Positions 1 to 64,000 of a stretch of DNA of 64,000 nt are shown piece by piece. The stretch spans positions 60,540-124,539 of the forward strand of contig CAVSNP010000008.1 of NCBI GenBank assembly GCA_963729375.1, read 5' to 3'. The notes beneath the pieces are model-generated. The model searched no databases. It was not told the origin of the DNA and saw only the letters and a program-made list of their open reading frames with translations. How positions within the stretch are numbered: position 1 is the stretch's first letter; every line of letters begins with the position of its first letter. The translations under genes and the position numbers were made by a program. Source of the DNA: an uncultured Actinomycetes bacterium (GTDB taxonomy: Bacteria; Actinomycetota; Acidimicrobiia; IMCC26256; PALSA-610).

Positions 1-150
1 ACGTGTCGCTCAAAGTCCAGCACGGCTCGTCGCACACGCAGAGCCTAGAGACGTATCATCTCCGGCTCCTAGCCGCGGCGTAAACGCGAACATTGCGCGC
101 CCGTGAAAGAAGCGAGCGCTCGGTCGAGGCTCGGCTCTACGATCTTTGAG

Positions 151-1076
151 ATGGATCGCACCGCGCCCTTGATGGTCCGGTCCTTGCCTGGGCCGTTCAA
201 CGCGGTCGAGATCGAGGGTGTGCGACCATCAGACGCCGGTGAGGAATCGAAGTGCCGTGTCCTTCGAGACACACTCGCATGTCATGCCGTGGTCTGCCTT
301 CGGTTCTCCGCGCCACTCGATGACGACGAGGGACGTTCGGTCGCGTCGATGATCGGCCCGATCAAAGATCCGGTCGGCCAGACTCGCGACGGGACCATGC
401 TGCGTTACAGCGAGGACCGTCAGATCATCGACGCTGGGTTCGTGCTGACCGACGAGTTGCGTGCCGGGCTGGGCGACCTCTCGTTCGGTGGTCTCGATCC
501 GCTCCGTCCCGGTTTATTCGAGACGTTCCACTCGGACGACACCTACACCGAACGGCCGGCCGCGGCGACCGTGCTGCACGCGCGGGAGCTTCCGTCAGGT
601 CCGGGCGGCGCCACGAATTCATCGACATGCGCGCCGCGTTCCAGCTCCTCGACCCCGCACTGCAACGGCAGTTGATCGGCCTACATGTCGTGAACAGCTA
701 CAACAACCATGGCGCGTTTCCCCCACGCGTGTCAGCCGAGGGACCGTTCGAACAGCTCATCGACGTCTCACACCCGATCGTGCGGTCCCATCCAATCACG
801 GGTATACCCGCGCTGTACATCGACCTCGACCGCGCCACCCACATCGAAGACATGCCCGAGGCCGAAGGCCGCGCCCTGCTGCGCTCGTTACAAGACCACG
901 CCGAGACACGAGCCCCGCGATACGCCCACACGTGGCACCCCCACGACGTGCTCATCTGGGACAACGCGTCGGTTCAGCACAAAGCCAGCGGCGATTTCCC
1001 CGTCGGTGAACCCCGTCGTTTCTGGCGATTCATGATCGAAGGGTCCCAACCCGCCGCCTACCAACATCCCGACTGA
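151..1076 (+). pseudogene. TauD/TfdA-family Fe(II)/2-oxoglutarate dioxygenase, split by a 1-nt frameshift near 613-616
   Basis: ORF 103-675 carries the N-terminal half ('FHSDDTYTERPAAATVLHARELPSGPGGAT'). ORF 627-1076, in another frame, continues with 'EFIDMRAAFQLLDP...HTWHPHDVLIWDNASVQHKA'. The halves join if one base is added at acg|gaa (613-616). Likely start is ATG 151 (MDRTAPL). Confidence 0.75.
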
Positions 1077-1177
1077 CCGCGGAACGCCAACGCGACGAGC
1101 GCGGTCTCGCCGAATCGAACGGGTACGCCGAACGCGCCGAAGTATCACCTCGATGCGGGGTTGGGCAGACTGAGACG

Positions 1178-1846
1178 GTGAACCCAGCCGAAGGCCCGGA
1201 TCCCGCCGCGCTGGAGGTCAAGCCGCGTTGGCGGGGAGTGTCGCACGAGGCGGCCGCGTTCGTCTTCCCAGTACTCGGCGTCGTCCTCGTCGCCGTCGCT
1301 CACACGACGGCCGCGCGCTGGACGGCCGTTGTGTACACCGTCGGTGTCACGGCGATGTATGCCGCGAGCGCGTGTTACCACCGGGGTCGTTGGAATCCGT
1401 CGGTCCGACGACGCCTCCGCCGGCTCGACCATTCGATGATCTTGGTTGGCATCGCCGCGACCTACACCCCGATCGCCGTTGTGGGACTCGACGCGCGCAG
1501 CGCGCGAATCCTGCTCGGAGTCGTGTGGCCCCTCGCGTTGGCCGGGATCGTCGTGCAGATGCTGTGGCTCAACGCGCCACGCTGGCTCGTCGCGAGCCTC
1601 TACGTCGTCATCGGTTGGACGGCACTCGCGTTCGTTCCGGTGCTGTGGCACGAGCTTGGCGTCGTCACGTTCTCGTTCATCGCCTTCGGAGGTGTCGTGT
1701 ATTCGATCGGCGCGCGGATCTACTCATCGCGTCACCCCGACCCGATGCCCGCGGTGTTCGGATTCCACGAGGTGTTCCACGCGCTCGTGATCGCCGCGGG
1801 GTTGATCTTCTACGTCGCGATCGCACGCGTCATCGTCTCGGGCTGA
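1178..1846 (+). CDS. hemolysin III / PAQR family membrane protein
   Basis: 222-aa multi-pass hydrophobic ORF with the family motifs 'RLDHSMI' and 'GFHEVFHALV'. GTG start. Confidence 0.85.
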   Translation: MNPAEGPDPAALEVKPRWRGVSHEAAAFVFPVLGVVLVAVAHTTAARWTAVVYTVGVTAMYAASACYHRGRWNPSVRRRLRRLDHSMILVGIAATYTPIAVVGLDARSARILLGVVWPLALAGIVVQMLWLNAPRWLVASLYVVIGWTALAFVPVLWHELGVVTFSFIAFGGVVYSIGARIYSSRHPDPMPAVFGFHEVFHALVIAAGLIFYVAIARVIVSG

Positions 1847-1859
1847 ACGCGCGCGCAGA

Positions 1860-4097
1860 TCACTGGCCGGCAGTGATGGCGGCGTTGACGTCGGGGACCG
1901 GGATTGGCGTGTCGACCGGTTGAGGATGCCGACTGGGTGTGGCAATCGGTTCCGGTGCGCCGGGGACAGCTGCCGGGATGAGCGCACTGCACGCCCGGAG
2001 GGCTTGCTTCGCGGCTGGCGATGTGAGGTTCCGCGACCCTGTGATTGGGTTCCAACCGTGAGTGCGGAAGCAGGCGAGGAGGCGTTGCAGCGCGGCGGGA
2101 GGTCCGAGCCGGATGTCGCCGTAGGCTCCGGCGCCGATGTTCGGTGTGGCGCGTACCTTGATGGTGCGGATGGCGTGTTGTCGTCCGGCGCAGTCGTAAA
2201 GCGTTCCCGGTGGCGTGCCGTGCCAGACGATGGGGTTGACGTGGGTGCACGCGTGGGCGACGAGCGCGTCAATTTGGTTCGGGTCGCCGAGGGTGAACCC
2301 GCCGGTGTCGACAAAACGGAGCTCGTTGTCGGCGACGAGTGTCGCGAGCCGGTCCCGCGTCATGGCCGGGTCGGTGCCGTAGAAGCCGCCCATGGGCATG
2401 ACCGAGTCGCCGGCGATGATCGGCTCTTCGGCTTCGGAGCTGCTGGGTACGGCAACGAGCCACCGCTCGTGATGATGCTGGCGGCGAAGCCAGGCCAGCT
2501 CGGCAGGCGCGAGGCCGGCACCGCCGATCCCGGCACCGCCGAACCCGAATGGCACGTTCCCGGCGCCACCTCGCGGGGTCCCTTTGAGCGCGGGCCCGGA
2601 TGCGGCGTAGGCGGCGTCTTCGGGGTGGCGCACTCCTGAGAGCGCCCACGCCCCAGGCGCGACGAGTGCGACGGCGAGCCCGGCGGCAAGCACCAGACTG
2701 AGACGGCGGCGCAGGAAACGCACACGTAGCGCGCCAGCGAGGACGAACGCGGCGGCGACGGCGAGTCCGACCGGCACAACGGCGCGGAGTGCGGGATAGG
2801 CGTTGACCCGGCGCAGCAGTATCACCTCGAGGATCGCGGTGCCGGCCAATGCGACAAGCACCCAGGCCGTGCCCGAACGCCCGGCCCGGCGGGCGAGCTC
2901 CACACTGATACCGACGAGGGCAGCGACTGCCGGCGCGAAGGCGCACACGTAGTAGTCGTGGAAGACGCCTTGGGTATAGGCGAACACCAGGTAGCTCACG
3001 ATGCCGAACCCGCCCCAGAGCACGAGTGAACCAACCTGAGCTCTGGAAAGCCGTCGACGGACGGCGAGCACCACGCCGGCGAGGAGCGCGAGCGCCGCGG
3101 GGACGACAAGCCACGTCACTTGGTCGCCCATACCCGCGTTGAACAGCCGCGCGATCCCGGGCGTGCCACCGAGCCCAGGCTGGCTGGCGAGCACGGCGGT
3201 GAGGTTCCCCCCGACGAAGCCTCGCGTCGACGTTGGCAGGCCGAAACTTTGGTCGCCGGTCAGGCGTCCGAAGCCGTCGGCGCCGAAGACGACGTTCTGG
3301 GCGGTGTTGTTCGTGCTGTTGGCGACGTACGGGCGGCTCGACGCGGGCGTGAGGTCCACGAGGGCGATCCAGCTTCCGGCGATGAGCAGGAACGCTGCGC
3401 CCGCGAGCACCACGTCGCGGAGCCGGCGCCGCCATCCAAGCCGGCCGGCAACGAGGTAGGCACCGAACGCGCCCGGCATCACGAGCCCGGCGACGAGGAG
3501 TTTGGCGAGGAAGCCCAACCCGCAACAGCATCCCGCCACGACCAACCAGCCGGGACGCTGGTCGTTGATGGCGCGCTGCGTGGCGTAGGCGGCTGCGACC
3601 AGACAGAGCACGAGCATCGCGTCGGGGTTGTTCGCCCGGCTCACCGCCACCATCACCGGTGTCAACACGAGCGCTACTCCGGCGACGCGACCCGCGAACG
3701 GACCCCAGGCTCGGCGCACCGTCGTCATGAGGAGCCCGACCGACGCCACTCCGGCAAGCACCGAGGGCATCAGCAGCGACCAGCTCGTATATCCGAAGAC
3801 TCGCGCGCTCAGCGCGCCGAACCACAGCGCCAGCGGTGGTTTATCGGTCGTGATCCAGCCGCCCGGATCAGATGCGCCGAACAGGAAGTTCCTCCACGAC
3901 TGCGTCATCGAACGTTCTGCCGCCGCGTAGTACGGGTTGCTGTAACCGTTCCTGGACAGGCCCCACGCGAACAAAACCAGCGCGCCGATCACGATCAACA
4001 ACTCCGGCCACCCAGCCACGATCCGCTCCCGCCACGACTGACGCGCCGTGTCGGCCGGCACCGACGGGGTATCCGAAAGCTCGGTGAGAGCTACCAT
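1860..4097 (-). CDS. glycosyltransferase family 39 (PMT_2/ArnT-like) membrane protein with long soluble C-terminal extension
   Basis: ORF 1860-4325; probable ATG at 4097 (MVALTEL). 'YSNPYYAAAERSMTQSWRNFLFGASDPGGWITTDKPPLALW' followed by many TM segments is typical of GT39. The Arg-rich 76 codons upstream look non-coding. Confidence 0.85.
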   Translation of the reverse strand: MVALTELSDTPSVPADTARQSWRERIVAGWPELLIVIGALVLFAWGLSRNGYSNPYYAAAERSMTQSWRNFLFGASDPGGWITTDKPPLALWFGALSARVFGYTSWSLLMPSVLAGVASVGLLMTTVRRAWGPFAGRVAGVALVLTPVMVAVSRANNPDAMLVLCLVAAAYATQRAINDQRPGWLVVAGCCCGLGFLAKLLVAGLVMPGAFGAYLVAGRLGWRRRLRDVVLAGAAFLLIAGSWIALVDLTPASSRPYVANSTNNTAQNVVFGADGFGRLTGDQSFGLPTSTRGFVGGNLTAVLASQPGLGGTPGIARLFNAGMGDQVTWLVVPAALALLAGVVLAVRRRLSRAQVGSLVLWGGFGIVSYLVFAYTQGVFHDYYVCAFAPAVAALVGISVELARRAGRSGTAWVLVALAGTAILEVILLRRVNAYPALRAVVPVGLAVAAAFVLAGALRVRFLRRRLSLVLAAGLAVALVAPGAWALSGVRHPEDAAYAASGPALKGTPRGGAGNVPFGFGGAGIGGAGLAPAELAWLRRQHHHERWLVAVPSSSEAEEPIIAGDSVMPMGGFYGTDPAMTRDRLATLVADNELRFVDTGGFTLGDPNQIDALVAHACTHVNPIVWHGTPPGTLYDCAGRQHAIRTIKVRATPNIGAGAYGDIRLGPPAALQRLLACFRTHGWNPITGSRNLTSPAAKQALRACSALIPAAVPGAPEPIATPSRHPQPVDTPIPVPDVNAAITAGQ

Positions 4098-4158
4098 CCG
4101 CGAAATGTCATAACAAGGTTCGCAATCGTCGGAGCGAGTTCGACCTCGGGAATCATGT

Positions 4159-4545
4159 CCTATCGGTCGTCGATGGACCAGCGGTTCGGGGCGGTGCCGA
4201 TACCTCGTTCGAGGACCTCGAGACTTTCCGAGATCGTCGTCTCGAGGTTGCCGCCGCGCACATCCAGTGGGTGAGCGCCGCTTGAATGACCGCTTGCGCC
4301 GCGGCGGCGAGCATCGTGGGGACACGCGCGTCGCTCCGCAAGTCGAGTCGTGTCGCCACGAACTCAGCGATGACTCGCTGCGTGTTCAGTGGATGCCGCC
4401 GAGCACCGCCTTCACGACACTCGATGTGGTCGCGATCACCGCGATCCACTGTCGGAGTAGGTCCGTGTCCTCGGATGCGATCTGTTCGCTGTACAAGACG
4501 CGCAGCGAATTCAGGAGAAGCTCGTCGAGCAGACGGTCCACAAGC
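4159..4545 (-). pseudogene. TetR-family C-terminal (ligand-domain-like) remnant with no HTH, read across three frames
   Basis: 'LVDRLLDELLLNSLRVLYSEQIAS...VVKAVLGGIH' joins 'PLNTQRVIAEFVATRLDLRSDARVPTMLAAAAQAVIQAALTHW', then 'DVRGGNLETTISESLEVLERGIG...*'. The three segments join only with 1-nt shifts near 4390 and 4255. No N-terminal HTH is present. Confidence 0.4.
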
Positions 4546-4804
4546 GCCGCGCGCAGACCATCGCTCCGTCTGGCGATCTGGAGGTGACTGATGAACCCGA
4601 CACCGAACGGACGCTCAGTCGACTCACGCGCGGTCCGGATTTGCGAGAACCAACCGTTCCGCACCGCCGATGGTCGTACCGCCGATCAATTCCAGACCGT
4701 CGGCCTCCGAGACCGCCACCGCGAGCGGTGCCGTCACCACCTCCCATCGGCGCGTTAAGCACTGGGTACTTGATCGAACAGCTCGCACAACCGCTGTGCG
4801 ACAC
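4546..4804 (-). pseudogene. nitronate monooxygenase (NMO) N-terminal fragment with two frameshifts
   Basis: Hand translation gives 'IKYPVLNAPMG' (frame A), 'VVTAPLAVAVSEADGLELIGGTTIGGAE' (frame B) and 'GWFSQIRTARESTERPFGVGFISHLQ' (frame C). Together these form the canonical NMO N-terminus. The rest of the TIM barrel is absent. Confidence 0.55.
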
Positions 4805-4826
4805 GGCGCCTACGACCCGACGACCG

Positions 4827-5336
4827 TCACGTTGTCCAGCCGAGTTTCCAGGCGTCGTCGGGGAGTTCTACCTCACCGGCTGCCTCCGCGAACACGCCGA
4901 ACACAGCCCGCAACCGTTGGCGCTCATCCCGCGGGAGCCGCTCGACAATTCGAGTCACCTCCTTGCGCCGACGGGCACTCACCGCTCGCACGACTGCGCG
5001 TCCGGTCGGCGTCACCGACAGAACGATTTCCCGCCGACTCTCGGTCGATGTTGCACGCTCGACGAGATCCTTCGCAACAAGACGATCACACAATCGAGTT
5101 GCCGTCGAAGGATGTACCCCGAGCGCTTCTGCCAAGACCGAGACATTCTGGTCGCCTCGAGTCGTGAGCAACACCAGGGCTCTGTACTGCACCAGCGTGA
5201 CGTCGTCCTCGACGACGGCGATCGATCGCACCGCGATGCCCATCAATGCTCGCGACGCCGTCAGCACTGCGCTCGCCACTTCGTCGACTTCGTTCCGAGC
5301 ACGGGTCGCAGCCGGAGAGGTTTTCGAAATCGCCAT
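4827..5336 (-). CDS. MarR family transcriptional regulator
   Basis: 169 aa with a winged-HTH core: 'LVQYRALVLLTTRGDQNVSVLAEALGVHPSTATRLCDRLVAKDLVER'. Confidence 0.85.
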   Translation of the reverse strand: MAISKTSPAATRARNEVDEVASAVLTASRALMGIAVRSIAVVEDDVTLVQYRALVLLTTRGDQNVSVLAEALGVHPSTATRLCDRLVAKDLVERATSTESRREIVLSVTPTGRAVVRAVSARRRKEVTRIVERLPRDERQRLRAVFGVFAEAAGEVELPDDAWKLGWTT

Positions 5337-5484
5337 AGTTGCACTTTAGCAACCGTTGCCGTTTCACCCGATCCGGCAGCGACCCTGCACGAAATCCCCG
5401 ACTGTGGACCGTGCGGTGCCGATCCAGACCTGCGTCTGTCGTGCACGGGCCCGTCGAGGCCGCGACCTACGACGACGCCGATCA

Positions 5485-5943
5485 TCACTCTTGAGCGACC
5501 CCGTCGCCGTCGAGCGCGTCTAGATAGAACGCCGGGTTCATGGCAAGTGGCATTCGGCGCAGCTCGGCGAGATGCGAAGCTGCAAGCTGCCGCAGCCGGC
5601 GGGCGCCCAGCGGCGTCAATCGCAGATGGACGAATCGCTGATCTTCCGGATCGGGTCGTCGCTCGACCAGATTGGCGGCGACCGCCCGATCGACGAGCCC
5701 GACGGCGCTGTGATGGCGCAGCAGGAGCGAATCGGCGACGTCGCCGATCGTCGGACCGAGCGGATTTTCGTGACCTCGGATTGCAAGAAGCAACTGATGC
5801 TGCGCCGGTGCAATTCCCAGCTCGGTCGCTCGCTCTTCGCTCCAGCGCAGGAACCTCCGTAGCGCGTTTCTGAACGCAAGCAATTCGCGGTACTCATCGT
5901 CGCTGAGGTCGTTGACGTTCACATTGTCAGCCGACGCACGCAC
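5485..5943 (-). CDS. MarR family transcriptional regulator
   Basis: 152 aa: 'APAQHQLLLAIRGHENPLGPTIGDVADSLLLRHHSAVGLVDRAVAANLVERRPDPEDQRFVHLRLT'. Divergent from the ClC gene with only ~19 bp between the annotated starts, so the true start may be internal. Confidence 0.8.
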   Translation of the reverse strand: MRASADNVNVNDLSDDEYRELLAFRNALRRFLRWSEERATELGIAPAQHQLLLAIRGHENPLGPTIGDVADSLLLRHHSAVGLVDRAVAANLVERRPDPEDQRFVHLRLTPLGARRLRQLAASHLAELRRMPLAMNPAFYLDALDGDGVAQE

Positions 5944-5962
5944 AGGTATATCGTAACACGTT

Positions 5963-7246
5963 ATGTTTCGGCGACGAGCGTCAGATCGGGTCGAGGGCCT
6001 GACGCTGGGCCTTTCACCGGCGTTGCTCGGCGCGACGCTGGTCGTCGGGATCGGCAGCGGCGCGGTTGGCGCGGGTTACCTGCTCACAATCCATCTGTTG
6101 CAGCACGTACTCGCGCCGCAACACTTCAGCGCGGCAGCCGAATTCGCGGTGCTCGGCGGTGTCGGCGTCGCGGTGACCTTCATCGCTCGCGTGATCGGTA
6201 GCCCGGGTGACGTCGAGTTGCTGGTTGACAACATTCACGTCTCCGGCGGCGCGCCGAGTGTCCGTTCACTACGTTCACTTATACCAATGTCGGTGCTGAC
6301 CATCTCGGCCGGGGCCGGTGCCGGACCCGAGGCGCCGCTTGTGACGACGTGCGGCACGCTCGCGAGTTGGCTCGCCCGTATTCGCCGCTTGAACACGACG
6401 GAGACTCGATGCTTGACGATCGCCGGGATGGCCGCCGCGTTCGCAGTGCTGTTCGGCGCGCCAATCGGATCCGCGTTCTTCGCCTTGGAGATCCTGCACC
6501 GTCGCGGTATGCAATACCACGAAGCACTCGTCCCCGCGCTGGTCGGCGCGCTTTCGGGCTACGCCTGCTCAGTCGTGCTCACCGGAGCCGGCGTGAAGCC
6601 CGTGTGGACCATCCCGGCAGTCGGGTCTCTGCGATCGGTCGACTTCCTATGGGCTATCGGCGCCGGCGTCGGAGGCGCGCTCGTCGCCGTAGTGTTCACA
6701 TATCTCGTGCTCGGACTGCGGCGAGCATTCACGCTGGCACCGAGCGCCGCGAGGCCGGTCGCCGGAGGCCTGGCGCTCGCGGCGCTGGCACTGTGGTCGC
6801 CGTACGCGCTGACCTTCGGCGAGCAGCAGACCGGCCATGTCCTCCAACACCCGCTGTTAGTCAGCGTGCTCCTGGTCGCGCTCATCGCGAAGCTGCTCGG
6901 CGCGTCGGTCACGGTCGCGTCCGGTTGGCCCGGCGGATTCATCATCCCGCTCTTCTTCATGGGCGCGACGCTCGGTGAACTGACTCATCATGGCTTCGGA
7001 GATGCCCGAACGGGGATCGTCGTCGCCGCGTTCATGGCTGCAGCCAACGTCGGCGTCACCAAGACCCTGCTCGGTTCGACCCTCGTCGTGACAGAGATGG
7101 GCGGCATGCGGCTGCTCCCCACCACACTGCTCGCCGCACTCGTCGCGATGATGCTCACGAGTTTCGTCGGACTGATCGAATCACAACGCGAGCGGACACC
7201 CATGGACCCCAACGCCATCGACGACGACTCGGACGAACCTTCCTAA
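5963..7246 (+). CDS. ClC-family voltage-gated chloride channel / H+-Cl- antiporter
   Basis: 427-aa polytopic ORF with selectivity-filter-like 'GAGAGPEAPLVTTCG' and 'GGFIIPLFFMGATLG'. Confidence 0.85.
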   Translation: MFRRRASDRVEGLTLGLSPALLGATLVVGIGSGAVGAGYLLTIHLLQHVLAPQHFSAAAEFAVLGGVGVAVTFIARVIGSPGDVELLVDNIHVSGGAPSVRSLRSLIPMSVLTISAGAGAGPEAPLVTTCGTLASWLARIRRLNTTETRCLTIAGMAAAFAVLFGAPIGSAFFALEILHRRGMQYHEALVPALVGALSGYACSVVLTGAGVKPVWTIPAVGSLRSVDFLWAIGAGVGGALVAVVFTYLVLGLRRAFTLAPSAARPVAGGLALAALALWSPYALTFGEQQTGHVLQHPLLVSVLLVALIAKLLGASVTVASGWPGGFIIPLFFMGATLGELTHHGFGDARTGIVVAAFMAAANVGVTKTLLGSTLVVTEMGGMRLLPTTLLAALVAMMLTSFVGLIESQRERTPMDPNAIDDDSDEPS

Positions 7247-7426
7247 GCGAGGGCACGAGACCGCGGGCCCGTCACATCCGCCGCACAAGTGCGACGTCGA
7301 GAACCTCCCGGCGAATACCTCACATCGGATCGCGAGACCTCACGAAGAAGCGCTATGACGCGACCTGGCGGGTGAACGGCGCGTGTGGGGCCTAGCTGAA
7401 GGGCCGGGAGCAATCGGAGGCAGGTC

Positions 7427-7843
7427 ATGAACACCATCGTCGTCGGATACGACAACTCGGCCGTGGCGCAGACTGCTCTCGAGTGGGCCACGGCCCACGC
7501 ACAGCGTATTGCTGGCGAGCTCCTCGTGATCTACGTCGCGTCGTCGATCGCCGAGTGGAGCTCTCCGCGGCGCAGATCAATCCCGATCCGATTCGGCACG
7601 AGTTCGAGCGTCGTCTTCGCGGCGAGTGGACCGCGTCGCGTCGTAAGGCGCAGGTTCCCTACCGCACGAAGTTCGTTGTCGGACGCGTCGCCGAGGAACT
7701 CATTCGCACCGCGCGCGAGGAACACGCAGCACTCATCGTCATCGGCATGACGGCCCGCGGTGGTCACCAGGCGTGCATGATCACTGCACAGCAAGCTGAT
7801 GCGTCGTGCGTTCCCAGGGCTCAGTTCGATCAGATCGACCTGA
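7427..7843 (+). pseudogene. universal stress protein (UspA family), frameshifted
   Basis: 'MNTIVVGYDNSAVAQTALEWATAHAQRIAGELLVIYVASSIAEW' (ORF 7427) continues in ORF 7483's frame as 'ELSAAQINPDPIRHEF...AALIVIGMTARGG', with the shift near 7558. The expected C-terminal 'S.KLMRRA' motif lies in a third frame (shift near 7790). The 3' end is uncertain. Confidence 0.65.
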
Positions 7844-8201
7844 GATCGGCCAGGTGGTCGCGAGCCAGGCCGTTGTGACCGCAGTAGACGGCCCACTGCG
7901 ACCCGAAAGGGGGCCGCTTTTCGATCAGGCGACGCACCTTCCGGTCGGTATTGGTCGGCGCGTCGTTGGCATTTGGGAAGTACTCACGCACCGTCTTACA
8001 GGATTCGAACACCAGAGCCGTTGTGTCACCGCATGACTCGGTCACCTCACCGCCGCAGGCGACTACGGCGGGACCAATCTGCGTTTGGATGACGCCGAAG
8101 TTGCGGAACATCGGCGGGGGCGGCTCAAACGCGAATCGCAACACTGCGGCTGGGCAACCGATCAGCACTACTACGAGGGCGAGCGTCCAGAGTCTTCGCA
8201 T
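7830..8201 (-). CDS. hypothetical membrane-anchored/secreted Cys-containing protein
   Basis: Within ORF 7830-8384, the likely start is ATG 8201 ('MRRLWTLALVVVLIGCPAAV', signal/anchor-like). No family recognised. Confidence 0.45.
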   Translation of the reverse strand: MRRLWTLALVVVLIGCPAAVLRFAFEPPPPMFRNFGVIQTQIGPAVVACGGEVTESCGDTTALVFESCKTVREYFPNANDAPTNTDRKVRRLIEKRPPFGSQWAVYCGHNGLARDHLADLRSI

Positions 8202-8394
8202 GGGGCGTGGTGCCCCGTGAAGTAGCTCATCCGGGATCGGCGTGTAGACCTCCACGACCTCGAACGCTAGAACTCCTCGGGAGACCTTTGCAGCACTGGG
8301 TGCTCTGGAGTCGCCGCGCTTTTCCGCGATCGTGTTCTGCGCACGAGGCAATGGGTTTCCGTCACGCAGCCGGAGGATCGACAATCGGGGGAAG

Positions 8395-8942
8395 ATGACG
8401 GGAGATGAGTTCGCTGCGGCCCTCGACGTTGCGATCGTTTCGATGAGCGCACTCCTTGACGGCGACTGGTCGGTGAGTGCGGGATCGTTGGATTGGAGCT
8501 GCCGACAGACACTCGATCACACGGTCGATTGCGTCTTTTCGTACGCGATGCAGGTGGCCGCGTTGGCGTCTGGGGACTTCTTGCCGTTCTCGGAGCTTCA
8601 CGCGCTTGCGGAGGCCGAGCCACCCGACCTGGTCGCAGGCTTGCCGCGGTCGGCACGATGTTCCTCACGGTTGTGCGCGCCATGCCTGCTGATGCTGTGG
8701 CTTCGGATGGAGTCGTCGCGATGCACGCCGAGGACTGGAGTGCTCGCGCTGCCTACGAGGTCGTGCTCCATACCTATGACGTGGTGACCGGCCTGGGCGG
8801 GGCATTCGCGCTATCCAGCAGCCTTTCAAAAGCGATCGTCGACTCCCCAACTTTGTGGATGTTCGATCGCGACGCCGACGTCAGCGACCCGTGGACCCTT
8901 CTGCTGCTCGGTTCGGGTCGCGCCGCACCTGCCCAACCGTGA
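8395..8942 (+). pseudogene. DinB-like / maleylpyruvate isomerase N-terminal domain (TIGR03083-type) protein, frameshifted
   Basis: 'MTGDEFAAALD...SLDWSCRQTLDHTVDCVFSYAMQVA...PPDLVAG' (ORF 8332 frame) continues as 'LAAVGTMFLTVVRAMPADAV...YEVVLHTYDVV' (ORF 8493 frame). The 1-nt shift is at ~8640. A GGGGGAAG Shine-Dalgarno-like motif precedes ATG 8395. Confidence 0.6.
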
Positions 8943-9131
8943 ACGGGCGCTGCAGTAGTCGGGAGCCGCCGCATACGTAGCGCCACGTCGGCGGATGTCG
9001 TTGGGACGCCGACCTCTCAGGACATGTTTGCGAGCAGTGGGGTTGCGATTGGCGCTGTCCCTCGTCGCTCAGACGCCCGCCTCAAGCATCCCGGGATGGG
9101 AGCAAGCCGACGCAAGCGCGAGACTTGAGAA

Positions 9132-9378
9132 GTGCCTGCGGCCTGTTCGTTCTGCGCCAAGCGTGAGGCACAGGTAAAGAAGCTCATCGCCGGGAGGCGT
9201 CTACATCTGCGAGGAATGGGTTGCGCTATGCGTCTCAATCGTCTCCGAGCAGGGCATCGACCTGCCAGGCTGTCGCGTTGTGATTGATCGCGAGTGGGAT
9301 GTCGGGGGCGGAGTGCGGGCATCGTTGACCTCACAGGCCTCTGGTGTCGCATTGGATGCATTGGTTCGCATTGCTTGA
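9132..9378 (+). pseudogene. stand-alone ClpX-type C4 zinc-ribbon-like small protein, degenerate (frameshift, 4th Cys replaced)
   Basis: Hand translation from GTG 9132 gives 'PAACSFCAKREAQVKKLIAG'. After a 1-nt shift (~9193) it continues 'GGVYICEEWVALCVSIVSEQGIDL...'. This matches the ClpX N-terminal ZBD pattern C-x2-C...KLIAG..VYIC-x2-C, except that Trp replaces the last Cys. Confidence 0.45.
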
Positions 9379-9481
9379 CGTGAGCGAACGGTGAGACGTG
9401 TGCTGGCCGTGGATGCGGTAGCGTGTCGCCCACTCGGCCGCGAGGACTGGCAGGCCGGGAACGCCAGGCGGGGAGTGTCGT

Positions 9482-10759
9482 ATGCGTCGTATTTCGGTCC
9501 TCGTTGTGCTGGGAATGGTCGCAGCGATCGCGAGCGGTTGGGGGTTCACGCCTGCTGGTGCGGTCGCGCACCCCTTGGTGTCAGTACAGCCGGCGATCGC
9601 TTCGGGACGGCTGCATTCGTGCGGGCTGTTGGCGGCGGGCACCGTGGTCTGTTGGGGAGACAACTCCTACGGGGAGCTGGGCAACGCCTCGATCGTTGAG
9701 TCGTCGGTGCCGGTGCAAGTCCACGGCGTCGGCAACGTCGGCGTGTTGAGCGGCGTCACCGCGATCACGGCCGGCAATGGCTTCTCATGCGCCCTGCTCG
9801 CGACCAAGACCGTCGACTGTTGGGGCTACGGAGGCGACGGCGAGCTGGGCGGTACTGGAAGCTCGTTGGTCCCGGTGAAGGTCCATGGAGTCGGGAACGT
9901 CGGACTCTTGACCGGCGTACGTGCCGTCACGGCGGGTAACGGGTTCGCATGCGCGTTACTCGCCAAGACCGTCGACTGCTGGGGTGCGAACACACAAGGC
10001 GAGTTAGGGATACATACCAACAAGAAGTCGGCGACGCCGGTCGCGGTCCACGGCATCGGCAACGTTGGCGTTTTGAGCGGCGTGAGGGCGATCGCTGCGG
10101 GCAGTGCCGACACGCCGTGTGCACTATTGGTCACCAAGACTGTCGCGTGCTGGGGCTCGAACACCAACGGCGAGTTGGGGAACAACACGAACGCCGGACA
10201 ATCAGTACCCGTGAATGTGCACGGCGTCGAAAACATCGGTTCTTTGGGTGACGTGACCGCGATCACCGGAGCCGGCAGCGATTCGTCCTGTGCGCTGATC
10301 GCAGGCGGAACCGTTGACTGCTGGGGCTTTGACGGCTCGTTGGGAATCAACTCGGCGGCGGGTAACTCGCTGACACCAGCACAAGTTGACGGCATCGGTG
10401 GTGTCGGCGTCCTGAACGGGGCGACCGCGATCGTCGACCGCAGCAACGTCCCGTGCGCCTTGATCACGGGCGGCACGGTTGACTGCTGGGGCTTTGGTGG
10501 CGGAGACCAACTCGGCGATGGCGCCGAGGCCGACGGGAACGTGCCCGGCCAAGTCGACGGCCTGAACGGTGGCATCCTGGAAGGAGCTACCGCGATCTCG
10601 GCCGGTCAGCTCTCGTCGTGCGCCCTCACCACGGACGGGTCCGTCGACTGCTGGGGAACCAACGGGAACGGCGAACTCGGAGACGGCAACAGCGTCATCG
10701 ACTCGGCAATCCCAGTACAAGTGCACGGCATCGCCAACGTCGGCTTCCTCACCCTGTAA
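9482..10759 (+). CDS. secreted RCC1-repeat (7-blade beta-propeller) protein
   Basis: Signal peptide 'MRRISVLVVLGMVAAIASGWG'. Seven repeats of '(V)(D/V/A)CWG.N..GELG', e.g. 'CWGDNSYGELGN', 'CWGANTQGELG', 'CWGTNGNGELGDG'. Confidence 0.85.
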   Translation: MRRISVLVVLGMVAAIASGWGFTPAGAVAHPLVSVQPAIASGRLHSCGLLAAGTVVCWGDNSYGELGNASIVESSVPVQVHGVGNVGVLSGVTAITAGNGFSCALLATKTVDCWGYGGDGELGGTGSSLVPVKVHGVGNVGLLTGVRAVTAGNGFACALLAKTVDCWGANTQGELGIHTNKKSATPVAVHGIGNVGVLSGVRAIAAGSADTPCALLVTKTVACWGSNTNGELGNNTNAGQSVPVNVHGVENIGSLGDVTAITGAGSDSSCALIAGGTVDCWGFDGSLGINSAAGNSLTPAQVDGIGGVGVLNGATAIVDRSNVPCALITGGTVDCWGFGGGDQLGDGAEADGNVPGQVDGLNGGILEGATAISAGQLSSCALTTDGSVDCWGTNGNGELGDGNSVIDSAIPVQVHGIANVGFLTL

Positions 10760-11038
10760 ACCGCCATCCCATCATCTCCCCGCACCACCTCACGCGAAAG
10801 GTACGAACGTCTCGCCTTGAACCGACAACGGCTCCGACTACCACCGCACTGATGGCACCTACTGTTGCCCATCTGAGAATCAGCGGCGATGCACGCAGAC
10901 TCGTCATCGACGTAATGGTAGATGGTCAGAACCGCGGGCCGTCCCAAACGCCGCCCACAATGCAACCCCGGCGCCGCGGATCGGGCTGATGCTCGTGATC
11001 GCGATCATCGTGACCGCACCGACTTGAGCTGAAGCGCG

Positions 11039-11632
11039 CTACAAGAAGCCGAGGCGGGAAAACGGCCATATTCGTACGAAGACGCGGCCGACGATCGCGT
11101 TCTTCGCGATTGTGCCCCACACTCTGGAATCCGACGAATCCCCGCGGTTGTCACCCATCATCCAGTAATGATCCGGTGCGATCTTCACGGGCGCGAAGTC
11201 GGAGGTGTACGTACCCTTCGGCAAGTACGGCTCCGACAGCTGCTTCCCGTCGATGAAGACGTGCCCGCCGCTGGCCGACACCGTCTCCCCCGGCAGCCCG
11301 ATCACGCGTTTCACGAGATGGGCGTAACCGGGTTCACTCCCAGGCGGAGGCGTGAAGACGATGATGTCGCCACGGTGCACGTCGTGCATCTCGTACGACA
11401 GCTTGTTGACGAGCACCCGGTCGTGAACCTTGAGCGTCGGTTCCATCGACCCCGACGGAACGAAGAACGCCTGGAACAAGAAGGTCTTGATCACCAGGGC
11501 GACGACGAGCGCGAGCACTACCAGGCCGACCCACTCGAAGGCCATCTTGACCCCGCCGCCGCGGCTGCGCTTCTCGGCCGACGGCTGCTCCGGCCCGGGC
11601 CCCTCGCCCTGTTGAGCTAGATCTACGGACAA
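11039..11632 (-). CDS. lepB: signal peptidase I
   Basis: 197 aa with a TM anchor, then catalytic 'PSGSMEPTL' (Ser box), 'KRVIGLPGE' and 'GDNRGDSSDSRVWG'. Confidence 0.9.
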   Translation of the reverse strand: MSVDLAQQGEGPGPEQPSAEKRSRGGGVKMAFEWVGLVVLALVVALVIKTFLFQAFFVPSGSMEPTLKVHDRVLVNKLSYEMHDVHRGDIIVFTPPPGSEPGYAHLVKRVIGLPGETVSASGGHVFIDGKQLSEPYLPKGTYTSDFAPVKIAPDHYWMMGDNRGDSSDSRVWGTIAKNAIVGRVFVRIWPFSRLGFL

Positions 11633-12027
11633 CAGCCGTCCTGACTGCTCGACAACGGCTCCACCGCCGTCATCATCCCATGCGCGGTCGCGCGGGAAGG
11701 GGTCAGGCCCCGGGCCGGACGAATCTGGCTCCTCGGAAAGGCGCGAGGTGTCCGGGCATCACTGTTTAATCCGGTGAACGGTCACCACCCAGACCGACGG
11801 CCCAGCCGGTACATCTCGGTACGTCCAGCTCGCGCCCGACCTCATGACAGGGAACCAGACCGACTGCGTCGTCGCACCCTGACCTCGGCGACAGGTTGTG
11901 GATCGCCCGTCGCCGGTGCGACCATCGGGCTCGTTGTCTTCGGTGCACGTCGCGATGTCGCAGTTGTGAACGATGCGTCCGGGCTGAGGCAACACTCGGG
12001 GGGCCGACCGTGAGAAGCGACCTGACC

Positions 12028-12330
12028 TCACGTCGGATTCAGGTCGTTCGCGCAGGTGTCCCGGTCTTTGTCGCTGTTTGTCCCGTCGGGACAGGTCGTG
12101 TGCGACCAAATAGCGCCGGTGAGGTTCGCTCCGGTGAGGTTCGCTCCGGTGAGGTTCGCTCCGGTGAGGTTCGCTCCGGTGAGGTTCGCTCCGGTGAGGT
12201 TCGCTCCGGTGAGGTTCGCTCAGGTGAGGTGACATGGCTGAAGTCGAGTCCGTAGAGACTTGCGCCCGTAAGGTCGGCGCCCGGGCCGATGAGGTAGTGG
12301 TGAACGAGTGACCCCGAACTATGAATGCGC
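12028..12330 (-). pseudogene. pentapeptide-repeat protein remnant (no start, frame break and TGA before the repeat block)
   Basis: The reverse complement of the 15-bp repeat reads GGA GCG AAC CTC ACC = 'GANLT' x7. It is followed by '[29 protein letters not shown]' (stop 12028-12030), a typical actinobacterial pentapeptide-protein tail. Upstream, 'GADLTGASLYGLDFSHV' lies in another frame, and a TGA replaces the first GGA. Confidence 0.55.
12116..12230. repeat. perfect 15-bp tandem repeat x7 (ccggtgaggttcgct) plus a degenerate partial 8th unit
   Basis: Direct reading: units at 12116, 12131, 12146, 12161, 12176, 12191 and 12206, all identical. 12221-12230 'caggtgaggt' is a partial copy with one substitution. 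Confidence 0.95.
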
Positions 12331-12574
12331 TCGCACTACAACGGCATCGGAAACGTCAGGCACAGGCCGCCGCCGCGTAAATCCGGGCCTCAAGCAAGTG
12401 AACGGTGAGGCGCTCCACGTTTGAGCGCGCACCCCTGCCGACCTGAACGGACAAAAGGAGCAGCGGCGACGCCGTCCGCGCTCGATGCGATCCTCCGCCA
12501 GCTCGCTCGCGCCACCGGTAGGTTGGGCACCGCGTTGGGCACCGCGTAAGTAACCGCGTTCGGCACAACGCCCG

Positions 12575-12612
12575 GCCCTCGTAGCTCAGGGGATAGAGCA
12601 TCGGTTTCCTAA
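12575..12612 (+). repeat. exact 38-nt duplicate of the 5' half of tRNA-Arg(CCT); attL-like boundary
   Basis: 'gccctcgtagctcaggggatagagcatcggtttcctaa' is identical to 15744-15781. Flanking sequence is unrelated on both sides. Confidence 0.85.
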
Positions 12613-12803
12613 CTCTTCCGAGCCGCATTCGTCGAGGGCTGCAGACGTCCTTTTCCGCCGCCAGCCTGGGCAAACGTGTCCGCTGGTATTCGTGATCAAC
12701 CGTTGTCGTACGACAGTTGGCCGTAAGTTTGGCCGTAACGCGCCTCTCAGAAGAGCGGCAAAACGTCTGGCCCGTGCCAAACCTGCGCATCATCGAGCAG
12801 TCG

Positions 12804-13622
12804 TCACTCGCTGAGTTGCCGCGCCGTATCGAGCAGCGGCGCAAGATGGCGTCGCGTCCGACGCTCGATATCTCCGAACGGCGGCACGCCACCCGGCAAG
12901 TAGTCGCCCAGCTCGTCGTCCCATCGGTCGCGATACATAGCCATGCGCCGCTCGAACGTCGCCGACCACTCTCGAGGCGGCGTTCGCTGTCGGCCTCGCC
13001 GCTCGTCGTTCTGCGCCTTCCGCAGGTAGCGATGCCATGCGTCCAGCGCATCCACGCTGCCGTTGTCGAGTAGTTCGTGTACGTCGTAGAGGTCGCGACA
13101 CTGCAGTCGCTCGGCGATGCAGCGGACCTTCTCAGCGCTGACCTCGTCGAGGGAGTAGCCGTCAATCGCCGCGTCTGCGGGAAGGTCTGGCCACCGCGGG
13201 TGCAAGGCAATGCGAATGCGCGACTCGACTAGCTCGCTGTCGGAGATGTCGAGCTTAAGCTTGCGTGGCTTGGCGCCGAGCGGCCCGATATAGGTCACCC
13301 ATGGGGTACCACCGTCCGCGTCGGTGACCTCGAGAGCGGGCATCTCCAGCCGCTGGCGGCAGGCGTCGGTCGCTGCGGCGACGAGCGCGCGTGCCTCACC
13401 GGCGGCGAGCCCATCGACGGCAGAGAAGTCGAGGTCGGCGGAGTGCCGATAGTCTTCGAAGTAGCAAAGACGCAGAAGGGTTCCACCCTTGAACACGAGA
13501 CGCGCGTCACCAACGGCACCAATTTCGGCGCAGAGGTGGGCGAGGACGTAGTCCCGCTCGATGGTTTGCGCCGGCAGGTGCTCATCGTTCGCCCGCTGAG
13601 TGACGAGGCCCTTGGCGATCAT
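12804..13622 (-). CDS. abiEii: nucleotidyltransferase AbiEii/AbiGii-family toxin (DUF1814)
   Basis: 'ERDYVLAHLCAEIG...LVFKGGTLLRLCYFEDYRHSADLDF' is the family N-terminal NTase signature. ATG 13622 overlaps the upstream stop (ATGA, 13619-13622). Confidence 0.85.
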   Translation of the reverse strand: MIAKGLVTQRANDEHLPAQTIERDYVLAHLCAEIGAVGDARLVFKGGTLLRLCYFEDYRHSADLDFSAVDGLAAGEARALVAAATDACRQRLEMPALEVTDADGGTPWVTYIGPLGAKPRKLKLDISDSELVESRIRIALHPRWPDLPADAAIDGYSLDEVSAEKVRCIAERLQCRDLYDVHELLDNGSVDALDAWHRYLRKAQNDERRGRQRTPPREWSATFERRMAMYRDRWDDELGDYLPGGVPPFGDIERRTRRHLAPLLDTARQLSE

Positions 13623-14398
13623 GCGTCGACGACTGCTTGTAGTTCGGACGCCGGATAGGGCCACGCGACGCCCCATGTCTTGTCGACCCATCCATCTTCG
13701 TCACGCGCCCTGCGATCCAGCTCGATCAGAGTGCGCCATGCGGGCGGTTCCAAGTCCCGACCAACTGGGAGTGACAGTGTCGTCGCCAGCGATCCGATAC
13801 GGCGGTATGCCGGGTCGGCCTTGATCTGACCCGCGAGGTCGCGCAATCCGACGACGCGGTGCGCCGCAACGAGAGCCTCGGCGACACGGGCTGCGCCGCC
13901 GGCAAGCGCAGGCCGAGAGGCAACGTCGAGGAGTGCACGCTCAACCGTCGCAATACGGGAGGGGCCGAGCGGCTCGGTCCCGATAAGCACAGTCGAGCCG
14001 CCTTCCCGAATAACACGCAGCGGGCGCCCGCTCAACGCCTTCTCGCGGGGCCGATACGGACTTGCCACCTGGACGGCGCGCGCTGGCCTGACCAGCAAAC
14101 CGTGATGGTCCAAGGCCGTTAGAAAACCGATGCGGTGAGGATGCCCGACGAAGACCGCTGCAACGGCCGAACCGAGGTCGTCCCACACCGCGGCCGTACC
14201 GAGCGCGCCAATCTGGCGGACGGCATACCGCCCCGCCGCCACGCGGTCGACCAGGCCGACCGTGGTCCATCGCTTCAGCAGGTTGGAGGTGGCCTGAGGC
14301 GACGTTCCCAGCTCGTGTCGAACGTCGGCGGCGCTGAACGCCGTCCGTCCCTCGTTCGCGAATCGGTCCAGCAGCTTCAACGCTCGGTCGCTTGCCAT
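13619..14398 (-). CDS. abiEi: AbiEi-family type IV antitoxin / transcriptional regulator
   Basis: Probable start ATG 14398 (MASDRALKLL). N-terminal wHTH 'FSAADVRHELGTSPQATSNLLKRWTTVGLVDRVAAGRYAV'. Positioned immediately upstream of abiEii and translationally coupled to it. Confidence 0.8.
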   Translation of the reverse strand: MASDRALKLLDRFANEGRTAFSAADVRHELGTSPQATSNLLKRWTTVGLVDRVAAGRYAVRQIGALGTAAVWDDLGSAVAAVFVGHPHRIGFLTALDHHGLLVRPARAVQVASPYRPREKALSGRPLRVIREGGSTVLIGTEPLGPSRIATVERALLDVASRPALAGGAARVAEALVAAHRVVGLRDLAGQIKADPAYRRIGSLATTLSLPVGRDLEPPAWRTLIELDRRARDEDGWVDKTWGVAWPYPASELQAVVDA

Positions 14399-14421
14399 AG
14401 TTGGCTCCAGTTCACGACTAA

Positions 14422-14478
14422 CGTGTATCTGAGACAAGTATAGCAAGAGATAGTTGTCTAAGATGGCTTAAATACACG
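14422..14478. promoter_or_regulatory. nested inverted repeats in an AT-richer leader upstream of abiEi (candidate operator)
   Basis: cgtgtat (14422-14428) pairs with atacacg (14472-14478). tctgagacaagtat (14428-14441) pairs with atagttgtctaaga (14450-14463), 12/14 complementary. The region is clearly less GC-rich than its surroundings. Confidence 0.4.
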
Positions 14479-14598
14479 CTAGACATGTATCACCGCCCAC
14501 TGCGACAACTAGCGCCCGTCGTGTCCAGACAGGCCCTCCAGCGACGCGAAGCCTTCGGCGGACAGCGCCGCGGTTGTCTCAACCGGTCACGTCCGTGC

Positions 14599-15700
14599 TC
14601 ATACAGCGCGAAGGTGCCTCGGCTCGGCTGAAGTCGTGCTTGTCAGCCACTCGCTCAGCTCGTCGCCGCCGGCCTTCATATACCGCATCGTGGTATGCAC
14701 GTTCGCGTGGTTCAACAGATTGCTTGCAATTGGTAACGGCACTCCGGCGCGCAGCAGGTTCGTCGCGCAGCTATGGCGCAGCTGGTGCGGGGCAATGTGC
14801 GGGCCGTTCACCGACCTCGTCATACGGTCGAGCCAATGGTTCAAGTGTTGTGGGTCGAGCTGGTCCGCTTCGCGAAGCGATGCTGCGACCGAACGTCGTG
14901 GTCTTCCGAGATCGGACCAGCCAATCAGAACATGTCGCCGTCGCGTGCATCGGCCCGCTCAGCGAGGAGAGGCCATAGTCGCTCGGCAGCGAGGTGTGGC
15001 AGGCGCTGCTCGAAAGTGTCCAGCATCGTCCCGATCGGAAGCGTGTCCTCACCACCGCCCTTGCGGACGAAGTTGAGCAGCTTGCGTTCACTGACGTCGA
15101 CGTTTCGTACCCGCAGCCTGGTGATCTCTTCGCGACGCAGGCCACCGAAGAACGCGAGGCCGAGCACAACTGCGTCGGCGCCGTTCAGCGCGTCCCAGAG
15201 TTTGGAGAAAGTCGTGTCCGACACCGGCCGAGGCTGGCGGTTGTGAAGCGTCGGAGTGCAAACGAGGTTCGCCGGGTTGTCGCGGACCGCGCCGATTGCT
15301 TGAAGCCAGCCGTAGAAGCCGCGCATGGTCGACGCGTCTCGGTGCAGCGTCGCGGGTGAGGCGTCGCGGGTGAGGCGATGCGACCGTGCGCTCGACCCCT
15401 TCGGAGACGTTGCAGCCATGCTTCGATTTCGGCCGTGGTGATCTGCTCGAGTCGGCGATCCTGCACGCACTCATCGACGAACGACATACACAGCCTTCGG
15501 TACATCGCGACGGTCTTCGGCGCGAGTGCCTTGGACACGGTCAGGTATTTCAACCACTCCCCAACCAGCGATACTGTCGTCGTCCGTTCCGTCGCCTTGG
15601 TCGGTCGCTCCGATGGGTGGGGATAGAAGGAAGGTTCTCTCCCCGACTCGTCTCGGCAGGTCACAGCCCTAAACACAATCGAAGGAGCGCGCAGGATCAC
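14599..15700 (-). pseudogene. tyrosine recombinase/integrase (XerC/D-like), at least 3 frameshifts
   Basis: N-terminal SAM-like part 'VGEWLKYLTVSKALAPKTVAMYRRL...ITTAEIEAWLQ' (ORF 15185-15700). Middle 'FYGWLQAIGAVRDNPANLV...GLRREEITRLRVRNVD' (ORF 14925-15470). C-terminus 'HQLRHSCATNLLRAGVPLPIASNLLNHANVHTTMRY' (ORF 14599-14844). A short connecting piece lies in the third frame. Confidence 0.75.
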
Positions 15701-15743
15701 TCCCGTTCGTTCTCTCCTCCGCCTACAACCCAGGCGGATACAG

Positions 15744-15816
15744 GCCCTCGTAGCTCAGGGGATAGAGCATCGGTTTCCTAAACCGTGTGCCGCAGGTTCG
15801 AATCCTGCCGAGGGCG
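15744..15816 (+). tRNA. tRNA-Arg (anticodon CCT)
   Basis: Hand-folded cloverleaf. Acceptor GCCCTCG/CGAGGGC. D arm GCTC-AGGGGATA-GAGC. Anticodon arm TCGGT-TTCCTAA-ACCGT (one terminal mismatch). T arm GCAGG-TTCGAAT-CCTGC. Discriminator G. No encoded CCA. Confidence 0.9.
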
Positions 15817-15917
15817 CTCTCTGACCAGGGGTTATGGACTCCAACGGGCTCCAAAGACCCGCGGGAATGGCGAATTGCCCATCCACTTGCCCATCTTTTT
15901 CGCGCCAGACTGTCGCG

Positions 15918-16864
15918 ATGCAGAGGTCGCTTCGACAGCGCGGGCAACGATCGTGGGAACTGCGCGTGCTCAACGGTCCGGTCGCGACGCGCTCACCGGT
16001 CGCAAGACCTACCTGCAGAAAAAGGGTGCACGGAACCAAGCGCGAAGCCGCGACCGAGCTCGCGCGGTTCGTCACTGAAGTCGGAGACGGCGCGCACGCA
16101 TCGACGAAAGGTTCAACGGTCGGCGAGTTGCTCGAACAGTGGTTCAGCTACAACGAAGACGACTGGTCCCCCACCGTCGTCCACACATATCGGCGGATCA
16201 TCGACCGCCACCTGATTCCGCGCTTCGGTCGTACGCCGCTTCGCCGTCTCACGACGGTCGACATCGATCTGTTCTACGCGCAGCTTCGCAAACGCGGTGG
16301 AGCAAAGGGCGGGCCACTCTCGCCGGCATCTGTGAAGCGCGTGCACGCCGTGTTGCGACGCGCGCTCACGCAATCTGTGAAGTGGGGCATGCTCACGATC
16401 AACCCCGCAGTGAACGCGTCGCCACCGCGGGAGCCCCGCCATGAAATCTCACCACCTGATCCTGCCGACGTCGCGGGGCTCATCGCGTACGCCGATGAGC
16501 ATGACCGTCCGCTCGGCTGCTTCCTTCGTCTCGCGGCGACGTCGGGCGCGCGGCTGGGAGAGTTGTGCGCGTTGCGCTGGAAGCATCTCGATCTCGAGAA
16601 GGGCGCCCTGTTCATCGAACGATCGATCGTCGAGAACGGTAAGGGTGAACTTGTCGAGAAGGACGCCAAGACCCACGAGGCGCGCCGGATGCGACGATGC
16701 TGCTTTCGGGCGGCAAGGACGTGAAGACGGTGAGCGGCCGTCTCGGTCACGCGCACGCGGGAACGACCCTCGGCATATACGCCCACTTCATCGAAGCTGC
16801 AGATGCTGACGCGGCCGACCACCTCGGGACAATCATCGACGCCGCATCGAGTAGCCGTCACTGA
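15918..16864 (+). pseudogene. phage-type tyrosine integrase with two frameshifts and an internal deletion of the catalytic core
   Basis: 'MQRSLRQRGQRSWELRV' (frame 0), then 'SGRDALTGRKTYLQKK' (frame 2), then 'VHGTKREAATELARFV...LGELCALRWKHLDL...EKDAKTHEARR'. It then jumps at ~16688 to a frame-2 tail, 'ATMLLSGGKDVKTVSGRLGHAHAGTTLGIYAH...*' (stop 16862-16864). The segment normally lying between is missing. Confidence 0.75.
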
Positions 16865-17080
16865 GAGTACGCCGGCGAAATGGCAGCCGGGGTCCGCTAT
16901 GCGGACCTGATCGCCTGCCGCGTACCCATCTACGCTCGAACCCCGATGCCGCACTCGCGATTGTTGTCTGACCCAGATCGACTGAGATACCCGTTTTGCC
17001 GTGTTCGGTGCGCGTTCTGGGGCGCGCGTGTTGCTCGGATCTCCGTGCCTTCGACGAGGACCGAACGGTTATGGCGCGGC

Positions 17081-17431
17081 TCAGTCTGTGGCGGTCCTTT
17101 CGAACTCGGCTACGAGCTTCGTGGGCGCGCGGAGTCGCCAGGAATCGGTGAGCAGCTCCCGAAGCTCCCTGGTCCCGATCGCGTCGAACCGAACAAGAAC
17201 TGTCGGATGTCCGTCGTAGTGCGAGGTTGTGAAGAATTTCTGGGGCTCCGACTTGACCATCGCGAGCTTCTCGGCTTCGTCCGACACCCACACGACAAGG
17301 GCATCGCCTTCCGGTCGAATACGAGCAAACAACTTGTCGCGCACGCGGAAGCCCGGCGTGCCGTACGAGGGCTTCTCGATCGTCGCCGGTAGCGACAACG
17401 CAACCCGACGGACATTGTCCTCGGTGATCAC
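17081..17431 (-). CDS. MmcQ/YjbR-family DNA-binding protein
   Basis: 116 aa: 'VRRVALSLPATIEKPSYGTPGFRVRDKLFARI...HYDGHPTVLVRFDAI', typical of the YjbR fold family. Confidence 0.8.
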   Translation of the reverse strand: MITEDNVRRVALSLPATIEKPSYGTPGFRVRDKLFARIRPEGDALVVWVSDEAEKLAMVKSEPQKFFTTSHYDGHPTVLVRFDAIGTRELRELLTDSWRLRAPTKLVAEFERTATD

Positions 17432-17437
17432 CGCAGC

Positions 17438-17872
17438 TCAACCAGCGGGCAGGATCGGTCGGCTCCTGCGTGCAGGGTCACTCGCGCTCATGATCCCCAC
17501 TGCGTTGCCGTCAGGGTCTGCGACGATGGCATAGCGAGCACCCCAAAACGCGTCGTACGGTGCCTGTTGACCGTGGTAGCCAGCGGACGAGAGGCGCTTG
17601 TAGAGCTCATCGACCGTCGCGCGCTCCACGACACGGAACCCGATGACCGTGCCGTTCGCACTGGCTGGCCAGCCTTGATTCCACTGACGAGCGAAGGCCT
17701 GGCTATCAAGGTCGATGTCGAAACCGCCCGGAACACACGCCTTGCGATGGTGCTCCGTCCACCCCGGATCGCTGTCGGCGATGTCCATGCCCAGCACCCG
17801 GTAGAACTCAATCATGGCGGCCATGTCGCGCACCACAACGTTGATCTGATCGAACGTGGGCCGATCCGACAT
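17438..17872 (-). CDS. VOC/glyoxalase-family protein
   Basis: Likely start ATG 17872 (MSDRPTFDQINVVVRDMAAMIEFY). C-terminal 'ARYAIVADPDGNAVGIMS' is the typical VOC beta-alpha-beta motif. Confidence 0.8.
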   Translation of the reverse strand: MSDRPTFDQINVVVRDMAAMIEFYRVLGMDIADSDPGWTEHHRKACVPGGFDIDLDSQAFARQWNQGWPASANGTVIGFRVVERATVDELYKRLSSAGYHGQQAPYDAFWGARYAIVADPDGNAVGIMSASDPARRSRPILPAG

Positions 17873-18175
17873 CTGCTCAGAATGCCCGGCAGGGGCGCCG
17901 TCTGCCAAAAGAGGCGAGGGACTCAGAAAGACGGCTCGGCAGAGCCCCAGAAAGCGGACCCCGAATCTCGCGCCGAGACTGTCACTCATCGCCGGCACCG
18001 GGCGTTCGCGGATTGTGTCCTACTTGCCCATCAGCCGCCGTCTACGCCGGCACCGATGGGCTCGAGTTATGAGCGCGTGTTCTGCTCGGTTCTGGGTTCG
18101 GAACGCGCGCGCTCAGGGGACATATGTGCGCGTCTGTGGGGCGGCCAACGGGGCGAACGGGCCGGCGGCATCGGA

Positions 18176-18589
18176 CTAGCGAAGTGGAGGTCGTTCGGCT
18201 TCTCGGGATGCCTCGCGGAGTGCGGCTAACGCACACAGGTCAAGGGCGACGGCGGGCGATGCGATCAATGAGGAGACGAGACCGCGTGCGCCGGTCGTGC
18301 GTGTGCTCGCTAACCCTGCACCGACATCCAAGACATCGCTCAATAGCCCCGCTGCGATCCACCGCCGCAACTCGCGCGTCGATCCCGCGCGAAGAGCGCT
18401 CACGGTCCCGTATCCGAGCGCGAGGTCGCGAATGCCGACGGTCCGCATCAGCAACGTCATCGAGGAGCCCGGCGGGATGTTGTTTTCCCAACGCAGGAAC
18501 CTGGTCGGTGATCCTCCCAATGCGAGCCCAGCGCAGAGTCGTACGCCTCCGATGGCCATGACCGCGACACGCAGTCGTCGCCTGCTCAT
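18176..18589 (-). CDS. hypothetical membrane protein
   Basis: ORF 18176-18634; possible start at 18589 (MSRRRLRVAVMAIGG). Hydrophobic segments present; no family recognised. Confidence 0.4.
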   Translation of the reverse strand: MSRRRLRVAVMAIGGVRLCAGLALGGSPTRFLRWENNIPPGSSMTLLMRTVGIRDLALGYGTVSALRAGSTRELRRWIAAGLLSDVLDVGAGLASTRTTGARGLVSSLIASPAVALDLCALAALREASREAERPPLR

Positions 18590-18750
18590 CGTCGGCGTCC
18601 CGACGCTGACTTGTGGGACCCATGCCAGCCACAAAACGCGAACAACGGATCAGGTTCCATCTCGACAGGTTGCCCGCTCCGACGATGTTCGTGCGAGCGC
18701 GAATCGGCAGACCGGTGGGGAGACCTCTGGGAAGGACCGACACGGCGGAG

Positions 18751-19281
18751 TCAATTGGCACCGAAACGGGCGACGTACTCCAACGCGAAGCCGTGCCGAT
18801 CGATCAAGCTGTATCCGACGGTCTCGAACAACGGTGACAGCCGGCTCAAGGCGATGAAGTCGCTGTCTCGACGGGTCTCGGCGACGGTCACGGTCGCGTC
18901 GCGTCGGCAGATCCGACGAATCTCGTGGACGCATGCCTGCTGATCCGGGACTTCGCCGAGCACAGCCACGAGCAGCACCGCGTCAAAGGACTCGGCTGCG
19001 AAAGGTAACGACAGCGCGTCGCCCTGAACGGCTGAGACGTTCGTGGCGTCTGCAGTGCGTCGTCGAGCGAAACTCAGCATCGCGGCTTGGAGATCGCACA
19101 GGACCAGCGAGCCCTTCGAGACCGCGCTCGCCAGATCGACGCTGAAGTAGCCGGGGCCGGAGCCGATCTCGAGGACTCGCATCGTCGGCGCCAGGCACAT
19201 CTGGCGCACGACGCGACGTGGCGGCTGCAACAAGCGCCGCGCGGGATTGAGAAGCTGGCGGGCCTTCGACGCCGGGTACAC
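18751..19281 (-). CDS. class I SAM-dependent methyltransferase
   Basis: 'MRVLEIGSGPGYFSVDLA' (motif I), 'VSAVQGDALSLPF', 'FDAVLLVAVLGEV'. GTG start; the N-terminus is uncertain. Confidence 0.8.
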   Translation of the reverse strand: MYPASKARQLLNPARRLLQPPRRVVRQMCLAPTMRVLEIGSGPGYFSVDLASAVSKGSLVLCDLQAAMLSFARRRTADATNVSAVQGDALSLPFAAESFDAVLLVAVLGEVPDQQACVHEIRRICRRDATVTVAETRRDSDFIALSRLSPLFETVGYSLIDRHGFALEYVARFGAN

Positions 19282-19454
19282 CTTGCCGCGTTCGAGGCCG
19301 ACCGATCTGTCGAGTCGCTGCGCGTCATCTATCGATCCACACGGGTGTCGTCACATCGTCATGCTGGCACGACTCGTTGGGTGTCGGGTTGTGCTTGCCG
19401 GGCTGTGATGCATACCTTTGGTTCTGGTTGTTTTACTGAGGTGGGGGCAGTGCG

Positions 19455-21560
19455 GTGAGACTGTCGATTGGTCGGCGTTTTCGTGCGCGGGGCGGGTGGC
19501 CGGTGTCGGGCCTGGTCGCGGCGGGGCTGGTTGCGGCGGTTGTGGTGCCAGTGTCGTTGGGTGTGACGGCGATTGCGGCGTCGGCGGGGGTGCCGAACCC
19601 GGTCGTGACGGGTCCTATTACTGCGAGTTGTAACCCGAAGTGTCCGGTCCTTCTGGGTTTGGCGTCGGGGATCCATACGCCGCCTGAGTTCGACGGGCAG
19701 ACCGTTTCATCCGATCTTGCTGCGCATGGGTACACGGAGCACGAGTATTTCTTTTCCGGGATAGCGAGCGCGTTCGAACGTGACCCGGCGGCGTCGGCGT
19801 GGGACGCGACGGGTTACTGGACGGCCGAGCCGAGTACGACGATCCCGCCCGCCGCGTATAAGAGCCGCATGCTGGTGATCGAGCCGTCGAATCCTGCAAT
19901 GTTCAGCGGGACGGTTGTGGTCGAGTGGCTGAACGTGAGCGTGGGGTTCGATGTCCCGGTCGATTACGGGTACGCACATGATGAGTTGCTGCGTAGCGGC
20001 GACATCTATGTGGGGGTGTCGGCGCAGGCGGTCGGCATAAACGGTGGTGCGCCGTTACCCGGGTTGGGTCTCAAGTCGTACGACCCAGTGCGCTACGGGA
20101 GTCTCGTGCACCCGGGCGACAACTATTCGTACGACATCTTTTCGCAGGCCGCCCAGGCCATCCGGAGTCCGGTTGGTGTCAACCCGCTGGGTAGTAGTGC
20201 GTACGTCGTGCACAAGATGATCGCCGATGGCGAGTCGCAGTCCGCGGGGCGGATGGTGACCTATATCAACGCGATCCAACCACTCGCGCACGAGTTCGAC
20301 GGTTTCTTCGTCCACAGCCGTTTTTCGTCGGCCGTCGATCTGTTTTCGCCCGGCGGAGCGGTCCCGGCTAACGCGCAGATCCGTACCGACCAGGTCCCGG
20401 TCATGGTGTTCGAGACCGAAACCGACACGGTGCCGAACTTCTCGGCACGTCAGCCTGACAGCACGAACTACCGGCTGTGGGAAGCAGCTGGGACCGCGCA
20501 CGTCGACGGGCAAAGCGAAGCGTTCATCTACACGTATCTCATCAACCAGATCCCGTCGTTAGCGTCGGCGCCTTTGGGCTGCAGCGTTGCGCTCAACGCA
20601 GCGAATGAGCGCTACCTCGTAGACGCGGCGTACTCGCAACTCCAAAGCTGGGTGAACGTCGGGACCCTGCCCAACAGTCCGCCGCCGATCGACGTAGTGG
20701 GCGGTGTGATCCAACGTGATGCGTTCGGCATCGCCAAGGGCGGGATCCGATTGCCGGAGATCGATGTCCCAACCCAGGTGACGTCGGGAGTGGGGAACAC
20801 GCCCGGTCTCTTCTGCTCCTTGTTCGGGACGACGAAACCGCTCCCCGTCCCGTTAAGTTCGCTCTACCCGAACCACGCCGCGTACGTCTCGGCATTCACC
20901 GCGGCGACGAACGCGCAACTGGCGGCCGGGTACCTGCTTGCCCCCGACGCCGCACAAGAAATCGCGAACGCGACGATCTCTTCCCCACCGACCGTTCCGC
21001 TGTCAGTATCAGCCTTCGGTGGGAACGGGACGGTTCGGGTGTCGTTCTCGACACCAGCAAATGATGGCGCGAGCGCGCTCCTGACCTACACGGCGTCATG
21101 CGCGTCGCCCAACGGCGGAACAACACGCACCCAAACCGGACCATCGAGTCCGTTCCCAGGAACAAGTTCTCTCGTCGTCGCCGGATTGACGAATGGGAAA
21201 TCGTACCGGTGCACCGTCAGCGCCCAAAACGCGCTCGGGACCAGCCCCGCATCGAAGGCGACCAGCGCGCTCACGGTCGGCGCACCCGGCCAGCCAGCGA
21301 AACCTACGGCGACCACGACAACAGCAGGATCGCTGAAAGTCACGTTCACCGCGCCCGCAAGTAACGGCGCCAAGATCACGAGCTACACCACGACCTGCAC
21401 CTCATCAAACGGGGGCCTCACGAAGGCCACGACCGGCACCAGCAGTCCAATCACCGTGACCGGCCTCACCGCCGGCAAGACCTACACGTGCACGGTGAAC
21501 GCCATCAATACCCGCGGCACCGGACCAACCTCCAGCCCGTCACCAGCCACCACCGCATAG
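19455..21560 (+). CDS. secreted alpha/beta-hydrolase-like protein with C-terminal tandem FN3 domains
   Basis: Signal/anchor 'GLVAAGLVAAVVVPVSLGVTAIAASAG'. ~480-aa catalytic-like domain with a 'ADGESQSAG' nucleophile-elbow-like motif. Two FN3-like modules (20985-21557) are joined by 'TVGAPGQPAKP'. Confidence 0.8.
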   Translation: MRLSIGRRFRARGGWPVSGLVAAGLVAAVVVPVSLGVTAIAASAGVPNPVVTGPITASCNPKCPVLLGLASGIHTPPEFDGQTVSSDLAAHGYTEHEYFFSGIASAFERDPAASAWDATGYWTAEPSTTIPPAAYKSRMLVIEPSNPAMFSGTVVVEWLNVSVGFDVPVDYGYAHDELLRSGDIYVGVSAQAVGINGGAPLPGLGLKSYDPVRYGSLVHPGDNYSYDIFSQAAQAIRSPVGVNPLGSSAYVVHKMIADGESQSAGRMVTYINAIQPLAHEFDGFFVHSRFSSAVDLFSPGGAVPANAQIRTDQVPVMVFETETDTVPNFSARQPDSTNYRLWEAAGTAHVDGQSEAFIYTYLINQIPSLASAPLGCSVALNAANERYLVDAAYSQLQSWVNVGTLPNSPPPIDVVGGVIQRDAFGIAKGGIRLPEIDVPTQVTSGVGNTPGLFCSLFGTTKPLPVPLSSLYPNHAAYVSAFTAATNAQLAAGYLLAPDAAQEIANATISSPPTVPLSVSAFGGNGTVRVSFSTPANDGASALLTYTASCASPNGGTTRTQTGPSSPFPGTSSLVVAGLTNGKSYRCTVSAQNALGTSPASKATSALTVGAPGQPAKPTATTTTAGSLKVTFTAPASNGAKITSYTTTCTSSNGGLTKATTGTSSPITVTGLTAGKTYTCTVNAINTRGTGPTSSPSPATTA

Positions 21561-21582
21561 CCAACGAATCTCACGGGCGCGG

Positions 21583-21915
21583 ACGATTCACTCCGCTCGT
21601 CAGCGCCCGAGTTCCAGCGCTCGCCGACCGAGCTGCGGCGCCTCGTCGGCCAAACCTCGGCCGGCATGATCCGGATCCTGAAGAAGCTCGGCGGCCGCGG
21701 TCTCGTGCACCGTCGACCCAGCACGAGGACGGCCGCGGACAAGACGTCATCCTCACCCGCCGCGGCACGGCGCTTGCTGAGGAATCATTCCGAGCGCTAC
21801 ACGCCATCCAACAACAAATCGTCGCTCCCGTTGCCGGCGATGAGCGGCAGCAGCTGATCACGGCGCTTGACGAACTACGGGCCGCACTCAGTCAAATCAT
21901 CGACCGACCAGAAAG
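21583..21915 (+). pseudogene. MarR-family regulator fragment (5'-truncated, frameshifted, no proper stop)
   Basis: 'SPTELRRLVGQTSAGMIRILKKLGGRGLVHRRPS' continues in another frame as 'EDGRGQDVILTRRGTALAEESFRALHAIQQQIVAPV...LDELRAALSQII' (shift ~21722). The N-terminal helices are missing. Confidence 0.55.
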
Positions 21916-22003
21916 CCTGACATCTGGTCGGCTGTTTGTCGCGCGTGTTCGGGAGACGCGCTCGGACTCTTGCGCGAAGGACCGTCGAGCTCGACGTGCC
22001 GTG

Positions 22004-23095
22004 TCACCCGGTGAGGGGGTGAGCCAAGAAGAATTTCCACATGATCTGGTTGGCGGAGATGGAGAAGGTGGTCTTGCCGACGTAGCTCGCGATTGCTTGG
22101 GAGAAGGTGCTGCCGGGCCATGCGTGGCCGCCGCCGGTGATGCGGTATAGCTCGACGTTCGCGTCCGGCGGACACGCCCAGGTAAGGAGCGTTACGTCGC
22201 TCGCGATCGTGGTTTGGGTCGGTAGCTGGGTCGAGCACCGGTTGCGCTTTGCCCAGCTGGCGGTGATGTCGGGGATGGATGGGCCTTTGTTGAGCTCCGC
22301 CTTGGCTGCGCCTTCTTGCCCGAGTGTCTTGTGTGAACCGTCGGCTGCCGGGAGATCGAGTGCCTTGGGTCCGAGCCCGCCGGTGTAGGAGACGTAGGGA
22401 TCGGCTGTCCCGTGGAAGGTCACCACTGGGACCGGGCGTGTGGGTGCACATCCCTTGATGTCTTGGATGCCGGCAACGGGAGCGACCGCGGCGACCCGAT
22501 TGGAATACGCGCACGCGACGGCGGACGTCATGAAGGCGCCGTTCGAGAGTCCGGCGACGTAGACGCGTCGATCGTCGACGCACAGGGTGCGATCGATCTC
22601 GTTGAGTAGGTTGCCGATGAAGGCGATATCGGCGCCTTTGAGATCGGTGTTCCACATGGGGACGGTCGTGCCGCTTCCCTCAGGCGTGATCGTGATGAAT
22701 CGGTGTGTGTCGCCGTACGGTCCGATAGCCGACATCTTCGTCTGGATCGTCGCGCCTTCCGCGTAACCGTGCAGATCGACGATGACGGGCAGCGGCGTTC
22801 GACCGTTGTACGCAGGCGGCACGTTCCTGATGTACCAGCGGGGTGTCCCGTTTGATGTCGTGTCGACCCGTGTCTGGCCGGGCTTCACGACGGGTGCGCG
22901 GCAGCCGGTCGAGGGTTTCGCCGCGACGACGGTTGCGGTGTCTATCGTCGTGGATGTTGGCACTTGCGAGGACACAGATGTCGTTGGAGACGAGCTGCTG
23001 GTTCCTCCGCTCGAGCACGCGGCTGCGGACACGAGCATGAGCGCGACGGCAGTCGCCGCGAGCGTGTGTCCGCGTATCAGCGTCAATCGTGTCAT
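22004..23095 (-). CDS. lipoprotein, PHB-depolymerase-family esterase (LpqC-like)
   Basis: Likely ATG 23095. Lipobox 'LMLVSAAAC'. 'PLPVIVDLHGY', 'VYVAGLSNGAFMTS' (GxSxG) and 'VTFHGTADPYV' are present. Confidence 0.8.
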   Translation of the reverse strand: MTRLTLIRGHTLAATAVALMLVSAAACSSGGTSSSSPTTSVSSQVPTSTTIDTATVVAAKPSTGCRAPVVKPGQTRVDTTSNGTPRWYIRNVPPAYNGRTPLPVIVDLHGYAEGATIQTKMSAIGPYGDTHRFITITPEGSGTTVPMWNTDLKGADIAFIGNLLNEIDRTLCVDDRRVYVAGLSNGAFMTSAVACAYSNRVAAVAPVAGIQDIKGCAPTRPVPVVTFHGTADPYVSYTGGLGPKALDLPAADGSHKTLGQEGAAKAELNKGPSIPDITASWAKRNRCSTQLPTQTTIASDVTLLTWACPPDANVELYRITGGGHAWPGSTFSQAIASYVGKTTFSISANQIMWKFFLAHPLTG

Positions 23096-23422
23096 TTCAA
23101 CCTCTTGATCGAGTTGTGGGGCGAGCTCAGAGATGGATCGGAACGTGTGAGGGGCCGTTCGAGTACTTCGACAAACCGCATCGACGCGACCTCGAGGTCG
23201 GCGGTAGGTCGAAGCTCCTCTGCACGGTAGGTCTGCCTCGTCGGTGCGAGTCAACTCAGAGTCGCAATCGGGCTCTCGTCTCGGACATCACCCCGGGCAG
23301 GCCGAGATCTCGTGAACAAACGACGCTCTTCACCAGAACTGCGAACCTTCCGGCGTCTCGGTCGGCCTCGGCTGCTAGGGCCGCCCCGCACGTACCAGCG
23401 CAGCGCACGGAACCCATCCGAG

Positions 23423-23728
23423 TCAGATCGCGACGCCTTCGGGCGTTACGGCAATGTGGAACTCGATGCCGAGCACGCTCGAGAGCCGAGCGAGCGTATC
23501 GAAGGACGGGTTATGTTCGCCAGCTTCGAGGCGCGCGACGGCGGGCTGCTTCATTCCGAGCTTCCGCGCCAGCGCAGTTTGTGAGAGCTCGTGCTCGGCG
23601 CGGTACTCGACCAGGCGCACCGCGACGGCACGCGCGACCACGGTGCGCTCCCACTCCGCTCGAACGGCTGGGTGCTTGAGTTGGCGCGCGCTGACCTTGT
23701 CGCTCCCGCGCATGCTTTGCAGTTTCAC
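23423..23728 (-). CDS. XRE-family HTH antitoxin (HigA-like)
   Basis: 'ELSQTALARKLGMKQPAVARLEAGEHNPSFDTLARLSSVLG'. Lies 13 nt downstream of the toxin-like ORF. Confidence 0.8.
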   Translation of the reverse strand: MKLQSMRGSDKVSARQLKHPAVRAEWERTVVARAVAVRLVEYRAEHELSQTALARKLGMKQPAVARLEAGEHNPSFDTLARLSSVLGIEFHIAVTPEGVAI

Positions 23729-23741
23729 GTCGTGAACCTCC

Positions 23742-24068
23742 TCACTCTTCGATCTCGTCGAACCGTCTCGTCGCGGCGGCTACCGCTCGACGAAATCCGC
23801 GTGCCTTGACCGGCGCTTCCAGACCGACGTCCGCGATCACGAACGCGTCGCCCACACGTCCGTACAACGGGCGCCATTGACTCCGACCGCCTCGTGGGGG
23901 CAGCTCGCGCAGCCCCTCCGCGCCTGTCGCGCTGCTCTGGTGCGGGAACGGCAATGCCGCGCCCGCCGCCACGAGCTACTCGACGGCGTGCATCACCGCG
24001 ACTCGTTCGTTCGCCGGTAGCGCATCGAGCTCGGCCTCTACTTCGGGGTGGAGCGCCACCGTCCACAC
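23742..24068 (-). pseudogene. RelE/ParE-superfamily (HigB / Gp49-like) toxin with in-frame TAG
   Basis: Hand translation from GTG 24068: 'VWTVALHPEVEAELDALPANERVAVMHAVE*LVAAGAALPFPHQSSATGAEGLRELPPRGGRSQWRPLYGRVGDAFVIADVGLEAPVKARGFRRAVAAATRRFDEIEE'. The stop is at 23976-23978. Confidence 0.65.
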
Positions 24069-24077
24069 CTCAGAACT

Positions 24078-24093
24078 ATAACACATATGTTAT
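24078..24093. promoter_or_regulatory. inverted repeat ATAACA-N4-TGTTAT in the AT-rich leader of the TA operon (candidate operator)
   Basis: ataaca (24078-24083), cata, tgttat (24088-24093), immediately upstream of the toxin start. The local sequence is strikingly AT-rich for this window. Confidence 0.35.
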
Positions 24094-24283
24094 CGATGTC
24101 GGGGGCTCATCGAATCTCGCGTTTGATGCTCACTGAATTTCGCGTTGGTTGAGGGTGTGTTCCTCCTGGCCGGGGTCCACCGGTCAGCGCCGACAATCGA
24201 TTCGGTAGGATCACAACTCGATCCCGACGTCGAGACTTGGTCGACGGGTTGAGCGCGTTGTTTGGTTTCGAGTTCGTGTAGGT

Positions 24284-24323
24284 CTGCACCGCACGCAGGT
24301 CTGTACCGCACCCCTGTACCGCA
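24284..24323 (+). repeat. three direct copies of CTG(C/T)ACCGCA
   Basis: ctgcaccgca at 24284-24293, ctgtaccgca at 24301-24310 and ctgtaccgca at 24314-24323, about 60-100 bp from the tRNA-like fragment. Confidence 0.6.
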
Positions 24324-24326
24324 TGC

Positions 24327-24359
24327 CTGCGCAGATGTCCGCGGAGGACATCTGCGCAG
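24327..24359. other. perfect 14-bp stem / 5-nt loop hairpin
   Basis: ctgcgcagatgtcc (24327-24340), loop gcgga, ggacatctgcgcag (24346-24359). Only a weak T-run (ttt) follows on the + strand, so it is not a clear intrinsic terminator. Confidence 0.6.
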
Positions 24360-24383
24360 CGCTTTCCGCTTCGGCCGCGCGGC

Positions 24384-24419
24384 GTGTGTCGCATGTTCGA
24401 ATCATGCCGGGGTCGCTCT
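24384..24419 (+). repeat. tRNA 3'-end-like fragment (T arm + 3' acceptor strand); attR-like
   Basis: 'gtgtgtcgcatgttcgaatcatgccggggtcgctct' against tRNA-Arg 15785-15820 'gtgtgccgcaggttcgaatcctgccgagggcgctct' is 31/36 identical. No D arm, anticodon arm or complementary 5' acceptor lies upstream. Confidence 0.5.
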
Positions 24420-25122
24420 TACAATCAGCTGCCGGAGCGCTGTCGTGTAGCGAGCCAAATGGTCGACGGCACCGGATCGCAGTACGACGGTCGAAGCGCG
24501 GCCGACGTTCACCGGGAGCGGCGGAGTCCTTCTGGTCCAGATGTCCATGCCGCAAGAAGGCGGGCGCGCCTGGTCTTCGAACGATCGCGAGCAGCGGCGT
24601 AGAGCCGATGCGTCACGAGCCATTCCGTCTCAGGCATCGAGCAACGCCAGTCGCTTGCGAACGGGGGCACGACCTTGGTTGCGGCTCTGGCAGTGAAGTC
24701 ATCGCGTCCGAACTGGTGGAGCGCACGATCGAGCTCACCGCGGGTCGGCACGTAGAAGTCGGCGGGATAGTCGGCCGTGACAGTGATGCGTGCGCCCGAC
24801 GCGATCGTGCCAAGTGTGTGTCCGACTGCGCCACCCGACCCGGCGCCTGCGTCCTCAGCACCGAAGCCGGCGACATCGGCTTCGGTACAGTCACGGGAAA
24901 CCTTTGGGTCAGACCAGCCCGGCCTCGTCTTCGTTTTCAGGCCACTCACCTTCGCCACGCAATAATCACGGAACGGACGATGCCCGCGACCCACCCGTCG
25001 TCAGGCCCGCCGCACCTATGAAAGCGAATCGAAAGAGGCGATCGCGAGACTGCCTGTCGGGGTGTGGGGTGATCGCGGCGTGGCTGCCCAGCGGCGTTCG
25101 TGGCGCCCCTCATCCCGACTTC

Positions 25123-25302
25123 TTACTCCATGTCCCCAGTGGCGATCAGCGCAAAGCCTTCGCCCGGTCCGATCTCGGTCACATCCAAAATGTCGCCGAT
25201 GACGATGTTGCCGTCGGGAAGCGTCACATGGACGATCATTTCCTCGTCGGGGTACTGCGCTGCGCGCGTCTGTAAGACCGCGACCAACTCCGCGACCGTC
25301 AT
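25123..25302 (-). CDS. small acidic hypothetical protein
   Basis: 'MTVAELVAVLQTRAAQYPDEEMIVHVTLPDGNIVIGDILDVTEIGPGEGFALIATGDME' has a protein-like composition. No family recognised and the RBS is weak. Confidence 0.3.
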   Translation of the reverse strand: MTVAELVAVLQTRAAQYPDEEMIVHVTLPDGNIVIGDILDVTEIGPGEGFALIATGDME

Positions 25303-26042
25303 CTGAATCTCGTCTTTCGCCCAGCGCCTCACGATGAGGGGCAGTATCAACGTGCTGCACCATTATCGGTACCCGAAAGCGGTCGCGCCCAATCGGACCC
25401 CGCATTTGACACGTACGACGCGCCTCTGCTGAACATCTGCGAAACGGCTGAGGCCGACAGCGTTTGCACTGGCACTGAACCAGGGCTTTGGCGCCGTCCA
25501 TGATGCAGAGGTGACCAGGGCCGATCTGAGGGACACGAACGTCGCCGACGCGATCGCGACGTGGTGCCATTCGCCTTCGGTATGGAAGAAAGACGTGCCG
25601 TGACCGAACAGATAGAGGACGCCACGTTCGGCGCGATCAGCGGGAGGCAGCGCACCCGCGCGCTCCGGTCGGGATCGCGCTCGACGTGCTGCGATCGAAC
25701 AGATCGCGGTCTGGCGCGCAAGGCGGGGCCGCAACGGCACAATCGATAAGACGACGGACCCGCGGCTGAGTTTTCGCGTCATGTGCCGAGCGTCGAACTG
25801 TGGCGATGTTCGCGGTCGTGCGGCTTCGTGGACCGCGAATGGTTGGCTGAGGCCGACATCTTCCGTCCTGTTCGTCGTGAGTGCCGATCACGCGTGACGA
25901 GGGGAGCTGCGCCACGAACTTCGTGCCATTCACGAATGTGATGACGACGGTGTTCCCGGACACGAACTTCTGACAGATGCTCTCCGAGGTGTTCTGCCCA
26001 CTCAACATGACCGTTCGATGCTCGCTGCAAGTGCGGGGAGGT

Positions 26043-26243
26043 ATGAACGGGTCGAAGGCGAAGTTCCTCGGAGTGCTCGGTTTATCCGGGGACGCGACCG
26101 ACGAGGAACTCCATGAACTGACGGTGCTGATGGTCGCTCGGATGGAAGAAGCGGCGTGCGACGTCTGGACTCTTGCCACCGCTGCGCATACGCGGTGGTC
26201 ACTTGACGCCGGCGCGCGGCTGAGGGAGTCTGTCGACGTTTGA
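26043..26243 (+). CDS. small hypothetical protein with J-domain-like opening motif but no HPD
   Basis: 'MNGSKAKFLGVLGLSGDATDEELHELTVLMVARMEEAA...'. An antisense ORF (25637-26179) shares the same wobble positions, so the coding strand is unresolved. Confidence 0.25.
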   Translation: MNGSKAKFLGVLGLSGDATDEELHELTVLMVARMEEAACDVWTLATAAHTRWSLDAGARLRESVDV

Positions 26244-26283
26244 GCGGTCAGGTGCGTCCAGCAACGACCCGTGAGCAGTGTGC

Positions 26284-27514
26284 TCAGGCACCGCGGAGGC
26301 GTTCGAGGATGCCAGGGTCGAGCGCCTCTCGCGGAATCGTCTCAGGTCCGGCGAACGCACCGAGCATGAGCGGAAGGATCGCAGGATCCGTCCCCGCCAT
26401 GTTCTCGGCCAGCATCGTGCGCCGCGCGGAGCGGTTGTCAGCGTCCTCCGCCTGCGCGACCGCGAGAACATCGGCGATGAATCGCACGCGCTCCATGCGT
26501 GATGCACGCTCTTCGCCGTAGGGCGCGAACGCAGCGCTCTGGCGGGCGCCGTCCAGAATGAGGTCACGCACGATACGTACATCACGCATGGCGATCGAGA
26601 GCCCTTGGCCGATGACCGGGTCGTTGTGGCCGGCGGCATCGCCGATCAGCACGACACCGTCTGCGAACGGAGCGTCGGTCCACGTATCGTCACCGGCGTA
26701 CGTCGCGCATGGCCCAGCGGGTGTCGCGGTCATGACCTGCTCGCTCCACGGATAACACGAGACGTTGCACGCCGCGAGGAATTGTTCAGTCCCTTGCCGG
26801 CCCGAGAAGCGATGCTGTCCGGACAGGCCCGTACAGAGATACACCCGCGCGCGCCCGAGGCCTTGGTGGAACATCAAGAAGAACACGTCGCCCTCGGCGG
26901 CGACGACGTCGTGATCGTCCGGAACGCCGTCGAGACCGTCGACCAGAAGGCCCGCGATGTAGCTGATCGCCTCCTGCCGGTCCAGCGTGATGCCGGCTTG
27001 TTTCCGCACGGTCGACCCGCGCCCGTCTGCGCCGACGACAAGCGTGGACCGTAGTTCGGTCGCCTCTCCGTTCGTAACGTACGTCACCGTTGGCGAGCTT
27101 CCGAGCGCGAGGACGACGTCACGTACGCCGCGCACGACGGTTGCGCCCGCATCGGACGCGGCATCGAGCAGCGCCCGACACGCGTCCGGATGGCGGAGGT
27201 TCAGCGATCCCGGAATGTCAGAAATCATAATCGACATCGGGATATCGGCCACGTCTCCGACGCCCTCCCTGTACTGCTTCCACACCGGGGTGATGTGCGC
27301 ACCGGCGTCCAGCAAGACCTGTTCTACGCCAACCTCACGTGCTTCTTTCAGCCCCCAGGCCTGCATGCTCTCGCCACGAACGCGATCCGCGAACTCGGTG
27401 CTCGCCTCGAGCACCGTGACACCAAGGCCGGCGCGCGCGAAGCGCGAAGGCGAGGGACGCGCCGCCGATGCCGCCACCAACCACCACGACATCAGACACA
27501 TCAGCCACGACCAT
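26284..27514 (-). pseudogene. FAD-dependent aromatic-ring monooxygenase (UbiH/PheA-type), frameshift in the dinucleotide-binding motif
   Basis: A strong RBS (gaggaggggg) precedes ATG 27514. That frame reads 'MVVADVSDVVVVGGGIGGASLAFAL'; the long ORF continues 'ARAGLGVTVLEAS...HNDPVIGQGLSIAMRD'. The 1-nt shift is at ~27435-27445. Confidence 0.75.
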
Positions 27515-27877
27515 CCCCCTCCTCGCTCGTCACCACGAGATTGTGCACCCGAACCGCGGGCGGCCCTCACGCGGATGAAGCCCGAGACTCTCGCGCCCGA
27601 CGAGCTCGGCCGGACACATGCGGTGCCTGACGTCCCCTCGTGCCATATCGGATACCCCGCAACGTTGAACCGCCGAGTAGACCTCGCGAGACAATACGCG
27701 GGCGCACCCGCTCACCTTGGCATCGGCGCGCCATTCGAACTGTCCCTCGTCCGACATCGACAGAGGTTGCTTGTGAGCGTCGCACGGCTTGCGGGTGTCG
27801 TCCCACGATGAGGGCGCCCTGAGACGCCCGGAGTGTCCCAACCGCTGCCGGCGATGAACCTCCCAGTGAGCTGCGGG

Positions 27878-28797
27878 TTACGTCGACCGTGATCGTGAGT
27901 GGCGCGCGGCAATGGTTGGGGTCTTGAGCGCGTGTCGGGCGGAGGCGCGAATGGCGGCGATCGCGGGATCGGTGTGGTCACGTTCGTGGTAAGCGACGGC
28001 CAGCGGCACAGTCCAGCGTGGGACAGGTTGCACGTTGAGGCGGATCAGCGTTCCCGCGGCAGATCATCAGCGGCCGCGGAGGCGGTGACGAACGCGACAT
28101 GATCGTGGCTGCGGGCGAGCCGAACGGCGGTATTCGCATCGGAGCATTCTCGGCGACGCCATTCGGGTAAGCCGTCGTGTTCGAGTTGGTCGACGTACTT
28201 CACGGCGTCGGTTCCCCACACATTGAGCGCGATGTAGTGATCGGCGAGGACGTCTGGGCGAATGACCCGCCTGGTCGCGAGCTGATGCGTCGGTGCACAG
28301 ACGCAAATCACGGGGTCGGCTGGGAGCGCGAGATATCGCAACCCGCGCGCCGGTGTCGCCGGCAATACGAAGCCGACGTCGGCGACACCGTCGAGCAACA
28401 TTGCGACGATCTCGTCGGAATGCGCGTCACGGAACTTCAGCGCATAGGGCACGCCCGCGAGCGCGTCGAGTACGAACGGGATCGCGCGGTGCGCGAACGT
28501 CGAATGCACCGTGACGCGTAACTGCGGGGGCTGGTCCTCTGATCGTGCGGCCTCGGCAGCTTCCTGCACAAGCGACACTGTGCGCTGCGCATACGGCAAG
28601 AACCGCTGGCCCGCCGAGGTGAGCGTGGCTCCGCGATTGTTCCGGTCGAACAGCCGGGCACCGACGATTCGCTCGAGGCGGACGACGCGCTCACTCACCG
28701 ACGGCTGAGACAGGAGCAGTGTCGCCGCGGCGCGGCCGAAACTTCCTTCGCGCACGACCGCCAGGAACACGCTCATGTCCTGAACCTCGATCGTCAT
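27878..28797 (-). pseudogene. LysR-family transcriptional regulator, C-terminal frameshift
   Basis: 'MSVFLAVVREGSFGRAAATLLLSQPSVSERVVRLE' and the substrate domain are intact up to '...AAADDL'. The expected tail 'AGTLIRLNVQPVPRWTVPLAVAYHERDHTDPAIAAIRA' lies in another frame (shift ~28060; stop 27878-27880). Confidence 0.75.
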
Positions 28798-28869
28798 AGG
28801 TTCAGCCTATGACTAGTTCCAGGGAGCTGACCACTACCAACGACTCGGATAACGGCAGAACATGGGCTC

Positions 28870-29295
28870 ATGCACACCACACCGACGCTCCAGCCCGTTG
28901 CCCTCGGCCGCGATGCCGTCATCCATCTCGGCGCCCAACTCGACATCACCGCGCTCGCCGTGACCCCAGGATTCTGGGCTCACGATCCCATCGACAGCCC
29001 CGAACTCGCGCACGGGCGCATACTTTCGGTCTTCGACTACACGACGACATGGCCCTACTGGGAACGTCATCCCGCGGGCGACGAGCTCGTGTGCCTGCTG
29101 TCCGGCCACGTCGAGCTTCTCCTGGACGACGTCGAACAACGCCAAGCCGTCATCCTCGGTGTCGGCGAAGCAGCCATTGTGCGCGCCGGCACGTGGCATC
29201 GGGCACTCGTCCACGCTCCGAGCCGACTTCTGTTCGTCACGCCCACACCCCACCGGACCCAACAACGCCCAGCCACAACAGACAACAACTCCTGA
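28870..29295 (+). CDS. cupin-domain protein
   Basis: 141 aa: 'WERHPAGDELVCLLSGHVELLLD...AAIVRAGTWHRALV'. Divergent from the LysR gene. Confidence 0.75.
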   Translation: MHTTPTLQPVALGRDAVIHLGAQLDITALAVTPGFWAHDPIDSPELAHGRILSVFDYTTTWPYWERHPAGDELVCLLSGHVELLLDDVEQRQAVILGVGEAAIVRAGTWHRALVHAPSRLLFVTPTPHRTQQRPATTDNNS

Positions 29296-29676
29296 CGAGA
29301 CGCCACGCTGTAAATCGTGCCGTGAGCGGACGCGGTTCTGGTCACCTGTGGGTCGCTGACAACACTGCTGCCGACAACGGTCCGGCCGATCTCGACCGGC
29401 AGCGATCCCAGCACGAGTTGAACTCAGGCGTCCGGAGTATCGCGGCTCGCCTGTTCCGAGACGCGCTGACGATCCGGCGCATCGGTCCGCCCAGATGGTC
29501 GGCTCCGCGCAGATCGGTCGGTGTTTTGGGAGACGTGGATCGGTCCGCGAGTGATCGGTCGGGGCGGGAGCACCGCTTGTCAGCCTTTGGAAGCCACAAG
29601 GTCGTCGAGGCCGACGGCGGGTAACCGCTTTGGGAGCCGACGCATGCGTCCGCGTGCTGATGTTCTTGAAATTCGA

Positions 29677-30399
29677 TTAGGACGGCGTGACGGTATAGAC
29701 GCCGCCGACGTATGAGCTGCCGGCGCCGGCTTCGGGCCAGAAGAGAATGACGCCGACCGACTGAGCGTTTCCGAGTGCGGTGGAGTATCCGTAGCCTGCG
29801 CCGACATCATTGGTGATCGCTTCATAGAGGCACAGGTAACCGGGGTCGGCAAGACCGGGTCCGGTGCAGTGCGGAGCAGGCCATTTTGGCGCGTCGATGA
29901 TGTTGGCGTTCTGGATCGCCGCCGCCAGCGGCCGCGGGTAGGTGATCCCCTCGCCGATGTAGCCGCCGGTGCCGTTCCCGCCTCCCGCGCCGAACGTGCC
30001 GGATTCGGATTGGCCCGACGGAAGCGGTTGAATTGCATGCGCATTAGGCGAGAGGTCGTTCACGCTGACGCAGCCGGTGCAGTCCAGTTTGTTGCCGGCT
30101 CGGACCCCGAGGGGGCCGTTCGAGTACAGGCCGTCGCGAGTCCCGGTCCCGATCACGCCGACACCGCCAGCTCCGTTCGCTGTCCCGAGGACGCCGTAAC
30201 GCGTGTTCGACCCGCCGCCGGTCTGTTTGCCTTCCACGGCTTTTGTCCCAACTGCCTTGGAGGAGTTCGTGCCCATCACCGCGGGGGTACCGGTACCCGA
30301 ACTGAAGGCACCGATCGCCGCATAGGCCGCGGTCGGAATCAGCACAATCGCGACCGTCACCGCGAGCATCTTCCAACCTCGTGTTGCGATTCTCGTCAT
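29677..30399 (-). CDS. secreted Gly-rich hypothetical protein
   Basis: Signal peptide 'MLAVTVAIVLIPTAAYAAIG'. Gly-rich N-terminal half and Cys-containing C-terminal half. Located 104 bp downstream of the S53 peptidase on the same strand. Confidence 0.65.
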   Translation of the reverse strand: MTRIATRGWKMLAVTVAIVLIPTAAYAAIGAFSSGTGTPAVMGTNSSKAVGTKAVEGKQTGGGSNTRYGVLGTANGAGGVGVIGTGTRDGLYSNGPLGVRAGNKLDCTGCVSVNDLSPNAHAIQPLPSGQSESGTFGAGGGNGTGGYIGEGITYPRPLAAAIQNANIIDAPKWPAPHCTGPGLADPGYLCLYEAITNDVGAGYGYSTALGNAQSVGVILFWPEAGAGSSYVGGVYTVTPS

Positions 30400-30502
30400 G
30401 GGACGCCCTCTCCGCTGTCGATCTCAGCGCCGACCGGCGCCCGGTGCGAGCCTGCCACGCAGCCGGCAGCGGAACAACGCCAACTGGTCGGCGCCTCGAT
30501 GG

Positions 30503-33094
30503 CTACGCGATCAGTGGAGACGATTGCGCCGAGGGTTGCCCGGTCCCCCGTCGGTTGGTCGCTCGGACATTGCACGAATATGTCCTGCTCCGCGTCAGAC
30601 CCGAGACGCCGAGCGGACCCGCGCGGCCGGTCTTGCCCCGCGCGACCCCGCCATTCGATGATGCACACACGGCCTTGAAGCTCGTGAGCGGAGCGCCGTT
30701 GCCGGCAGGGTTCGTGAACGAGACCTTGACATGCCCTGTGCCGATTCGAGAGACCACGGGCTTCGCGGGCTGACCGGGCGCGCCGACCGTCACTGACGCT
30801 GACATGGCCGAAGGCGGGCTCGTCCCGCGTGCATTCGTCGCGGTCGTCGTGCAACGGTAACGCTTCTTGGTCGTGACTCCGTTCACGTCGACGGGAGCGG
30901 CAATGGCGGCGTCGAGCACTGCTCGTTCGGTCGCGCCGCCGTCGTTCGACGCACAGGTCACCGTGAACGCCGTGATCGGGGCGCCGTTGTCTTCGCCGGA
31001 AGCGAACACGACGGTGAGGCTCCCAGAACCGTGCTCGGTCGCGTCCGAGACGGCATGCACGGCCGATGGGGCCGCCGGCGCGCTGGATTGACACAGATCG
31101 GTCGCGAGCGTCGCGCCGTGCGGCGTTCCAAGCCCGTCGGCCATGTCGTATCCAATGGTCGCGGGATATGCGCCGTTGTTCGTACCGGGGACGTCGTTGT
31201 CGGGCGGCGTTCCGATGTCCGCCCCGCTCGCAGCCGTGACATCGTAAAAGTCGGCTGGGTGCTGGACCGCGTCCGCGTACAGGATCGGGTCGGCGAACCC
31301 GACCGGACTGACACCGACCGACTGGCATCGCGCGTCAACGAGTGCGAGCACTCCTGCCCAGAGTGGAGCCGCGGCGGACGTTCCCCCGTTCAGCGACCAG
31401 CCGCCAAGCTGATCGGTGTCATAGAGCAGGTACGGATAGCGGTTGTAGTCGGCGCTTGCTGACACGTCCGGGACTTCGCGTCCGAGGTTCGGATACTCGG
31501 GGTTGTCAACCCCAGGGCCGTTCTGCCACGTTGGCCTCGGCGAGAGGATCGACACACCTCCGCCTCCACCGGCGCAACTGTCGTCAACCGTCCCGTCCGA
31601 ACAGCCATCGTTCCAGGCGCCCTCCTCGGCGGGAACGGTTGTGCCGACCGACGCGAGATACTGCGATGCGAACGCGATGTTTTCCGTGCCGCCGACACCT
31701 GTCACCCACGGGCTCGACGCCGGATTGCTCACGTACAGCGACGTGATCGCATTGTCGGTGCGGATGCACCCGGCGGATCCGGTGTCGCCGGCCGCCGCGA
31801 GGATCGATTGGCCTTGGGTCGCGGCCTCCTCGAAGAGGATGTTCTGGGCGGAGACGAAGCTCGGGTCGTCCGCGACGTAACGCTCGCACAGAGCCCAGCT
31901 GACGCTCACGACCTGGGCGGTGTCGTCACTGATAATCCGATTCCAGATGTCGAGCTGATTCTGGTCTGTCGCACTCGACACGTCAGGTCCCTGATACACG
32001 TCGACGACCGCCGCGGGAGCGGTCCCGATCACAGTTTCGATATCAAGTTCGGACTCGGCAACGCTGCGGTAGTCGGAGAGATAGCCCGCGCCCGGACCTC
32101 CGTCGACGTTCACGGTGTTCACCATCGCGTTCGTCCCGTAACAACCCTGGAAGCCGACAATGTCCGAGGGCGTGTATCCGCCAACTTCATACAAGGCCAC
32201 GGTGACTCCAGCTCCAATGTCGCCACTCGCGTACAGCGACGACAAGCCGTAAGAAGAGTCGAGCACGGTGTCGGAGTTCGGATACACGTGGTCAGACGCG
32301 GCGTCCGTGTTGGCCAGTGTCTTCACCGTTGCGCACGCCGTCGCGCCGGTGTCGGCCGATGTGACACGTGGAACCGACGCAGCAGAACCGTGAGCGACCA
32401 GCCTGGCCCCGGTTTCGCTCGCCGTCGTCAACGGACGCGCGAGCGATCGCGGCTGCATGACATTCGTCAGCCCGACGATCCCTTGGACGTTGCCGATGAG
32501 GCTTCCGGGGACGACTGCGACGTTCGACGTGGTGTAGGCATCCGGCTTGTCGGCGATTGAAACATGGCGCAACCCCACATGAAAGGCGCGTTGTACAGCC
32601 TCGACAGTCCCCGAAACCGGGATGACCAGCCGGTTCGTGCTCGGCGGACCCGGTTCAAGCCCGAGCGACCGAAGCGCGCGATCGACCGTGTCGATATCGC
32701 TCGATGTCGCGCCAAACTCGCTCGCGAACTCGTCGCGCGTCAGGTACTGCCGGTCGCGCGACGAACCGGGAGTCGATACGGCTCCCGCAAGCCGCGCAAG
32801 ACCAACCGGGTCACGCGGCCGCAACACTACGTCGACGTCGAGCCGCTCCGACGCGGCGAGCGGAGCACCAAAGCTCGCGCCTGGCGGAAGCGGCGGCGCG
32901 ACGACCGCGTCGACCTCAGCGGTCGTCGCCGATGCCGTGGTCGTCGGTATTCCGGCTCCCAGTTCCAACACCACGATCAACGACACAGCCAACCATGACC
33001 GCGGCCGCCTCCGAACGGTCCTCAACCTCGCGACCACTGTTTGGACCCCCACGAAGCCCCCCGCTCCCGCTCGGCAAACCGGCCGTTGCACCAC
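30503..33094 (-). CDS. S53 (sedolisin/kumamolisin-like) serine peptidase with pro-domain and C-terminal tandem FN3
   Basis: Pro-kumamolisin-type activation region 'RDRQYLTRDEFASEFGATSSDIDTVDRALRSLGL'. Catalytic 'SELDIETV', 'ILAAAGDTGSAGC' and 'GGTSAAAPLWAGVLAL'. Two FN3 modules (30503-31072) joined by 'TVGAPGQPAKP'. Confidence 0.85.
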   Translation of the reverse strand: MVQRPVCRAGAGGFVGVQTVVARLRTVRRRPRSWLAVSLIVVLELGAGIPTTTASATTAEVDAVVAPPLPPGASFGAPLAASERLDVDVVLRPRDPVGLARLAGAVSTPGSSRDRQYLTRDEFASEFGATSSDIDTVDRALRSLGLEPGPPSTNRLVIPVSGTVEAVQRAFHVGLRHVSIADKPDAYTTSNVAVVPGSLIGNVQGIVGLTNVMQPRSLARPLTTASETGARLVAHGSAASVPRVTSADTGATACATVKTLANTDAASDHVYPNSDTVLDSSYGLSSLYASGDIGAGVTVALYEVGGYTPSDIVGFQGCYGTNAMVNTVNVDGGPGAGYLSDYRSVAESELDIETVIGTAPAAVVDVYQGPDVSSATDQNQLDIWNRIISDDTAQVVSVSWALCERYVADDPSFVSAQNILFEEAATQGQSILAAAGDTGSAGCIRTDNAITSLYVSNPASSPWVTGVGGTENIAFASQYLASVGTTVPAEEGAWNDGCSDGTVDDSCAGGGGGVSILSPRPTWQNGPGVDNPEYPNLGREVPDVSASADYNRYPYLLYDTDQLGGWSLNGGTSAAAPLWAGVLALVDARCQSVGVSPVGFADPILYADAVQHPADFYDVTAASGADIGTPPDNDVPGTNNGAYPATIGYDMADGLGTPHGATLATDLCQSSAPAAPSAVHAVSDATEHGSGSLTVVFASGEDNGAPITAFTVTCASNDGGATERAVLDAAIAAPVDVNGVTTKKRYRCTTTATNARGTSPPSAMSASVTVGAPGQPAKPVVSRIGTGHVKVSFTNPAGNGAPLTSFKAVCASSNGGVARGKTGRAGPLGVSGLTRSRTYSCNVRATNRRGTGQPSAQSSPLIA

Positions 33095-33390
33095 ACCATG
33101 GTCGACGATGCTCGCCGTTCGCTACACAAGGAGTTCGTCGCCCGCTCGATCCGATCAGACCAACCACTCGGCCCCGTCATATGCCAGCACAACTCGGTTC
33201 CCACGACAACGGGCTCGTGTCGGGCCCACGTCGCCGTGGTGGCAATACGAGCCGGGCTGGCGGTTGCCGCGACCAGAACCAGCCGCACGGACCAACGACG
33301 AGCGACGGTCCCGACATATTTCAGGCACGGGTGCAGGAGACACTCCCGCGCATCGTCGGGACCTTCTCGATCGCAGCCGACCGCGCTGAG

Positions 33391-34293
33391 CTACGGAGCA
33401 AGGTCGACGACGACCTCGTCGCCGAGTTGTATCGGTCCGGCTGCGGTGACGGCGGCGTAGGCACCGACGCATGACCAAGTACCCAGCCCGGGGATCTCCA
33501 CCCGGTTGTGGCGGGTGACGGTGCGCAGGACCTCGTTATCGCGGGGCAGGTCGCCTTGGGCGAGTGTTGTCATGATGCAGCGCATTGTCGGGATCAGTAC
33601 CGACGCCGTGAGGGCACGGCCGAATCGCATGCTGGTCCCACTCCACTCATTCTCCGCGAACGGCTCGATGGTTGCGTCGATGACGATGTTGGGCCGGTAT
33701 CGCTCCACCGCGAAACGACTGGCTGGTTCCAGCTCGCTGAGATGACGGAGGGTCGCTGTCGTCAGCACGTGGAGCGCGGCGACGTCGAAAAAGGTGCCTG
33801 GTGGCGAGGCCATCGCGAGCGAAAGCGCGGTGAGCGTGCCTTCGGCTTCGACACCTTCGACGGTGCTGCGCTCGCGGAAGTCGTTCGGCATGACACCGTC
33901 CATCTCTGGCCATACGGCGAGGTAGCCGTTTCCGTCAGGCGCGACCGTCGTCAACTGCACCGGCCGACCGAACACCGCTGAGAGGCGTTCGTCGACCTGG
34001 GGGTCGTCACTTCCCGTCTCGTCGCCGTTGGGCAGCGTGATCGACACCGGCGCAGGCCGCGCGCCGGCGAGGGGCGTATCGAGATACCGGGCCTTGCACT
34101 GCAAGAGCGCGCCCCACAGACGAGGATGCTTCGCGCTTGCGACCTTGCCCGTGCCGGGGTCGACGACCGCATATGCCCGGTCACCGGTCAAACCGGCGTC
34201 TCCGACGTCGGAAACCTCGATGCGCTCGCCCTGCATGGACTTCACTGGATAGTGCCAAATCTCCGCCACGGTGGCGGGCTGACCATCGATCAT
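33391..34293 (-). CDS. MOSC-domain protein (N-terminal beta-barrel + MOSC)
   Basis: 'VAEIWHYPVKSMQGERIEVSDVGDAGLTGDRAYAV' and the downstream MOSC region. Confidence 0.85.
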   Translation of the reverse strand: MIDGQPATVAEIWHYPVKSMQGERIEVSDVGDAGLTGDRAYAVVDPGTGKVASAKHPRLWGALLQCKARYLDTPLAGARPAPVSITLPNGDETGSDDPQVDERLSAVFGRPVQLTTVAPDGNGYLAVWPEMDGVMPNDFRERSTVEGVEAEGTLTALSLAMASPPGTFFDVAALHVLTTATLRHLSELEPASRFAVERYRPNIVIDATIEPFAENEWSGTSMRFGRALTASVLIPTMRCIMTTLAQGDLPRDNEVLRTVTRHNRVEIPGLGTWSCVGAYAAVTAAGPIQLGDEVVVDLAP

Positions 34294-34741
34294 GGCGTCA
34301 TCTTTGCCTTCGCGTCCTGCTCATACCGGCCGGTGCACGTGCTCCCACGACACCCGACCGACCAGCTCTCGCGGGTGAGAACGACACCGTACGGCCAGAA
34401 TGCTGGCATCGGTATCCAGCACGCGACGCCGCGTTCCGGTGCAGCGTGGGGCGAGCTTGGGTGGCTCGGCGGTCGAGTTTGGAGCGCAGACGTCGCCACG
34501 GGAGGTCTTCCCGGAGCGTTGCGGGTCGTCCCGAGGACGTCGATGAGGCCCGCTCGGCGGACCACGTTGCCGCCGAGCGGAAACGGTGCCGTCAGTATCC
34601 GGCCGGGAACGTCAAGGTCGGGCGGTGCTGATCCGATGACTAGCAAAACGCTCGGATGAGAGGTGTGTTCTGTTCAGTCGTCGAGTTGGCGGATCGGAGG
34701 CGAGGCCGGGGACGTCCGATCGGCGGACCTTTCGTCGGCTC

Positions 34742-36955
34742 GTGGTCAGCTCGGTTGTGGTTGCGCTCGCCGGGGCGATCCCGATCGTCGGAGCTGGCGC
34801 TTCGGGAGCGGCGGGTCTTGCGAAGTTTGGGGGAGCGGCGTGGATCACGCCGATCGGCCCGACGCATCTGTCGTCGCCGGTGATCGCGGATGTCAATGGT
34901 GACGGACATCCCGATGTCGTGACGTCCGACCTGTCGGGGATGTTGCATGTGCTTGACGGCCGTACCGGACGCGACCTTCCGGGCTGGCCGCAGCCGATTC
35001 AGATCATTCCCGGTCAGACCGTCGCGTCGGAGTCGAGCCCGACCGTCGCTGATCTCGACAACAACGGCCGTATGGAAATCATCGTCGGTGCGGGGTCGCT
35101 CAACGCCCCGGGTCAGCAAGGCGGCGTGGAGGCGTTCAACGCGAATGGGTCGGTGCTTTGGCGAATCCGGACCCAGACCGTCGCGGGTGAGAGCGGTGTG
35201 GTCGGTACACCGGCGGTCGGTGACGTGAACGGTGACGGGTATCCCGATGTTGTCTTCGGGAGCTGGGATCACAACATCTATGTCGTGAACCGGTTCGGTC
35301 AGGCGCTGCCAGGGTTTCCGTTCAACAGTCTCGACACGATCTGGGACTCGCCGGCGCTGTACGACGAGGCGCACATCGGCCGGATGGATATCTTCTTGGG
35401 TGGCGACGCGAGCCCCGGCGGTCCGTGCGGAAGCTGGAGTTGGGCCGGCATCATGCGCGCGATTCGTGTCACCCCTTCGGGGCCGAAGATCCTGTGGTCG
35501 CGTTGCCAGCATCAGATCTTCCAGTCGAGTCCCGCGATCGGCGACCTCGAGGGCAACGGCCGGATGGACCTCGTCGTCGGGACCGGAACCGGACCGTCCG
35601 GCGACGCGGTCGCCACGAACTCGTTGAGCGCGTTCCATCTCGATGACGGTTCACCCGTTCCTGGCTGGCCGGTCCTTCTCAACGGCCCGATCTACGGTTC
35701 GCCGGTCATCGGCGATGTCACCGGCAACCATCAAAACGACGTGGTCGTCACCACGTGCGCGACGTGTAACGACGGACGCGTGTGGGCGTTCAACGGACAT
35801 GGCGGACTGTTATGGGACATGCTCGCCCCCAACGATCACACTGAGATTCTCTCCACCCCGATCCTCGTTGACCTCAACGGCGACGGCGTCAACGATGTCG
35901 CCGTCGGACAGGCCGGCCAGTTCTACCTCCTGCGCGGTCAGGACGGCGCATGGTTGTACCGACCGATCGAAATCAACCGCGTCGTGCAAAACTCAGCCGC
36001 GGTCGCCGACTTCGGGCCCGGTTACGGATGGCGGCTGATCATCCAAAGCTGGCTCCCCGAAGGTGACGGCCAACCACAGAACGGAGCTGGGAGGGTCGAG
36101 TCCTTCCCGCTCCCCAAGGCGCCCGCGATCGCGCCCGCATGGTCGCAGTGGCGGGGCAACGCCGCGCACACCGGGTCGCCGTCGGCAGTTCCAGCCAACG
36201 CGGGGTACTGGCTGGTATCCAGAAGCGGTGGCGTCTCCGCCTACGGCAACGCGCACTACTACGGATCGACCGGCGCGTGGCATCTGAAACAACCCATCGT
36301 CGGTATGGCCGCCACACCATCCGGCCACGGCTACTGGCTCGTCGCCCGCAACGGCGCCATTTTCAGCTTCGGTGACGCCAAGCTTCACGGCTCCGCAGCC
36401 GACATGCATCTCAGCGAACCTGTCGTGGGCATCGCGCGCACCCCTTCCGGGAATGGCTATTGGCTCGTCGAACGAAACGGCAACGTCTTCGCATTCGGCA
36501 ACGCCAAGGTTCCCAGCTCCGCGTCCGACCGGCATCCCAGCCGACCTGTCGTCGGCATCGCATCCACCCGGTCCGGCGGCGGCTACTGGCTCGTCGACCA
36601 GACCGGCAACGTCTTCGCGTTCGGCGACGCCAAATCCTACGGTTCCACCGGCCACACGCACCTCAAGCAACCCATCGTCGGGATCGTCGCAACCCCGTCT
36701 GGGAACGGTTACTGGCTCGTCGAACGAAACGGTCACGTCTTCACGTTCGGCGACGCCCACTACTACGGCTCCAGACCTCACGCAGTCTCCGTACCCATCG
36801 TGGCGCTCACCCGAACCGCAACCGGGGACGGCTACTGGCTCGTCGGCCAAAACGGCGACATCTTCTCGTTCGGCGACGCGCAGTACTACGGGTCCACGCA
36901 AGGCACGGGCACGAACCAACGAATCGAAACCGTGGTCGCCAGCCGACACTCGTAA
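34742..36955 (+). CDS. secreted FG-GAP/VCBS propeller protein fused to six 42-aa 'GYWLV' repeats
   Basis: Ca-binding FG-GAP loops: 'ADVNGDGHPDVV', 'ADLDNNGRMEII', 'GDVNGDGYPDVV', 'GDLEGNGRMDLV', 'VDLNGDGVNDVA'. Then six copies of 'GYWLV..NG.VF.FGDA..YGS'. The start (GTG 34742) is uncertain. Confidence 0.85.
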   Translation: MVSSVVVALAGAIPIVGAGASGAAGLAKFGGAAWITPIGPTHLSSPVIADVNGDGHPDVVTSDLSGMLHVLDGRTGRDLPGWPQPIQIIPGQTVASESSPTVADLDNNGRMEIIVGAGSLNAPGQQGGVEAFNANGSVLWRIRTQTVAGESGVVGTPAVGDVNGDGYPDVVFGSWDHNIYVVNRFGQALPGFPFNSLDTIWDSPALYDEAHIGRMDIFLGGDASPGGPCGSWSWAGIMRAIRVTPSGPKILWSRCQHQIFQSSPAIGDLEGNGRMDLVVGTGTGPSGDAVATNSLSAFHLDDGSPVPGWPVLLNGPIYGSPVIGDVTGNHQNDVVVTTCATCNDGRVWAFNGHGGLLWDMLAPNDHTEILSTPILVDLNGDGVNDVAVGQAGQFYLLRGQDGAWLYRPIEINRVVQNSAAVADFGPGYGWRLIIQSWLPEGDGQPQNGAGRVESFPLPKAPAIAPAWSQWRGNAAHTGSPSAVPANAGYWLVSRSGGVSAYGNAHYYGSTGAWHLKQPIVGMAATPSGHGYWLVARNGAIFSFGDAKLHGSAADMHLSEPVVGIARTPSGNGYWLVERNGNVFAFGNAKVPSSASDRHPSRPVVGIASTRSGGGYWLVDQTGNVFAFGDAKSYGSTGHTHLKQPIVGIVATPSGNGYWLVERNGHVFTFGDAHYYGSRPHAVSVPIVALTRTATGDGYWLVGQNGDIFSFGDAQYYGSTQGTGTNQRIETVVASRHS
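36196..36898 (+). repeat. six tandem ~126-bp coding repeats (GYWLV blades)
   Basis: 'ggctactggctcgtcg...ttcggcgacgcc' recurs with a ~126-bp period (around 36205, 36329, 36455, 36583, 36709, 36830). Confidence 0.8.
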
Positions 36956-37394
36956 CCTCGCGATCGCTGCCGGCTTCCATATGCCGGTGGCGTCGTCGCG
37001 GAACCCGAACGAGCGCACCGTCTCCTCGTCCCCGTTCGACCCGAACTGCGTGAACACGGCCGGTTCGGTGAAGCGCCGGAGCCTCGACGGTGCGCCGTCA
37101 GCCAAGGATGCACCTCCTCGCAGGTGTGCGCCGCGCAACCACAGGTGACGGGGTGCAGATTCGAATCGAAAGTTTGGATCTCCCGGAAACGTCGCGCGGT
37201 CCTGGCCCTGACGCCCCGCGGCGACCACCGTCGCGCGTCGAAACGGCATCCGACGCGACCTCGACACCTTGGAACGCGAAACGCGGCCACCGCCGAGTGC
37301 GCGCGCCGCGCAGCGCATGCGATCAAGCAAAGCCCTGTCACCGAAAACCGGGCGGGGTCGAGTTTTCGAAACCTGGAGCTTCGCGAGTTGCAGA

Positions 37395-38490
37395 TCAACC
37401 GCCGTGGCAGATGGGCACGCCCTTGGTCACTGAGAGCCCTCCGGCCACCTGCATCATGTACTGCCATACGGGTACGAATGCGGGGGTCCGGTTCGGACAG
37501 AGGGGTGTTTGCGAGTCGACGGCGGTTGAGTCATGGGTTGCGAGCGCGGGCACAGGCCCCGGCGGGACGACGGCCGAGGTCACCAACTCGTGCGTATCGC
37601 CGAACGGGGTGCTGCGGCCGTCGATTGAAACCTCAGATCCGAACGATTGCAGGTTGAGCGCGGCCCAGTCGGTGACGATTTTGTCGAAGAAGGGGTCCCG
37701 AACGTGGTCGAAACCCACGTACCGATCGAGCGGCGTCAAGTGTCCCGTGGTCAGGTAGGTGGCGGCGACCGGCGGGGTGGTCGAGGTGGAATCGACGTCG
37801 GATGAGAACATCACTACTCCTTCGACGTCGCGGATTTTGGCGATGTACGCGGCGTCGCCACCGCCTTGGGAGTGTCCGGCGACAACAGTGTGTCTCCATG
37901 CGGGTGTGGCGCCCGTGATGAACTGAGACCATTGCTCGGATGGGTCGTGGACGCTGAGGTAGCGGAGCAGGTCGACAAGTCGGGCCTGAATCGCGTTGGT
38001 CGCGCTCGATGTGCACGTACGGGTTGGGGTCGCTTCCATCGAAGTCGTCCTGGCGGACTGTTGCATAGCAGGCGAGGTTGTTTCGGCAGACGGTTCCGAC
38101 GGCCGTCGCGTTCGGATAGGTCAGACCGACCGCGTGAAATCCGGCCTCGGCTGCGGCTTCGAGGAGGTAGGTACAGCAGTCGGGCTGGCCACCTGTCCCG
38201 GGGAGGAAGACGAACAGTTCACCGTTGGACCGGACCGCGGTGTCGATGACCGCGAGGTTGGGGTCGTTCGGTGCGCCGACCGTCGGGCTGGTCGTTGACG
38301 GATCGACCCGGTGGACGGTCAGCCCCGAAGGGTCTTTGACGGCGTGCGCGGCACTCAACGTACCGACCCGTTGCTGGACCGGCGCTGCCGCCAACCCGTC
38401 GCATCCGCAGAGTGCGAGCGTCAGGACGAGCGCGCACAGAGCGGTCATCGAGGCCCGGTTCGGTCTCACCGAGGACGACGGTAGCCGCAT
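37395..38490 (-). pseudogene. lipoprotein alpha/beta hydrolase, frameshifted
   Basis: Lipobox 'LVLTLALCGC'. 'FVFLPGTGGQPDCC...DPNPYVHIE' (ORF 37633-38550) continues as 'ATNAIQARLVDLLRYL...VVAGHSQGGGDAAY' (ORF 37395-38066). The 1-nt shift is at ~38005. Confidence 0.65.
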
Positions 38491-38780
38491 TTGGAACGTT
38501 CGGGGATTGCCAGCGCGCCGCGCTGCATTCTCGTCGCTTCGTCGCAGCATCGCGGTGGAGACTCGCCCAGCCGTCGAGCGGCCATGGAGGCGATTGCGAA
38601 TCTCAACTCAAGCATTCCCAAAGGGACGGCACGCGTCGCTCACCCGTCGGAGGCGTCCATTGCGCGCGGAGATGCTCGCAGCGACGCCAACGAGGTTGTC
38701 GGCACTGCGCGCCTGGGACACGAATGCGGTACGGATCGGCCTGACGGACCGTGAACGGCTGTTCGACCCGTCTCGGCGGA

Positions 38781-39062
38781 TCAGACGCACGCACACGGCA
38801 CTCGGCGACAATGTGGGCAACCGTCGGCGAACCGCGCGGCACATTCGTCCAACCCGATACCGAGCTGAGACGCAAGCGACGAGATCCATGCGAGCACGTC
38901 GCCGAGCTCGTGGATCTGCTGCTCAAGCGAACCTTTTCGCACGGCCTGGGCCAACTCGCCGACCTCCTCGGCTATCCACGCAACGGTTGGCGCAAGACCC
39001 CGTTTGCGGTCTCGTTCGCCGTAGGTGGCCTCGATAACAGCCTGCAGTTGGTGCAGTTCCAT
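38781..39062 (-). CDS. MazG-like nucleotide pyrophosphohydrolase domain protein
   Basis: 93 aa: 'AWIAEEVGELAQAVRKG...HELGDVLAWISSLASQLGI'. C-terminal Cys cluster 'GCPHCRRVPCAC'. Confidence 0.75.
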   Translation of the reverse strand: MELHQLQAVIEATYGERDRKRGLAPTVAWIAEEVGELAQAVRKGSLEQQIHELGDVLAWISSLASQLGIGLDECAARFADGCPHCRRVPCACV

Positions 39063-39187
39063 GACGAATCATCTCCGTCGTCGTCTTGGTCACTGTCGGC
39101 GGTGCGTGACCGGTCGGGTGACGTGCTGAGCTACATCTTGACGGTCCACAGGTCGATCGCGTCGGTGTATACGGGACAGGTGATCGG

Positions 39188-39727
39188 ATGTTGAGTCTGG
39201 CGCTCACCGCAGTCGCGCTCGGACTGTCGAATTTCGGCGCCGCGATTGCGCTCGGCCTGTCGGGCGTCGACGCCGCGCTGCGGCTGCGTGTCGCGCTGGT
39301 CTTCGGCGTCTTCGAGGCAGGAATGCCAGTGCTCGGCCTGCTCGTCGGCCACCACCTCGCCGCTTCATTCGGGTCCACGAGCATCTACGTGGGCGGGGGC
39401 TTGCTCATCGCGAGCGGCGCCTACACGATCCGACGGGCCAGGCGAGCGCAACCCGATGCGCCTCCTGCGACCAGTCGCATCGAACCACTTCTCGCAATCG
39501 GCGCCGCCGCGAGCCTCGACAATCTCGTCGTCGGCTTCGCGCTCGGCACACATCGAGTGTCGCTCGCGGTCGCGGTGCCGCTCATTGCTCTCACGAGTGT
39601 CGGCATGGCCCTTGCGGGGCTGGAACTTGGCGGCAGACTCGGCACCATCGTCGAGATGCGAAGCGAAGAACTGAGCGGCGTCGTCCTCATCGTCGTCGGC
39701 GCCGCCATCGCACTCAGGCTCTTGTGA
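39188..39727 (+). CDS. mntP: manganese efflux pump MntP family
   Basis: 179 aa with six hydrophobic segments and a duplicated 'GLSNFGAAIALG' / 'ASLDNLVVGFALG' architecture. Confidence 0.85.
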   Translation: MLSLALTAVALGLSNFGAAIALGLSGVDAALRLRVALVFGVFEAGMPVLGLLVGHHLAASFGSTSIYVGGGLLIASGAYTIRRARRAQPDAPPATSRIEPLLAIGAAASLDNLVVGFALGTHRVSLAVAVPLIALTSVGMALAGLELGGRLGTIVEMRSEELSGVVLIVVGAAIALRLL

Positions 39728-40066
39728 CCGCGGCGTTGACGGATGCTTGCTCCGTCGGCGTCTTCGGACGTCGCGCCGCTCGGAGGAGATTCCGGCCTGG
39801 CGAGGACGAATTCCTGTCAGGTCGTGACCGGCGGGAGGCATCCGGCGTCTCGCTGTCTCAGCGCCCATCGGAGCGGCTCAGACCAGCGCGAGCAGTGATG
39901 GTCGGCGCCACGCGTTCGCACCAACCCGTCGACGCTTGTCCGTTGTTGTCTCGCCGGTGGGCGGGCTCGCCGGCATGGTCTGGTGACCCCGTCGCCCTGT
40001 CGTCCGGCTGTGACCCGGCATGGATGTCGCGGCTCAATGCCGGCGCGAGCGTGCCGATATCCGGGT

Positions 40067-40492
40067 ATGGGCAGACGGCAGATCGCGCACTGGCTCCCGC
40101 CGAAGCGGACGCCGGAGCCGGACGCGACCGCGGTCAGTGACCTCGCGTACTGGAAACGTACCGAGCGTGACGATCCGTTCGACGAACGCGAATTCGACGC
40201 CATATCGCAGGTCGACGACGACGGCCGCGCGCTCGCACGGTGGAAGGACTGCCTCGGCCAGTACGTCGATCTGCAAGGCACCCTCGACGCGCTCCGACTC
40301 CGTCCGCCCTCCGAGCGGCCCTGGCCAGCCTCCGACAACCCGATGGTCGGCTACCTCAACGAACGCAGCACCGAGATCGTCACCGAAGGTGGACTCGAAG
40401 CAGCCATCTCCTGGCTCGCCGCGAACGCATGGTTCGAAGGTGCGCTCGCCGAACGCTCACGCGTCAGCCGGTTCCTCGACTCGTCCGACTGA
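40067..40492 (+). CDS. hypothetical cytoplasmic protein
   Basis: Within ORF 39983-40492, ATG 40067 (MGRRQIAHW). Acidic, protein-like sequence; no family recognised. Confidence 0.5.
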   Translation: MGRRQIAHWLPPKRTPEPDATAVSDLAYWKRTERDDPFDEREFDAISQVDDDGRALARWKDCLGQYVDLQGTLDALRLRPPSERPWPASDNPMVGYLNERSTEIVTEGGLEAAISWLAANAWFEGALAERSRVSRFLDSSD

Positions 40493-40663
40493 GGCGCCGA
40501 TCGGACGGCCGGGCAGTGACACGCCCGAACATGGGCGACGGCACGCGTCAGGTGGTCCTGTACGGCTCAACTGCTGGCCTGCACTGCGGGCGTTGGTTTC
40601 GGGGCTTGCGTTTGGGCTGTCCGACCAACCGATCAGGTCATCGTCGCGACGCGTGGGTGCACG

Positions 40664-42753
40664 CTATTTCGAGCCGGCTCCGAGGGAATGTCGTTTGGTC
40701 CCGAGGGTCAGGATCTGCGCGTCCCCGACGTCTTCATTGGAGCGCCGAGTGGACTCGCGTTGCTCAAGCCAGCGGGTCATGTGCTCGGCCGGGAGGGGGC
40801 GGCTCAGGTAGTAGCCCTGGACGAAGTCGCATCCGTATTCGTGCAGTTTCTGCCACACGGTTTCGCTCTCGACGCCTTCGGCGACAACGGAGAGCCCGAG
40901 ACTGCGCGCGAGATTAATCGTTGACGACACGATGGCCGAGTCCTCCTCGTTGGTCGCCATGTCGGCAACGAAGGCTCCGTCGATCTTGAGCTGACTGACC
41001 GGAAGCCGTTTGAGATACGCCAGCGACGAGTAGCCGGTTCCGAAGTCGTCGAGCACCGTTCTGACTCCGAGTGCGTTGATCGACTGCAGCACTTCCGTCG
41101 CTCGCCGCGGATCGGACATGACCACACTCTCGGTGATCTCGAGTTCCAGCAATGTCGGCGGAACGGACCACTTCTGCAAGAGCGTCGCGACGTCGTCCTT
41201 GAGTTCTGTTGAGTGGAGGTTTCGGGCGGAGACGTTCACCGCGATGGTGACGTCGAGGTTGCGGTCGTGCCAGACGCGGGCTTGAGCGATCGCGAGGTCG
41301 AGCACATGTCGGGTCAGGGGGCCCATGAGGCCGGTCGGTTCGGCCAAGGGGATGAACTCCGAGGGCGGCAAAAGGCCGTGTTCGGGATGTTCCCACCGAA
41401 TGAGAGCCTCGACGCAGTTGACTGCGCCGGTCTTCATGGTCGCGATCGGTTGGTATTGGAGTATGAGTTCGCCCTGCTCGATCGCGCGGCGGAGCTCACC
41501 AAGGAGTCCGAGTCGGCGCGGCGAGTACCGGTCCGTGTTTGCGTTGTACGTCTCATATCCAGTGCCGTGCTCCTTGGCGAGATACATCGCAACGTCGGCG
41601 CGTTGCAGCAACGCGTCGACATCCGTCGTGCGTGTTCGGGGTAGAGCGCGCCGCCGACGCTGGCCTCGATGTGAAAAGGAAGGTCCTGGAGGGCGAATGG
41701 CTGTTGGAGGACCGCGAGGACCTCGGCTCCGAGTTCGGTGGCCTCGACGCGACCGGCGACTGGGCCGACCACCGCGAACTCGTCGCCACCGAGTCGCGCG
41801 ACTGTCAGATGGTCACCGAGGCGCTCATCGAGGCGGTGTCCGACCTGACACAGCAGCGAGTCGCCGACATGATGGCCGAGCGTGTCGTTCACTTCCTTGA
41901 AGCCGTCGAGATCGACCAGCATCACGACGAGTGTCTCGGTGTCGTCCTCGGAAAGCATCCGAGCGAGCCGCTCTCGGAACAACAGACGGTTCGGCAGTCC
42001 GGTCAGCGAGTCGTGGGTCGCGAGCCGTTCCTTGGCGACGGACATGCTCGCGGTTCGATAGACCGCGTAGATACCAGGGATGAACAGGAGCAGCCACACG
42101 ATGCTGCGCGACGCGGCCAGCGCGATGAGCGGACCTTGCGCGATGAGCACCATCGTGGTTGCGGTGTGGAAACCGAGGTTGTTTCGTAACTCCTTGATGA
42201 TGGGGATGCGCTGCGCAATCGCGATCGCGACGATGACGAGCGAGTTATTGAGCAGGAACGACACGAGCCCAGCCGCGAAGGTTGCGACGAAGTCGACCGC
42301 CGCGAAGTGAAGGGTGGCGAATCCCGAAGTGACGCCCAGGCGAAGGTCAGGCGCGATGGTCACCAGGACCATCCACGATCCCGCGATCGACAGCGCATAT
42401 TGCGCGATGTTGAAAATCGCCTTCCACCACTGCTTGCGGGCCCGCACATCGGACACGAGCGCCGCAGTGCACTGTGCGATGATCGCCAGTGCTGGCCCGG
42501 CCAACAGCAATGTGGCGAACATGAACGCGGTCGAGGTCGTGACATCCTCTGCGTCATCGCGCAGCGGCACACGGATTGGGTACAGCTCTCCGACGATCAC
42601 CAAGATCATCAGCACCACGACGGCGGGAGTGGCGGCCCGTATCTCGGCGCCGGCCTGGCCCGCGACGATCCATACGCCGACGGCGAGTCCAGCGACCGAC
42701 ACGGCCGCGACGTATCGCTTGATGGGTTCGAGTTCCCGGAAAGCCATGGCCAA
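40664..42753 (-). pseudogene. membrane-sensor GGDEF-EAL (c-di-GMP turnover) protein, frameshifted between domains
   Basis: ORF 41434-42753 has ~7 TM segments, then 'DSLTGLPNR...RLGGDEFAVV...ALYPEHA'. ORF 40664-41611 continues '(T)TDVDALLQRADVAMYLAKE...EALIRWEHP...LELEITES...DDFGTGYSSLAYL'. The 1-nt shift is at ~41628. Confidence 0.8.
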
Positions 42754-42861
42754 GAGGCGGATAGCCCCGAGCGTCAGCTCGGGGCTACGACGCCCACACT
42801 TCGGGAGCGGACACGAAGTCCGGCCACGCGGACTCGGACGTCGCGTCGCTCACAGAGCGTT

Positions 42862-42951
42862 TCAGCTGAACTTGCGGCCCGCGCCAGTCGCCGCGACGAG
42901 CATGACCAACGACGAGGCAGCGATGCCGCACTTGATGAGCTGCGCCTTCAT
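42862..42951 (-). CDS. 29-aa hydrophobic small ORF with strong RBS
   Basis: AAAGGAG lies ~10 nt upstream of ATG 42951. The peptide is 'MKAQLIKCGIAASSLVMLVAATGAGRKFS'. It sits 108 bp upstream of the GGDEF-EAL gene on the same strand. Confidence 0.35.
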   Translation of the reverse strand: MKAQLIKCGIAASSLVMLVAATGAGRKFS

Positions 42952-43145
42952 TCGCTCCCACTCCTTTAGGCTGTTCCAGAGACGGGGTCCTCCCCGCAGC
43001 CCGGAGGTTCGGGCCACACACCGGGACCCTTGAGCCAGAATTACCACGGAGAGCGTTCGTGAGACGGATGTCACAGCAACCGGTGCCCAGGTAGGCCGAT
43101 AGAACACCGACCGGCTCGACATCTCACCAGGGGGCGCAACCGACC

Positions 43146-43745
43146 GTGTTCCTCCTCGCTCTCGGCCTGCTCGTCCTGATCTCGGTGCCGCTGGCCGGCG
43201 GGCGCCTCTCGAAGCTCGCGAACGTTGACCTGCGGGGCGCGGGCTTCATCTTCAGCTCGCTCGTGCTCCAGGTCATGATCGTGACGATCTTCCCGGGCGG
43301 CAATCCGACGCTTCACCGCGTTCTGCACGTGGTTTCATATCTGCTCGCAGCTGCATTCCTCGTCGCGAATCGTCACGTGCCCGGCTTGCGCTGCGTCGCG
43401 GCGGGGGCGCTCGCCAACGCCGTCGCGATCTTCGCGAACAACGGCGTTATGCCCGCGACCGCCGGTGCCCTCCGAGCCGCCGGCGAGCCGATCAACACGA
43501 AGACGTTCATGAACTCGACGCTGCTCGCGCACCCACGGGTCCCGCTGCTCGGCGACATCTTCGCGATCCCGAAAGCTTGGCCGCTGCACAACGTGTTCAG
43601 CCTCGGAGACATCTGCATCACGATCGGTGCGGTCATCGCAGTCCACACCCTGTGCGAAACGCGACTCTCACGACGCCGCAGACACCAACGCGCACCCGAC
43701 TGCGGCAATCCGCGACCGGTCGAAGCGTCCGGACCGATCATGTAG
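43146..43745 (+). CDS. DUF5317-like membrane protein
   Basis: 199 aa: 'MFLLALGLLVLISVPLAGGRLSKLANVDLRG...ANNGVMP...GDIFAIP'. The family call is from memory of its architecture. Confidence 0.6.
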   Translation: MFLLALGLLVLISVPLAGGRLSKLANVDLRGAGFIFSSLVLQVMIVTIFPGGNPTLHRVLHVVSYLLAAAFLVANRHVPGLRCVAAGALANAVAIFANNGVMPATAGALRAAGEPINTKTFMNSTLLAHPRVPLLGDIFAIPKAWPLHNVFSLGDICITIGAVIAVHTLCETRLSRRRRHQRAPDCGNPRPVEASGPIM

Positions 43746-44973
43746 CCCGACTCGTTGACCGGCCCTGATGCGCGTTCCAGGTCAGCGTCGGGGTCACCCA
43801 CACTCGTCGGATCTGCCGTGCGCCAACAGCCCGGCACGAGCGGCCGCAAACGGCTTGTGACCACGCACCCGCGGAACGTGTTCCCAGCCCGGACCTGTTG
43901 AACGGTGAGCGTGTCCGACGCCGAGGGACTCCGCCAGAACCGGCGTGCCGCGTCGAGTTTGCCGACCGTCAACGAGCTCGCGAGACGCTCTCCGTCGTGC
44001 CCGGTGCGCGGCCGTCCGCTCCGTGTCCTCGCGTCCGGTCGCGACTGCTGGCACCCAGCCGGCTGGGGCGTTCGGCGTCTCGACCTTCGAGGGTCAGGTC
44101 CCCGTCGGGGTCGCCACGTCCGCCCCGCCGCAGGACGTTGACGCCGACGAACTGGCGGATCGCCTCGTCGGTGGGGATGCTCATTCGCCGGGCAAGGACG
44201 ATGAAGTTCGTCAGGTCGACCGGACCGCGCCGCTCCGAGGTGGGTTCGACCGAGACCGGCCGTGTGAGGGGTTCGTCGAGCGCATGTGCGACAGGACCGT
44301 CGCTTCCCTCGGCGACGCGACGGGCGCCGACGCAAGGGCGGCTGAGCGGTGCGGGCGCACAGAGGGGAGGCGCCCGCACCGCACCACTCTCCCCAAGAGC
44401 GGGGGCGGGTGGGGAGAACTTGTTCGAAGGAGACGCGCGCCGGGAACCCGAAAGAACTGTGATCGGCGGGTCGAGATATCCGATCGGAGGGTCGGCGACA
44501 ACTCGCTTGTCGAGTGCCCGAAGCGACCAGACGCGCATATATCGCCCTCCGAGCGGGATTCCGTGCTGATCGGAATCGTCAGGGAGTGCGGCTGCGTGGT
44601 CCGGGCGAGCACACACAAGAACGTGGCAAGTAGTTAACTTTGCCCACCTTCACTTTGTACCCACTGTCAAGTGACCAAACTCCACCTTTCCCGCGAAGTG
44701 CCCGGCTCGAGTGAGCCCGTCAAGGTGGGTGCAGACGCGACCGCCTCCCGGCGTCGCAGGCACAGTGCTGCATGTCGACTGCATCGCCCGCCCACGAGCG
44801 GCTGGGCGGTGCAAGGCAAGTGGGCGGTCAGCGAGAGGACGGGCCTCGCACCCTTCGAGCGTTGCGTTGAGGTCGACGCGTCGGCGCGGCGCCTGGTACT
44901 CGCAACGGGCTGGCGCGTTGTACTTCCGTCATCGGCGGCAATGCGTTGACGGGTTGCGGGTCGCCGGGAGAGC

Positions 44974-45552
44974 ATGGGCCGTATGGGGCGACGGGGGGCT
45001 GCTGGCGTCATGCTCGTCGTCGCGCTGTGTGTGCCGATGGCTCCTCTCGGAGCTTCAACGGCGGCTGCCACGGGCGGGTCTGCGTGCCGGTCGTTTGTCG
45101 GGACGGCGACGTTAACGCCGGGGCTACCGAAGGTCGGGGACACGCGGCGCGTGAAGCCGACGATCTCGATCGACGGCGCACGACTACGCGGCTGTCCGGG
45201 CCGCGCGACGAGCGGCACGGTGTCGGCGACGCTGAAATTCGCGAAGCCATCCAACTGCACGTTGCTCATCACCCAGGTCAGTCGGAACATACCTGCGATC
45301 GCGAAGGGGACGTTGACGATCACGTGGGACAACAAGATGACGTCAACGATCGCGCTGTCCATGTCGTTCGGGAGTGTCCTGGACGAGCCTGCGGTGGCGA
45401 TCATGGCAGGCACGGTCGAGGCAGGTCTGTACCAGGGTCTGAAAGAGTCATGGAACGTGCTCTGGACGATGCGCCAGACAGAGTGTTTCGGAGGAGCGCC
45501 GCTGACGTCGCTCGCGTTCAGCAAGTTCGCGGCGGTCGCCGCGAAGGCCTGA
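44974..45552 (+). CDS. secreted hypothetical protein
   Basis: Signal peptide 'MGRMGRRGAAGVMLVVALCVPMAPLGASTAAA', followed by a beta-rich, Cys-containing sequence. No family recognised. Confidence 0.6.
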   Translation: MGRMGRRGAAGVMLVVALCVPMAPLGASTAAATGGSACRSFVGTATLTPGLPKVGDTRRVKPTISIDGARLRGCPGRATSGTVSATLKFAKPSNCTLLITQVSRNIPAIAKGTLTITWDNKMTSTIALSMSFGSVLDEPAVAIMAGTVEAGLYQGLKESWNVLWTMRQTECFGGAPLTSLAFSKFAAVAAKA

Positions 45553-45858
45553 CCGCAGCGTTCGAGACACACAACGTCGAAGCGGATCCGTTTTGTCGGC
45601 GATGAGAACCGACGGCCGCCCGGTTGTGCCGACGTGTGATCGTGGGCGGTGACATCAGGGTCGTATCTTTCGGCCGACGCGAGCTGCGCAACCCGCCGCA
45701 CAGCACGAGACTGACGAACGTGCACGACCGACCCTGAGCGTCGGTTTGTGAGGCGCTCGGCGGATTGCACACCGTTGGCACCGCCGCCGCGCAATCTCGG
45801 AGCTGCCAGCTGAGACGAACGGCACGCAATCCTGCGCGTCAGGCGTTGTCGTGCGATG

Positions 45859-46851
45859 TCACGGCATCGAATGCGCCGCGAAGAACGACCAGATGACGGT
45901 GGCGGCGTGGATGGCGTCGGTCTGGGGCCCGAGGCCACGGGTGATCGAGCGCGGCAGCTTCGGTCCGCCGGGCCACTCATGGCCTTCGTCGGCGAACGTG
46001 TACAACTCCACGGCGCTGTCGCCGCGACAGCGGCCGTATTCGGTGAGCGTGACCCCCGGGTCGGGATGCGACGTGTCCGCGGTCGGCGAGCATCCGTCGT
46101 GCGCGGCCCATCGTTGCGCGGCGACCGGGACGCTGTAGGTCCAGTACGCCTGACCGTGCCCGGCGTACGGGTCGACGGGATCGAGCAGGCCGTGAAACGA
46201 GATCACGGGGACCGGCCGGGCCGCGTCGCATTTCGCAGGCAAACGGAGTCCGCTGACGGGCGCGACTGCCGCGAACGTGGTGGCGGCATCGCAACCCAGC
46301 TGACTCGACATCCGCGCGCCACCAGAAAAGCCGGTCGCGTACACACGCGTGGGATCGATGCACGCGCGCGATCGCATCGTTGACACCACGTCTTCGAGGA
46401 ACGTCTCATCGTTGGCGGCACCGGCCGGAACCGGCGAACCGCCGAGCAAGGGTACTCCCGGAATGTTCCAATCAAAGCCGGTGCCCGACGGGATGATCGC
46501 CTGCGGGTAGACGACGATGAACGTGTCCGCGTCGGCGGTGGCGTCCATTCCCGAAAAGCCTTCCTGCTGTTCGGCGGTCGACCCGCTGCCATGCAAATTG
46601 AGCACCAGCGGTGTCGGATGCGTATCGGAGTAGCCGCTCGGGATATGCACGATAAACAATCGTGTGCGGCCCCCGACCGTGATGGATGTGGTTGTCGTCC
46701 CCGACGAAACCGGACGTCCACATCCGCTCGAGGCTGACGCGGAGGCGTCATTGGCGGACTTCGGAGCCGCTGGGGATGAGGTCGAGCTTGCGCATGCCGC
46801 GAACAGCACCGCAGCAGCCGCCATGACCCATATCCCTCGCGCCTGGCGCAC
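45859..46851 (-). CDS. lipoprotein, PHB-depolymerase-family esterase (paralogue of 22004-23095)
   Basis: 'VMAAAAVLFAAC' lipobox, 'PLVLNLHGSGS', 'VYATGFSGGARMSS' and 'VISFHGLLDPV'. The start (GTG 46851 or ATG 46824) is uncertain. Confidence 0.75.
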   Translation of the reverse strand: MRQARGIWVMAAAAVLFAACASSTSSPAAPKSANDASASASSGCGRPVSSGTTTTSITVGGRTRLFIVHIPSGYSDTHPTPLVLNLHGSGSTAEQQEGFSGMDATADADTFIVVYPQAIIPSGTGFDWNIPGVPLLGGSPVPAGAANDETFLEDVVSTMRSRACIDPTRVYATGFSGGARMSSQLGCDAATTFAAVAPVSGLRLPAKCDAARPVPVISFHGLLDPVDPYAGHGQAYWTYSVPVAAQRWAAHDGCSPTADTSHPDPGVTLTEYGRCRGDSAVELYTFADEGHEWPGGPKLPRSITRGLGPQTDAIHAATVIWSFFAAHSMP

Positions 46852-47245
46852 CGACCCTCCCGTAGGTGTTGCCCCCCAGCGGTCGGGTCGGCTCACCCCG
46901 GCGGTCAGCGTAGTGTCCGTACGTTGTCGCGACCGAGCGGCGCGGGGATGCGTCCTCGTCGCACAGTGTTGAAATGCGTTCGAAGTCCGCTCCGCAATCT
47001 TTGGCTCACGCATGTCGTCGTGACGTTCGCGCACAGATGGTGAGCGGGTCGGCTTCGTCGCGCCGGAACCGAGGTCGCGGCAGCCCGCGGTCAGCGAAGC
47101 GGGCGCGCTGGAGGGAACCGCCAGCGCACCGCAACGCGGTCACCGTGTCGCGCCGCGACTGGACACCGATTGCCGGCGCGGCGCTGTGGCGCGCCAGACG
47201 TGCGACCGGTGGCGACAGATTGCGATGGCGACTTGACGGTGCCGT

Positions 47246-47593
47246 TCAGCTGTCCGGTTCGGGAGCCGGGGGGCCGTTGTAGACGGTGAGCCGGGAAATT
47301 TTGCCGTCGGCGAATGCGAAAAAGTCGCTGACGAGGGACACGTTGCCGTGCATGCGGAGGCGGATCTCGACCGCGACTCGGTCGTTGTCGATGAGAGGAA
47401 CGCCGGGTTCGGGCCACAGGTCATCGACGGTAAACGCGAGGTCGCGGTAAAAGCTCGCAATGGCGTCGGGGCCGGTGAATGTGCCGGCCAGGGTGGTGAG
47501 TTGTGCGTCGGGCGCGAAGAGGTGCCGGAGTCCGTCGGCATCTTTGTTGCGGATCGCAGCGAAATAGGCGTTGACGAGGTCGAGGTTCGTCAT
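47246..47593 (-). CDS. SnoaL-like / NTF2-fold protein
   Basis: 'MTNLDLVNAYFAAIRNKDADGLRHLFAPDAQL...'. ATG 47593 overlaps the upstream stop (ATGA). Confidence 0.75.
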   Translation of the reverse strand: MTNLDLVNAYFAAIRNKDADGLRHLFAPDAQLTTLAGTFTGPDAIASFYRDLAFTVDDLWPEPGVPLIDNDRVAVEIRLRMHGNVSLVSDFFAFADGKISRLTVYNGPPAPEPDS

Positions 47594-48693
47594 GGGAGTT
47601 GGTAGCACTCGAGTGCGTTCGCGCCCAGGATACGGTCCTGCACTGGCTTGGTGAGCGACGCCAAGGTGTCGCGGAGTTTCGCGACCGCGCCGGGGAATGT
47701 CGAGTCGTGGTGTGGGTAGTCCGAGCCCCAAACGATGCGGTCATTCCCGATGAATGGTGCGAGGGCGGGCAGGGTCGGTTCGTCGATCTCGAAGCTGATC
47801 CAGCACTGTCGAGCGAAATATTCGCTGGGGGTCAGTTTCATGTCTGGGCAGTAGCCTCCGAAGCCGCCGACCTGTTCGTCGAGGCGCCACAACCAGTACG
47901 GTGCCCAACCGCCGCCGGCTTCGAGGAACACGAACCGCAAGCTCGGGTGACGTTCCATGACGCCCTGCGTGATGAGCTGCGCGGACGCGGCCATCTGTTC
48001 GAAGGCGTGCGACATGGCGTGCAAGACCAACGGGTTGAATGGTTTGCGGTCGGCACCGAGCGTTTCGATCGTGTTCGATGAGCCTTCGTGGATACCGATC
48101 GTGACGTCGAGTTCTTCGGCCGCATCCCAGAACCGCTCGTGGCTCGGGTGAGTGATGGTTCGACCGAGGCACGGGTTCGGCCGCAAGAACGCGACCCGGA
48201 AGCCGAGCTCGTCGTGGGCGCGGCGCAGCTCCGCGATCGCGGCGTCGGTCGACTGCCACGGCACCATCGCCGCGCCGTATAGTCGTCGGGGATCGGCGGC
48301 GCAGTATTGCGCAAGCCAATCGTTATACGCCCGGGCGAGCGATGTTGCCGCCTCGGTGTCGAGAACCGACCAGAAGTTCAGACCGAGCGACGGATAGAGC
48401 ACCGCGGTGTCGATGCCCTCGAAATCCATGTCGACGAGGCGAACGTCGGGATCGAAGCCTCCCGGCTGTGCTTCATCGTAGGTTGGTGAGCGTGCAAGGT
48501 CGGCCATGTCCGACCCGGGAGTGCCGAGTTTGCCGAGCGAGACTGTCACGATCTCCTGGTCGCCCACATACACATGGTCGAGACCGTACGAGTCCCGCAT
48601 GACGTGCAGGCGATGGGGCGCCGGACAGACGTCGAATGCGCCGAGCGGTTCGAGTACATGACCATCAGCATCCACGACCCGCGCACCCATCAT
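47590..48693 (-). CDS. amidohydrolase-2 (ACMSD-like) family metal hydrolase
   Basis: 'VVDADGHVLEP' N-terminal metal motif and C-terminal 'VWGSDYPHHDSTFPG'. Likely start ATG 48693. Confidence 0.85.
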   Translation of the reverse strand: MMGARVVDADGHVLEPLGAFDVCPAPHRLHVMRDSYGLDHVYVGDQEIVTVSLGKLGTPGSDMADLARSPTYDEAQPGGFDPDVRLVDMDFEGIDTAVLYPSLGLNFWSVLDTEAATSLARAYNDWLAQYCAADPRRLYGAAMVPWQSTDAAIAELRRAHDELGFRVAFLRPNPCLGRTITHPSHERFWDAAEELDVTIGIHEGSSNTIETLGADRKPFNPLVLHAMSHAFEQMAASAQLITQGVMERHPSLRFVFLEAGGGWAPYWLWRLDEQVGGFGGYCPDMKLTPSEYFARQCWISFEIDEPTLPALAPFIGNDRIVWGSDYPHHDSTFPGAVAKLRDTLASLTKPVQDRILGANALECYQLP

Positions 48694-48914
48694 CCGAAAA
48701 AGGTACCTGTCATCGATCGCGGCGCGCACGTATACACGATCGACATCCGCCAGGCCCGACGATCGCCGACTCGTCGACGCGTCGCTCCCGAGCGGGGCCG
48801 AGCGACGGGCCACCGGTCGCAGAGGTCACGGCCGTCCCGCCGAGCCAACGCCCGACGTGTTGTGGAGGGCTTCGCGTCCTCGGCCAAAGTGCTCGGCTCG
48901 GCGTTGACTCGATA

Positions 48915-50586
48915 ATGGACACGCAAAGTCCTCCGGCGGTGTTGAAGTTGCGCGCCCGGCGTTACCGGTTCGTCGGACCGGACCTTCTGGATCCGCGACT
49001 TCATGTCGCGTTGGTCGTCGTGACGCTTCAGGTGCTCGGCCAGACGCTCTTGCACTTCGATGTCTCGATCGCGCAGATCTTGATTGCGGTCGCGACCTGT
49101 GCCGTCATCGAGTGCGCGATCACTTTGCGCCGCGAGCATGTGGTCGCATGGCCGTCGAGCGCGTTGCTGACCGGGAACGGCGTGGCGTTCGTGCTGCGGA
49201 TTCCCGGGACCCGGCACGGAGACTGGTGGAGTCTGCGCGGCGGATGGATCTTCGCCGCCGTTGCCGCGATTTCGCTGCTCTCGAAGTACCTGATCCGGGT
49301 GGACGGCCGCCCGTTGTTCAACCCATCGAACTTCGGTCTCGTGTTGTGCTTCTTGGTGCTCGGAAGCCGGCGAGTCGATCCGCTCGACTTCTGGTGGGTA
49401 CGGCCCGGCGTCGGGCTGGCGCTCGCGTTGACAGTGATCATCGTCGGCGGAGTCCTCCTTGCGTGGCGGGTGAAGGTGCTCGGCCTCATCGCGAGCTTCT
49501 GGACGACCTACGCGGCAGCGTTGGGAGTGCTCGCCATCCGCGGGCACTGCATGACCGCCCGTTGGCACATCGGTCCGGTCTGCGACGGGTACTTCTGGTG
49601 GATCCTCGTCACGTCGCCCGAGGTACTCGTGTTCGCGTTTTTCATGATCACCGATCCCAGGACCGCACCGCGCGGTCGGATCGCACGTCGCGTCTACGGC
49701 GCCGCCGATCGCGCTCGTGTTCGTCGCGCTGGCCGCGCCTCAACGAACCGAGTTCGCCACCAAGGTCGCGCTGCTCGGCGCACTTGCGTTGGTTTGCGCG
49801 GCGCGGCCGCTCCTCGAACGACTCCTTCCGGAGGCGGGTGCGGCAGCGGACGGGCTCGCGACCGTGGTTGGGTTCGGCCAAACGGTTCGCAACGCCGCAC
49901 CCCGCAAGAGCGGGCCGACTGTCGCGGCCCGGTTACGGTTCGTCGCGGTCGTTGTTGTCGCCGCGGTCGCGTATGCGGCGATCGTCTTTGGCGCGGGCAC
50001 GCCCGCGGCGACATCGAGCGTGACGCCCGTTGCCCCCGCCCCGGCGGTACCCGCGCACTGCGCCAATACCGCGACCATACCGACCCAATCGCGACCACGG
50101 GCCGCTGGCGTGCCGCCGCCGACCATCACCGTGCGCGACGCGATCGACGTCGCGACGCCGATCAGTCTCCGCGAGGCAACTCAGATCGTCGCTGACGTCA
50201 CCAACGATCTCGCGATCGCGGCTGAAGCGATCGAGCGCCGAGACGCGGTGCTCGCCTCGAGTGTCGCCCGGTTCCTATGGCTCGACAACTTGATCTCCAC
50301 GATCTGTTCGGCGACTGGGCCGCTCGTCGTCGCGACCTATCACCTCACTGCCGCGACGGTCACCGTCGCGAAACGAACAACCGGCCAAGTCTTCCCCGAG
50401 ATCGACGTGGAACTACGGGGCGTCGTAGACGAAACGACGTTCACGCGGTCGAAAACGCCCCGCCGACTTGCCGACCACGCCGGCCGCTATCTGAACACGT
50501 TCGTTGTCACAAAAGCTGGCGGTCACTGGCTCATATGCGGAAACCGTTCCGATCCGCGCACCGCGGCGTGCGTGACCGCGACATGA
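48915..50586 (+). pseudogene. polytopic membrane protein with RnfD/NqrB-like 'ITDPRT' motif plus extracytoplasmic C-terminal domain, frameshifted
   Basis: From ATG 48915 (MDTQSPP) there are multiple TM segments ending 'VFAFFMITDPRTAPRGRIARRVYGAA'. It continues in ORF 49717's frame as 'IALVFVALAAPQRTEF...'. The 1-nt shift is at ~49706. Confidence 0.55.
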
Positions 50587-50804
50587 TGAACCGCCGACGC
50601 TGTCGGGCGAAGCGGGCCGTCGGACGCCAACTTCGGACGCGATCGGCGGCAGGGCGAGCTGATCGCAACGGGGCACGGCAGCGACAGCAACGTCATGGTC
50701 CGGTGCAAACATCGGTCGGCGGCTGAACCCGGGCCGCGCCGGACGCAGACAATGCAGATGAACTGCGCCGCGGCCGGCGCCGACGACCACGCCCGGTTGG
50801 AGCG

Positions 50805-51259
50805 TTACGCAATGTTGGTGGAGGTAATACGGGCCTCGGCGGGTACATATCGGTCCTCGACCTCGCGTAGCCGATTGGCGAGCACGACCAACATCTTGCG
50901 GTCGACCGACGGCATCGAGGCAACGAGCTCGTCGAACGCGTGGGAGGTCAGAACCAACACCGATGTCGGCTCGGTCGTCGTGACGGTCGCGACACGGGGG
51001 AGCCGTTCGAGCAAGGCCATCTCACCGAAGAAACTTCCCGGTCCCAAGGTTCCAATGACGACGTTTTTCGAGTGGCCTGGACACGCCCGCTGACGATGAC
51101 AAAAAACTCTTGGCCTCGTTCGCCTTGCGTCGCGAGCACCTTCCCGGCCGGGAGATCGACCGGAGTCGCAAGCTTCGCGAGTGCGTCGAGCTCCCGCTTG
51201 GTGCAGCGTTCGAAGAGCCAGACGTTGCGTAGCAGTTCGATGCGAAGGTCCCGCTTCAT
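50805..51259 (-). pseudogene. cyclic-nucleotide-binding domain protein, frameshift in an A5/T5 run
   Basis: 'LLRNVWLFERCTKRELDALA...GQEFFVIVSGRVQATRK' continues as 'NVVIGTLGPGSFFGEMALLERLPRVATV'. The shift lies within ttttt (51064-51068). Confidence 0.7.
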
Positions 51260-51856
51260 TGAGCTTCTCCGATAAAGGTCGTATGCGTCCGCTGTAGTTT
51301 GTTCGTTCGGGTGAGCGATGCTTCGTCTTGACCGCGAAGTTGCCGCGATCGCCTCGGCAAATCCGGGCTCCCAGACCCGGATTCCGGGCCCACGACACCT
51401 CCGCCGAGGCCGGTTGCACCTTCAAGAGCGGTCACCGCCACGGAAGCCGGCTGCAGCACACGCGCGACGCTACCGAGGCGACAGACGCACCCGCCATGAC
51501 CGAACCGTTCGAGGACGGTCCGGCGCACCGCGGACGCGGCTGTTCGACGGGTTGGGTGGGCAACGCTCGAGCGGCGACACCACCAGCCCGCTCATGTCCC
51601 AGTCGCCGGGCCCCACACGTCACCGCGGGGACGCTCCCGGACTGCGGACGCGCTGTCCGGTCGGCTGCCCGCTGGCGCGCGCTGGAACCGGACTGGGCGC
51701 CCGTTGTGTGCGGGAGTTCTGCCTGGCGCCGCGACCACACACGACATCCCTGGACGCGTCGCGGCAACGAAACGCGCAGATTCAACGCAGGACGCACGAT
51801 TCGGGCGGCATCGCCCAAACGACTCCCCGAATCCGGTCGGGGCCCCGCGGCGCTGA

Positions 51857-53095
51857 TCAGGAGGTGGTGTCGGCGACGAACGGTAACGACGCATATCGTC
51901 GGACGAATGCCCCGTCGGCGTAGCGACCTTCGTCGGGATCGACCGCGAATCTCGGGCAGCGAGCGAGGAGCTCCTCGAGCGCAACCCGCGCTTGGAGTTT
52001 CGCCACGGCAGCTCCGAGGCAGTGATGAGGTCCGAATCCGAAGCTGAGGATCCGGTCGATGTTCCGGGTCACGTCACAGTCTTCGGCGGTCGGGCCGAAC
52101 TCGGACGGATCCCGGTTCGCGGCTGCGAAGAGCAAGAGCACCTTGTTGTGTTCGGGGATGAGACATCCGTGCACTTCGAGGTCGCGTGTGACCGTCCGGG
52201 CCAGTCCTTGCACCGGCGAGGTCAGACGCAAGAACTCGTCCACCGCGTTCGGGATGATCTCGGGCGACTCGATCATCGCTTCGCGTTGGTCGAGATGGAG
52301 GGTCAGCAACTCCGCCGCGCCGCCGAGAAGGCCCGTGGTCGTATCGTTCCCGCCCGCGACCATCGTAAAGGCGTAACCGAGGATCTGCACGACCGACACC
52401 GCCACTCCCGCGGCTTGGAGTCGCACCAGATCGGAGATCGTGTCGTCGCCCGGATCCCGTCGTCGACGCTCTGCAAGCGCGGCGAAGTATTCGATCATCT
52501 CCCCGACCGCTTCTGACGCCCCGAGCGCTCCGCCGTGCGCGTTCGCGGCGACGATCGCGTCGGTCCAACGATCGAATCGAGCGCGATCCGAGATTGGAAC
52601 CCCCAAATAGTGCGCAACGACGAAGCTGGGCAGAGGTTTGAACACCTCTACAACGATGTCACCCGAGCCGGCCGCTCGGAGGCGGTCGATCCGCTCACCG
52701 ACAAACGCCCGTATCGCCGGTTCCAGCTCGACGACCCGTTTCGGCGTGAACCCGCGCGCGAGCAGCCGCCTGAACTCGGTGTGTTCGGGTGGATCCATCA
52801 TCACGATTGGCGTTGCATCCCGATCGAGACCGACAAGTTCCCGTTCGTTGTCGGTGAAGGTGAGACCACGAGCCGAGGAAAACACCTCCGTATCGATCGC
52901 GGCGGCCGACACATCCGCGAAACGTGACAGGACCCAATAGTCGCCTGCTTCGACCAAGTGGACCGGATCGTGTTCTCGAAGCCACCGGTACATCGGGAAG
53001 GGGTCACGCCACCGTTCACCGCCGCCAGTGACGAAACCCGAGATCGGGCCCGCCTCACCCGCGCTCATACGATCGCTTCCGTGCGGTGCCGGCAT
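51857..53095 (-). CDS. cytochrome P450
   Basis: Haem-binding 'FGFGPHHCLGAAVA', an 'EFLR' ExxR motif and 'AGNDTT'-like 'AGGNDTT' in the I-helix. The start is either 53095 or 53068. Confidence 0.9.
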   Translation of the reverse strand: MPAPHGSDRMSAGEAGPISGFVTGGGERWRDPFPMYRWLREHDPVHLVEAGDYWVLSRFADVSAAAIDTEVFSSARGLTFTDNERELVGLDRDATPIVMMDPPEHTEFRRLLARGFTPKRVVELEPAIRAFVGERIDRLRAAGSGDIVVEVFKPLPSFVVAHYLGVPISDRARFDRWTDAIVAANAHGGALGASEAVGEMIEYFAALAERRRRDPGDDTISDLVRLQAAGVAVSVVQILGYAFTMVAGGNDTTTGLLGGAAELLTLHLDQREAMIESPEIIPNAVDEFLRLTSPVQGLARTVTRDLEVHGCLIPEHNKVLLLFAAANRDPSEFGPTAEDCDVTRNIDRILSFGFGPHHCLGAAVAKLQARVALEELLARCPRFAVDPDEGRYADGAFVRRYASLPFVADTTS

Positions 53096-53684
53096 ACATG
53101 GAGCTCATAACCCTCGGTCCGGCGATCGCGAACGTCTCGACCTGCTCGAGATCGAGTCCGGAGGCTGCGATCAGGGCGGCGGGATCACGGTCGAGGTGGC
53201 AACCACCCGCGACGCGCCGCTGGATTCGGTTGTAGCGGTGCTGACGTCGGGCAACGCGGGGGTCGTGGGAGAGGCCGTGCTCGAGAAACACGAGACGCCC
53301 TCCGGGCCGCAACACCCGTCGCACCTCCTGCAATGCCTCGGCCACGTCGGGGATCGTGCACAACGTCCAGGTACTGAGCGCATTGTCGACCGACGCATCA
53401 TCGAGCGGGATCGCGGCGCCGTCGAGGCCGACGAACCCAACCGGAACTCTCGACGCCGCGAGCCGTTTCTCCGCAAGCTTCCTGCCGACCAACGCCGGAT
53501 CGATCGCATATACCCGGTCCACCGCGTCCGGGTAGTACGGGACGTTCGCGCCGCTGCCGAAGCCGACCTCGACGACGACGCCACTCAACTCCGTCAGCGC
53601 GCGCCGGCGCAGCTTTCCGATCCTCTTGTTGCCCAACATCACATCGATGACTCTCGGCAGCACCTGGTCTTCGTAAACGCTCAC
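53055..53684 (-). CDS. class I SAM-dependent methyltransferase
   Basis: 'VVVEVGFGSGANV', 'LRPGGRLVFLEHG'. Probable GTG start at 53684 (VSVYEDQVLP). The 3' end overlaps the P450 start. Confidence 0.75.
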   Translation of the reverse strand: MSVYEDQVLPRVIDVMLGNKRIGKLRRRALTELSGVVVEVGFGSGANVPYYPDAVDRVYAIDPALVGRKLAEKRLAASRVPVGFVGLDGAAIPLDDASVDNALSTWTLCTIPDVAEALQEVRRVLRPGGRLVFLEHGLSHDPRVARRQHRYNRIQRRVAGGCHLDRDPAALIAASGLDLEQVETFAIAGPRVMSSMYAGTARKRSYERG

Positions 53685-54061
53685 GCCGCCAGTCTCGCAG
53701 GACGGCGGACCGTCAGCATCCCTGCACCCCGAACGTGCCAGACCCACGGGAAGAGGGCCGGATCGGCGATGACGTCGTGGAATTCGCGTTGGTCGATCCT
53801 GCACCACGCAACGCGAATGTCGACGCGACACGTCGCTCACCGTCGCGCAGCTCTGCGTGGGTCGTTACGGTACCTGCGGCGCGACGCGCCGGAGATCAAC
53901 GAACGAGCGCTCGAGGCGCTCGCCGGCTTCCGTGAGCCCGACCGATGCGCCCTGCAGGAGCAACGCATCCGCGCGGGAACTGCGGGCGACAGTGGGGCGA
54001 CGGTGCGCGCGGCGAACGCCCACGCGGTGCTGGGGAATCGACACCACTGATCGGTGCGTGC

Positions 54062-54922
54062 TCATGACGCGCCGACCGGCCAGAGCAACGGGTTGATCGG
54101 ACTCGCGGCAAGATCGCCGGGAGACAATCCGGGAAGCCAGACGCCGAGATCGAACTGCTGATAGACCGAATCAGGCTCGCAGACGCGCGCGCCGTCGGCG
54201 AAGTAGATGACCGTCATCACGGGACGCATCCGTCCGGTGGGGTTCGGACCGGCGCGGTGCAACGTCCACCCTGCATGGAACGTGGCATCGCCGGCTCGGA
54301 TCGCCCCGTAGGTGTGCTCGGGCAGGCGCTCGGAACGAACCAACGCGGCGTAGGCCGCTTCGCTCTCGTCGGAGATGGCGTGCCCGCGCAACTTGCCGGC
54401 TGTGTGACTCCCCGTCGCGAAGGTCATCGAACCGACCCTCGGATCAAGATCGGCGAGCGGCATCCACATCGTGACGGTCTTCTCGGTGTCGACCGGCCAG
54501 TAGAACTGGTCCTGATGCCAAGGCGTGTGGCCGCCGCCAGGTTCTTTGAACAGCGCCTGATCGTGATAGATGCGCACGCCGCTCACACCGAGGACATCGG
54601 CGGCGGCTTTCGCGAAGCGGGACGAAAACACGAACCGGCGGCACACGTCGTCGGTACGCCACAGGTTGAAGCTCTGGAGGAACGCGGCCGAATACGTGTC
54701 GCGTTCGCTGATCGGTCGACGCTCCCGGTTCGCGCTCGCCGCCGCGGCTTCCAAATGGCCTCGGTAAGCGGCAATCTCGGAGGCGGCCGCTAATCCCGCC
54801 AACATGACATGACCTGCTGATGCGAAGTGCGCTGGGACGTCGGGGTCGATCGCGTACGGCGTGTCGAGATCGGGCAGCGTTGCTGGATCGACGACTTCCA
54901 CTCCCCTAACGTAGGCGCCCAC
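54062..54922 (-). CDS. phytanoyl-CoA dioxygenase (PhyH) family Fe(II)/2OG oxygenase
   Basis: 'GGGHTPWHQDQFYWPV' (HxD facial-triad region) and 'ATFHAGWTLHRAGPN'. Confidence 0.8.
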   Translation of the reverse strand: MGAYVRGVEVVDPATLPDLDTPYAIDPDVPAHFASAGHVMLAGLAAASEIAAYRGHLEAAAASANRERRPISERDTYSAAFLQSFNLWRTDDVCRRFVFSSRFAKAAADVLGVSGVRIYHDQALFKEPGGGHTPWHQDQFYWPVDTEKTVTMWMPLADLDPRVGSMTFATGSHTAGKLRGHAISDESEAAYAALVRSERLPEHTYGAIRAGDATFHAGWTLHRAGPNPTGRMRPVMTVIYFADGARVCEPDSVYQQFDLGVWLPGLSPGDLAASPINPLLWPVGAS

Positions 54923-54999
54923 GACCCGCAGGACATCTCCGCGGCCGCCGTCGACCGAGTCGTTAGGATCCAGCAGCTCCGCAAAGCCGCGGCGAGGGG

Positions 55000-56664
55000 T
55001 TGAGCGATGGATCCGATTCGGTCACTACGGGTCGCACGCGGGGAGCGATCCTGAGCGCATCAATGCTCGTGGTCTGCACGCTGGCCGCGTGCGGCTCGTC
55101 GTCGAAGGCGACGAGCGCGTCGACGCACCCGACGTCGAGTGTCGCGGCGAACCCACCACGGGTGCTTCTCGTCGGCACCTTCCACGGACACGTCGGCCAA
55201 TACCGAACGATTCAGGCCGCGGTGAACGCCGCGCGAGCCGGCGATTGGATCCTCGTTGCGCCCGGCGATTACCACGAGACCGCCGACACGACTGGCCCGC
55301 CGTCCGAGTATGCCTCGTCGGGCGGCTTCGGTGGCGTGTTCATCGACACATCGAACGTTCACGTGCGCGGCATGGATCGCAACTCGGTGATCGTCGACGG
55401 GACCAAGCCCGGCGCATCCGCGTGTAGCGCCAACCCAGGTGAGCAGACGTACGGCCGCGTCGGCACCAACGGCAAGCACGAAGGTCGCAACGGCATCGTG
55501 ATTTGGAAAGCCAACGGAGTCAGTATCGACAACCTGACGGTGTGCAACTTCCTCGCCGGATCCGACTCATCGGGCAACGAGATCTGGTGGAACGGCGGCG
55601 CCGAGTCGGGAGCCGTCGGTCTGAGCGGCTACTCCGGGAGTTATCTGACCGCGACCTCGACGTTCTTCGGCGGCGAGGACACCGCCGCACAATACGGCAT
55701 CTTCGCTTCGAACTCGCAAGGTCCGGCGACGTGGACCAACACCTATGCGAGCAATTTCAACGATTCCGGCATGTACGTCGGCGCGTGCCTTCAGGTGTGC
55801 GACATCACGATCAGCAATGCGTGGATGGAGTACGACGCGCTCGGCTACTCGGGTACGAACTCGGGTGGGGCGATCGTGATCGAACACTCGCAGTTCGACC
55901 ACAACGAAGACGGCCTCGACACCAACACGCAGATCGGCGGTGATCCGCCGGCACCGCAGAACGGCACGTGCCCGAACAACGGCATCAGTCCGATCACGCA
56001 CACGCACTCGTGCTGGGTGTTCGTGGACAATAACGTGCACGACAACAACAATCCGGACGTTCCGGCCGCGGGGAGCGCGGCCGCGGGTCCGGTGGGTACC
56101 GGGATGACACTCTCCGGCGGCCGCAACGACACCGTGATGGACAACACTTTTACGAACAACGGGGCGTGGGGAATCCTTTTCGTTCCCTATCCCGACAGCG
56201 ACAAGCCGGTGCTCGGTCAGACGTGCGCAGGAACCGGCGGCGTGCAGACAGCCGGGTTGGGCTGCGTGTACGACCCCGAGAACGACGCGCTCCTGCACAA
56301 CACCTTCTCGCACAACGGCTACTTCGGGAATCCGAGCAACGTCGACTTCGGACAGATCGCCATCTCCGCGCACCAACCGCAGAACTGTTTCGCCGGCAAC
56401 ACGGCACCGGACGGCAGTGCGCCACCCAATCTGCAGACGCTCCAGCCCACGTGCGGAACGCTCACGACGGCGGCGAATACCGGCGGCAGCCTGCTCGGTC
56501 AGGTGCTGTGCGACACCGGGTTCGGTACCTGCCCGGCCGGTGCGAAATATCCAAAATCGACCGGCGCGATGATGCATCCGTTACCGTCGACGCTGACCTC
56601 GATGCCGAATCCGTGTGCCGATGTGCCAGCCAACGCGTGGTGCCCGGGCGGCAAACCCGTCTGA
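55000..56664 (+). CDS. lipoprotein with right-handed parallel beta-helix repeats
   Basis: Lipobox 'LVVCTLAAC'. 'AGDWILVAPGDYHE' opening, and repeated 'N..V.DN.F..NG..GI' turns typical of pectate-lyase-fold or NosD-like proteins. Confidence 0.7.
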   Translation: MSDGSDSVTTGRTRGAILSASMLVVCTLAACGSSSKATSASTHPTSSVAANPPRVLLVGTFHGHVGQYRTIQAAVNAARAGDWILVAPGDYHETADTTGPPSEYASSGGFGGVFIDTSNVHVRGMDRNSVIVDGTKPGASACSANPGEQTYGRVGTNGKHEGRNGIVIWKANGVSIDNLTVCNFLAGSDSSGNEIWWNGGAESGAVGLSGYSGSYLTATSTFFGGEDTAAQYGIFASNSQGPATWTNTYASNFNDSGMYVGACLQVCDITISNAWMEYDALGYSGTNSGGAIVIEHSQFDHNEDGLDTNTQIGGDPPAPQNGTCPNNGISPITHTHSCWVFVDNNVHDNNNPDVPAAGSAAAGPVGTGMTLSGGRNDTVMDNTFTNNGAWGILFVPYPDSDKPVLGQTCAGTGGVQTAGLGCVYDPENDALLHNTFSHNGYFGNPSNVDFGQIAISAHQPQNCFAGNTAPDGSAPPNLQTLQPTCGTLTTAANTGGSLLGQVLCDTGFGTCPAGAKYPKSTGAMMHPLPSTLTSMPNPCADVPANAWCPGGKPV

Positions 56665-56975
56665 CGGACCGTCGCCGCGGCGCGTCGCCGCGGCGACTCG
56701 CGAGTGTGATCGAACCCGACCGGCTCGACCCGACGGATCGACGCACCGTCCGAAACGGGGTTGCGACCACGCGGGTCGTGGCGGTCGAGCTTCAGGCGGT
56801 CGAGGTCGGTGCATGCCGCCTTGGGCGAGCTCGACCGACCGGCGCACGCGCCGCGACGTCCCGCGAGGCATCCAGCCCGCGTCAGCTGATCGGCACGCGA
56901 CGCCCCTGGGGCCAGGCGCGTACGGGCGCGCCGCGCTCCCCAGGATTGGAGTGCGGGCTTGGTACGTTTTGTGCT

Positions 56976-57651
56976 GTGAGTTCAGCCAATCGTCAGCGAA
57001 GGCAACAGAACCGAACGGCGCGCACAGCCGCGGTCGAACAAGCGCGGCGGCGGGCGCAGCGGCGACGGCTCACGTTCGCGGCGGTGGGATTGGTCCTTGC
57101 CCTTGTCGTCGCGATTGTGCTTGTGGCGCGGGCGCGAGACAACAGCGGGAGTAGCGCCTCGACCACGACCGCGACCAGTACAAGCTCGGCGAGCACAAGC
57201 TCGGTGAGCACGACGTCCGGGCCGACCACCACCGTGGCCGGCTCGGTCGCCGGCAAGCCGTGCGTCGCGATGTCGGGCCCGTTACCCGCGGGCGCACCTG
57301 CGGTTCCGGTCAAGGTCGGCCCGCCACCGACGCATCTCGTCAAACAGGACCTGAAGGTCGGGACGGGCGCGGTCGTGAAACCAGACGCGACCGTGACGGT
57401 CAACTACATCGGCGTGTCGTGCTCGACGGGCAAGATCTTCGACTCGTCGTATTCACGGCACCAGTCGTTCACCACTCCGCTCGCCGAGGTCGTGCCCGGA
57501 TGGACGCAAGGGATTCCCGGCATGCGCGTCGGCGGCGAACGTCTGCTCGGCATCCCGCCCGCGTTGGCCTACGGCACGCGCAGCCCAGGCAGCGGCATCG
57601 CTCCCGACGAGAACCCTCTGGTTCGTCGTCCAAGTGTTGAAGACCGCCTAA
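56976..57651 (+). pseudogene. membrane-anchored FKBP-type peptidyl-prolyl isomerase, frameshift 11 codons before the stop
   Basis: From GTG 56976: a basic N-terminus, a TM segment and a Ser/Thr linker, then 'VTVNYIGVSCSTGKIFDSSY...VVPGWTQGIPGMRVGGERLLGIPPALAYG...GIAPDE'. The expected tail 'LWFVVQVLKTA*' is in another frame (extra base in 'gagaaccct', ~57612). Confidence 0.75.
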
Positions 57652-57948
57652 GTCCCGTCCCGTCCGTTTCACCATCTCGTGGCGACGGAACGGGCTGGCG
57701 GCCGCGCCTGGTTCGCCGTGCGCGAGATCCCGGTGGGGTCGAGAACGTCGCTCGGATCGCCACGCCCCGACGACCGTCGCGTCACCGCGACGACGGGTTC
57801 GACGCGCAGCACCAGCCGGCCGTTCCCAGTGGACGAGTCGCTCGCATGCGGGAAGGATCGCGTTCGACGCGCCGAGGCCACGGGTTCGCAGCCGATCTCG
57901 CCTCTCGCGGCCCCGGGGCGGCTCGCCCGACACGATCAGCCTGGCCGG

Positions 57949-58581
57949 TCAGCCTCCCTTTGCGGCCGCGGCCGCGCCACCGAACCCGCCCGCGCCACCC
58001 AACCCGCCGGCGCCGCCGAACCCACCGCGACCGGTGCTGGGGCCGATACTGGTGGCCGCGATCGACGTGCCGTCGGTGCTCGCGGTTCCCACAACGCTGA
58101 CGGTGCTCCCGACCGTGAGCTGTCGGAGAGTCCCGGGCTGACTGATCGTGACCCTCGTCGCCGGGGTGGTCGTGACCTCGATGTCGTCGCCCGCCGTGTT
58201 CTGGATGTACACGTTGGAGCCTTCGACGAGCTTCACGGTGCCGGTCGTCGCGCCTCCCGCGCCGCTAAAGAAAGACCCGATGCCGCCCGAGCCGGCAGCG
58301 GCGCCCGAGCCGCCGCGCCCGCCACGGAACTGCGAGATGAGCGACGACAGACTCGACGACGCACTGCTCGACGGCCGTTCCTCGCGGTCGACGAACGCTC
58401 CGGCGAGAAACGAGACACTCAAGACGATCAAGATAAGCAGGACACGCGTCGCGGGCGTGGTGATACGGGTCTTGCGTAGGTCGGCCATCAATGCCTGATC
58501 CGGTTCGATCTTGTCGATGTCGACGAGCGATACCGGCGGCTGCCCGCTCGCTTGCGTTGGATCGAGAACGCTCACGATCAC
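57949..58581 (-). CDS. single-pass membrane protein: beta-barrel-like domain flanked by Ser-rich and Gly/Phe-rich tracts (last gene of the ABC operon)
   Basis: GTG 58581 is preceded by AAGGA. TM segment 'VLLILIVLSVSFLAGAFV', 'SSSASSSLSS', a core 'GTVKLVEGSNVYIQNTAGDDIEVTT...VSVVG', and a tail 'GRGGFGGAGGLGGAGGFGGAAAAAKGG'. Confidence 0.6.
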   Translation of the reverse strand: MIVSVLDPTQASGQPPVSLVDIDKIEPDQALMADLRKTRITTPATRVLLILIVLSVSFLAGAFVDREERPSSSASSSLSSLISQFRGGRGGSGAAAGSGGIGSFFSGAGGATTGTVKLVEGSNVYIQNTAGDDIEVTTTPATRVTISQPGTLRQLTVGSTVSVVGTASTDGTSIAATSIGPSTGRGGFGGAGGLGGAGGFGGAAAAAKGG

Positions 58582-58616
58582 CTGTCCTTGTCATTCGAGC
58601 TGGGTGTACGCACTGA

Positions 58617-59846
58617 TTACTCGTAGCGGAGTGCGTCGATCGGACGCAGCTTGGCGGCCCGGTTGGCCGGATAGCTTCCGAAGAACAAGCCGACACCGAT
58701 CGCGAACGCCAACGCGAGGACCACGGAGTACGGCTCGACGACGGGTACAACGTTGTCGATCTTCACGAAGGCGCTGAGCGCGATGCCGCCGACCGCGCCA
58801 ATCACGCCACCGATGCCGGCAAGCAGCGTCGCCTCGACGAGGAACTGAGTGAGGATGTGTCCGTGACGAGCTCCGACTGCCTTGCGGATACCGATTTCAC
58901 GCGTGCGCTCGGTGACGGTCACGAGCATGATGTTCATCACGCCGATGCCTCCAACGAGCAAGGAGATCGCTGCGACCGCAGCAAGGAGCACCGTGAAGGT
59001 GCGGTTGTTCGTTGAGACCGCTTGCAGCGCCGACGCTTGATTCTCAACGCTGAAGTCGGTGGAGGTCGATCCCGGGTGCTGGGCGACCAGCACGTCTGTC
59101 ACTTCGGTCTGCGCGGCGGTCGCTCGGCTTGAGCTCTTGGCTTGCACGGTCACACCGCTGACCGTTCCGTTATTGCCGACGAACGTGTCGCGTGCAGTCG
59201 TGAGCGGCATGATCGCGATGCTGTCCTGGTCTTGGAACCCGTTGGTGCCTTTGGACTTGAACACACCGATGACATCGAACGAGCTGCCGCCGATGAGCAC
59301 CTGCTGACCGACGAGCGCCGAGCCGACCGCATTCTGACCGACGAGGTCCTTCACGTCGGTCAATCCGAGCACCACGACGTTGGCGTGCGTGTCGTACTGC
59401 TGTTGGGTGAACCAGGAGCCCCACTGCACCGGATAGTTACGGACCGAGCTGAAATTCGTCGTCGTTCCCGAGATCGTGCTCGGCGTGTCCGTCGCGCCGT
59501 TGTAGACGATCGACTCGCTACTCACGTTCACGGCCGGGACGACCTCAGCGACGTCAGGCGCGTTTTGCTTGTTCTCGAGGGCAGTCACATCGCTGTCGGT
59601 GATCGAGTAGGTCGCGCTTTGCGTACCCCCCCGTGCTCCGAAACCGAAGCCACCCGTCCTCACGCTCAGCAGATTCGAGCCCAGCGCCTCCAAACTCTTC
59701 CGGCTCGCGACGGCGGAACCGCTCCCGACCGCGACGAGCACAATCACGGACCCGACACCGATCCCGATGCCGAGCGTCGTGAGGAACGAGCGCAGCTTGT
59801 TGGCGACGATTCCCCGCAGCGCGATACGGACACTCGAGAGGTTCAT
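58617..59846 (-). CDS. MacB/FtsX-type ABC transporter permease
   Basis: '[26 protein letters not shown]' (TM1), a large periplasmic domain, and C-terminal FtsX-type TM segments '[10 protein letters not shown]...[16 protein letters not shown]'. Confidence 0.9.
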
Positions 59847-60586
59847 CGCACCGCGCTCTTCTCGGCGCCGAATCCTGCGATCACCGCGCTGTGCGTCGTG
59901 TCCTCGACGACCAGGCCGTCACGCAGCCGGATGAGCCGTCGAGCCCGCGCCGCGACGTCGGGTTCGTGCGTGATCATGACCACAGTGCGGCCCTCTTCGT
60001 TCAGCCCCTCGAACAGTTCGAGCACCTCGCCGGTGGACACGCTGTCCAGCGCCCCGGTGGGCTCATCGGCGAGGATCATGGCCGGATCCGTTGCGATCGC
60101 GCGCGCGATCGCAACGCGCTGCTGCTGACCTCCGGAGAGCTGATTCGGGAGCGCGTCACCGCGGTGACCGAGGCCCACTTTGACGAGGGCAGCGAGTCCG
60201 CGCTCTTGACGCTCTTCCTTGCGCACGTTGGCGTACACCATCGGGAGTTCGACGTTGGCGAACGCCGAGGTACGCGGGATCAGGTTGAAGCTCTGGAACA
60301 CGAACCCGATCTTGCGGTTCCGCACGACCGACAGCGCAAAATCGTCGAGCCTCGAGACGTCCATGCCGTCGAGCAGGTATCGGCCGGAAGTCGGCACGTC
60401 GAGACATCCGAGAATGTGCATGAGGGTGCTCTTGCCGCTCCCCGACGCACCCATGATGGCGACATACCCGCCCTGGAAAATATCGAGGCTAACGCCGCGC
60501 AGCGCACGGACCTCCGTATCGCCTTCTCCGTAGAACTTCGTGATGTCGCGGATCGCGATGACAGGATGATCGGTTGCCATCGTCAT
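59843..60586 (-). CDS. ABC transporter ATP-binding protein (MacB/LolD type)
   Basis: Walker A 'GASGSGKST', signature '[14 protein letters not shown]', Walker B '[11 protein letters not shown]'. There are 4-nt overlaps with both neighbouring genes. Confidence 0.92.
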
Positions 60587-62409
60587 CCGCCGCCGCGGCC
60601 ACCGCCGCCACCGCCGAAGCCGCCACCGCCACCGCCGAGGCCGCCGCCCAGGCCGCCGCCGCCGAAGCGCCCGAGGATCGAACTCGATCCTGTCGAAGCG
60701 GTCGAGGTCTCCACGACCTGGTCGCCGACATTGAGTCCGCTGATGATCTGCACCGCATTGTCACCACGCAGCCCGATCGTGATCAGCTTCGAACTGACGG
60801 TCCCATCCTTGGCCTTGACGGTCACGGTCTCGGTCGTGCCCGTCGTGGACACGGCCGAAGTCGGCAATGTGATCGCGTCGTTGACGTTCTGGAGCACGAC
60901 GTTGACCGACGCCGTCATGCCCGGCTTCACTCCGGTGGGCCGGGTGTCGAACGAGATCACCGCGTAATAGGTGACGACGTTGCTCACGAGCGTCGAGTCG
61001 GTGTCGAGTTCGATCACGTGGCCGGTGAACGTCTGATTCGGCAGCGCGTCGAGGGTGATCGTCGCGGCCTGTCCGACGTGCACGTTCGGCGCATCGGTCT
61101 CGGTGAAACCGACCTTGACCTCGAGGAGGTTCACGTCAGTCAGCTCGATGAACGCCGAACCCGACGATGACGAAGCAGAAGAAGACGACGCACCCGACGA
61201 TGCACCCGACGATGCGCTCGAGCCGCCCGATGATGATGACGACGACGATCCGCCGCCGCTCCCCGACTGCTGACCGACGAGGCCGTTCACGGCCGCGACG
61301 ACACCGGCGACCGGGGCGCGTAGCGTCGTCTCGCTCTCGTTCTTCTGCGCGGTTTGGAACTGAGCCTGAGCCGCGACGATCGACGCCTGCGCCTCAGCGA
61401 GCTGCTCCGGCTTCGGCGGTTCTTCCTTGACGGCGTTGCCCACCAACGTCGTCTGGTACTGGGTCTGCGCGGTCGTGAGTTGATCTTGTGCCTTCTGTAT
61501 CGACTGCTGGTCCTGCATCTCGCCGCTCGACTGCTCCTGCTCCGCGCTCGTCAGCGCGGCTTGCGCTTGCGTCACAGCACTTTGGGCTTGGGACACGCTC
61601 GACTGCGCCGACTGCACGCTCTTGACGAAGTTCAGGAGGTTGGAAGCCTGCGCGCAGGTGACGCCGTCGTAGCTGGTAATGGTCGCCGCGGGGGTCGCGT
61701 CGAGCGATTGCGACTGACCGGACGTGGTGCCGCAGTGGACCTGAACGATTTCGTACCGCGTCGTCAATGCGTCAGTTGACGCTCCGATCGGATGTCCAGG
61801 GTCAGCCGTCGACTGCAGTGTGGACAGCGCACTCTCGGCCTGGCCGACGCCGGTCTGCGCCGATGTCACATTCGCCTGCGCGGAGGTGAGCGCCTGCTGC
61901 GCCTGCGCGACGGAAGCTTGGAACTTCGTCGAGTCGCTGGCCGCCAGCTGCTGGGCGTCGGTGACGCCCTGCTGCGCCTGGGTGATGCCTTGACTGGCCG
62001 AGACGGCGCCCATCGCGTCTTGCTCTCGTTCGATCGGCGTCTCGCCGCGTATCAAGCCGGCAAGGCTGGCCTGCGCCGATACGAGGCCAGCTTGCGCGGA
62101 CGCGAGTGACATTCTGTCTGCGGTGTCGTCGACGGTGGCCAGCGCCTGATTCGCCACGACGTGCTGGCCGACCGACACCAGAACGGAGGTGACCTGGCCG
62201 GACTGCTGAAACGACAGCGACAGATCCGTCGGCGCCTCGACGTTGCCTGTCGACGTCACGCTCGACAACACGTTGGCTCGGGTCGCCGTCGCGTAGATCT
62301 GTGTCGTCGACGCCGAACTCTTCGTCGAATGGACGGTGAAGTACGTCCCGACCGCCGCCGCGACCACGACGAGCGCGAGGATCCCGTTCACGAAGAGCCG
62401 CTTGCGCAT
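60583..62409 (-). CDS. HlyD/MacA-type periplasmic adaptor with long coiled coil, Ser/Gly insert and poly-Gly tail
   Basis: TM anchor 'GILALVVVAAAVG'. Gln/Ala-rich coiled coil. Insert 'GSGGGSSSSSSSGGSSASSGASSGASSSSASSSSGS'. Beta-barrel/MP domains. Tail '[29 protein letters not shown]'. Confidence 0.85.
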   Translation of the reverse strand: MRKRLFVNGILALVVVAAAVGTYFTVHSTKSSASTTQIYATATRANVLSSVTSTGNVEAPTDLSLSFQQSGQVTSVLVSVGQHVVANQALATVDDTADRMSLASAQAGLVSAQASLAGLIRGETPIEREQDAMGAVSASQGITQAQQGVTDAQQLAASDSTKFQASVAQAQQALTSAQANVTSAQTGVGQAESALSTLQSTADPGHPIGASTDALTTRYEIVQVHCGTTSGQSQSLDATPAATITSYDGVTCAQASNLLNFVKSVQSAQSSVSQAQSAVTQAQAALTSAEQEQSSGEMQDQQSIQKAQDQLTTAQTQYQTTLVGNAVKEEPPKPEQLAEAQASIVAAQAQFQTAQKNESETTLRAPVAGVVAAVNGLVGQQSGSGGGSSSSSSSGGSSASSGASSGASSSSASSSSGSAFIELTDVNLLEVKVGFTETDAPNVHVGQAATITLDALPNQTFTGHVIELDTDSTLVSNVVTYYAVISFDTRPTGVKPGMTASVNVVLQNVNDAITLPTSAVSTTGTTETVTVKAKDGTVSSKLITIGLRGDNAVQIISGLNVGDQVVETSTASTGSSSILGRFGGGGLGGGLGGGGGGFGGGGGGRGGG

Positions 62410-62492
62410 GTCACCTCACCGGTTCTTGAGCGCTGATTCGATTGGACGCGACCGGACCGGGCTGCTGATGGGCTGATCAGCAGGCGGACTCG

Positions 62493-63093
62493 TCAGCCGG
62501 CTGCTGCTGTCGTGGTCGTCGTCGCGCCGCGGGCAGGCAGCAACGGCGCGCAGATCTTGCTCGCGGCCGCGTAATGGGGATCGCTGCGCAGGCCGCGTAG
62601 CCCGGCCCCAAAGCCTCGGAAGCCGGAACCTCCTGCACCTGCGGGCGTCGAGGTCGTGGTCGGTACCTTGACACCGTTTTGGCTCAAGCACGACGTGTAC
62701 GCCTTGATCTGGGTTGCGCTCGCACCGCCGGCGAACCCGCCGCGGCCGAACCCACCGGTGGGCATGAGCGAACGGCATGCGCTGAACGCCGCCTGGTCCG
62801 CAGCCGGCAGTCCGCCACCACCACCGAAGAAGCCGCCGCCGCGCGCACCGCTCCCGCCGCACGCCGCGCGCACCGCTGCCGCCGCGCCGCCCGCCACCGA
62901 ATCCGCCTGGGAGGGTCACGCCGTGCTGCTTGAGGCACGCCGTGAAGGCCGCGAAGCCTCCGGCGCCGGACCCGCCGGCGACGGCCGTCGACGAGGGAGT
63001 CGTGGCCGCGGTGTTCGCTTTGGAGCTGCCACCGCAGGCGGCGAGGGCGACCGCGGCCAGGACCGCGATGATGGGGACGGAGAGTTTTCTCAA
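62493..63093 (-). pseudogene. lipoprotein with repeated Cys motif and Gly/Phe tracts, frameshifted (first gene of the ABC operon)
   Basis: From TTG 63093: 'RKLSVPIIAVLAAVALAACGGSSK...FAAFTACLKQHGVTLP'. Then in another frame (shift ~62895): '...GGGFFGGGGGLPAADQAAFSACRSLMPTGGFGRGGFAGG...IKAYTSCLSQNGVKVP...AASKICAPLLP'. Confidence 0.55.
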
Positions 63094-63188
63094 GGTACGT
63101 AGCAGACCACAGAAAACTCGGAGCGAGCGCGGTTTCGCATGTGGATCTCCTGTGAACCCGGGCGAATGTCGCGTTCCGCACCAGGAAG

Positions 63189-63985
63189 TCACGCAGAGCG
63201 GTATTCTTCGAAGCCGGATGTCGTCACGACGGCTCCCGAGTCGGTGATGGCCAAGGCTTGCGTGTCGGAGCGGCCGGCCAGCCACGGCGCCGCGATCGAC
63301 CCGACGGCGACCGCCGCGGTGGCGAGCGCATCCGCGATCGCGAGGTCGGACCCGACGACCGTGGCCGACATCAGCCCCTGCGCCGGCCGCCGGCTGCGGG
63401 GATCGATGACGTGGTCGCCCCGTTCAGCCCGACCCGAGGTCGCTACCGCCCCGCTCGTGACGCAGACGACGTCGGCGACGCGGTCGGGGCGCCAGGGGTG
63501 CTGAATGCCGATCCGCCATGGCCGGTCATCGCCGACCCCTCCGCGCACGACGACGTCGCCTCCGGCGTTGAGCGCAAGGCGTGAGACGCCACCGTCTGCG
63601 AGTCGGTCGACGGCTCGTTCGAGCGCCCAGCCTTTGACCAGACCGGACGGGTCAAGCGGCGCGAGCCCAGGGCGGGGTTCGATCTCTGCGTCGGCGCCGA
63701 CCGCAATGTCGAACGCGCCGCAGGTCGCATGTTTCATCTGCTCACAGCCGCGAGTACCTCGCGCACGTCGGGGCTTGCACGCGCGACGGTCAAGTCCCCC
63801 CGTCCGATTCGACTGATCTCGCTGTCGGCGCGCCAGGTGCTGAACAGGTCGTCGACCCGTTGGAACCAACCGAAGACGTCGTCGATGACGGCCGGGTCGA
63901 CGGGATCGAGCACGAACAGGCTGATCATGGTTCCCCACATCGGCTCGACCCGACGCGTCGCACGATCGGCGGTCTTGCGACTCAT
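63189..63985 (-). pseudogene. apbE: FAD:protein FMN transferase (ApbE family), frameshifted
   Basis: 'VEPMWGTMISLFVLDP...STWRADSEISRIGRGDL...VREVLAA' (ORF 63734-63985) continues as 'CEQMKHATCGAFDIAVGA...DPSGLVKGWALERAVD...GAVATSG' (ORF 63189-63938). The shift is at ~63740. Confidence 0.75.
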
Positions 63986-64000
63986 AGTCCGGCCTGATCG

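Follow-up and report, generated by a model that had tools for sequence, protein, structure and literature searches.

Mycobacterium leprae and Sodalis glossinidius are pseudogene-rich, recently host-restricted bacteria in which gene lesions are of mixed age, nonsense mutations and deletions are numerous, and IS expansion is a frequent accompaniment. Interrupted genes in an assembly can also be spurious, as platform, assembler and coverage all influence the number of false pseudogenes (PMC11017572) and indels in Nanopore metagenome-assembled genomes (MAGs) give rise to frameshifts, most severely when coverage is low (PMC8103633). Consensus errors also occur at methylation motifs including Dcm CCWGG and GATC, where a window of ±5 nt ties the errors to the modified base (PMC6591954, PMC12392509), and related MAGs in ENA are Nanopore-only assemblies with one round of Medaka (PMC12313526).

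The stretch of DNA analysed here (the window, 64,000 nucleotides) comes from an environmental (soil) member of the Acidimicrobiia and resembles the M. leprae and S. glossinidius genomes in its large interrupted gene fraction, many genes being broken by frameshift. Disruption affects 20 of approximately 58 protein-coding loci, about a third, as the initial annotation had estimated. Unlike those genomes, the window contains 13 genes with one lesion each, none of them a nonsense mutation, under unchanged constraint, and the nearest relative is without these lesions. The spurious pseudogenes of Nanopore assemblies (PMC11017572; PMC8103633; proovframe preprint 10.1101/2021.08.23.457338) are similar in that conserved genes are likewise split by single-base indels with no further signs of decay, here at a rate of approximately 0.27 per kb of coding sequence; relatives whose contig naming points to short-read assembly also lack them, and the window lies on a long contig (273,872 bp) belonging to a metagenome record of ENA and NCBI. 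They differ in that the located lesions here lie outside homopolymers of at least 3 bases and in that the rate is about ten times that of related Nanopore MAG loci. Such lesions are rare in those MAGs, a frameshift of the CLC homologue being present at 1 of the 80 loci compared, and if the platform is indeed the same the window's contig would be far worse than typical. The breaks are likely to represent two unrelated things superimposed, namely residual context-dependent consensus errors and ordinary pseudogenes, and two thirds of them look like single-base errors of a long-read metagenome assembly.

Disruption was assessed by matching the intact proteins of the closest relative, the MAG GCA_052148155.1 (loci L001, L004, L085 and L087; 83-92% DNA identity), in two frames, by Pfam searches with separate halves and by three-frame reading. 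All loci listed in the initial annotation are broken where it placed them or a few bases away, with corrected positions for the two integrases and a corrected strand for the cNMP-binding gene (Table 1); an apparent split of MntP at ~39185 was rejected, the gene having been called too long in the relative. The halves are still clean, family-typical sequence, as had been described, and cover complementary Pfam profile coordinates (USP, GGDEF-EAL, FAD_binding_3, LysR_substrate, ApbE). A homology-free codon-usage Viterbi path changes frame at 617, 8642 (DinB-like), 12219 (pentapeptide), 38004, 41629, 49653, 62897 (small lipoprotein) and 63742. Two classes of lesion can be distinguished, with 13 full-length genes of one frame shift each in class A and seven relics in class B.

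Table 1. Interrupted and intact features of the window, with lesion class and position.
Feature	Coordinates	Strand	Class	Lesion or support
TauD-family dioxygenase	85..1073	+	A	C lost at 618 (1-nt deletion, CACGAA[-]TTCATC)
GT39/PMT_2 glycosyltransferase	1860..4325	-	intact	Pfam; 793 aa collinear with relative, 91% identity
TetR-family remnant	4163..4580	-	B	first ~102 aa gone at deletion boundary 4581
Nitronate monooxygenase (NMO) N-terminal remnant, ~70 aa	4581..4800	-	B	two frame changes, ~4745 and ~4655
Universal stress protein (USP) pseudogene	7427..7880	+	B	at least 2-3 lesions: shifts ~7555, ~7775, C-terminal in-frame stop
DinB_2/MDMPI_N-like protein	8377..8939	+	A	one frame change ~8644, adjoins CCGCGG
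Small ClpX zinc-binding-domain (ZBD)-like ORF	9150..9375	+	A	frame change ~9190-9195 (GGG[A]GGC)
Pentapeptide-repeat protein	12031..12330	-	A	one frame change ~12219-12225, just 5' of repeat array
Tyrosine integrase relic B	14600..15650 (approximate)	-	B	frame changes ~15470 and ~14930
tRNA-Arg(CCT)	15744..15817	+	intact	ARAGORN; Rfam tRNA 65.5 bits
Tyrosine integrase relic A	15834..16900	+	B	~90 aa internal deletion in catalytic domain; frame change ~16700
Abhydrolase_10 + fn3 protein, 701 aa	19455..21560	+	intact	Pfam; 697-aa homologue, 88% identical
MarR-family fragment	21561..21854	+	B	N-terminus absent; one frame change ~21722
XRE antitoxin, downstream of HigB-like gene	23423-23728		intact	
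HigB/RelE (Gp49-like) toxin gene	23745..24060	-	B	in-frame TAG at 23976-23978
FAD-dependent monooxygenase	26287..27508	-	A	1-nt insertion at 27441, GCGCGCGCGA[A]GCGCG, within CGCG cluster
LysR-family regulator	27887..28797	-	A	1-nt deletion at 28059 (CCCGCG[-]GCAGATC), abuts CGCG
S53 (pro-kumamolisin) peptidase + fn3	30503..33094	-	intact	Pfam; called product 849 aa, collinear with relative's 850 aa
FG-GAP repeat protein, 737 aa	34742..36955	+	intact in window	Pfam; collinear with relative's 747 aa
357-aa lipoprotein (initially annotated as lipoprotein hydrolase)	37398..38469	-	A	1-nt insertion at 38006 (GTCGCGC[T]CGATG), adjoins CGCG
GGDEF-EAL signalling protein, ~700 aa	40667..42753	-	A	one frame change ~41616-41640
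RnfD/NqrB-like membrane protein, 556 aa	48915..50583	+	A	1-nt insertion at 49705, GCGCCG[C]CGATCGCG
cNMP-binding protein, 151 aa	50808..51259	-	A	1-nt deletion at 51066 (ACGTT[-]TTTCGAG)
Beta-helix protein, ~552 aa	55000..56664	+	intact	
FKBP-type peptidyl-prolyl isomerase	56976..57650	+	A	1-nt insertion at 57612, 12 codons 5' of stop
HlyD-type membrane-fusion protein, 608 aa	60583..62409	-	intact	
Small Gly-rich lipoprotein, HlyD/ABC operon	62496..63093	-	A	net +1 near 62861, GC-rich low-complexity stretch
ApbE flavin transferase	63195..63985	-	A	1-nt deletion at 63748 (CTCACAG[-]CCGCGAG), adjoins CGCG

The relative carries an intact gene at all nine comparable class A sites and shares none of the indels. 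In these nine genes the lesion could be located to the base, and eight are single-base indels, bearing out the initial annotation on this point; the ninth, in the small lipoprotein, amounts to a net +1 accompanied by several gaps that keep the frame. The relative's 330-aa TauD ORF matches frame 1 (94-618) and frame 3 (603-1073), with the junction at 603-618, and its other proteins are similarly divided between two frames: the FAD monooxygenase (407 aa) into residues 1-23 and 24-407 (~27439), LysR (308 aa) into 1-246 and 248-305 (~28058), the cNMP-binding protein (151 aa) into 1-65 and 65-151 at 97-98% identity, ApbE (265 aa) into 1-79 and 81-264 (~63747), and the small lipoprotein (197 aa) into 1-78 and 67-197 (~62863-62891), where a repeated CxxxG motif is present in both frames. 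The 357-aa lipoprotein (~38005) and the 556-aa RnfD-like protein (junction 49651-49706) also match in two frames, and for FKBP residues 1-197 of 209 match, the last 12 being lost at the insertion. Pfam matches are cut accordingly, with FAD_binding_3 beginning at profile position 21, LysR_substrate ending at 167 of 209 and ApbE beginning at 124 of 266, and LysR is unbroken in two further relatives (P0280 and P0282). One-base repair of seven class A genes gives the length of the orthologue for the cNMP-binding protein (151/151), ApbE (265/265), the 357-aa lipoprotein (357/357), the FAD monooxygenase (407/407) and the RnfD-like protein (556/556), 306 aa compared with 308 for LysR, and 224 aa for FKBP, corresponding to the 209 of the orthologue plus a 15-aa linker insertion.

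The other four class A genes were assessed by Pfam searches and three-frame reading. The halves of the DinB-like protein give no Pfam match when searched singly; once joined, they match DinB_2 over positions 16-118 of 128, a stretch that spans the junction. The pentapeptide protein has seven tandem ANLTG units with a 5-residue periodicity that is unbroken over both frames, and the Pentapeptide profile match begins with the very first residue of the downstream ORF. The ClpX-ZBD-like ORF reads CSFCAKREAQVKKLIAG, then a frame change, then GVYICEEWVALC, with a weak match to zf-C4_ClpX (profile 19-39) and W replacing C at the fourth zinc ligand. In the GGDEF-EAL protein, whose region has no counterpart in GCA_052148155.1, the match to the GGDEF profile (1-141 of 161) stops at residue 411 in the upstream ORF, and the downstream ORF, in another frame, encodes a complete EAL domain.

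Selective constraint on the class A genes is unchanged. The dN/dS values of broken genes range from 0.07 to 0.39 (FKBP 0.07, cNMP-binding 0.08, 357-aa lipoprotein 0.21, RnfD-like 0.25, TauD 0.39) compared with 0.08-0.31 in 14 of 15 intact genes, the fifteenth being a fast-evolving 190-aa ORF (0.95), and FKBP and the cNMP-binding protein are the two most constrained genes compared. Among approximately 25 orthologue pairs, single-lesion genes number nine in the window versus none in the relative, and the single dead gene of the relative, an esterase, carries six frame-shifting indels and a ~540-bp deletion. Neutral DNA here has 0.022 gap events per site and a substitution-to-indel ratio of 7:1, and the single-lesion share expected of real pseudogenes is approximately 12%, compared with 13 of 20 observed (P ~5e-8); these values reject steady-state decay and bear out the earlier view that the lesions are either very recent or artefactual. 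A search for nonsense mutations among the 13 class A lesions found none, compared with approximately three expected (P = 0.05).

The seven class B loci are ordinary, genuinely dead gene relics that fit known mobile-element relics and deletion scars and are in no way unusual. Six show several lesions, truncation or internal deletion, and the seventh, HigB, is interrupted by one stop codon. A deletion or rearrangement boundary at 4581 joins the stumps of NMO and TetR. In the former, 'IKYPVLNAPMGGG', 'APLAVAVSEADGLELIGG' and 'PFGVGFISH' each occupy a separate frame, and in the latter, which has two 1-nt deletions (4390 and ~4262-4264) and a raised dN (0.071), the relative's ORF of 242 aa is matched at residues 103-242, spread over three frames. 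The Usp profile is matched at 3-41 and 44-118 in different frames, and its last 23 positions are not recovered. Integrase relic B has its N-terminal SAM-like part, core and HxxR...Y C-terminus in three frames with a weak Phage_integrase match, and relic A retains Phage_int_SAM_3 and only positions 7-63 of 172 of Phage_integrase, with the C-terminal 'VSGRLGHAHAGTTLGIYAH' ~10 aa further on in a different frame; the tRNA-Arg(CCT) between them is probably an integration site. The MarR fragment reads 'SPTELRRLVGQTSAGMIRILKKLGGRGLVHR' in one frame and 'VILTRRGTALAEESFRALH...' in a second, and the HigB-like frame reads VMHAVE, the stop and then LVAAGAALPFPH. Both integrases, the MarR fragment and HigB lie within two islands that have no counterpart in the relative (~12.3-17 kb and ~21.5-26.2 kb).

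The class A lesions are enriched near CGCG, which occurs within 5 nt of 7 of the 13 compared with a background of 22.8% (P = 0.015), whereas natural 1-bp gaps show no such enrichment (19 of 74); the other six lesions lie elsewhere. Homopolymers are the classic site of Nanopore error, and no homopolymer of at least 3 bases was found at the nine base-located lesions. The real indels of the TetR remnant and of the relative's dead esterase are likewise outside homopolymers, and sequence context therefore cannot tell real from false lesions. Logan k-mer contigs from run ERR10755941 represent the same population (99.86-99.92% identity to the window), and seven differences in 5.9 kb separate the contigs L086 and L088 from the window. 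Four of six mismatches are C>T at CG[C]G and a fifth directly adjoins CGCG. L086 also has an extra G at 36126 that frameshifts the FG-GAP gene and is absent from the window, and at four FG-GAP sites differing in L086 the relative agrees with the window. The Logan miscalls and frameshift look like the product of noisy long reads that are misread around a methylated motif. The ClpX-ZBD-like frameshift is identical in L088 (no gaps) and is thus present in most reads, making it either real or a systematic error. The documented methylation-motif errors (PMC6591954; PMC12392509) are similar in lying a few bases from a short palindrome and in affecting a subset of motif copies; they differ in being mostly substitutions rather than indels, and the parallel presumes that CGCG is methylated.

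The six longest ORFs are unbroken and belong to the families originally assigned by the initial annotation, as confirmed by Pfam, but the claim that their sparing is hard to reconcile with a uniform error rate was overstated. The sparing is only weakly significant (P = 0.04 by simulation, for a set chosen post hoc), and the argument is weakened because the longest ORFs are unbroken by definition. Among the eight longest reconstructed genes two are hit, the RnfD-like gene and GGDEF-EAL, which is among the five longest of the window (P = 0.12 by simulation). The hit genes have a mean length of 916 nt compared with 1290 nt under a uniform per-base model (P = 0.017), and both this and the sparing of long ORFs are expected of selection and unexpected of random error.

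This length bias (P = 0.017-0.04) is an argument for the view that real genes were inactivated in a very recent burst under relaxed selection, for instance after a bottleneck or lifestyle change. Single-base indels would then have become fixed in cytoplasmic regulators and enzymes that were dispensable, with selection persisting on large proteins that are secreted or in the envelope. The recurrence of one lesion at least (ClpX-ZBD) when the sample's reads were independently assembled from k-mers, the genuine decay of the relics of NMO/TetR, USP, the integrases and MarR, and the position of real indels outside homopolymers are also consistent with such a burst. It is nonetheless unlikely, as about a quarter of the genes would need to have been lost during roughly the final 3% of the branch without a single second lesion. 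Inactivation would also have to leave dN/dS unraised, strike the most constrained genes, produce no nonsense mutations, be confined to this lineage and not the relative, and generate a CGCG enrichment that natural indels would not give.

Strain mixtures are common in soil metagenomes, and the variant k-mer paths represented by L086 and L088 could reflect co-assembled, closely related strains with nearby substitutions or indels, whose reads were collapsed so that the polisher gave a base count matching neither. Such chimerism is improbable, since L086 and L088 depart from the window by C>T changes that are tied to a motif, are derived with respect to the outgroup and resemble basecalling error rather than strain variation, and clustered substitutions near the lesions were looked for in the alignments and not seen. 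Programmed ribosomal frameshifting or transcriptional slippage, by which full-length proteins would be made despite the shift, has nothing specific in its favour except the well-conserved halves and is effectively refuted by the unshifted orthologues of the relative at all nine sites, with 13 unrelated families being hit and the base-located sites lacking the homopolymers of at least 3 bases that slippage requires.

Taken together, the intact orthologues, unchanged dN/dS, lack of nonsense mutations and CGCG enrichment lend support to the context-dependent assembly errors that had been offered as one explanation, and the alternative, ongoing selective gene decay, is not supported for the 13 single-lesion genes and holds for the seven relics only. 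The patterns in run ERR10755941 and in the window's contig point to a noisy long-read metagenome assembly, very likely Nanopore-only, as the source of the 13 shifts. Basecalling would be disturbed around a modified motif, apparently methylated CGCG, at modest coverage, and the polisher would leave an extra or missing base that splits the gene on translation. The class A genes are probably intact in the organism itself, and the interrupted genes of this window are best taken as a warning about data quality and not as a biological novelty.

Gene disruption in the window is as widespread as the initial annotation had claimed: about one third of the genes are broken, with 20 disrupted among approximately 58 protein loci counted. 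These comprise 13 full-length genes carrying one frame shift each and seven relics, and they probably represent a mixture, in which about a dozen lesions would be context-dependent consensus errors of a long-read metagenome assembly and the seven relics are ordinary ones. Frame changes recovered without homology by a codon-usage Viterbi path, used in place of a GC3 frame plot that was too noisy at this codon bias, lie at 617, 8642, 12219, 38004, 41629, 49653, 62897 and 63742 and coincide almost exactly with the lesion coordinates first proposed. Pfam searches place complementary profile coordinates on separate halves for USP, GGDEF/EAL, FAD_binding_3, LysR_substrate, ApbE and the integrases, detect a DinB_2/MDMPI_N domain solely after both frames are joined, and agree that six long ORFs are intact. 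A three-frame reading bears out the shifts in the ClpX-ZBD-like and pentapeptide genes, the fragmentary state of NMO and MarR and the TAG codon of the HigB-like gene. The integrases are indeed broken, with their positions corrected to the two sides of a tRNA-Arg gene. Among suspected lesions that were rejected, the region at 22007-23287 is an intact PHB-depolymerase-like esterase gene, the Viterbi change at 13622 marks the overlapping intact AbiEi and AbiEii genes, and the split of MntP (Viterbi 39187) is due to an overlong gene call in the relative.

The closest relative of the window (G+C 63-69%) is the Acidimicrobiia MAG GCA_052148155.1, a protein of which is the best match of the amidohydrolase. 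About 40 kb of the window is collinear with four loci of this MAG, three on contig JBKQIY010000163.1 (L001, L085, L087) and one on JBKQIY010000079.1 (L004), at a DNA identity of 83-92%, most genes having a dS of about 0.11-0.30; L002 and L084, also candidate comparison loci, show no synteny with the window. All nine genes that are testable against orthologues in the relative (TauD, FAD monooxygenase, LysR, the 357-aa lipoprotein, RnfD-like, cNMP-binding, the small operon lipoprotein, ApbE and FKBP, which loses its final 12 residues) are unbroken there and match in two frames in the window. The 13 single-shift lesions are all +/-1 frame changes, and the nine that could be located to the base against the relative consist of eight single-base indels and one net +1. 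The other four sites are at ~8644 (DinB-like), ~9193 (ClpX-ZBD-like), ~12221 (pentapeptide) and ~41630 (GGDEF-EAL). A one-base repair restores the exact orthologue length in the cNMP-binding protein (151 aa), ApbE (265), the lipoprotein (357), FAD monooxygenase (407) and the RnfD-like protein (556), and gives 306 aa against 308 for LysR and 224 aa for FKBP, which equals the 209 of its orthologue plus a 15-aa linker insertion. LysR is also unbroken in two further relatives, P0280 and P0282, the latter a member of the LysR cluster from another sample (SRR6960539) in Logan, a set of k-mer assemblies of public sequencing runs. An exact look-up of seven proteins after repair, along with three fragments, matches solely the window's own LysR fragment, and protein search and cluster look-ups find no JGI sequences so close that they could stem from the window's own population. 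The three compensating gap pairs in otherwise intact genes may reflect either genuine shifts that compensate one another or misalignment where the sequences diverge.

Lesions and other features of the window (positions in nt)
Feature	Position	Strand	Lesion or observation
TauD	618		-C
FAD monooxygenase	27441		+A
LysR	28059		-T
357-aa lipoprotein	38006		+T
RnfD-like	49705		+C
cNMP-binding	51066		-C
FKBP	57612		+A
Small lipoprotein	~62861		Net +1, in-frame gaps around
ApbE	63748		-1
TetR remnant			102 N-terminal residues missing, two frameshifts
NMO stump			Two frameshifts; joined to TetR remnant at deletion boundary
Integrase A			Internal deletion
Integrase B			Two frameshifts
MarR gene			N-terminal truncation and shift
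USP			At least three lesions
HigB			Stop codon
Integrase B, one side of tRNA-Arg	~14600-15650	minus	Broken
Integrase A, other side of tRNA-Arg	15834-16900	plus	Broken
tRNA-Arg(CCT)	15744-15817		Degraded, divergently oriented tyrosine integrases on both sides (14600-16900)
AbiEi/AbiEii	12804-14446	minus	Intact, 275 aa and 295 aa, ~70-nt gene overlap
Pentapeptide-repeat gene	12040-12200	minus	15-nt unit encoding ANLTG, seven perfect copies in tandem; frame change immediately upstream of array
ARAGORN tRNA-His call	32994-33086	minus	93 nt, over 5' end of S53 peptidase gene
MOSC protein	33391-34293		Also recorded in Logan
Esterase-like, 391 aa	45859-47034		Intact; orthologue of the relative's dead esterase gene
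Amidohydrolase	47590-48813	minus	Best match 97% identical
Segment absent from relative	21.6-26.25 kb		MarR fragment, PHB-depolymerase-like esterase, HigB/XRE
Stretch in segment absent from relative	24.1-26.3 kb		~2 kb without recognisable genes
Segment absent from otherwise collinear relative	39946-43770		GGDEF-EAL gene and DUF5317 gene
FKBP linker insertion vs relative	57161-57205		45 bp, in frame, encodes Ser/Thr-rich repeat
HlyD-like gene	61197, 61672, 61700		Similar in-frame repeat-length differences
Compensating +1/-1 gap pairs vs relatives, 7-18 nt apart	129/147, 20802/20809, 36504/36522		TauD N-terminus, 701-aa hydrolase, FG-GAP
Logan contig L086	32897-36433		99.86% identity
Logan contig L088	8716-11089		99.92% identity
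Window-vs-Logan substitutions	34432, 35631, 35778, 9275, plus 9951, 36268		

The seven relics are ordinary and lie at one deletion scar and in two islands that the relative lacks. The tRNA-Arg(CCT) gene appears to have served repeatedly as an integration site, with the islands there having since decayed. The AbiEi/AbiEii genes, a type IV toxin-antitoxin or abortive-infection pair, adjoin the degraded integrases. An internal example of real decay in the clade is provided by the esterase pseudogene of the relative (L001 11482-12596, equivalent to window 45550-46668), which carries six frame-shifting indels and a deletion of about 540 bp. The tRNA-His call over the S53 peptidase gene has no Rfam support and is probably a false positive.

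The broken genes show no other sign of relaxed constraint. Their dN/dS values range from 0.07 to 0.39, compared with 0.08-0.31 for 14 of 15 intact genes and 0.95 for the remaining one, a 190-aa ORF, and FKBP and cNMP, both broken, are under the tightest constraint of all genes compared. Aligned non-coding DNA carries 0.022 gap events per site at a substitution-to-indel ratio of 7:1, so that about eight more lesions would be expected in a 900-bp gene dead throughout the branch. Under uniformly distributed ages, approximately 12% of real pseudogenes are expected to have a single lesion, compared with 13 of 20 observed (P about 5e-8), and steady-state decay is rejected. This excess implies that the lesions of the single-shift genes either are false or arose within roughly the last 3% of the branch. 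Among about 25 orthologue pairs, single-lesion genes number nine in the window and zero in the relative. Nonsense mutations are absent from all 13 single-shift genes, where about three would be expected alongside 13 neutral frameshifts (P(0) = 0.05). Unlike genuine pseudogenes of reductive evolution, the disrupted loci show no spread of lesion numbers or ages, falling into genes with one lesion and relics that mostly have several.

The source record of the window's own proteins is an NCBI+ENA one whose contig measures 273,872 bp. Two Logan contigs of run ERR10755941, L086 and L088, derive from the same population as the window and differ from it by six substitutions. Four of these change C to T at the third base of CGCG when both strands are counted; a fifth directly adjoins a CGCG. 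In addition, an extra G at 36126 in L086 cuts FG-GAP short, and the relative agrees with the window's version at all four FG-GAP difference sites. Noisy long reads with an unmodelled base modification yield miscalls at specific motifs along with a spurious indel (PMC6591954, PMC12392509), and from the occurrence of both in the Logan contigs we infer that the sample was Nanopore-sequenced and CGCG methylated. The C>T changes at CG[C]G in these contigs suggest that the organism itself methylates CGCG, as 4mC or 5mC. The lesions of the window show a corresponding bias, with seven of 13 lying within 5 nt of a CGCG against a background of 22.8% (P = 0.015). Natural 1-bp gaps between window and relative are not enriched there (19/74), none of the nine base-located lesions is associated with the control motifs CCGG and GGCC, and the association of lesions with GATC, TCGA and CGATCG is not significant. 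Location in homopolymers is the classic Nanopore error signature. None of the nine base-located lesions lies in a homopolymer of three or more bases, and run lengths at the seven scored lesions are 1, 1, 1, 1, 2, 2 and 2. Homopolymer association does not separate real from false indels in any case, because the real indels of the TetR remnant and of the relative's dead esterase avoid runs too.

The sparing of the longest ORFs, offered initially as hard to reconcile with a uniform indel rate, holds as a mild deviation but not as strong evidence of selectivity, having been noticed after the fact. An ORF that ranks among the longest is by construction intact, and when genes are ranked by reconstructed length, two of the eight longest (GGDEF-EAL and RnfD-like) are broken. 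In a simulation, 13 lesions were scattered uniformly over 48.1 kb of live coding DNA. The combined length of the six longest intact genes reaches the observed 12.7 kb or more in 4% of trials, the eight longest genes receive two or fewer lesions in 12%, and broken genes have a mean length no higher than observed in 1.7%. Among the arguments for real lesions filtered by selection, this mild length deviation is the principal one.

Consensus error as the source of most single-shift lesions has close parallels. As in spurious pseudogenes from long-read assemblies, the lesions are small indels with no nonsense mutation among them, are absent from the orthologues of close relatives and occur in genes without relaxed constraint; as in methylation-motif Nanopore errors, they are enriched near CGCG, whereas the base-located ones, lying outside longer homopolymers, are unlike the classic Nanopore error. 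It is well documented that platform, assembler and coverage give rise to spurious pseudogenes (PMC11017572, PMC8103633), and related ENA MAGs in the clade are Nanopore-only with a single Medaka round, their authors noting that errors associated with Nanopore occur where coverage is low (PMC12313526; 10.1101/2024.12.19.629313). The phenomenon is not general to related assemblies, since a CLC homologue is frameshifted in only one of 80 related loci, many of them from Nanopore MAGs, and the window's contig would have to be unusually poor if its lesions are artefacts. The sole frameshifted CLC gene (L024 11016-11068, Nanopore MAG MFD04944.bin.2.143) is split near residue 341-357.

A real recent burst of decay, in any of its variants, is unlikely. 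It is opposed by the one-lesion excess, the asymmetry with the relative and the lack of nonsense mutations. The artefact reading, for its part, has against it the poor quality that the contig would need, the avoidance of homopolymers by the located lesions and the six of 13 lesions away from CGCG. The frameshift of ClpX-ZBD also speaks against artefact: this is the only one of the 13 sites to fall within an independent k-mer contig, and the lesion is either real or systematic because L088 reproduces it. Since one zinc ligand of the same ORF has also changed from Cys to Trp, ClpX-ZBD may be a true relic. That all 13 lesions are real, so that about a quarter of the genes of a free-living soil Acidimicrobiia have very recently been inactivated by single-base indels, is improbable; such indels would possibly be promoted at methylated CGCG, with large secreted and envelope proteins spared. 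Programmed frameshifting does not fit the single-shift sites, as the orthologues in the relative are unshifted and the base-located sites, scored for homopolymers, have no run of three or more bases.

With consensus error as the favoured source of the single-shift lesions, the headline pattern carries little biological weight, being most probably a problem of consensus quality alongside genuine relics that are ordinary. In the annotation of this contig, and probably of the whole MAG, about a quarter of the genes will be under-called and split, completeness estimates will be deflated, and analyses of pseudogenes or genome reduction that use the assembly would be misled. The apparent CGCG link suggests a cheap diagnostic, in which indels clustering at one short palindrome indicate a methylation-related basecalling problem, and methylation-aware re-polishing is expected to clear such indels. 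If the lesions are real, the contig would catch the gene decay of an environmental bacterium, outside host association, at an unusually early point.

Follow-up and report, generated by a model that had tools for sequence, protein, structure and literature searches.

A probable remnant of a small integrative element with the 5' half of tRNA-Arg(CCT) and an AbiE pair in an uncultured actinobacterium

Layout of the locus

The window, by which we mean the whole stretch of 64,000 nucleotides that was analysed, carries an intact tRNA-Arg(CCT) gene with one decayed island on either side, here called E1 (upstream) and E2 (downstream). The relevant features are as follows.

12574-12612, + strand: dead displaced 5' half of tRNA-Arg(CCT), nt -1 to 38; exact repeat, distal att junction of E1
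12613-12803, no strand: distal arm of E1 (attP-derived, far from the integrase gene), aligning with arms behind 5' halves in other genomes
12804-13622, - strand: abiEii, nucleotidyltransferase toxin, intact, 272 aa (Pfam PF08843, E = 2e-28; PADLOC AbiEii, E = 3e-42)
13619-14398, - strand: abiEi, antitoxin/repressor, intact, 259 aa (Pfam AbiEi_1, PF09407, plus a MarR-like HTH; PADLOC AbiEi, E = 1e-26)
14599-15598, - strand: int1, tyrosine integrase pseudogene with SAM_1-type core-binding and catalytic domains (Pfam matches on three frame pieces)
15599-15743, no strand: int1-tRNA spacer, 145 nt, element-supplied, conserved with int1 in other contigs
15744-15817, + strand: intact tRNA-Arg(CCT) (ARAGORN; Rfam, 65.5 bits); its nt 1-38 are the int1-proximal att copy of E1
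15818-24382, no strand: E2, second decayed island (Pfam; int2 abuts the tRNA 3' end)
15834-16864, + strand: int2, SAM_3-type integrase pseudogene (Pfam) with an internal deletion of ~223-229 nt near 16690
24383-24416, + strand: 3' fragment (nt 41-74) of tRNA-Arg(CCT), displaced, 29/34 identical (blastn-short against the 64-kb window, E = 0.003); forms the distal att junction of E2

E1 is bounded by an exact direct repeat of 39 nt (12574-12612 = 15743-15781) that covers nt -1 to 38 of tRNA-Arg(CCT), one base more than the 38-nt identity of 12575-12612 with 15744-15781 given in the original prediction. On the right the repeat stops directly behind the anticodon loop TTCCTAA, and comparison of the flanks confirmed that identity is lost abruptly beyond both ends. 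The two copies are 3,169 bp apart, with the dead half upstream and in the same orientation as the tRNA. Scattered copies elsewhere would have pointed to a generic repeat; within the 64-kb window there are just these two with up to 3 mismatches allowed, and shuffled sequences (n = 100) lead one to expect 0. The native upstream flank still precedes the dead half, for which Rfam gives 23.9 bits, under the gathering score, and at which ARAGORN calls no tRNA. A reading of this copy as a degenerate whole tRNA with a tail ending in CGAGGGC was dropped because, in alignments with other genomes, the tail belongs to a conserved arm of the element. The GC content of E1 does not differ from that of its surroundings.

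The ~3.1 kb between the copies had been predicted to consist of a tyrosine recombinase gene and an intact, translationally coupled abiEi/abiEii pair, and this content was borne out by Pfam and, for the abiE genes, by PADLOC. Both abiE genes are intact, and the abiEi stop overlaps the abiEii start as ATGA. Neither an excisionase gene nor transfer genes were found in E1. Judged by the Islander criteria, E1 combines a full-length tDNA with a fragment in the same orientation, and the fragment is an end fragment starting at nt 1 (in fact at -1) and lying 3.17 kb upstream of the tDNA. The island length of 3,169 bp lies within the accepted 2-200 kb, and the interval holds a tyrosine recombinase gene of neither the XerC/D nor the integron type, present here as a pseudogene.

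The integrase pseudogene

The int1 pseudogene diverges from the intact tRNA at a distance of 145 nt. At least three frameshifts had been proposed for it; comparison with a 96%-identical intact copy in another assembly (L125) reduced these to two, a tandem duplication of 14 nt (15347-15360) and the loss of 1 nt after 14928. The third inactivating lesion is loss of the conserved start codon, ATG to AAG at 15596-15598, as seen by comparison with L125, P0001 and P0002. The same int1 differences are present in the public runs X1-X3 and X5.

The invariant tyrosine recombinase columns R..K..HxxR..H..Y are common to int1 and 23 homologues. Proteins of the int1 type reach 106-114 bits against the XerC model TIGR02224 (cut-off 335) and 89-99 bits against the XerD model TIGR02225 (cut-off 330), and intact homologues reach 60 bits against the integron integrase model (cut-off 265). 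In the phage and plasmid records searched, relatives of the int1 clade are all less than 29% identical. Several int1 homologues carry the name 'XerC/XerD' in their source databases.

An integrase family on the 5' side of tRNA genes

Relatives of int1 occupy the same position elsewhere. They lie 120-210 nt from tRNA genes and diverge from them, at Arg-CCT in L124, L132 and L003, at Arg-TCT in L129 and L131, and at Val-TAC in L141; further relatives adjoin bare 5' halves (L126, L130, L140). In a neighbor-joining tree, these 5'-side relatives cluster apart from those with a tRNA 3' fragment upstream of the integrase gene (L133, L134, L178-L187). The cargo of the family varies, with AbiE in the window, a WS/DGAT and an AMP-binding enzyme in L124 and an LmuB/mad3-like ATPase operon in L001, and member sizes range between 9.5 kb for the island of L001 and 30 kb for the phage L126. 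Tandem arrays also occur. Two 5' halves stand 9.5 kb from each other in L001. In L190, a further 5' half comes after E1, together with a second arm that has 82% similarity to the arm of E1, at the place where the window has the intact tRNA, so a sibling element at the same tRNA is present in L190 and absent from the window.

The phage contig L126, identical with IMG/VR entry L176, encodes a 55%-related integrase separated by a 45-nt spacer from tRNA nt 1-33. The pair is flanked by a terminase gene to one side and by genes for a methyltransferase, DnaB and primase to the other. The tRNA segment is thus an unintegrated attP holding the 5' part of the gene. The 5' identity ends at loop position 33 in the phage and at the 3' end of the loop in the window. 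Both end points agree with strand exchange inside the 7-nt anticodon loop, between the strands of its symmetric stem, and crossover most likely takes place there.

The distal arm of E1 also belongs to the family. It contains tandem TTGGCCGTAA repeats at 12717-12726 and 12729-12738, and counterparts of the arm follow 5' halves in L125, L001 (two copies), L018, L057, L014, L111, L114 and L082. Every aligned arm has a tandem TTGGC(C/T)GT(A/C)A pair ~105 nt from the core, and the arm with its TTGGCCGTAA repeats is kept in ten junctions from different genomes. These repeats are putative arm-type binding sites for the integrase.

The spacer is kept with int1 in L003, L004/L124, L125 and L190 and does not resemble the sequence that precedes the dead half. 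By this comparison it travels with the integrase and not with the chromosome, and the region upstream of the intact tRNA is therefore element DNA, in agreement with the original prediction. A -10-like TACAAC (15724-15729) that lacks the usual final T stands 14 nt ahead of tRNA nt 1; in L124, L125 and the phage L126, TACAAC or TACAGT is likewise placed at a distance of 14 nt. A scan of 12300-16000, spacer included, for consensus sigma-70 promoters gave no hit. The spacer may hold the active tRNA promoter and, on the other strand, the int1 promoter.

A different origin of the repeat would be local duplication or gene conversion of the tRNA 5' half next to an unrelated recombinase of the Xer type. 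The database names of several homologues and the left flank shared by the closest relatives would agree with this, but int1-type proteins, at 106-114 bits, fall far below the XerC cut-off of 335, and the boundary of the repeat coincides with the anticodon loop. Moreover, the same arm stands behind 5' halves in many genomes, and the family includes a phage attP and variable cargo. We regard such an origin as barely credible.

Copies of E1 and their decay

The whole island recurs in other metagenome contigs, at 96% identity in L125, where int1 is uninterrupted, and at 95-96% identity in L190/L191, where int1 has a different, independent frameshift. The left junction of the L125 and L190 copies is that of the window. 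Since L125 and L190 share the left flank of the window, they have inherited E1 and do not represent independent insertions. Other loci were of less use for comparison: L003 has PhyH and FKBP genes in common with the window, but its rearrangement disqualified it as an empty-site reference, and L189 (P0031) has an int fragment 85% similar and no tRNA-Arg and was uninformative.

Neither an empty site for E1 nor an excised-circle junction was found in the contigs of eight public runs or in the loci fetched; contigs drop rare forms, which makes this a weak test. Mobility is supported indirectly by the sibling element of L190, by the tandem arrays and by the free attP of the phage L126. Candidate joints in runs X1-X8, such as 12614->15749 with 20 nt on one side, were short, ambiguous and located inside tRNA-like sequence, and the joint 15768->24388 from these runs was rejected as belonging to a different Arg tRNA.

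Dead 5' halves of tRNA-Arg(CCT) are present in at least 119 species-level genomes. A tblastn search with int1 found almost no integrases at 119 genome loci because these loci span just 8 kb around the distal junction. In four genomes (L043, L057, L063, L067) an interval of 1.7-5.7 kb that contains no integrase separates a 5' half from an intact tRNA. According to the original prediction, relatives with the block and without mobile genes between the copies would speak against an island. Such arrangements thus do occur, but they are better read as decay because L057 retains an arm of the element type.

The same four inserts show that islands of this kind erode, and E1 could itself be a deletion remnant of something larger, an L126-like prophage or a bigger island, of which the integrase end, the far arm and the addictive AbiE pair were kept. 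The lack of excisionase, replication and transfer genes, the sizes of family members (9.5 kb for the island of L001, 30 kb for the phage L126) and the resistance of toxin-antitoxin modules to loss fit this history. Against it, both arms are retained, and at least three other assemblies carry this 3.2-kb content at 95-96% identity, one with int1 intact; this makes the small form an old one, which may itself have been the transferred unit. We consider an origin by deletion possible but doubtful. It is a variant of the explanation that we prefer, descent of E1 from an integrative element, and does not contradict it.

A conventional island on the 3' side

E2 adjoins the 3' end of the same tRNA. 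Its integrase gene int2 has an internal deletion, seen against L124 and against a contig of run X1, and its cargo encodes YjbR, a glyoxalase, a methyltransferase, a secreted alpha/beta-hydrolase with fn3 domains and an esterase. An intact int2 homologue of 394 aa lies beside the same tRNA in L004/L124, and another homologue is present in L057. A 26-nt search of the window for a 3' repeat with up to 3 mismatches found none; permissive blastn-short then gave the fragment at 24383-24416, 8.6 kb downstream of the tRNA. This fragment has a compensatory T-stem variant, GCATG/CATGC, that is also found in the intact tRNA of L057. With E1 upstream and E2 downstream, both flanks of the working tRNA gene are therefore mobile-element DNA.

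The two displaced fragments are nearly complementary, the left one (12575-12612) with nt 1-38 and the right one (24383-24416) with nt 41-74, and the int2-tRNA-int1 trio recurs in L004/L124. These features would suit a single composite element, 12613-24382, that split the native tRNA in one insertion and carried its own complete tRNA-Arg(CCT) between two integrases as a phage-like replacement copy, and tRNA-dependent lysogeny has been described (PMC10865867). Yet complete E1 occurs without E2 in L125 and L190, int1 and the tRNA occur without int2 in L003, and the E1-type units of L001 and L190 have a 5' half at either end and enclose neither a full tRNA nor int2. The phage L126, in turn, has just nt 1-33 beside its integrase gene. 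A composite element is accordingly very improbable.

Proposed origin of E1

We think it highly probable that E1 descends from a small integrative element whose 5'-half attP recombined into tRNA-Arg(CCT), and that it is now an immobilised remnant. The tyrosine integrase would have joined an attP with nt -1 to 38 of tRNA-Arg(CCT) to the chromosomal tRNA gene. Since such an attP carries the 5' and not the 3' part, integration would have left the native promoter facing the dead 5' half at 12574-12612. The working gene would have been rebuilt from the spacer and 5' half of the element joined to the resident 3' half, and an element that rebuilds the gene from its own DNA must also bring a tRNA promoter, probably in the 145-nt spacer and divergent with int1. 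Three lesions have since killed int1 and thereby fixed the island in place. E2, likewise dead, occupies the 3' side, and the native tRNA halves would both survive as fragments only. The order in which E1 and E2 integrated is one that we infer.

It is conceivable, though in our view unlikely, that the int1 clade is a coherent lineage that goes back to one flip of attP at the near-palindromic anticodon stem-loop and has since then been bound to back-to-back tRNA and int promoters. If so, the tRNA of each host, here the AGG-decoding tRNA-Arg(CCU), would be transcribed under element control, and after occupation of the 5' and 3' sides the entire gene and both flanks would be foreign. If the 145-nt spacer couples tRNA expression to that of int, the element could adjust how much of a rare-codon tRNA is available according to its own state.

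Relation to known tRNA-targeting elements

Conventional tRNA-targeting elements (phages, ICE/AICE; the sublocation classes of Williams 2002) duplicate the 3' part of the tRNA gene. A tDNA island with a displaced 5' fragment has reportedly been described by Zhao and Williams (2002, J Bacteriol 184:859) as a case of 'reversed target orientation'. The rarity of 5' duplication that had been assumed for E1 is real: Islander lists 159 of 3,919 tDNA islands with a 5' tDNA fragment (PMC4383910), and a paper on thaumarchaeotal mobile elements describes 5'-distal recombination as 'considerably less frequent', with reference to Zhao & Williams 2002 and to cases in archaea (PMC6563490). The layout of E1 is thus already documented, and E1 is a clean example with nothing different in kind. 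With reversed-orientation tDNA islands it has in common the intact tRNA, the 5' fragment upstream on the same strand, the tyrosine integrase gene between the two and the tandem arrays, and its predicted attachment site has its centre in the anticodon region as in Islander class 'A'. It differs from other such islands in being decayed, with a dead integrase, in its very small size of 3.2 kb and in having the AbiE pair as sole cargo.

The placement of the integrase gene beside att, the identity block that restores the tRNA and the use of the anticodon stem-loop are shared with conventional 3'-type elements, to which E2 and the 3'-type relatives of int1 (L133, L134, L178-L187) belong. The attP of E1, in contrast, has the other half of the gene, and E1 would therefore have to supply upstream sequences, the promoter, and not a 3' end and terminator. 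Mycobacteriophages with tRNA-dependent lysogeny likewise integrate in a tRNA gene and affect the tRNA supply of the host; there, the host tRNA is destroyed on integration and a separate phage tRNA gene makes up for it (PMC10865867), whereas in E1 attP itself would rebuild the gene. The known 5'-duplicating system in a different domain of life also duplicates the 5' part of the tRNA, with integrases of different families.

E1 offers a well-resolved natural case of the minority 'reversed' mode of tRNA integration and would make this mode experimentally tractable through the intact L125 integrase, a reconstructable attP with candidate arm sites, the related phage attP and the defined 145-nt spacer in which the tRNA promoter is to be expected. 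Together, E1 and E2 present a tRNA gene with both flanks, and probably both halves, from mobile DNA. For annotation, islands beside the 5' end of a tRNA gene, or 5' tRNA stubs, are easily missed.

Retention of the AbiE pair

AbiE is a type IV toxin-antitoxin and abortive-infection system known from Streptococcus agalactiae and Lactococcus, in which AbiEi is the antitoxin and repressor and AbiEii a GTP-specific nucleotidyltransferase. The pair in the window has the composition of this system, an AbiEi with wHTH and C-terminal domains beside an AbiEii with a DUF1814 nucleotidyltransferase domain in one operon. As in the streptococcal and lactococcal systems, the operon has two genes with the antitoxin gene first and with overlapping stop and start, and both proteins are strong matches to the models. 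In comparison with these known systems it is a predicted one, from an uncultured soil or peat actinobacterium. Exact-protein look-ups returned no record identical to the AbiEi or to the RCC1-like protein of the window. Against L125 and L190, dN/dS is 0.15-0.18 for abiEii and 0.07-0.12 for abiEi; frame-corrected int1 gives ~0.3, compared with 0.07-0.18 for the abiE genes. These ratios indicate that the abiE pair is still under purifying selection, and the abortive-infection module would thus have been kept by selection after the death of the integrase.

The repeat and the genes that it encloses

The repeat had been described as a 38-nt copy of the 5' half of tRNA-Arg(CCT). We found that the copy of the tRNA 5' half is indeed exact but that the direct repeat comprises 39 nt, one base more, extending from tRNA nucleotide -1 to nucleotide 38, where the anticodon loop (TTCCTAA) ends. 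The scattered further copies expected of a generic repeat were absent from the whole 64-kb window when up to three mismatches were allowed; only the two copies were retrieved, and none in 100 shuffles. The sequences flanking the two copies are unrelated on either side. A tyrosine recombinase and a coupled abiEi/abiEii pair had been correctly recognized in the interval, and every gene enclosed by the copies is located on the minus strand.

Features of the first element, E1 (12613-15743), and its boundaries
12574-12612: left repeat copy, containing the displaced (dead) tRNA 5' half
13622 to 12804, minus strand: abiEii
14398 to 13619, minus strand: abiEi, its stop overlapping the abiEii start in ATGA
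Ending 145 nt from the tRNA gene, minus strand: int1, tyrosine recombinase pseudogene in three frame pieces
After 14928: 1-nt deletion in int1, relative to L125
15347-15360: 14-nt tandem duplication in int1, relative to L125
15596-15598: AAG at the int1 start codon position used by L125 and the related proteins P0001 and P0002
15743-15781: right repeat copy, coinciding with the start of the tRNA gene
15744-15817, plus strand: tRNA-Arg(CCT) (ARAGORN; Rfam, 65.5 bits)

When read through its interruptions, int1 has intact relatives with 84-86% identity. The entire island is present with 96% DNA identity on a metagenome contig, L125, in which int1 is uninterrupted. Base-by-base comparison with this contig revealed only two frame-breaking differences, and contigs from four public runs agree with L125 at one of them or at both. 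Three lesions thus inactivate int1, but only two of them are frameshifts, not at least three as originally described; the third affects the start codon. The int1 genes of loci L190 and L191 carry a separate, independent 1-nt insertion and, because it differs from the lesions in the window, decay must have happened more than once. The abiE genes are under purifying selection (dN/dS 0.07-0.18); a value of about 0.3, based on small counts, was obtained for frame-corrected int1. A 16-nt inverted near-copy (15/16) of the core GCATCGGTTTCCTAAC at 14118-14133 on the minus strand, within abiEi (HRIGFLTA), is probably due to chance, given that the inverted repeats of the region should include roughly one pair like it.

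Integration into tRNA 5' halves by int1-type elements

E1 is an integrative element using the tRNA 5' half. As five lines of evidence, the family layout, variable cargo, tandem arrays, a conserved arm and a free attP all back this reading, which the original prediction had put forward. Integrases related to int1 are separated by 120-210 nt from a divergently oriented tRNA gene, the targets being Arg-CCT (L124, L132, L003), Arg-TCT (L129, L131) and Val-TAC (L141), or adjoin bare 5' halves (L126, L130, L140). Remoter relatives (32-39% identity) have a co-directional tRNA 3' fragment upstream of the integrase instead. The 5'-type and 3'-type integrases formed separate clusters in a neighbour-joining tree, which was built without bootstrap and is indicative only. 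The int1-type proteins are not XerC/D, and phage and plasmid collections yielded only relatives with less than 29% identity.

The cargo consists of AbiE in the window, L125 and L190, of two WS/DGAT acyltransferases and an AMP-binding enzyme in L124, and of an LmuB/mad3-like SMC ATPase operon in L001. Two 5' halves lie 9.5 kb apart in L001, where no full-length tRNA gene occurs within 21 kb. In L190, the place of the tRNA after E1 is taken by a further 5' half and an additional arm with 82% similarity to that of E1, from which we infer that a sibling element entered the tRNA beside E1 in the L190 lineage and not in that of the window. The arm itself, the attP-derived sequence following the dead half (12613-12803 in the window), is conserved in ten junctions from different genomes and contains TTGGCCGT(A/C)A twice in tandem, at a distance of about 105 nt from the core. 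These are putative arm-type sites, with the spacing as expected.

The operon of L001 (11063-15751), carried by a 71%-related int1 element, comprises four genes, the first encoding an SMC/AAA_15 ATPase that matches PADLOC mad3 (5e-24) and LmuB (4e-18). Its three partner proteins had no family match. The operon is a possible uncharacterised defence system.

L126 (identical to L176, classified as viral in IMG/VR) encodes an integrase 55% identical to P0002, followed by a 45-nt spacer and nucleotides 1-33 of tRNA-Arg(CCT). This site is flanked by a terminase gene and, on the opposite side, by genes for a DNA methyltransferase, a DnaB-like helicase and a primase. It is the unintegrated attP of a temperate phage and contains the 5' part of the tRNA.

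The spacer upstream of the intact tRNA gene

The 145-nt spacer between int1 and the tRNA gene is conserved alongside the integrase in L003, L124, L125 and L190 and is unrelated to the DNA that precedes the dead half. Since the spacer travels with the integrase and differs from the dead-half flank, it is element DNA that lies ahead of the intact tRNA, in agreement with the original prediction. Because int1 is divergent, any tRNA promoter must be within these 145 nt. A -10-like hexamer, TACAAC, is present at 15724-15729, 14 nt ahead of tRNA nucleotide 1; hexamers of this kind occur at the same spacing in L124, L125 and L126, reading TACAGT in the phage. A consensus scan of the tRNA upstream region detected no sigma-70 promoter. 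The live tRNA would be transcribed from a putative promoter in this spacer. In the window the block of identity ends at the 3' edge of the loop, and in the phage its end is at loop position 33; the crossover probably falls within the anticodon loop.

A second island at the 3' side of the tRNA gene

Features of the second island, E2
15834-16864: int2 (SAM_3), tyrosine integrase pseudogene of another type, directly 3' of the tRNA gene
24383-24416, plus strand (as the tRNA): 3' fragment of tRNA-Arg(CCT), nucleotides 41-74, 29/34 identical, 8.6 kb downstream

The int2 gene is intact in L004 and L124, and the window copy lacks about 223-229 nt internally. The 3' fragment has diverged and carries a compensatory T-stem variant also found in the functional tRNA of L057. 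Cargo genes encode YjbR, a glyoxalase, a methyltransferase, a secreted hydrolase (Abhydrolase_10+fn3) and an esterase. E2 (15818-24416 including the 3' fragment) is a conventional tRNA island. The order of the locus is thus native promoter, dead 5' half, E1, tRNA, E2, dead 3' fragment, and the live tRNA has element DNA on both flanks. We also considered a single composite element bringing its own tRNA. This was rejected, as E1 and E2 are found separately (L003, L125, L190) and a 5' half marks each end of E1-type units in L001 and L190.

Several tRNA 3' ends are directly followed by a shared motif, CTGACCTGCGGAAAC in L129 and L141 and CTGACCAGG at 15818-15832 of the window; the related GCAGGTCA/GACCTGC is seen repeatedly in element arms. 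Elements that integrate into actinobacterial tRNA genes may have this motif as a shared terminal sequence. The int1-proximal junction of L190 (9342-9390) contains a tandem 9-nt duplication, GGCCCTCGT GGCCCTCGT, and that of L125 (1975-1990) only GCCCTCGT, followed by unrelated DNA in which a GCAGGTCA motif occurs. Some other activity may operate at tRNA position 8-9 in these junctions.

Dead tRNA-Arg(CCT) 5' halves in other genomes

One genome per species was scanned for copies of the 5' half that do not continue with the A of the intact tRNA. Dead 5' halves cut at the anticodon loop were present in at least 119 stretches of species genomes (L005-L123), for each of which 8 kb was analyzed. Among the matches listed, none of 121 copies overlapped an ARAGORN tRNA call; the sources were Micromonospora (dozens), Plantactinospora, Actinoplanes, Pseudonocardiaceae, Acidimicrobiia, Planctomycetota and a Chloroflexia MAG. 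These listed loci fall into several arm families, the E1-type arm occurring in about six and a single family, with GACCTGC 30-31 nt past the loop, in roughly 35-45 from Micromonosporaceae. Cargo downstream of the dead halves varies by genome (vWA/PP2C/kinase triad, helicase, IS elements).

Copies of the block without mobile genes between them had been named as evidence against an island. Such an arrangement does occur: in four loci among the matches listed, half and intact tRNA are 1.7-5.7 kb apart and enclose toxin-antitoxin or ATPase cargo and no integrase. We read these loci as eroded islands. The distance is 1.7-2.8 kb in L063 (612-2560), L067 (2621-5460) and L043 (2623-4450). The L063 interval contains only an AbiEii-like toxin-antitoxin pair, and its repeat reaches some 70 nt beyond the tRNA on the upstream side, where it takes in a -10-like box, TAGACT. 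From the translations, inspected by eye, we take the sole content to be a DUF433/PIN-like toxin-antitoxin pair in L067 and a DUF4143-type ATPase in L043.

Relation to known islands and further features of the window

Islander, a database of tDNA-integrated genomic islands, gives in its statistics a 5' tDNA fragment for 159 of 3,919 islands (about 4%) and an anticodon-centred site for 2,083 (PMC4383910). Recombination at the 5'-distal position is described as "considerably less frequent" in PMC6563490, where Zhao & Williams 2002 and archaeal cases are cited. E1 agrees with the Islander 5'-fragment islands in the Islander criteria other than direct mobility evidence. It is genuine, was interpreted correctly and provides a neat example of an already known minority class, to which the 5' orientation at the level of a clade, the phage attP, a tRNA occupied on both sides and the frequent occurrence of dead 5' halves of tRNA-Arg(CCT) are modest additions.

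A tandem array at 12083-12245, in the interval that separates lepB from the dead tRNA half, contains about 8-9 copies of the 15-nt unit GGTGAGGTTCGCTCC, with repetitive ORFs on both strands (SEPHR and GEVRS repeats) and no evident function. The tRNA-His(GTG) called by ARAGORN is of unusual length, both in the window (32994-33086, 93 nt) and in L003 (4691-4780, 90 nt).
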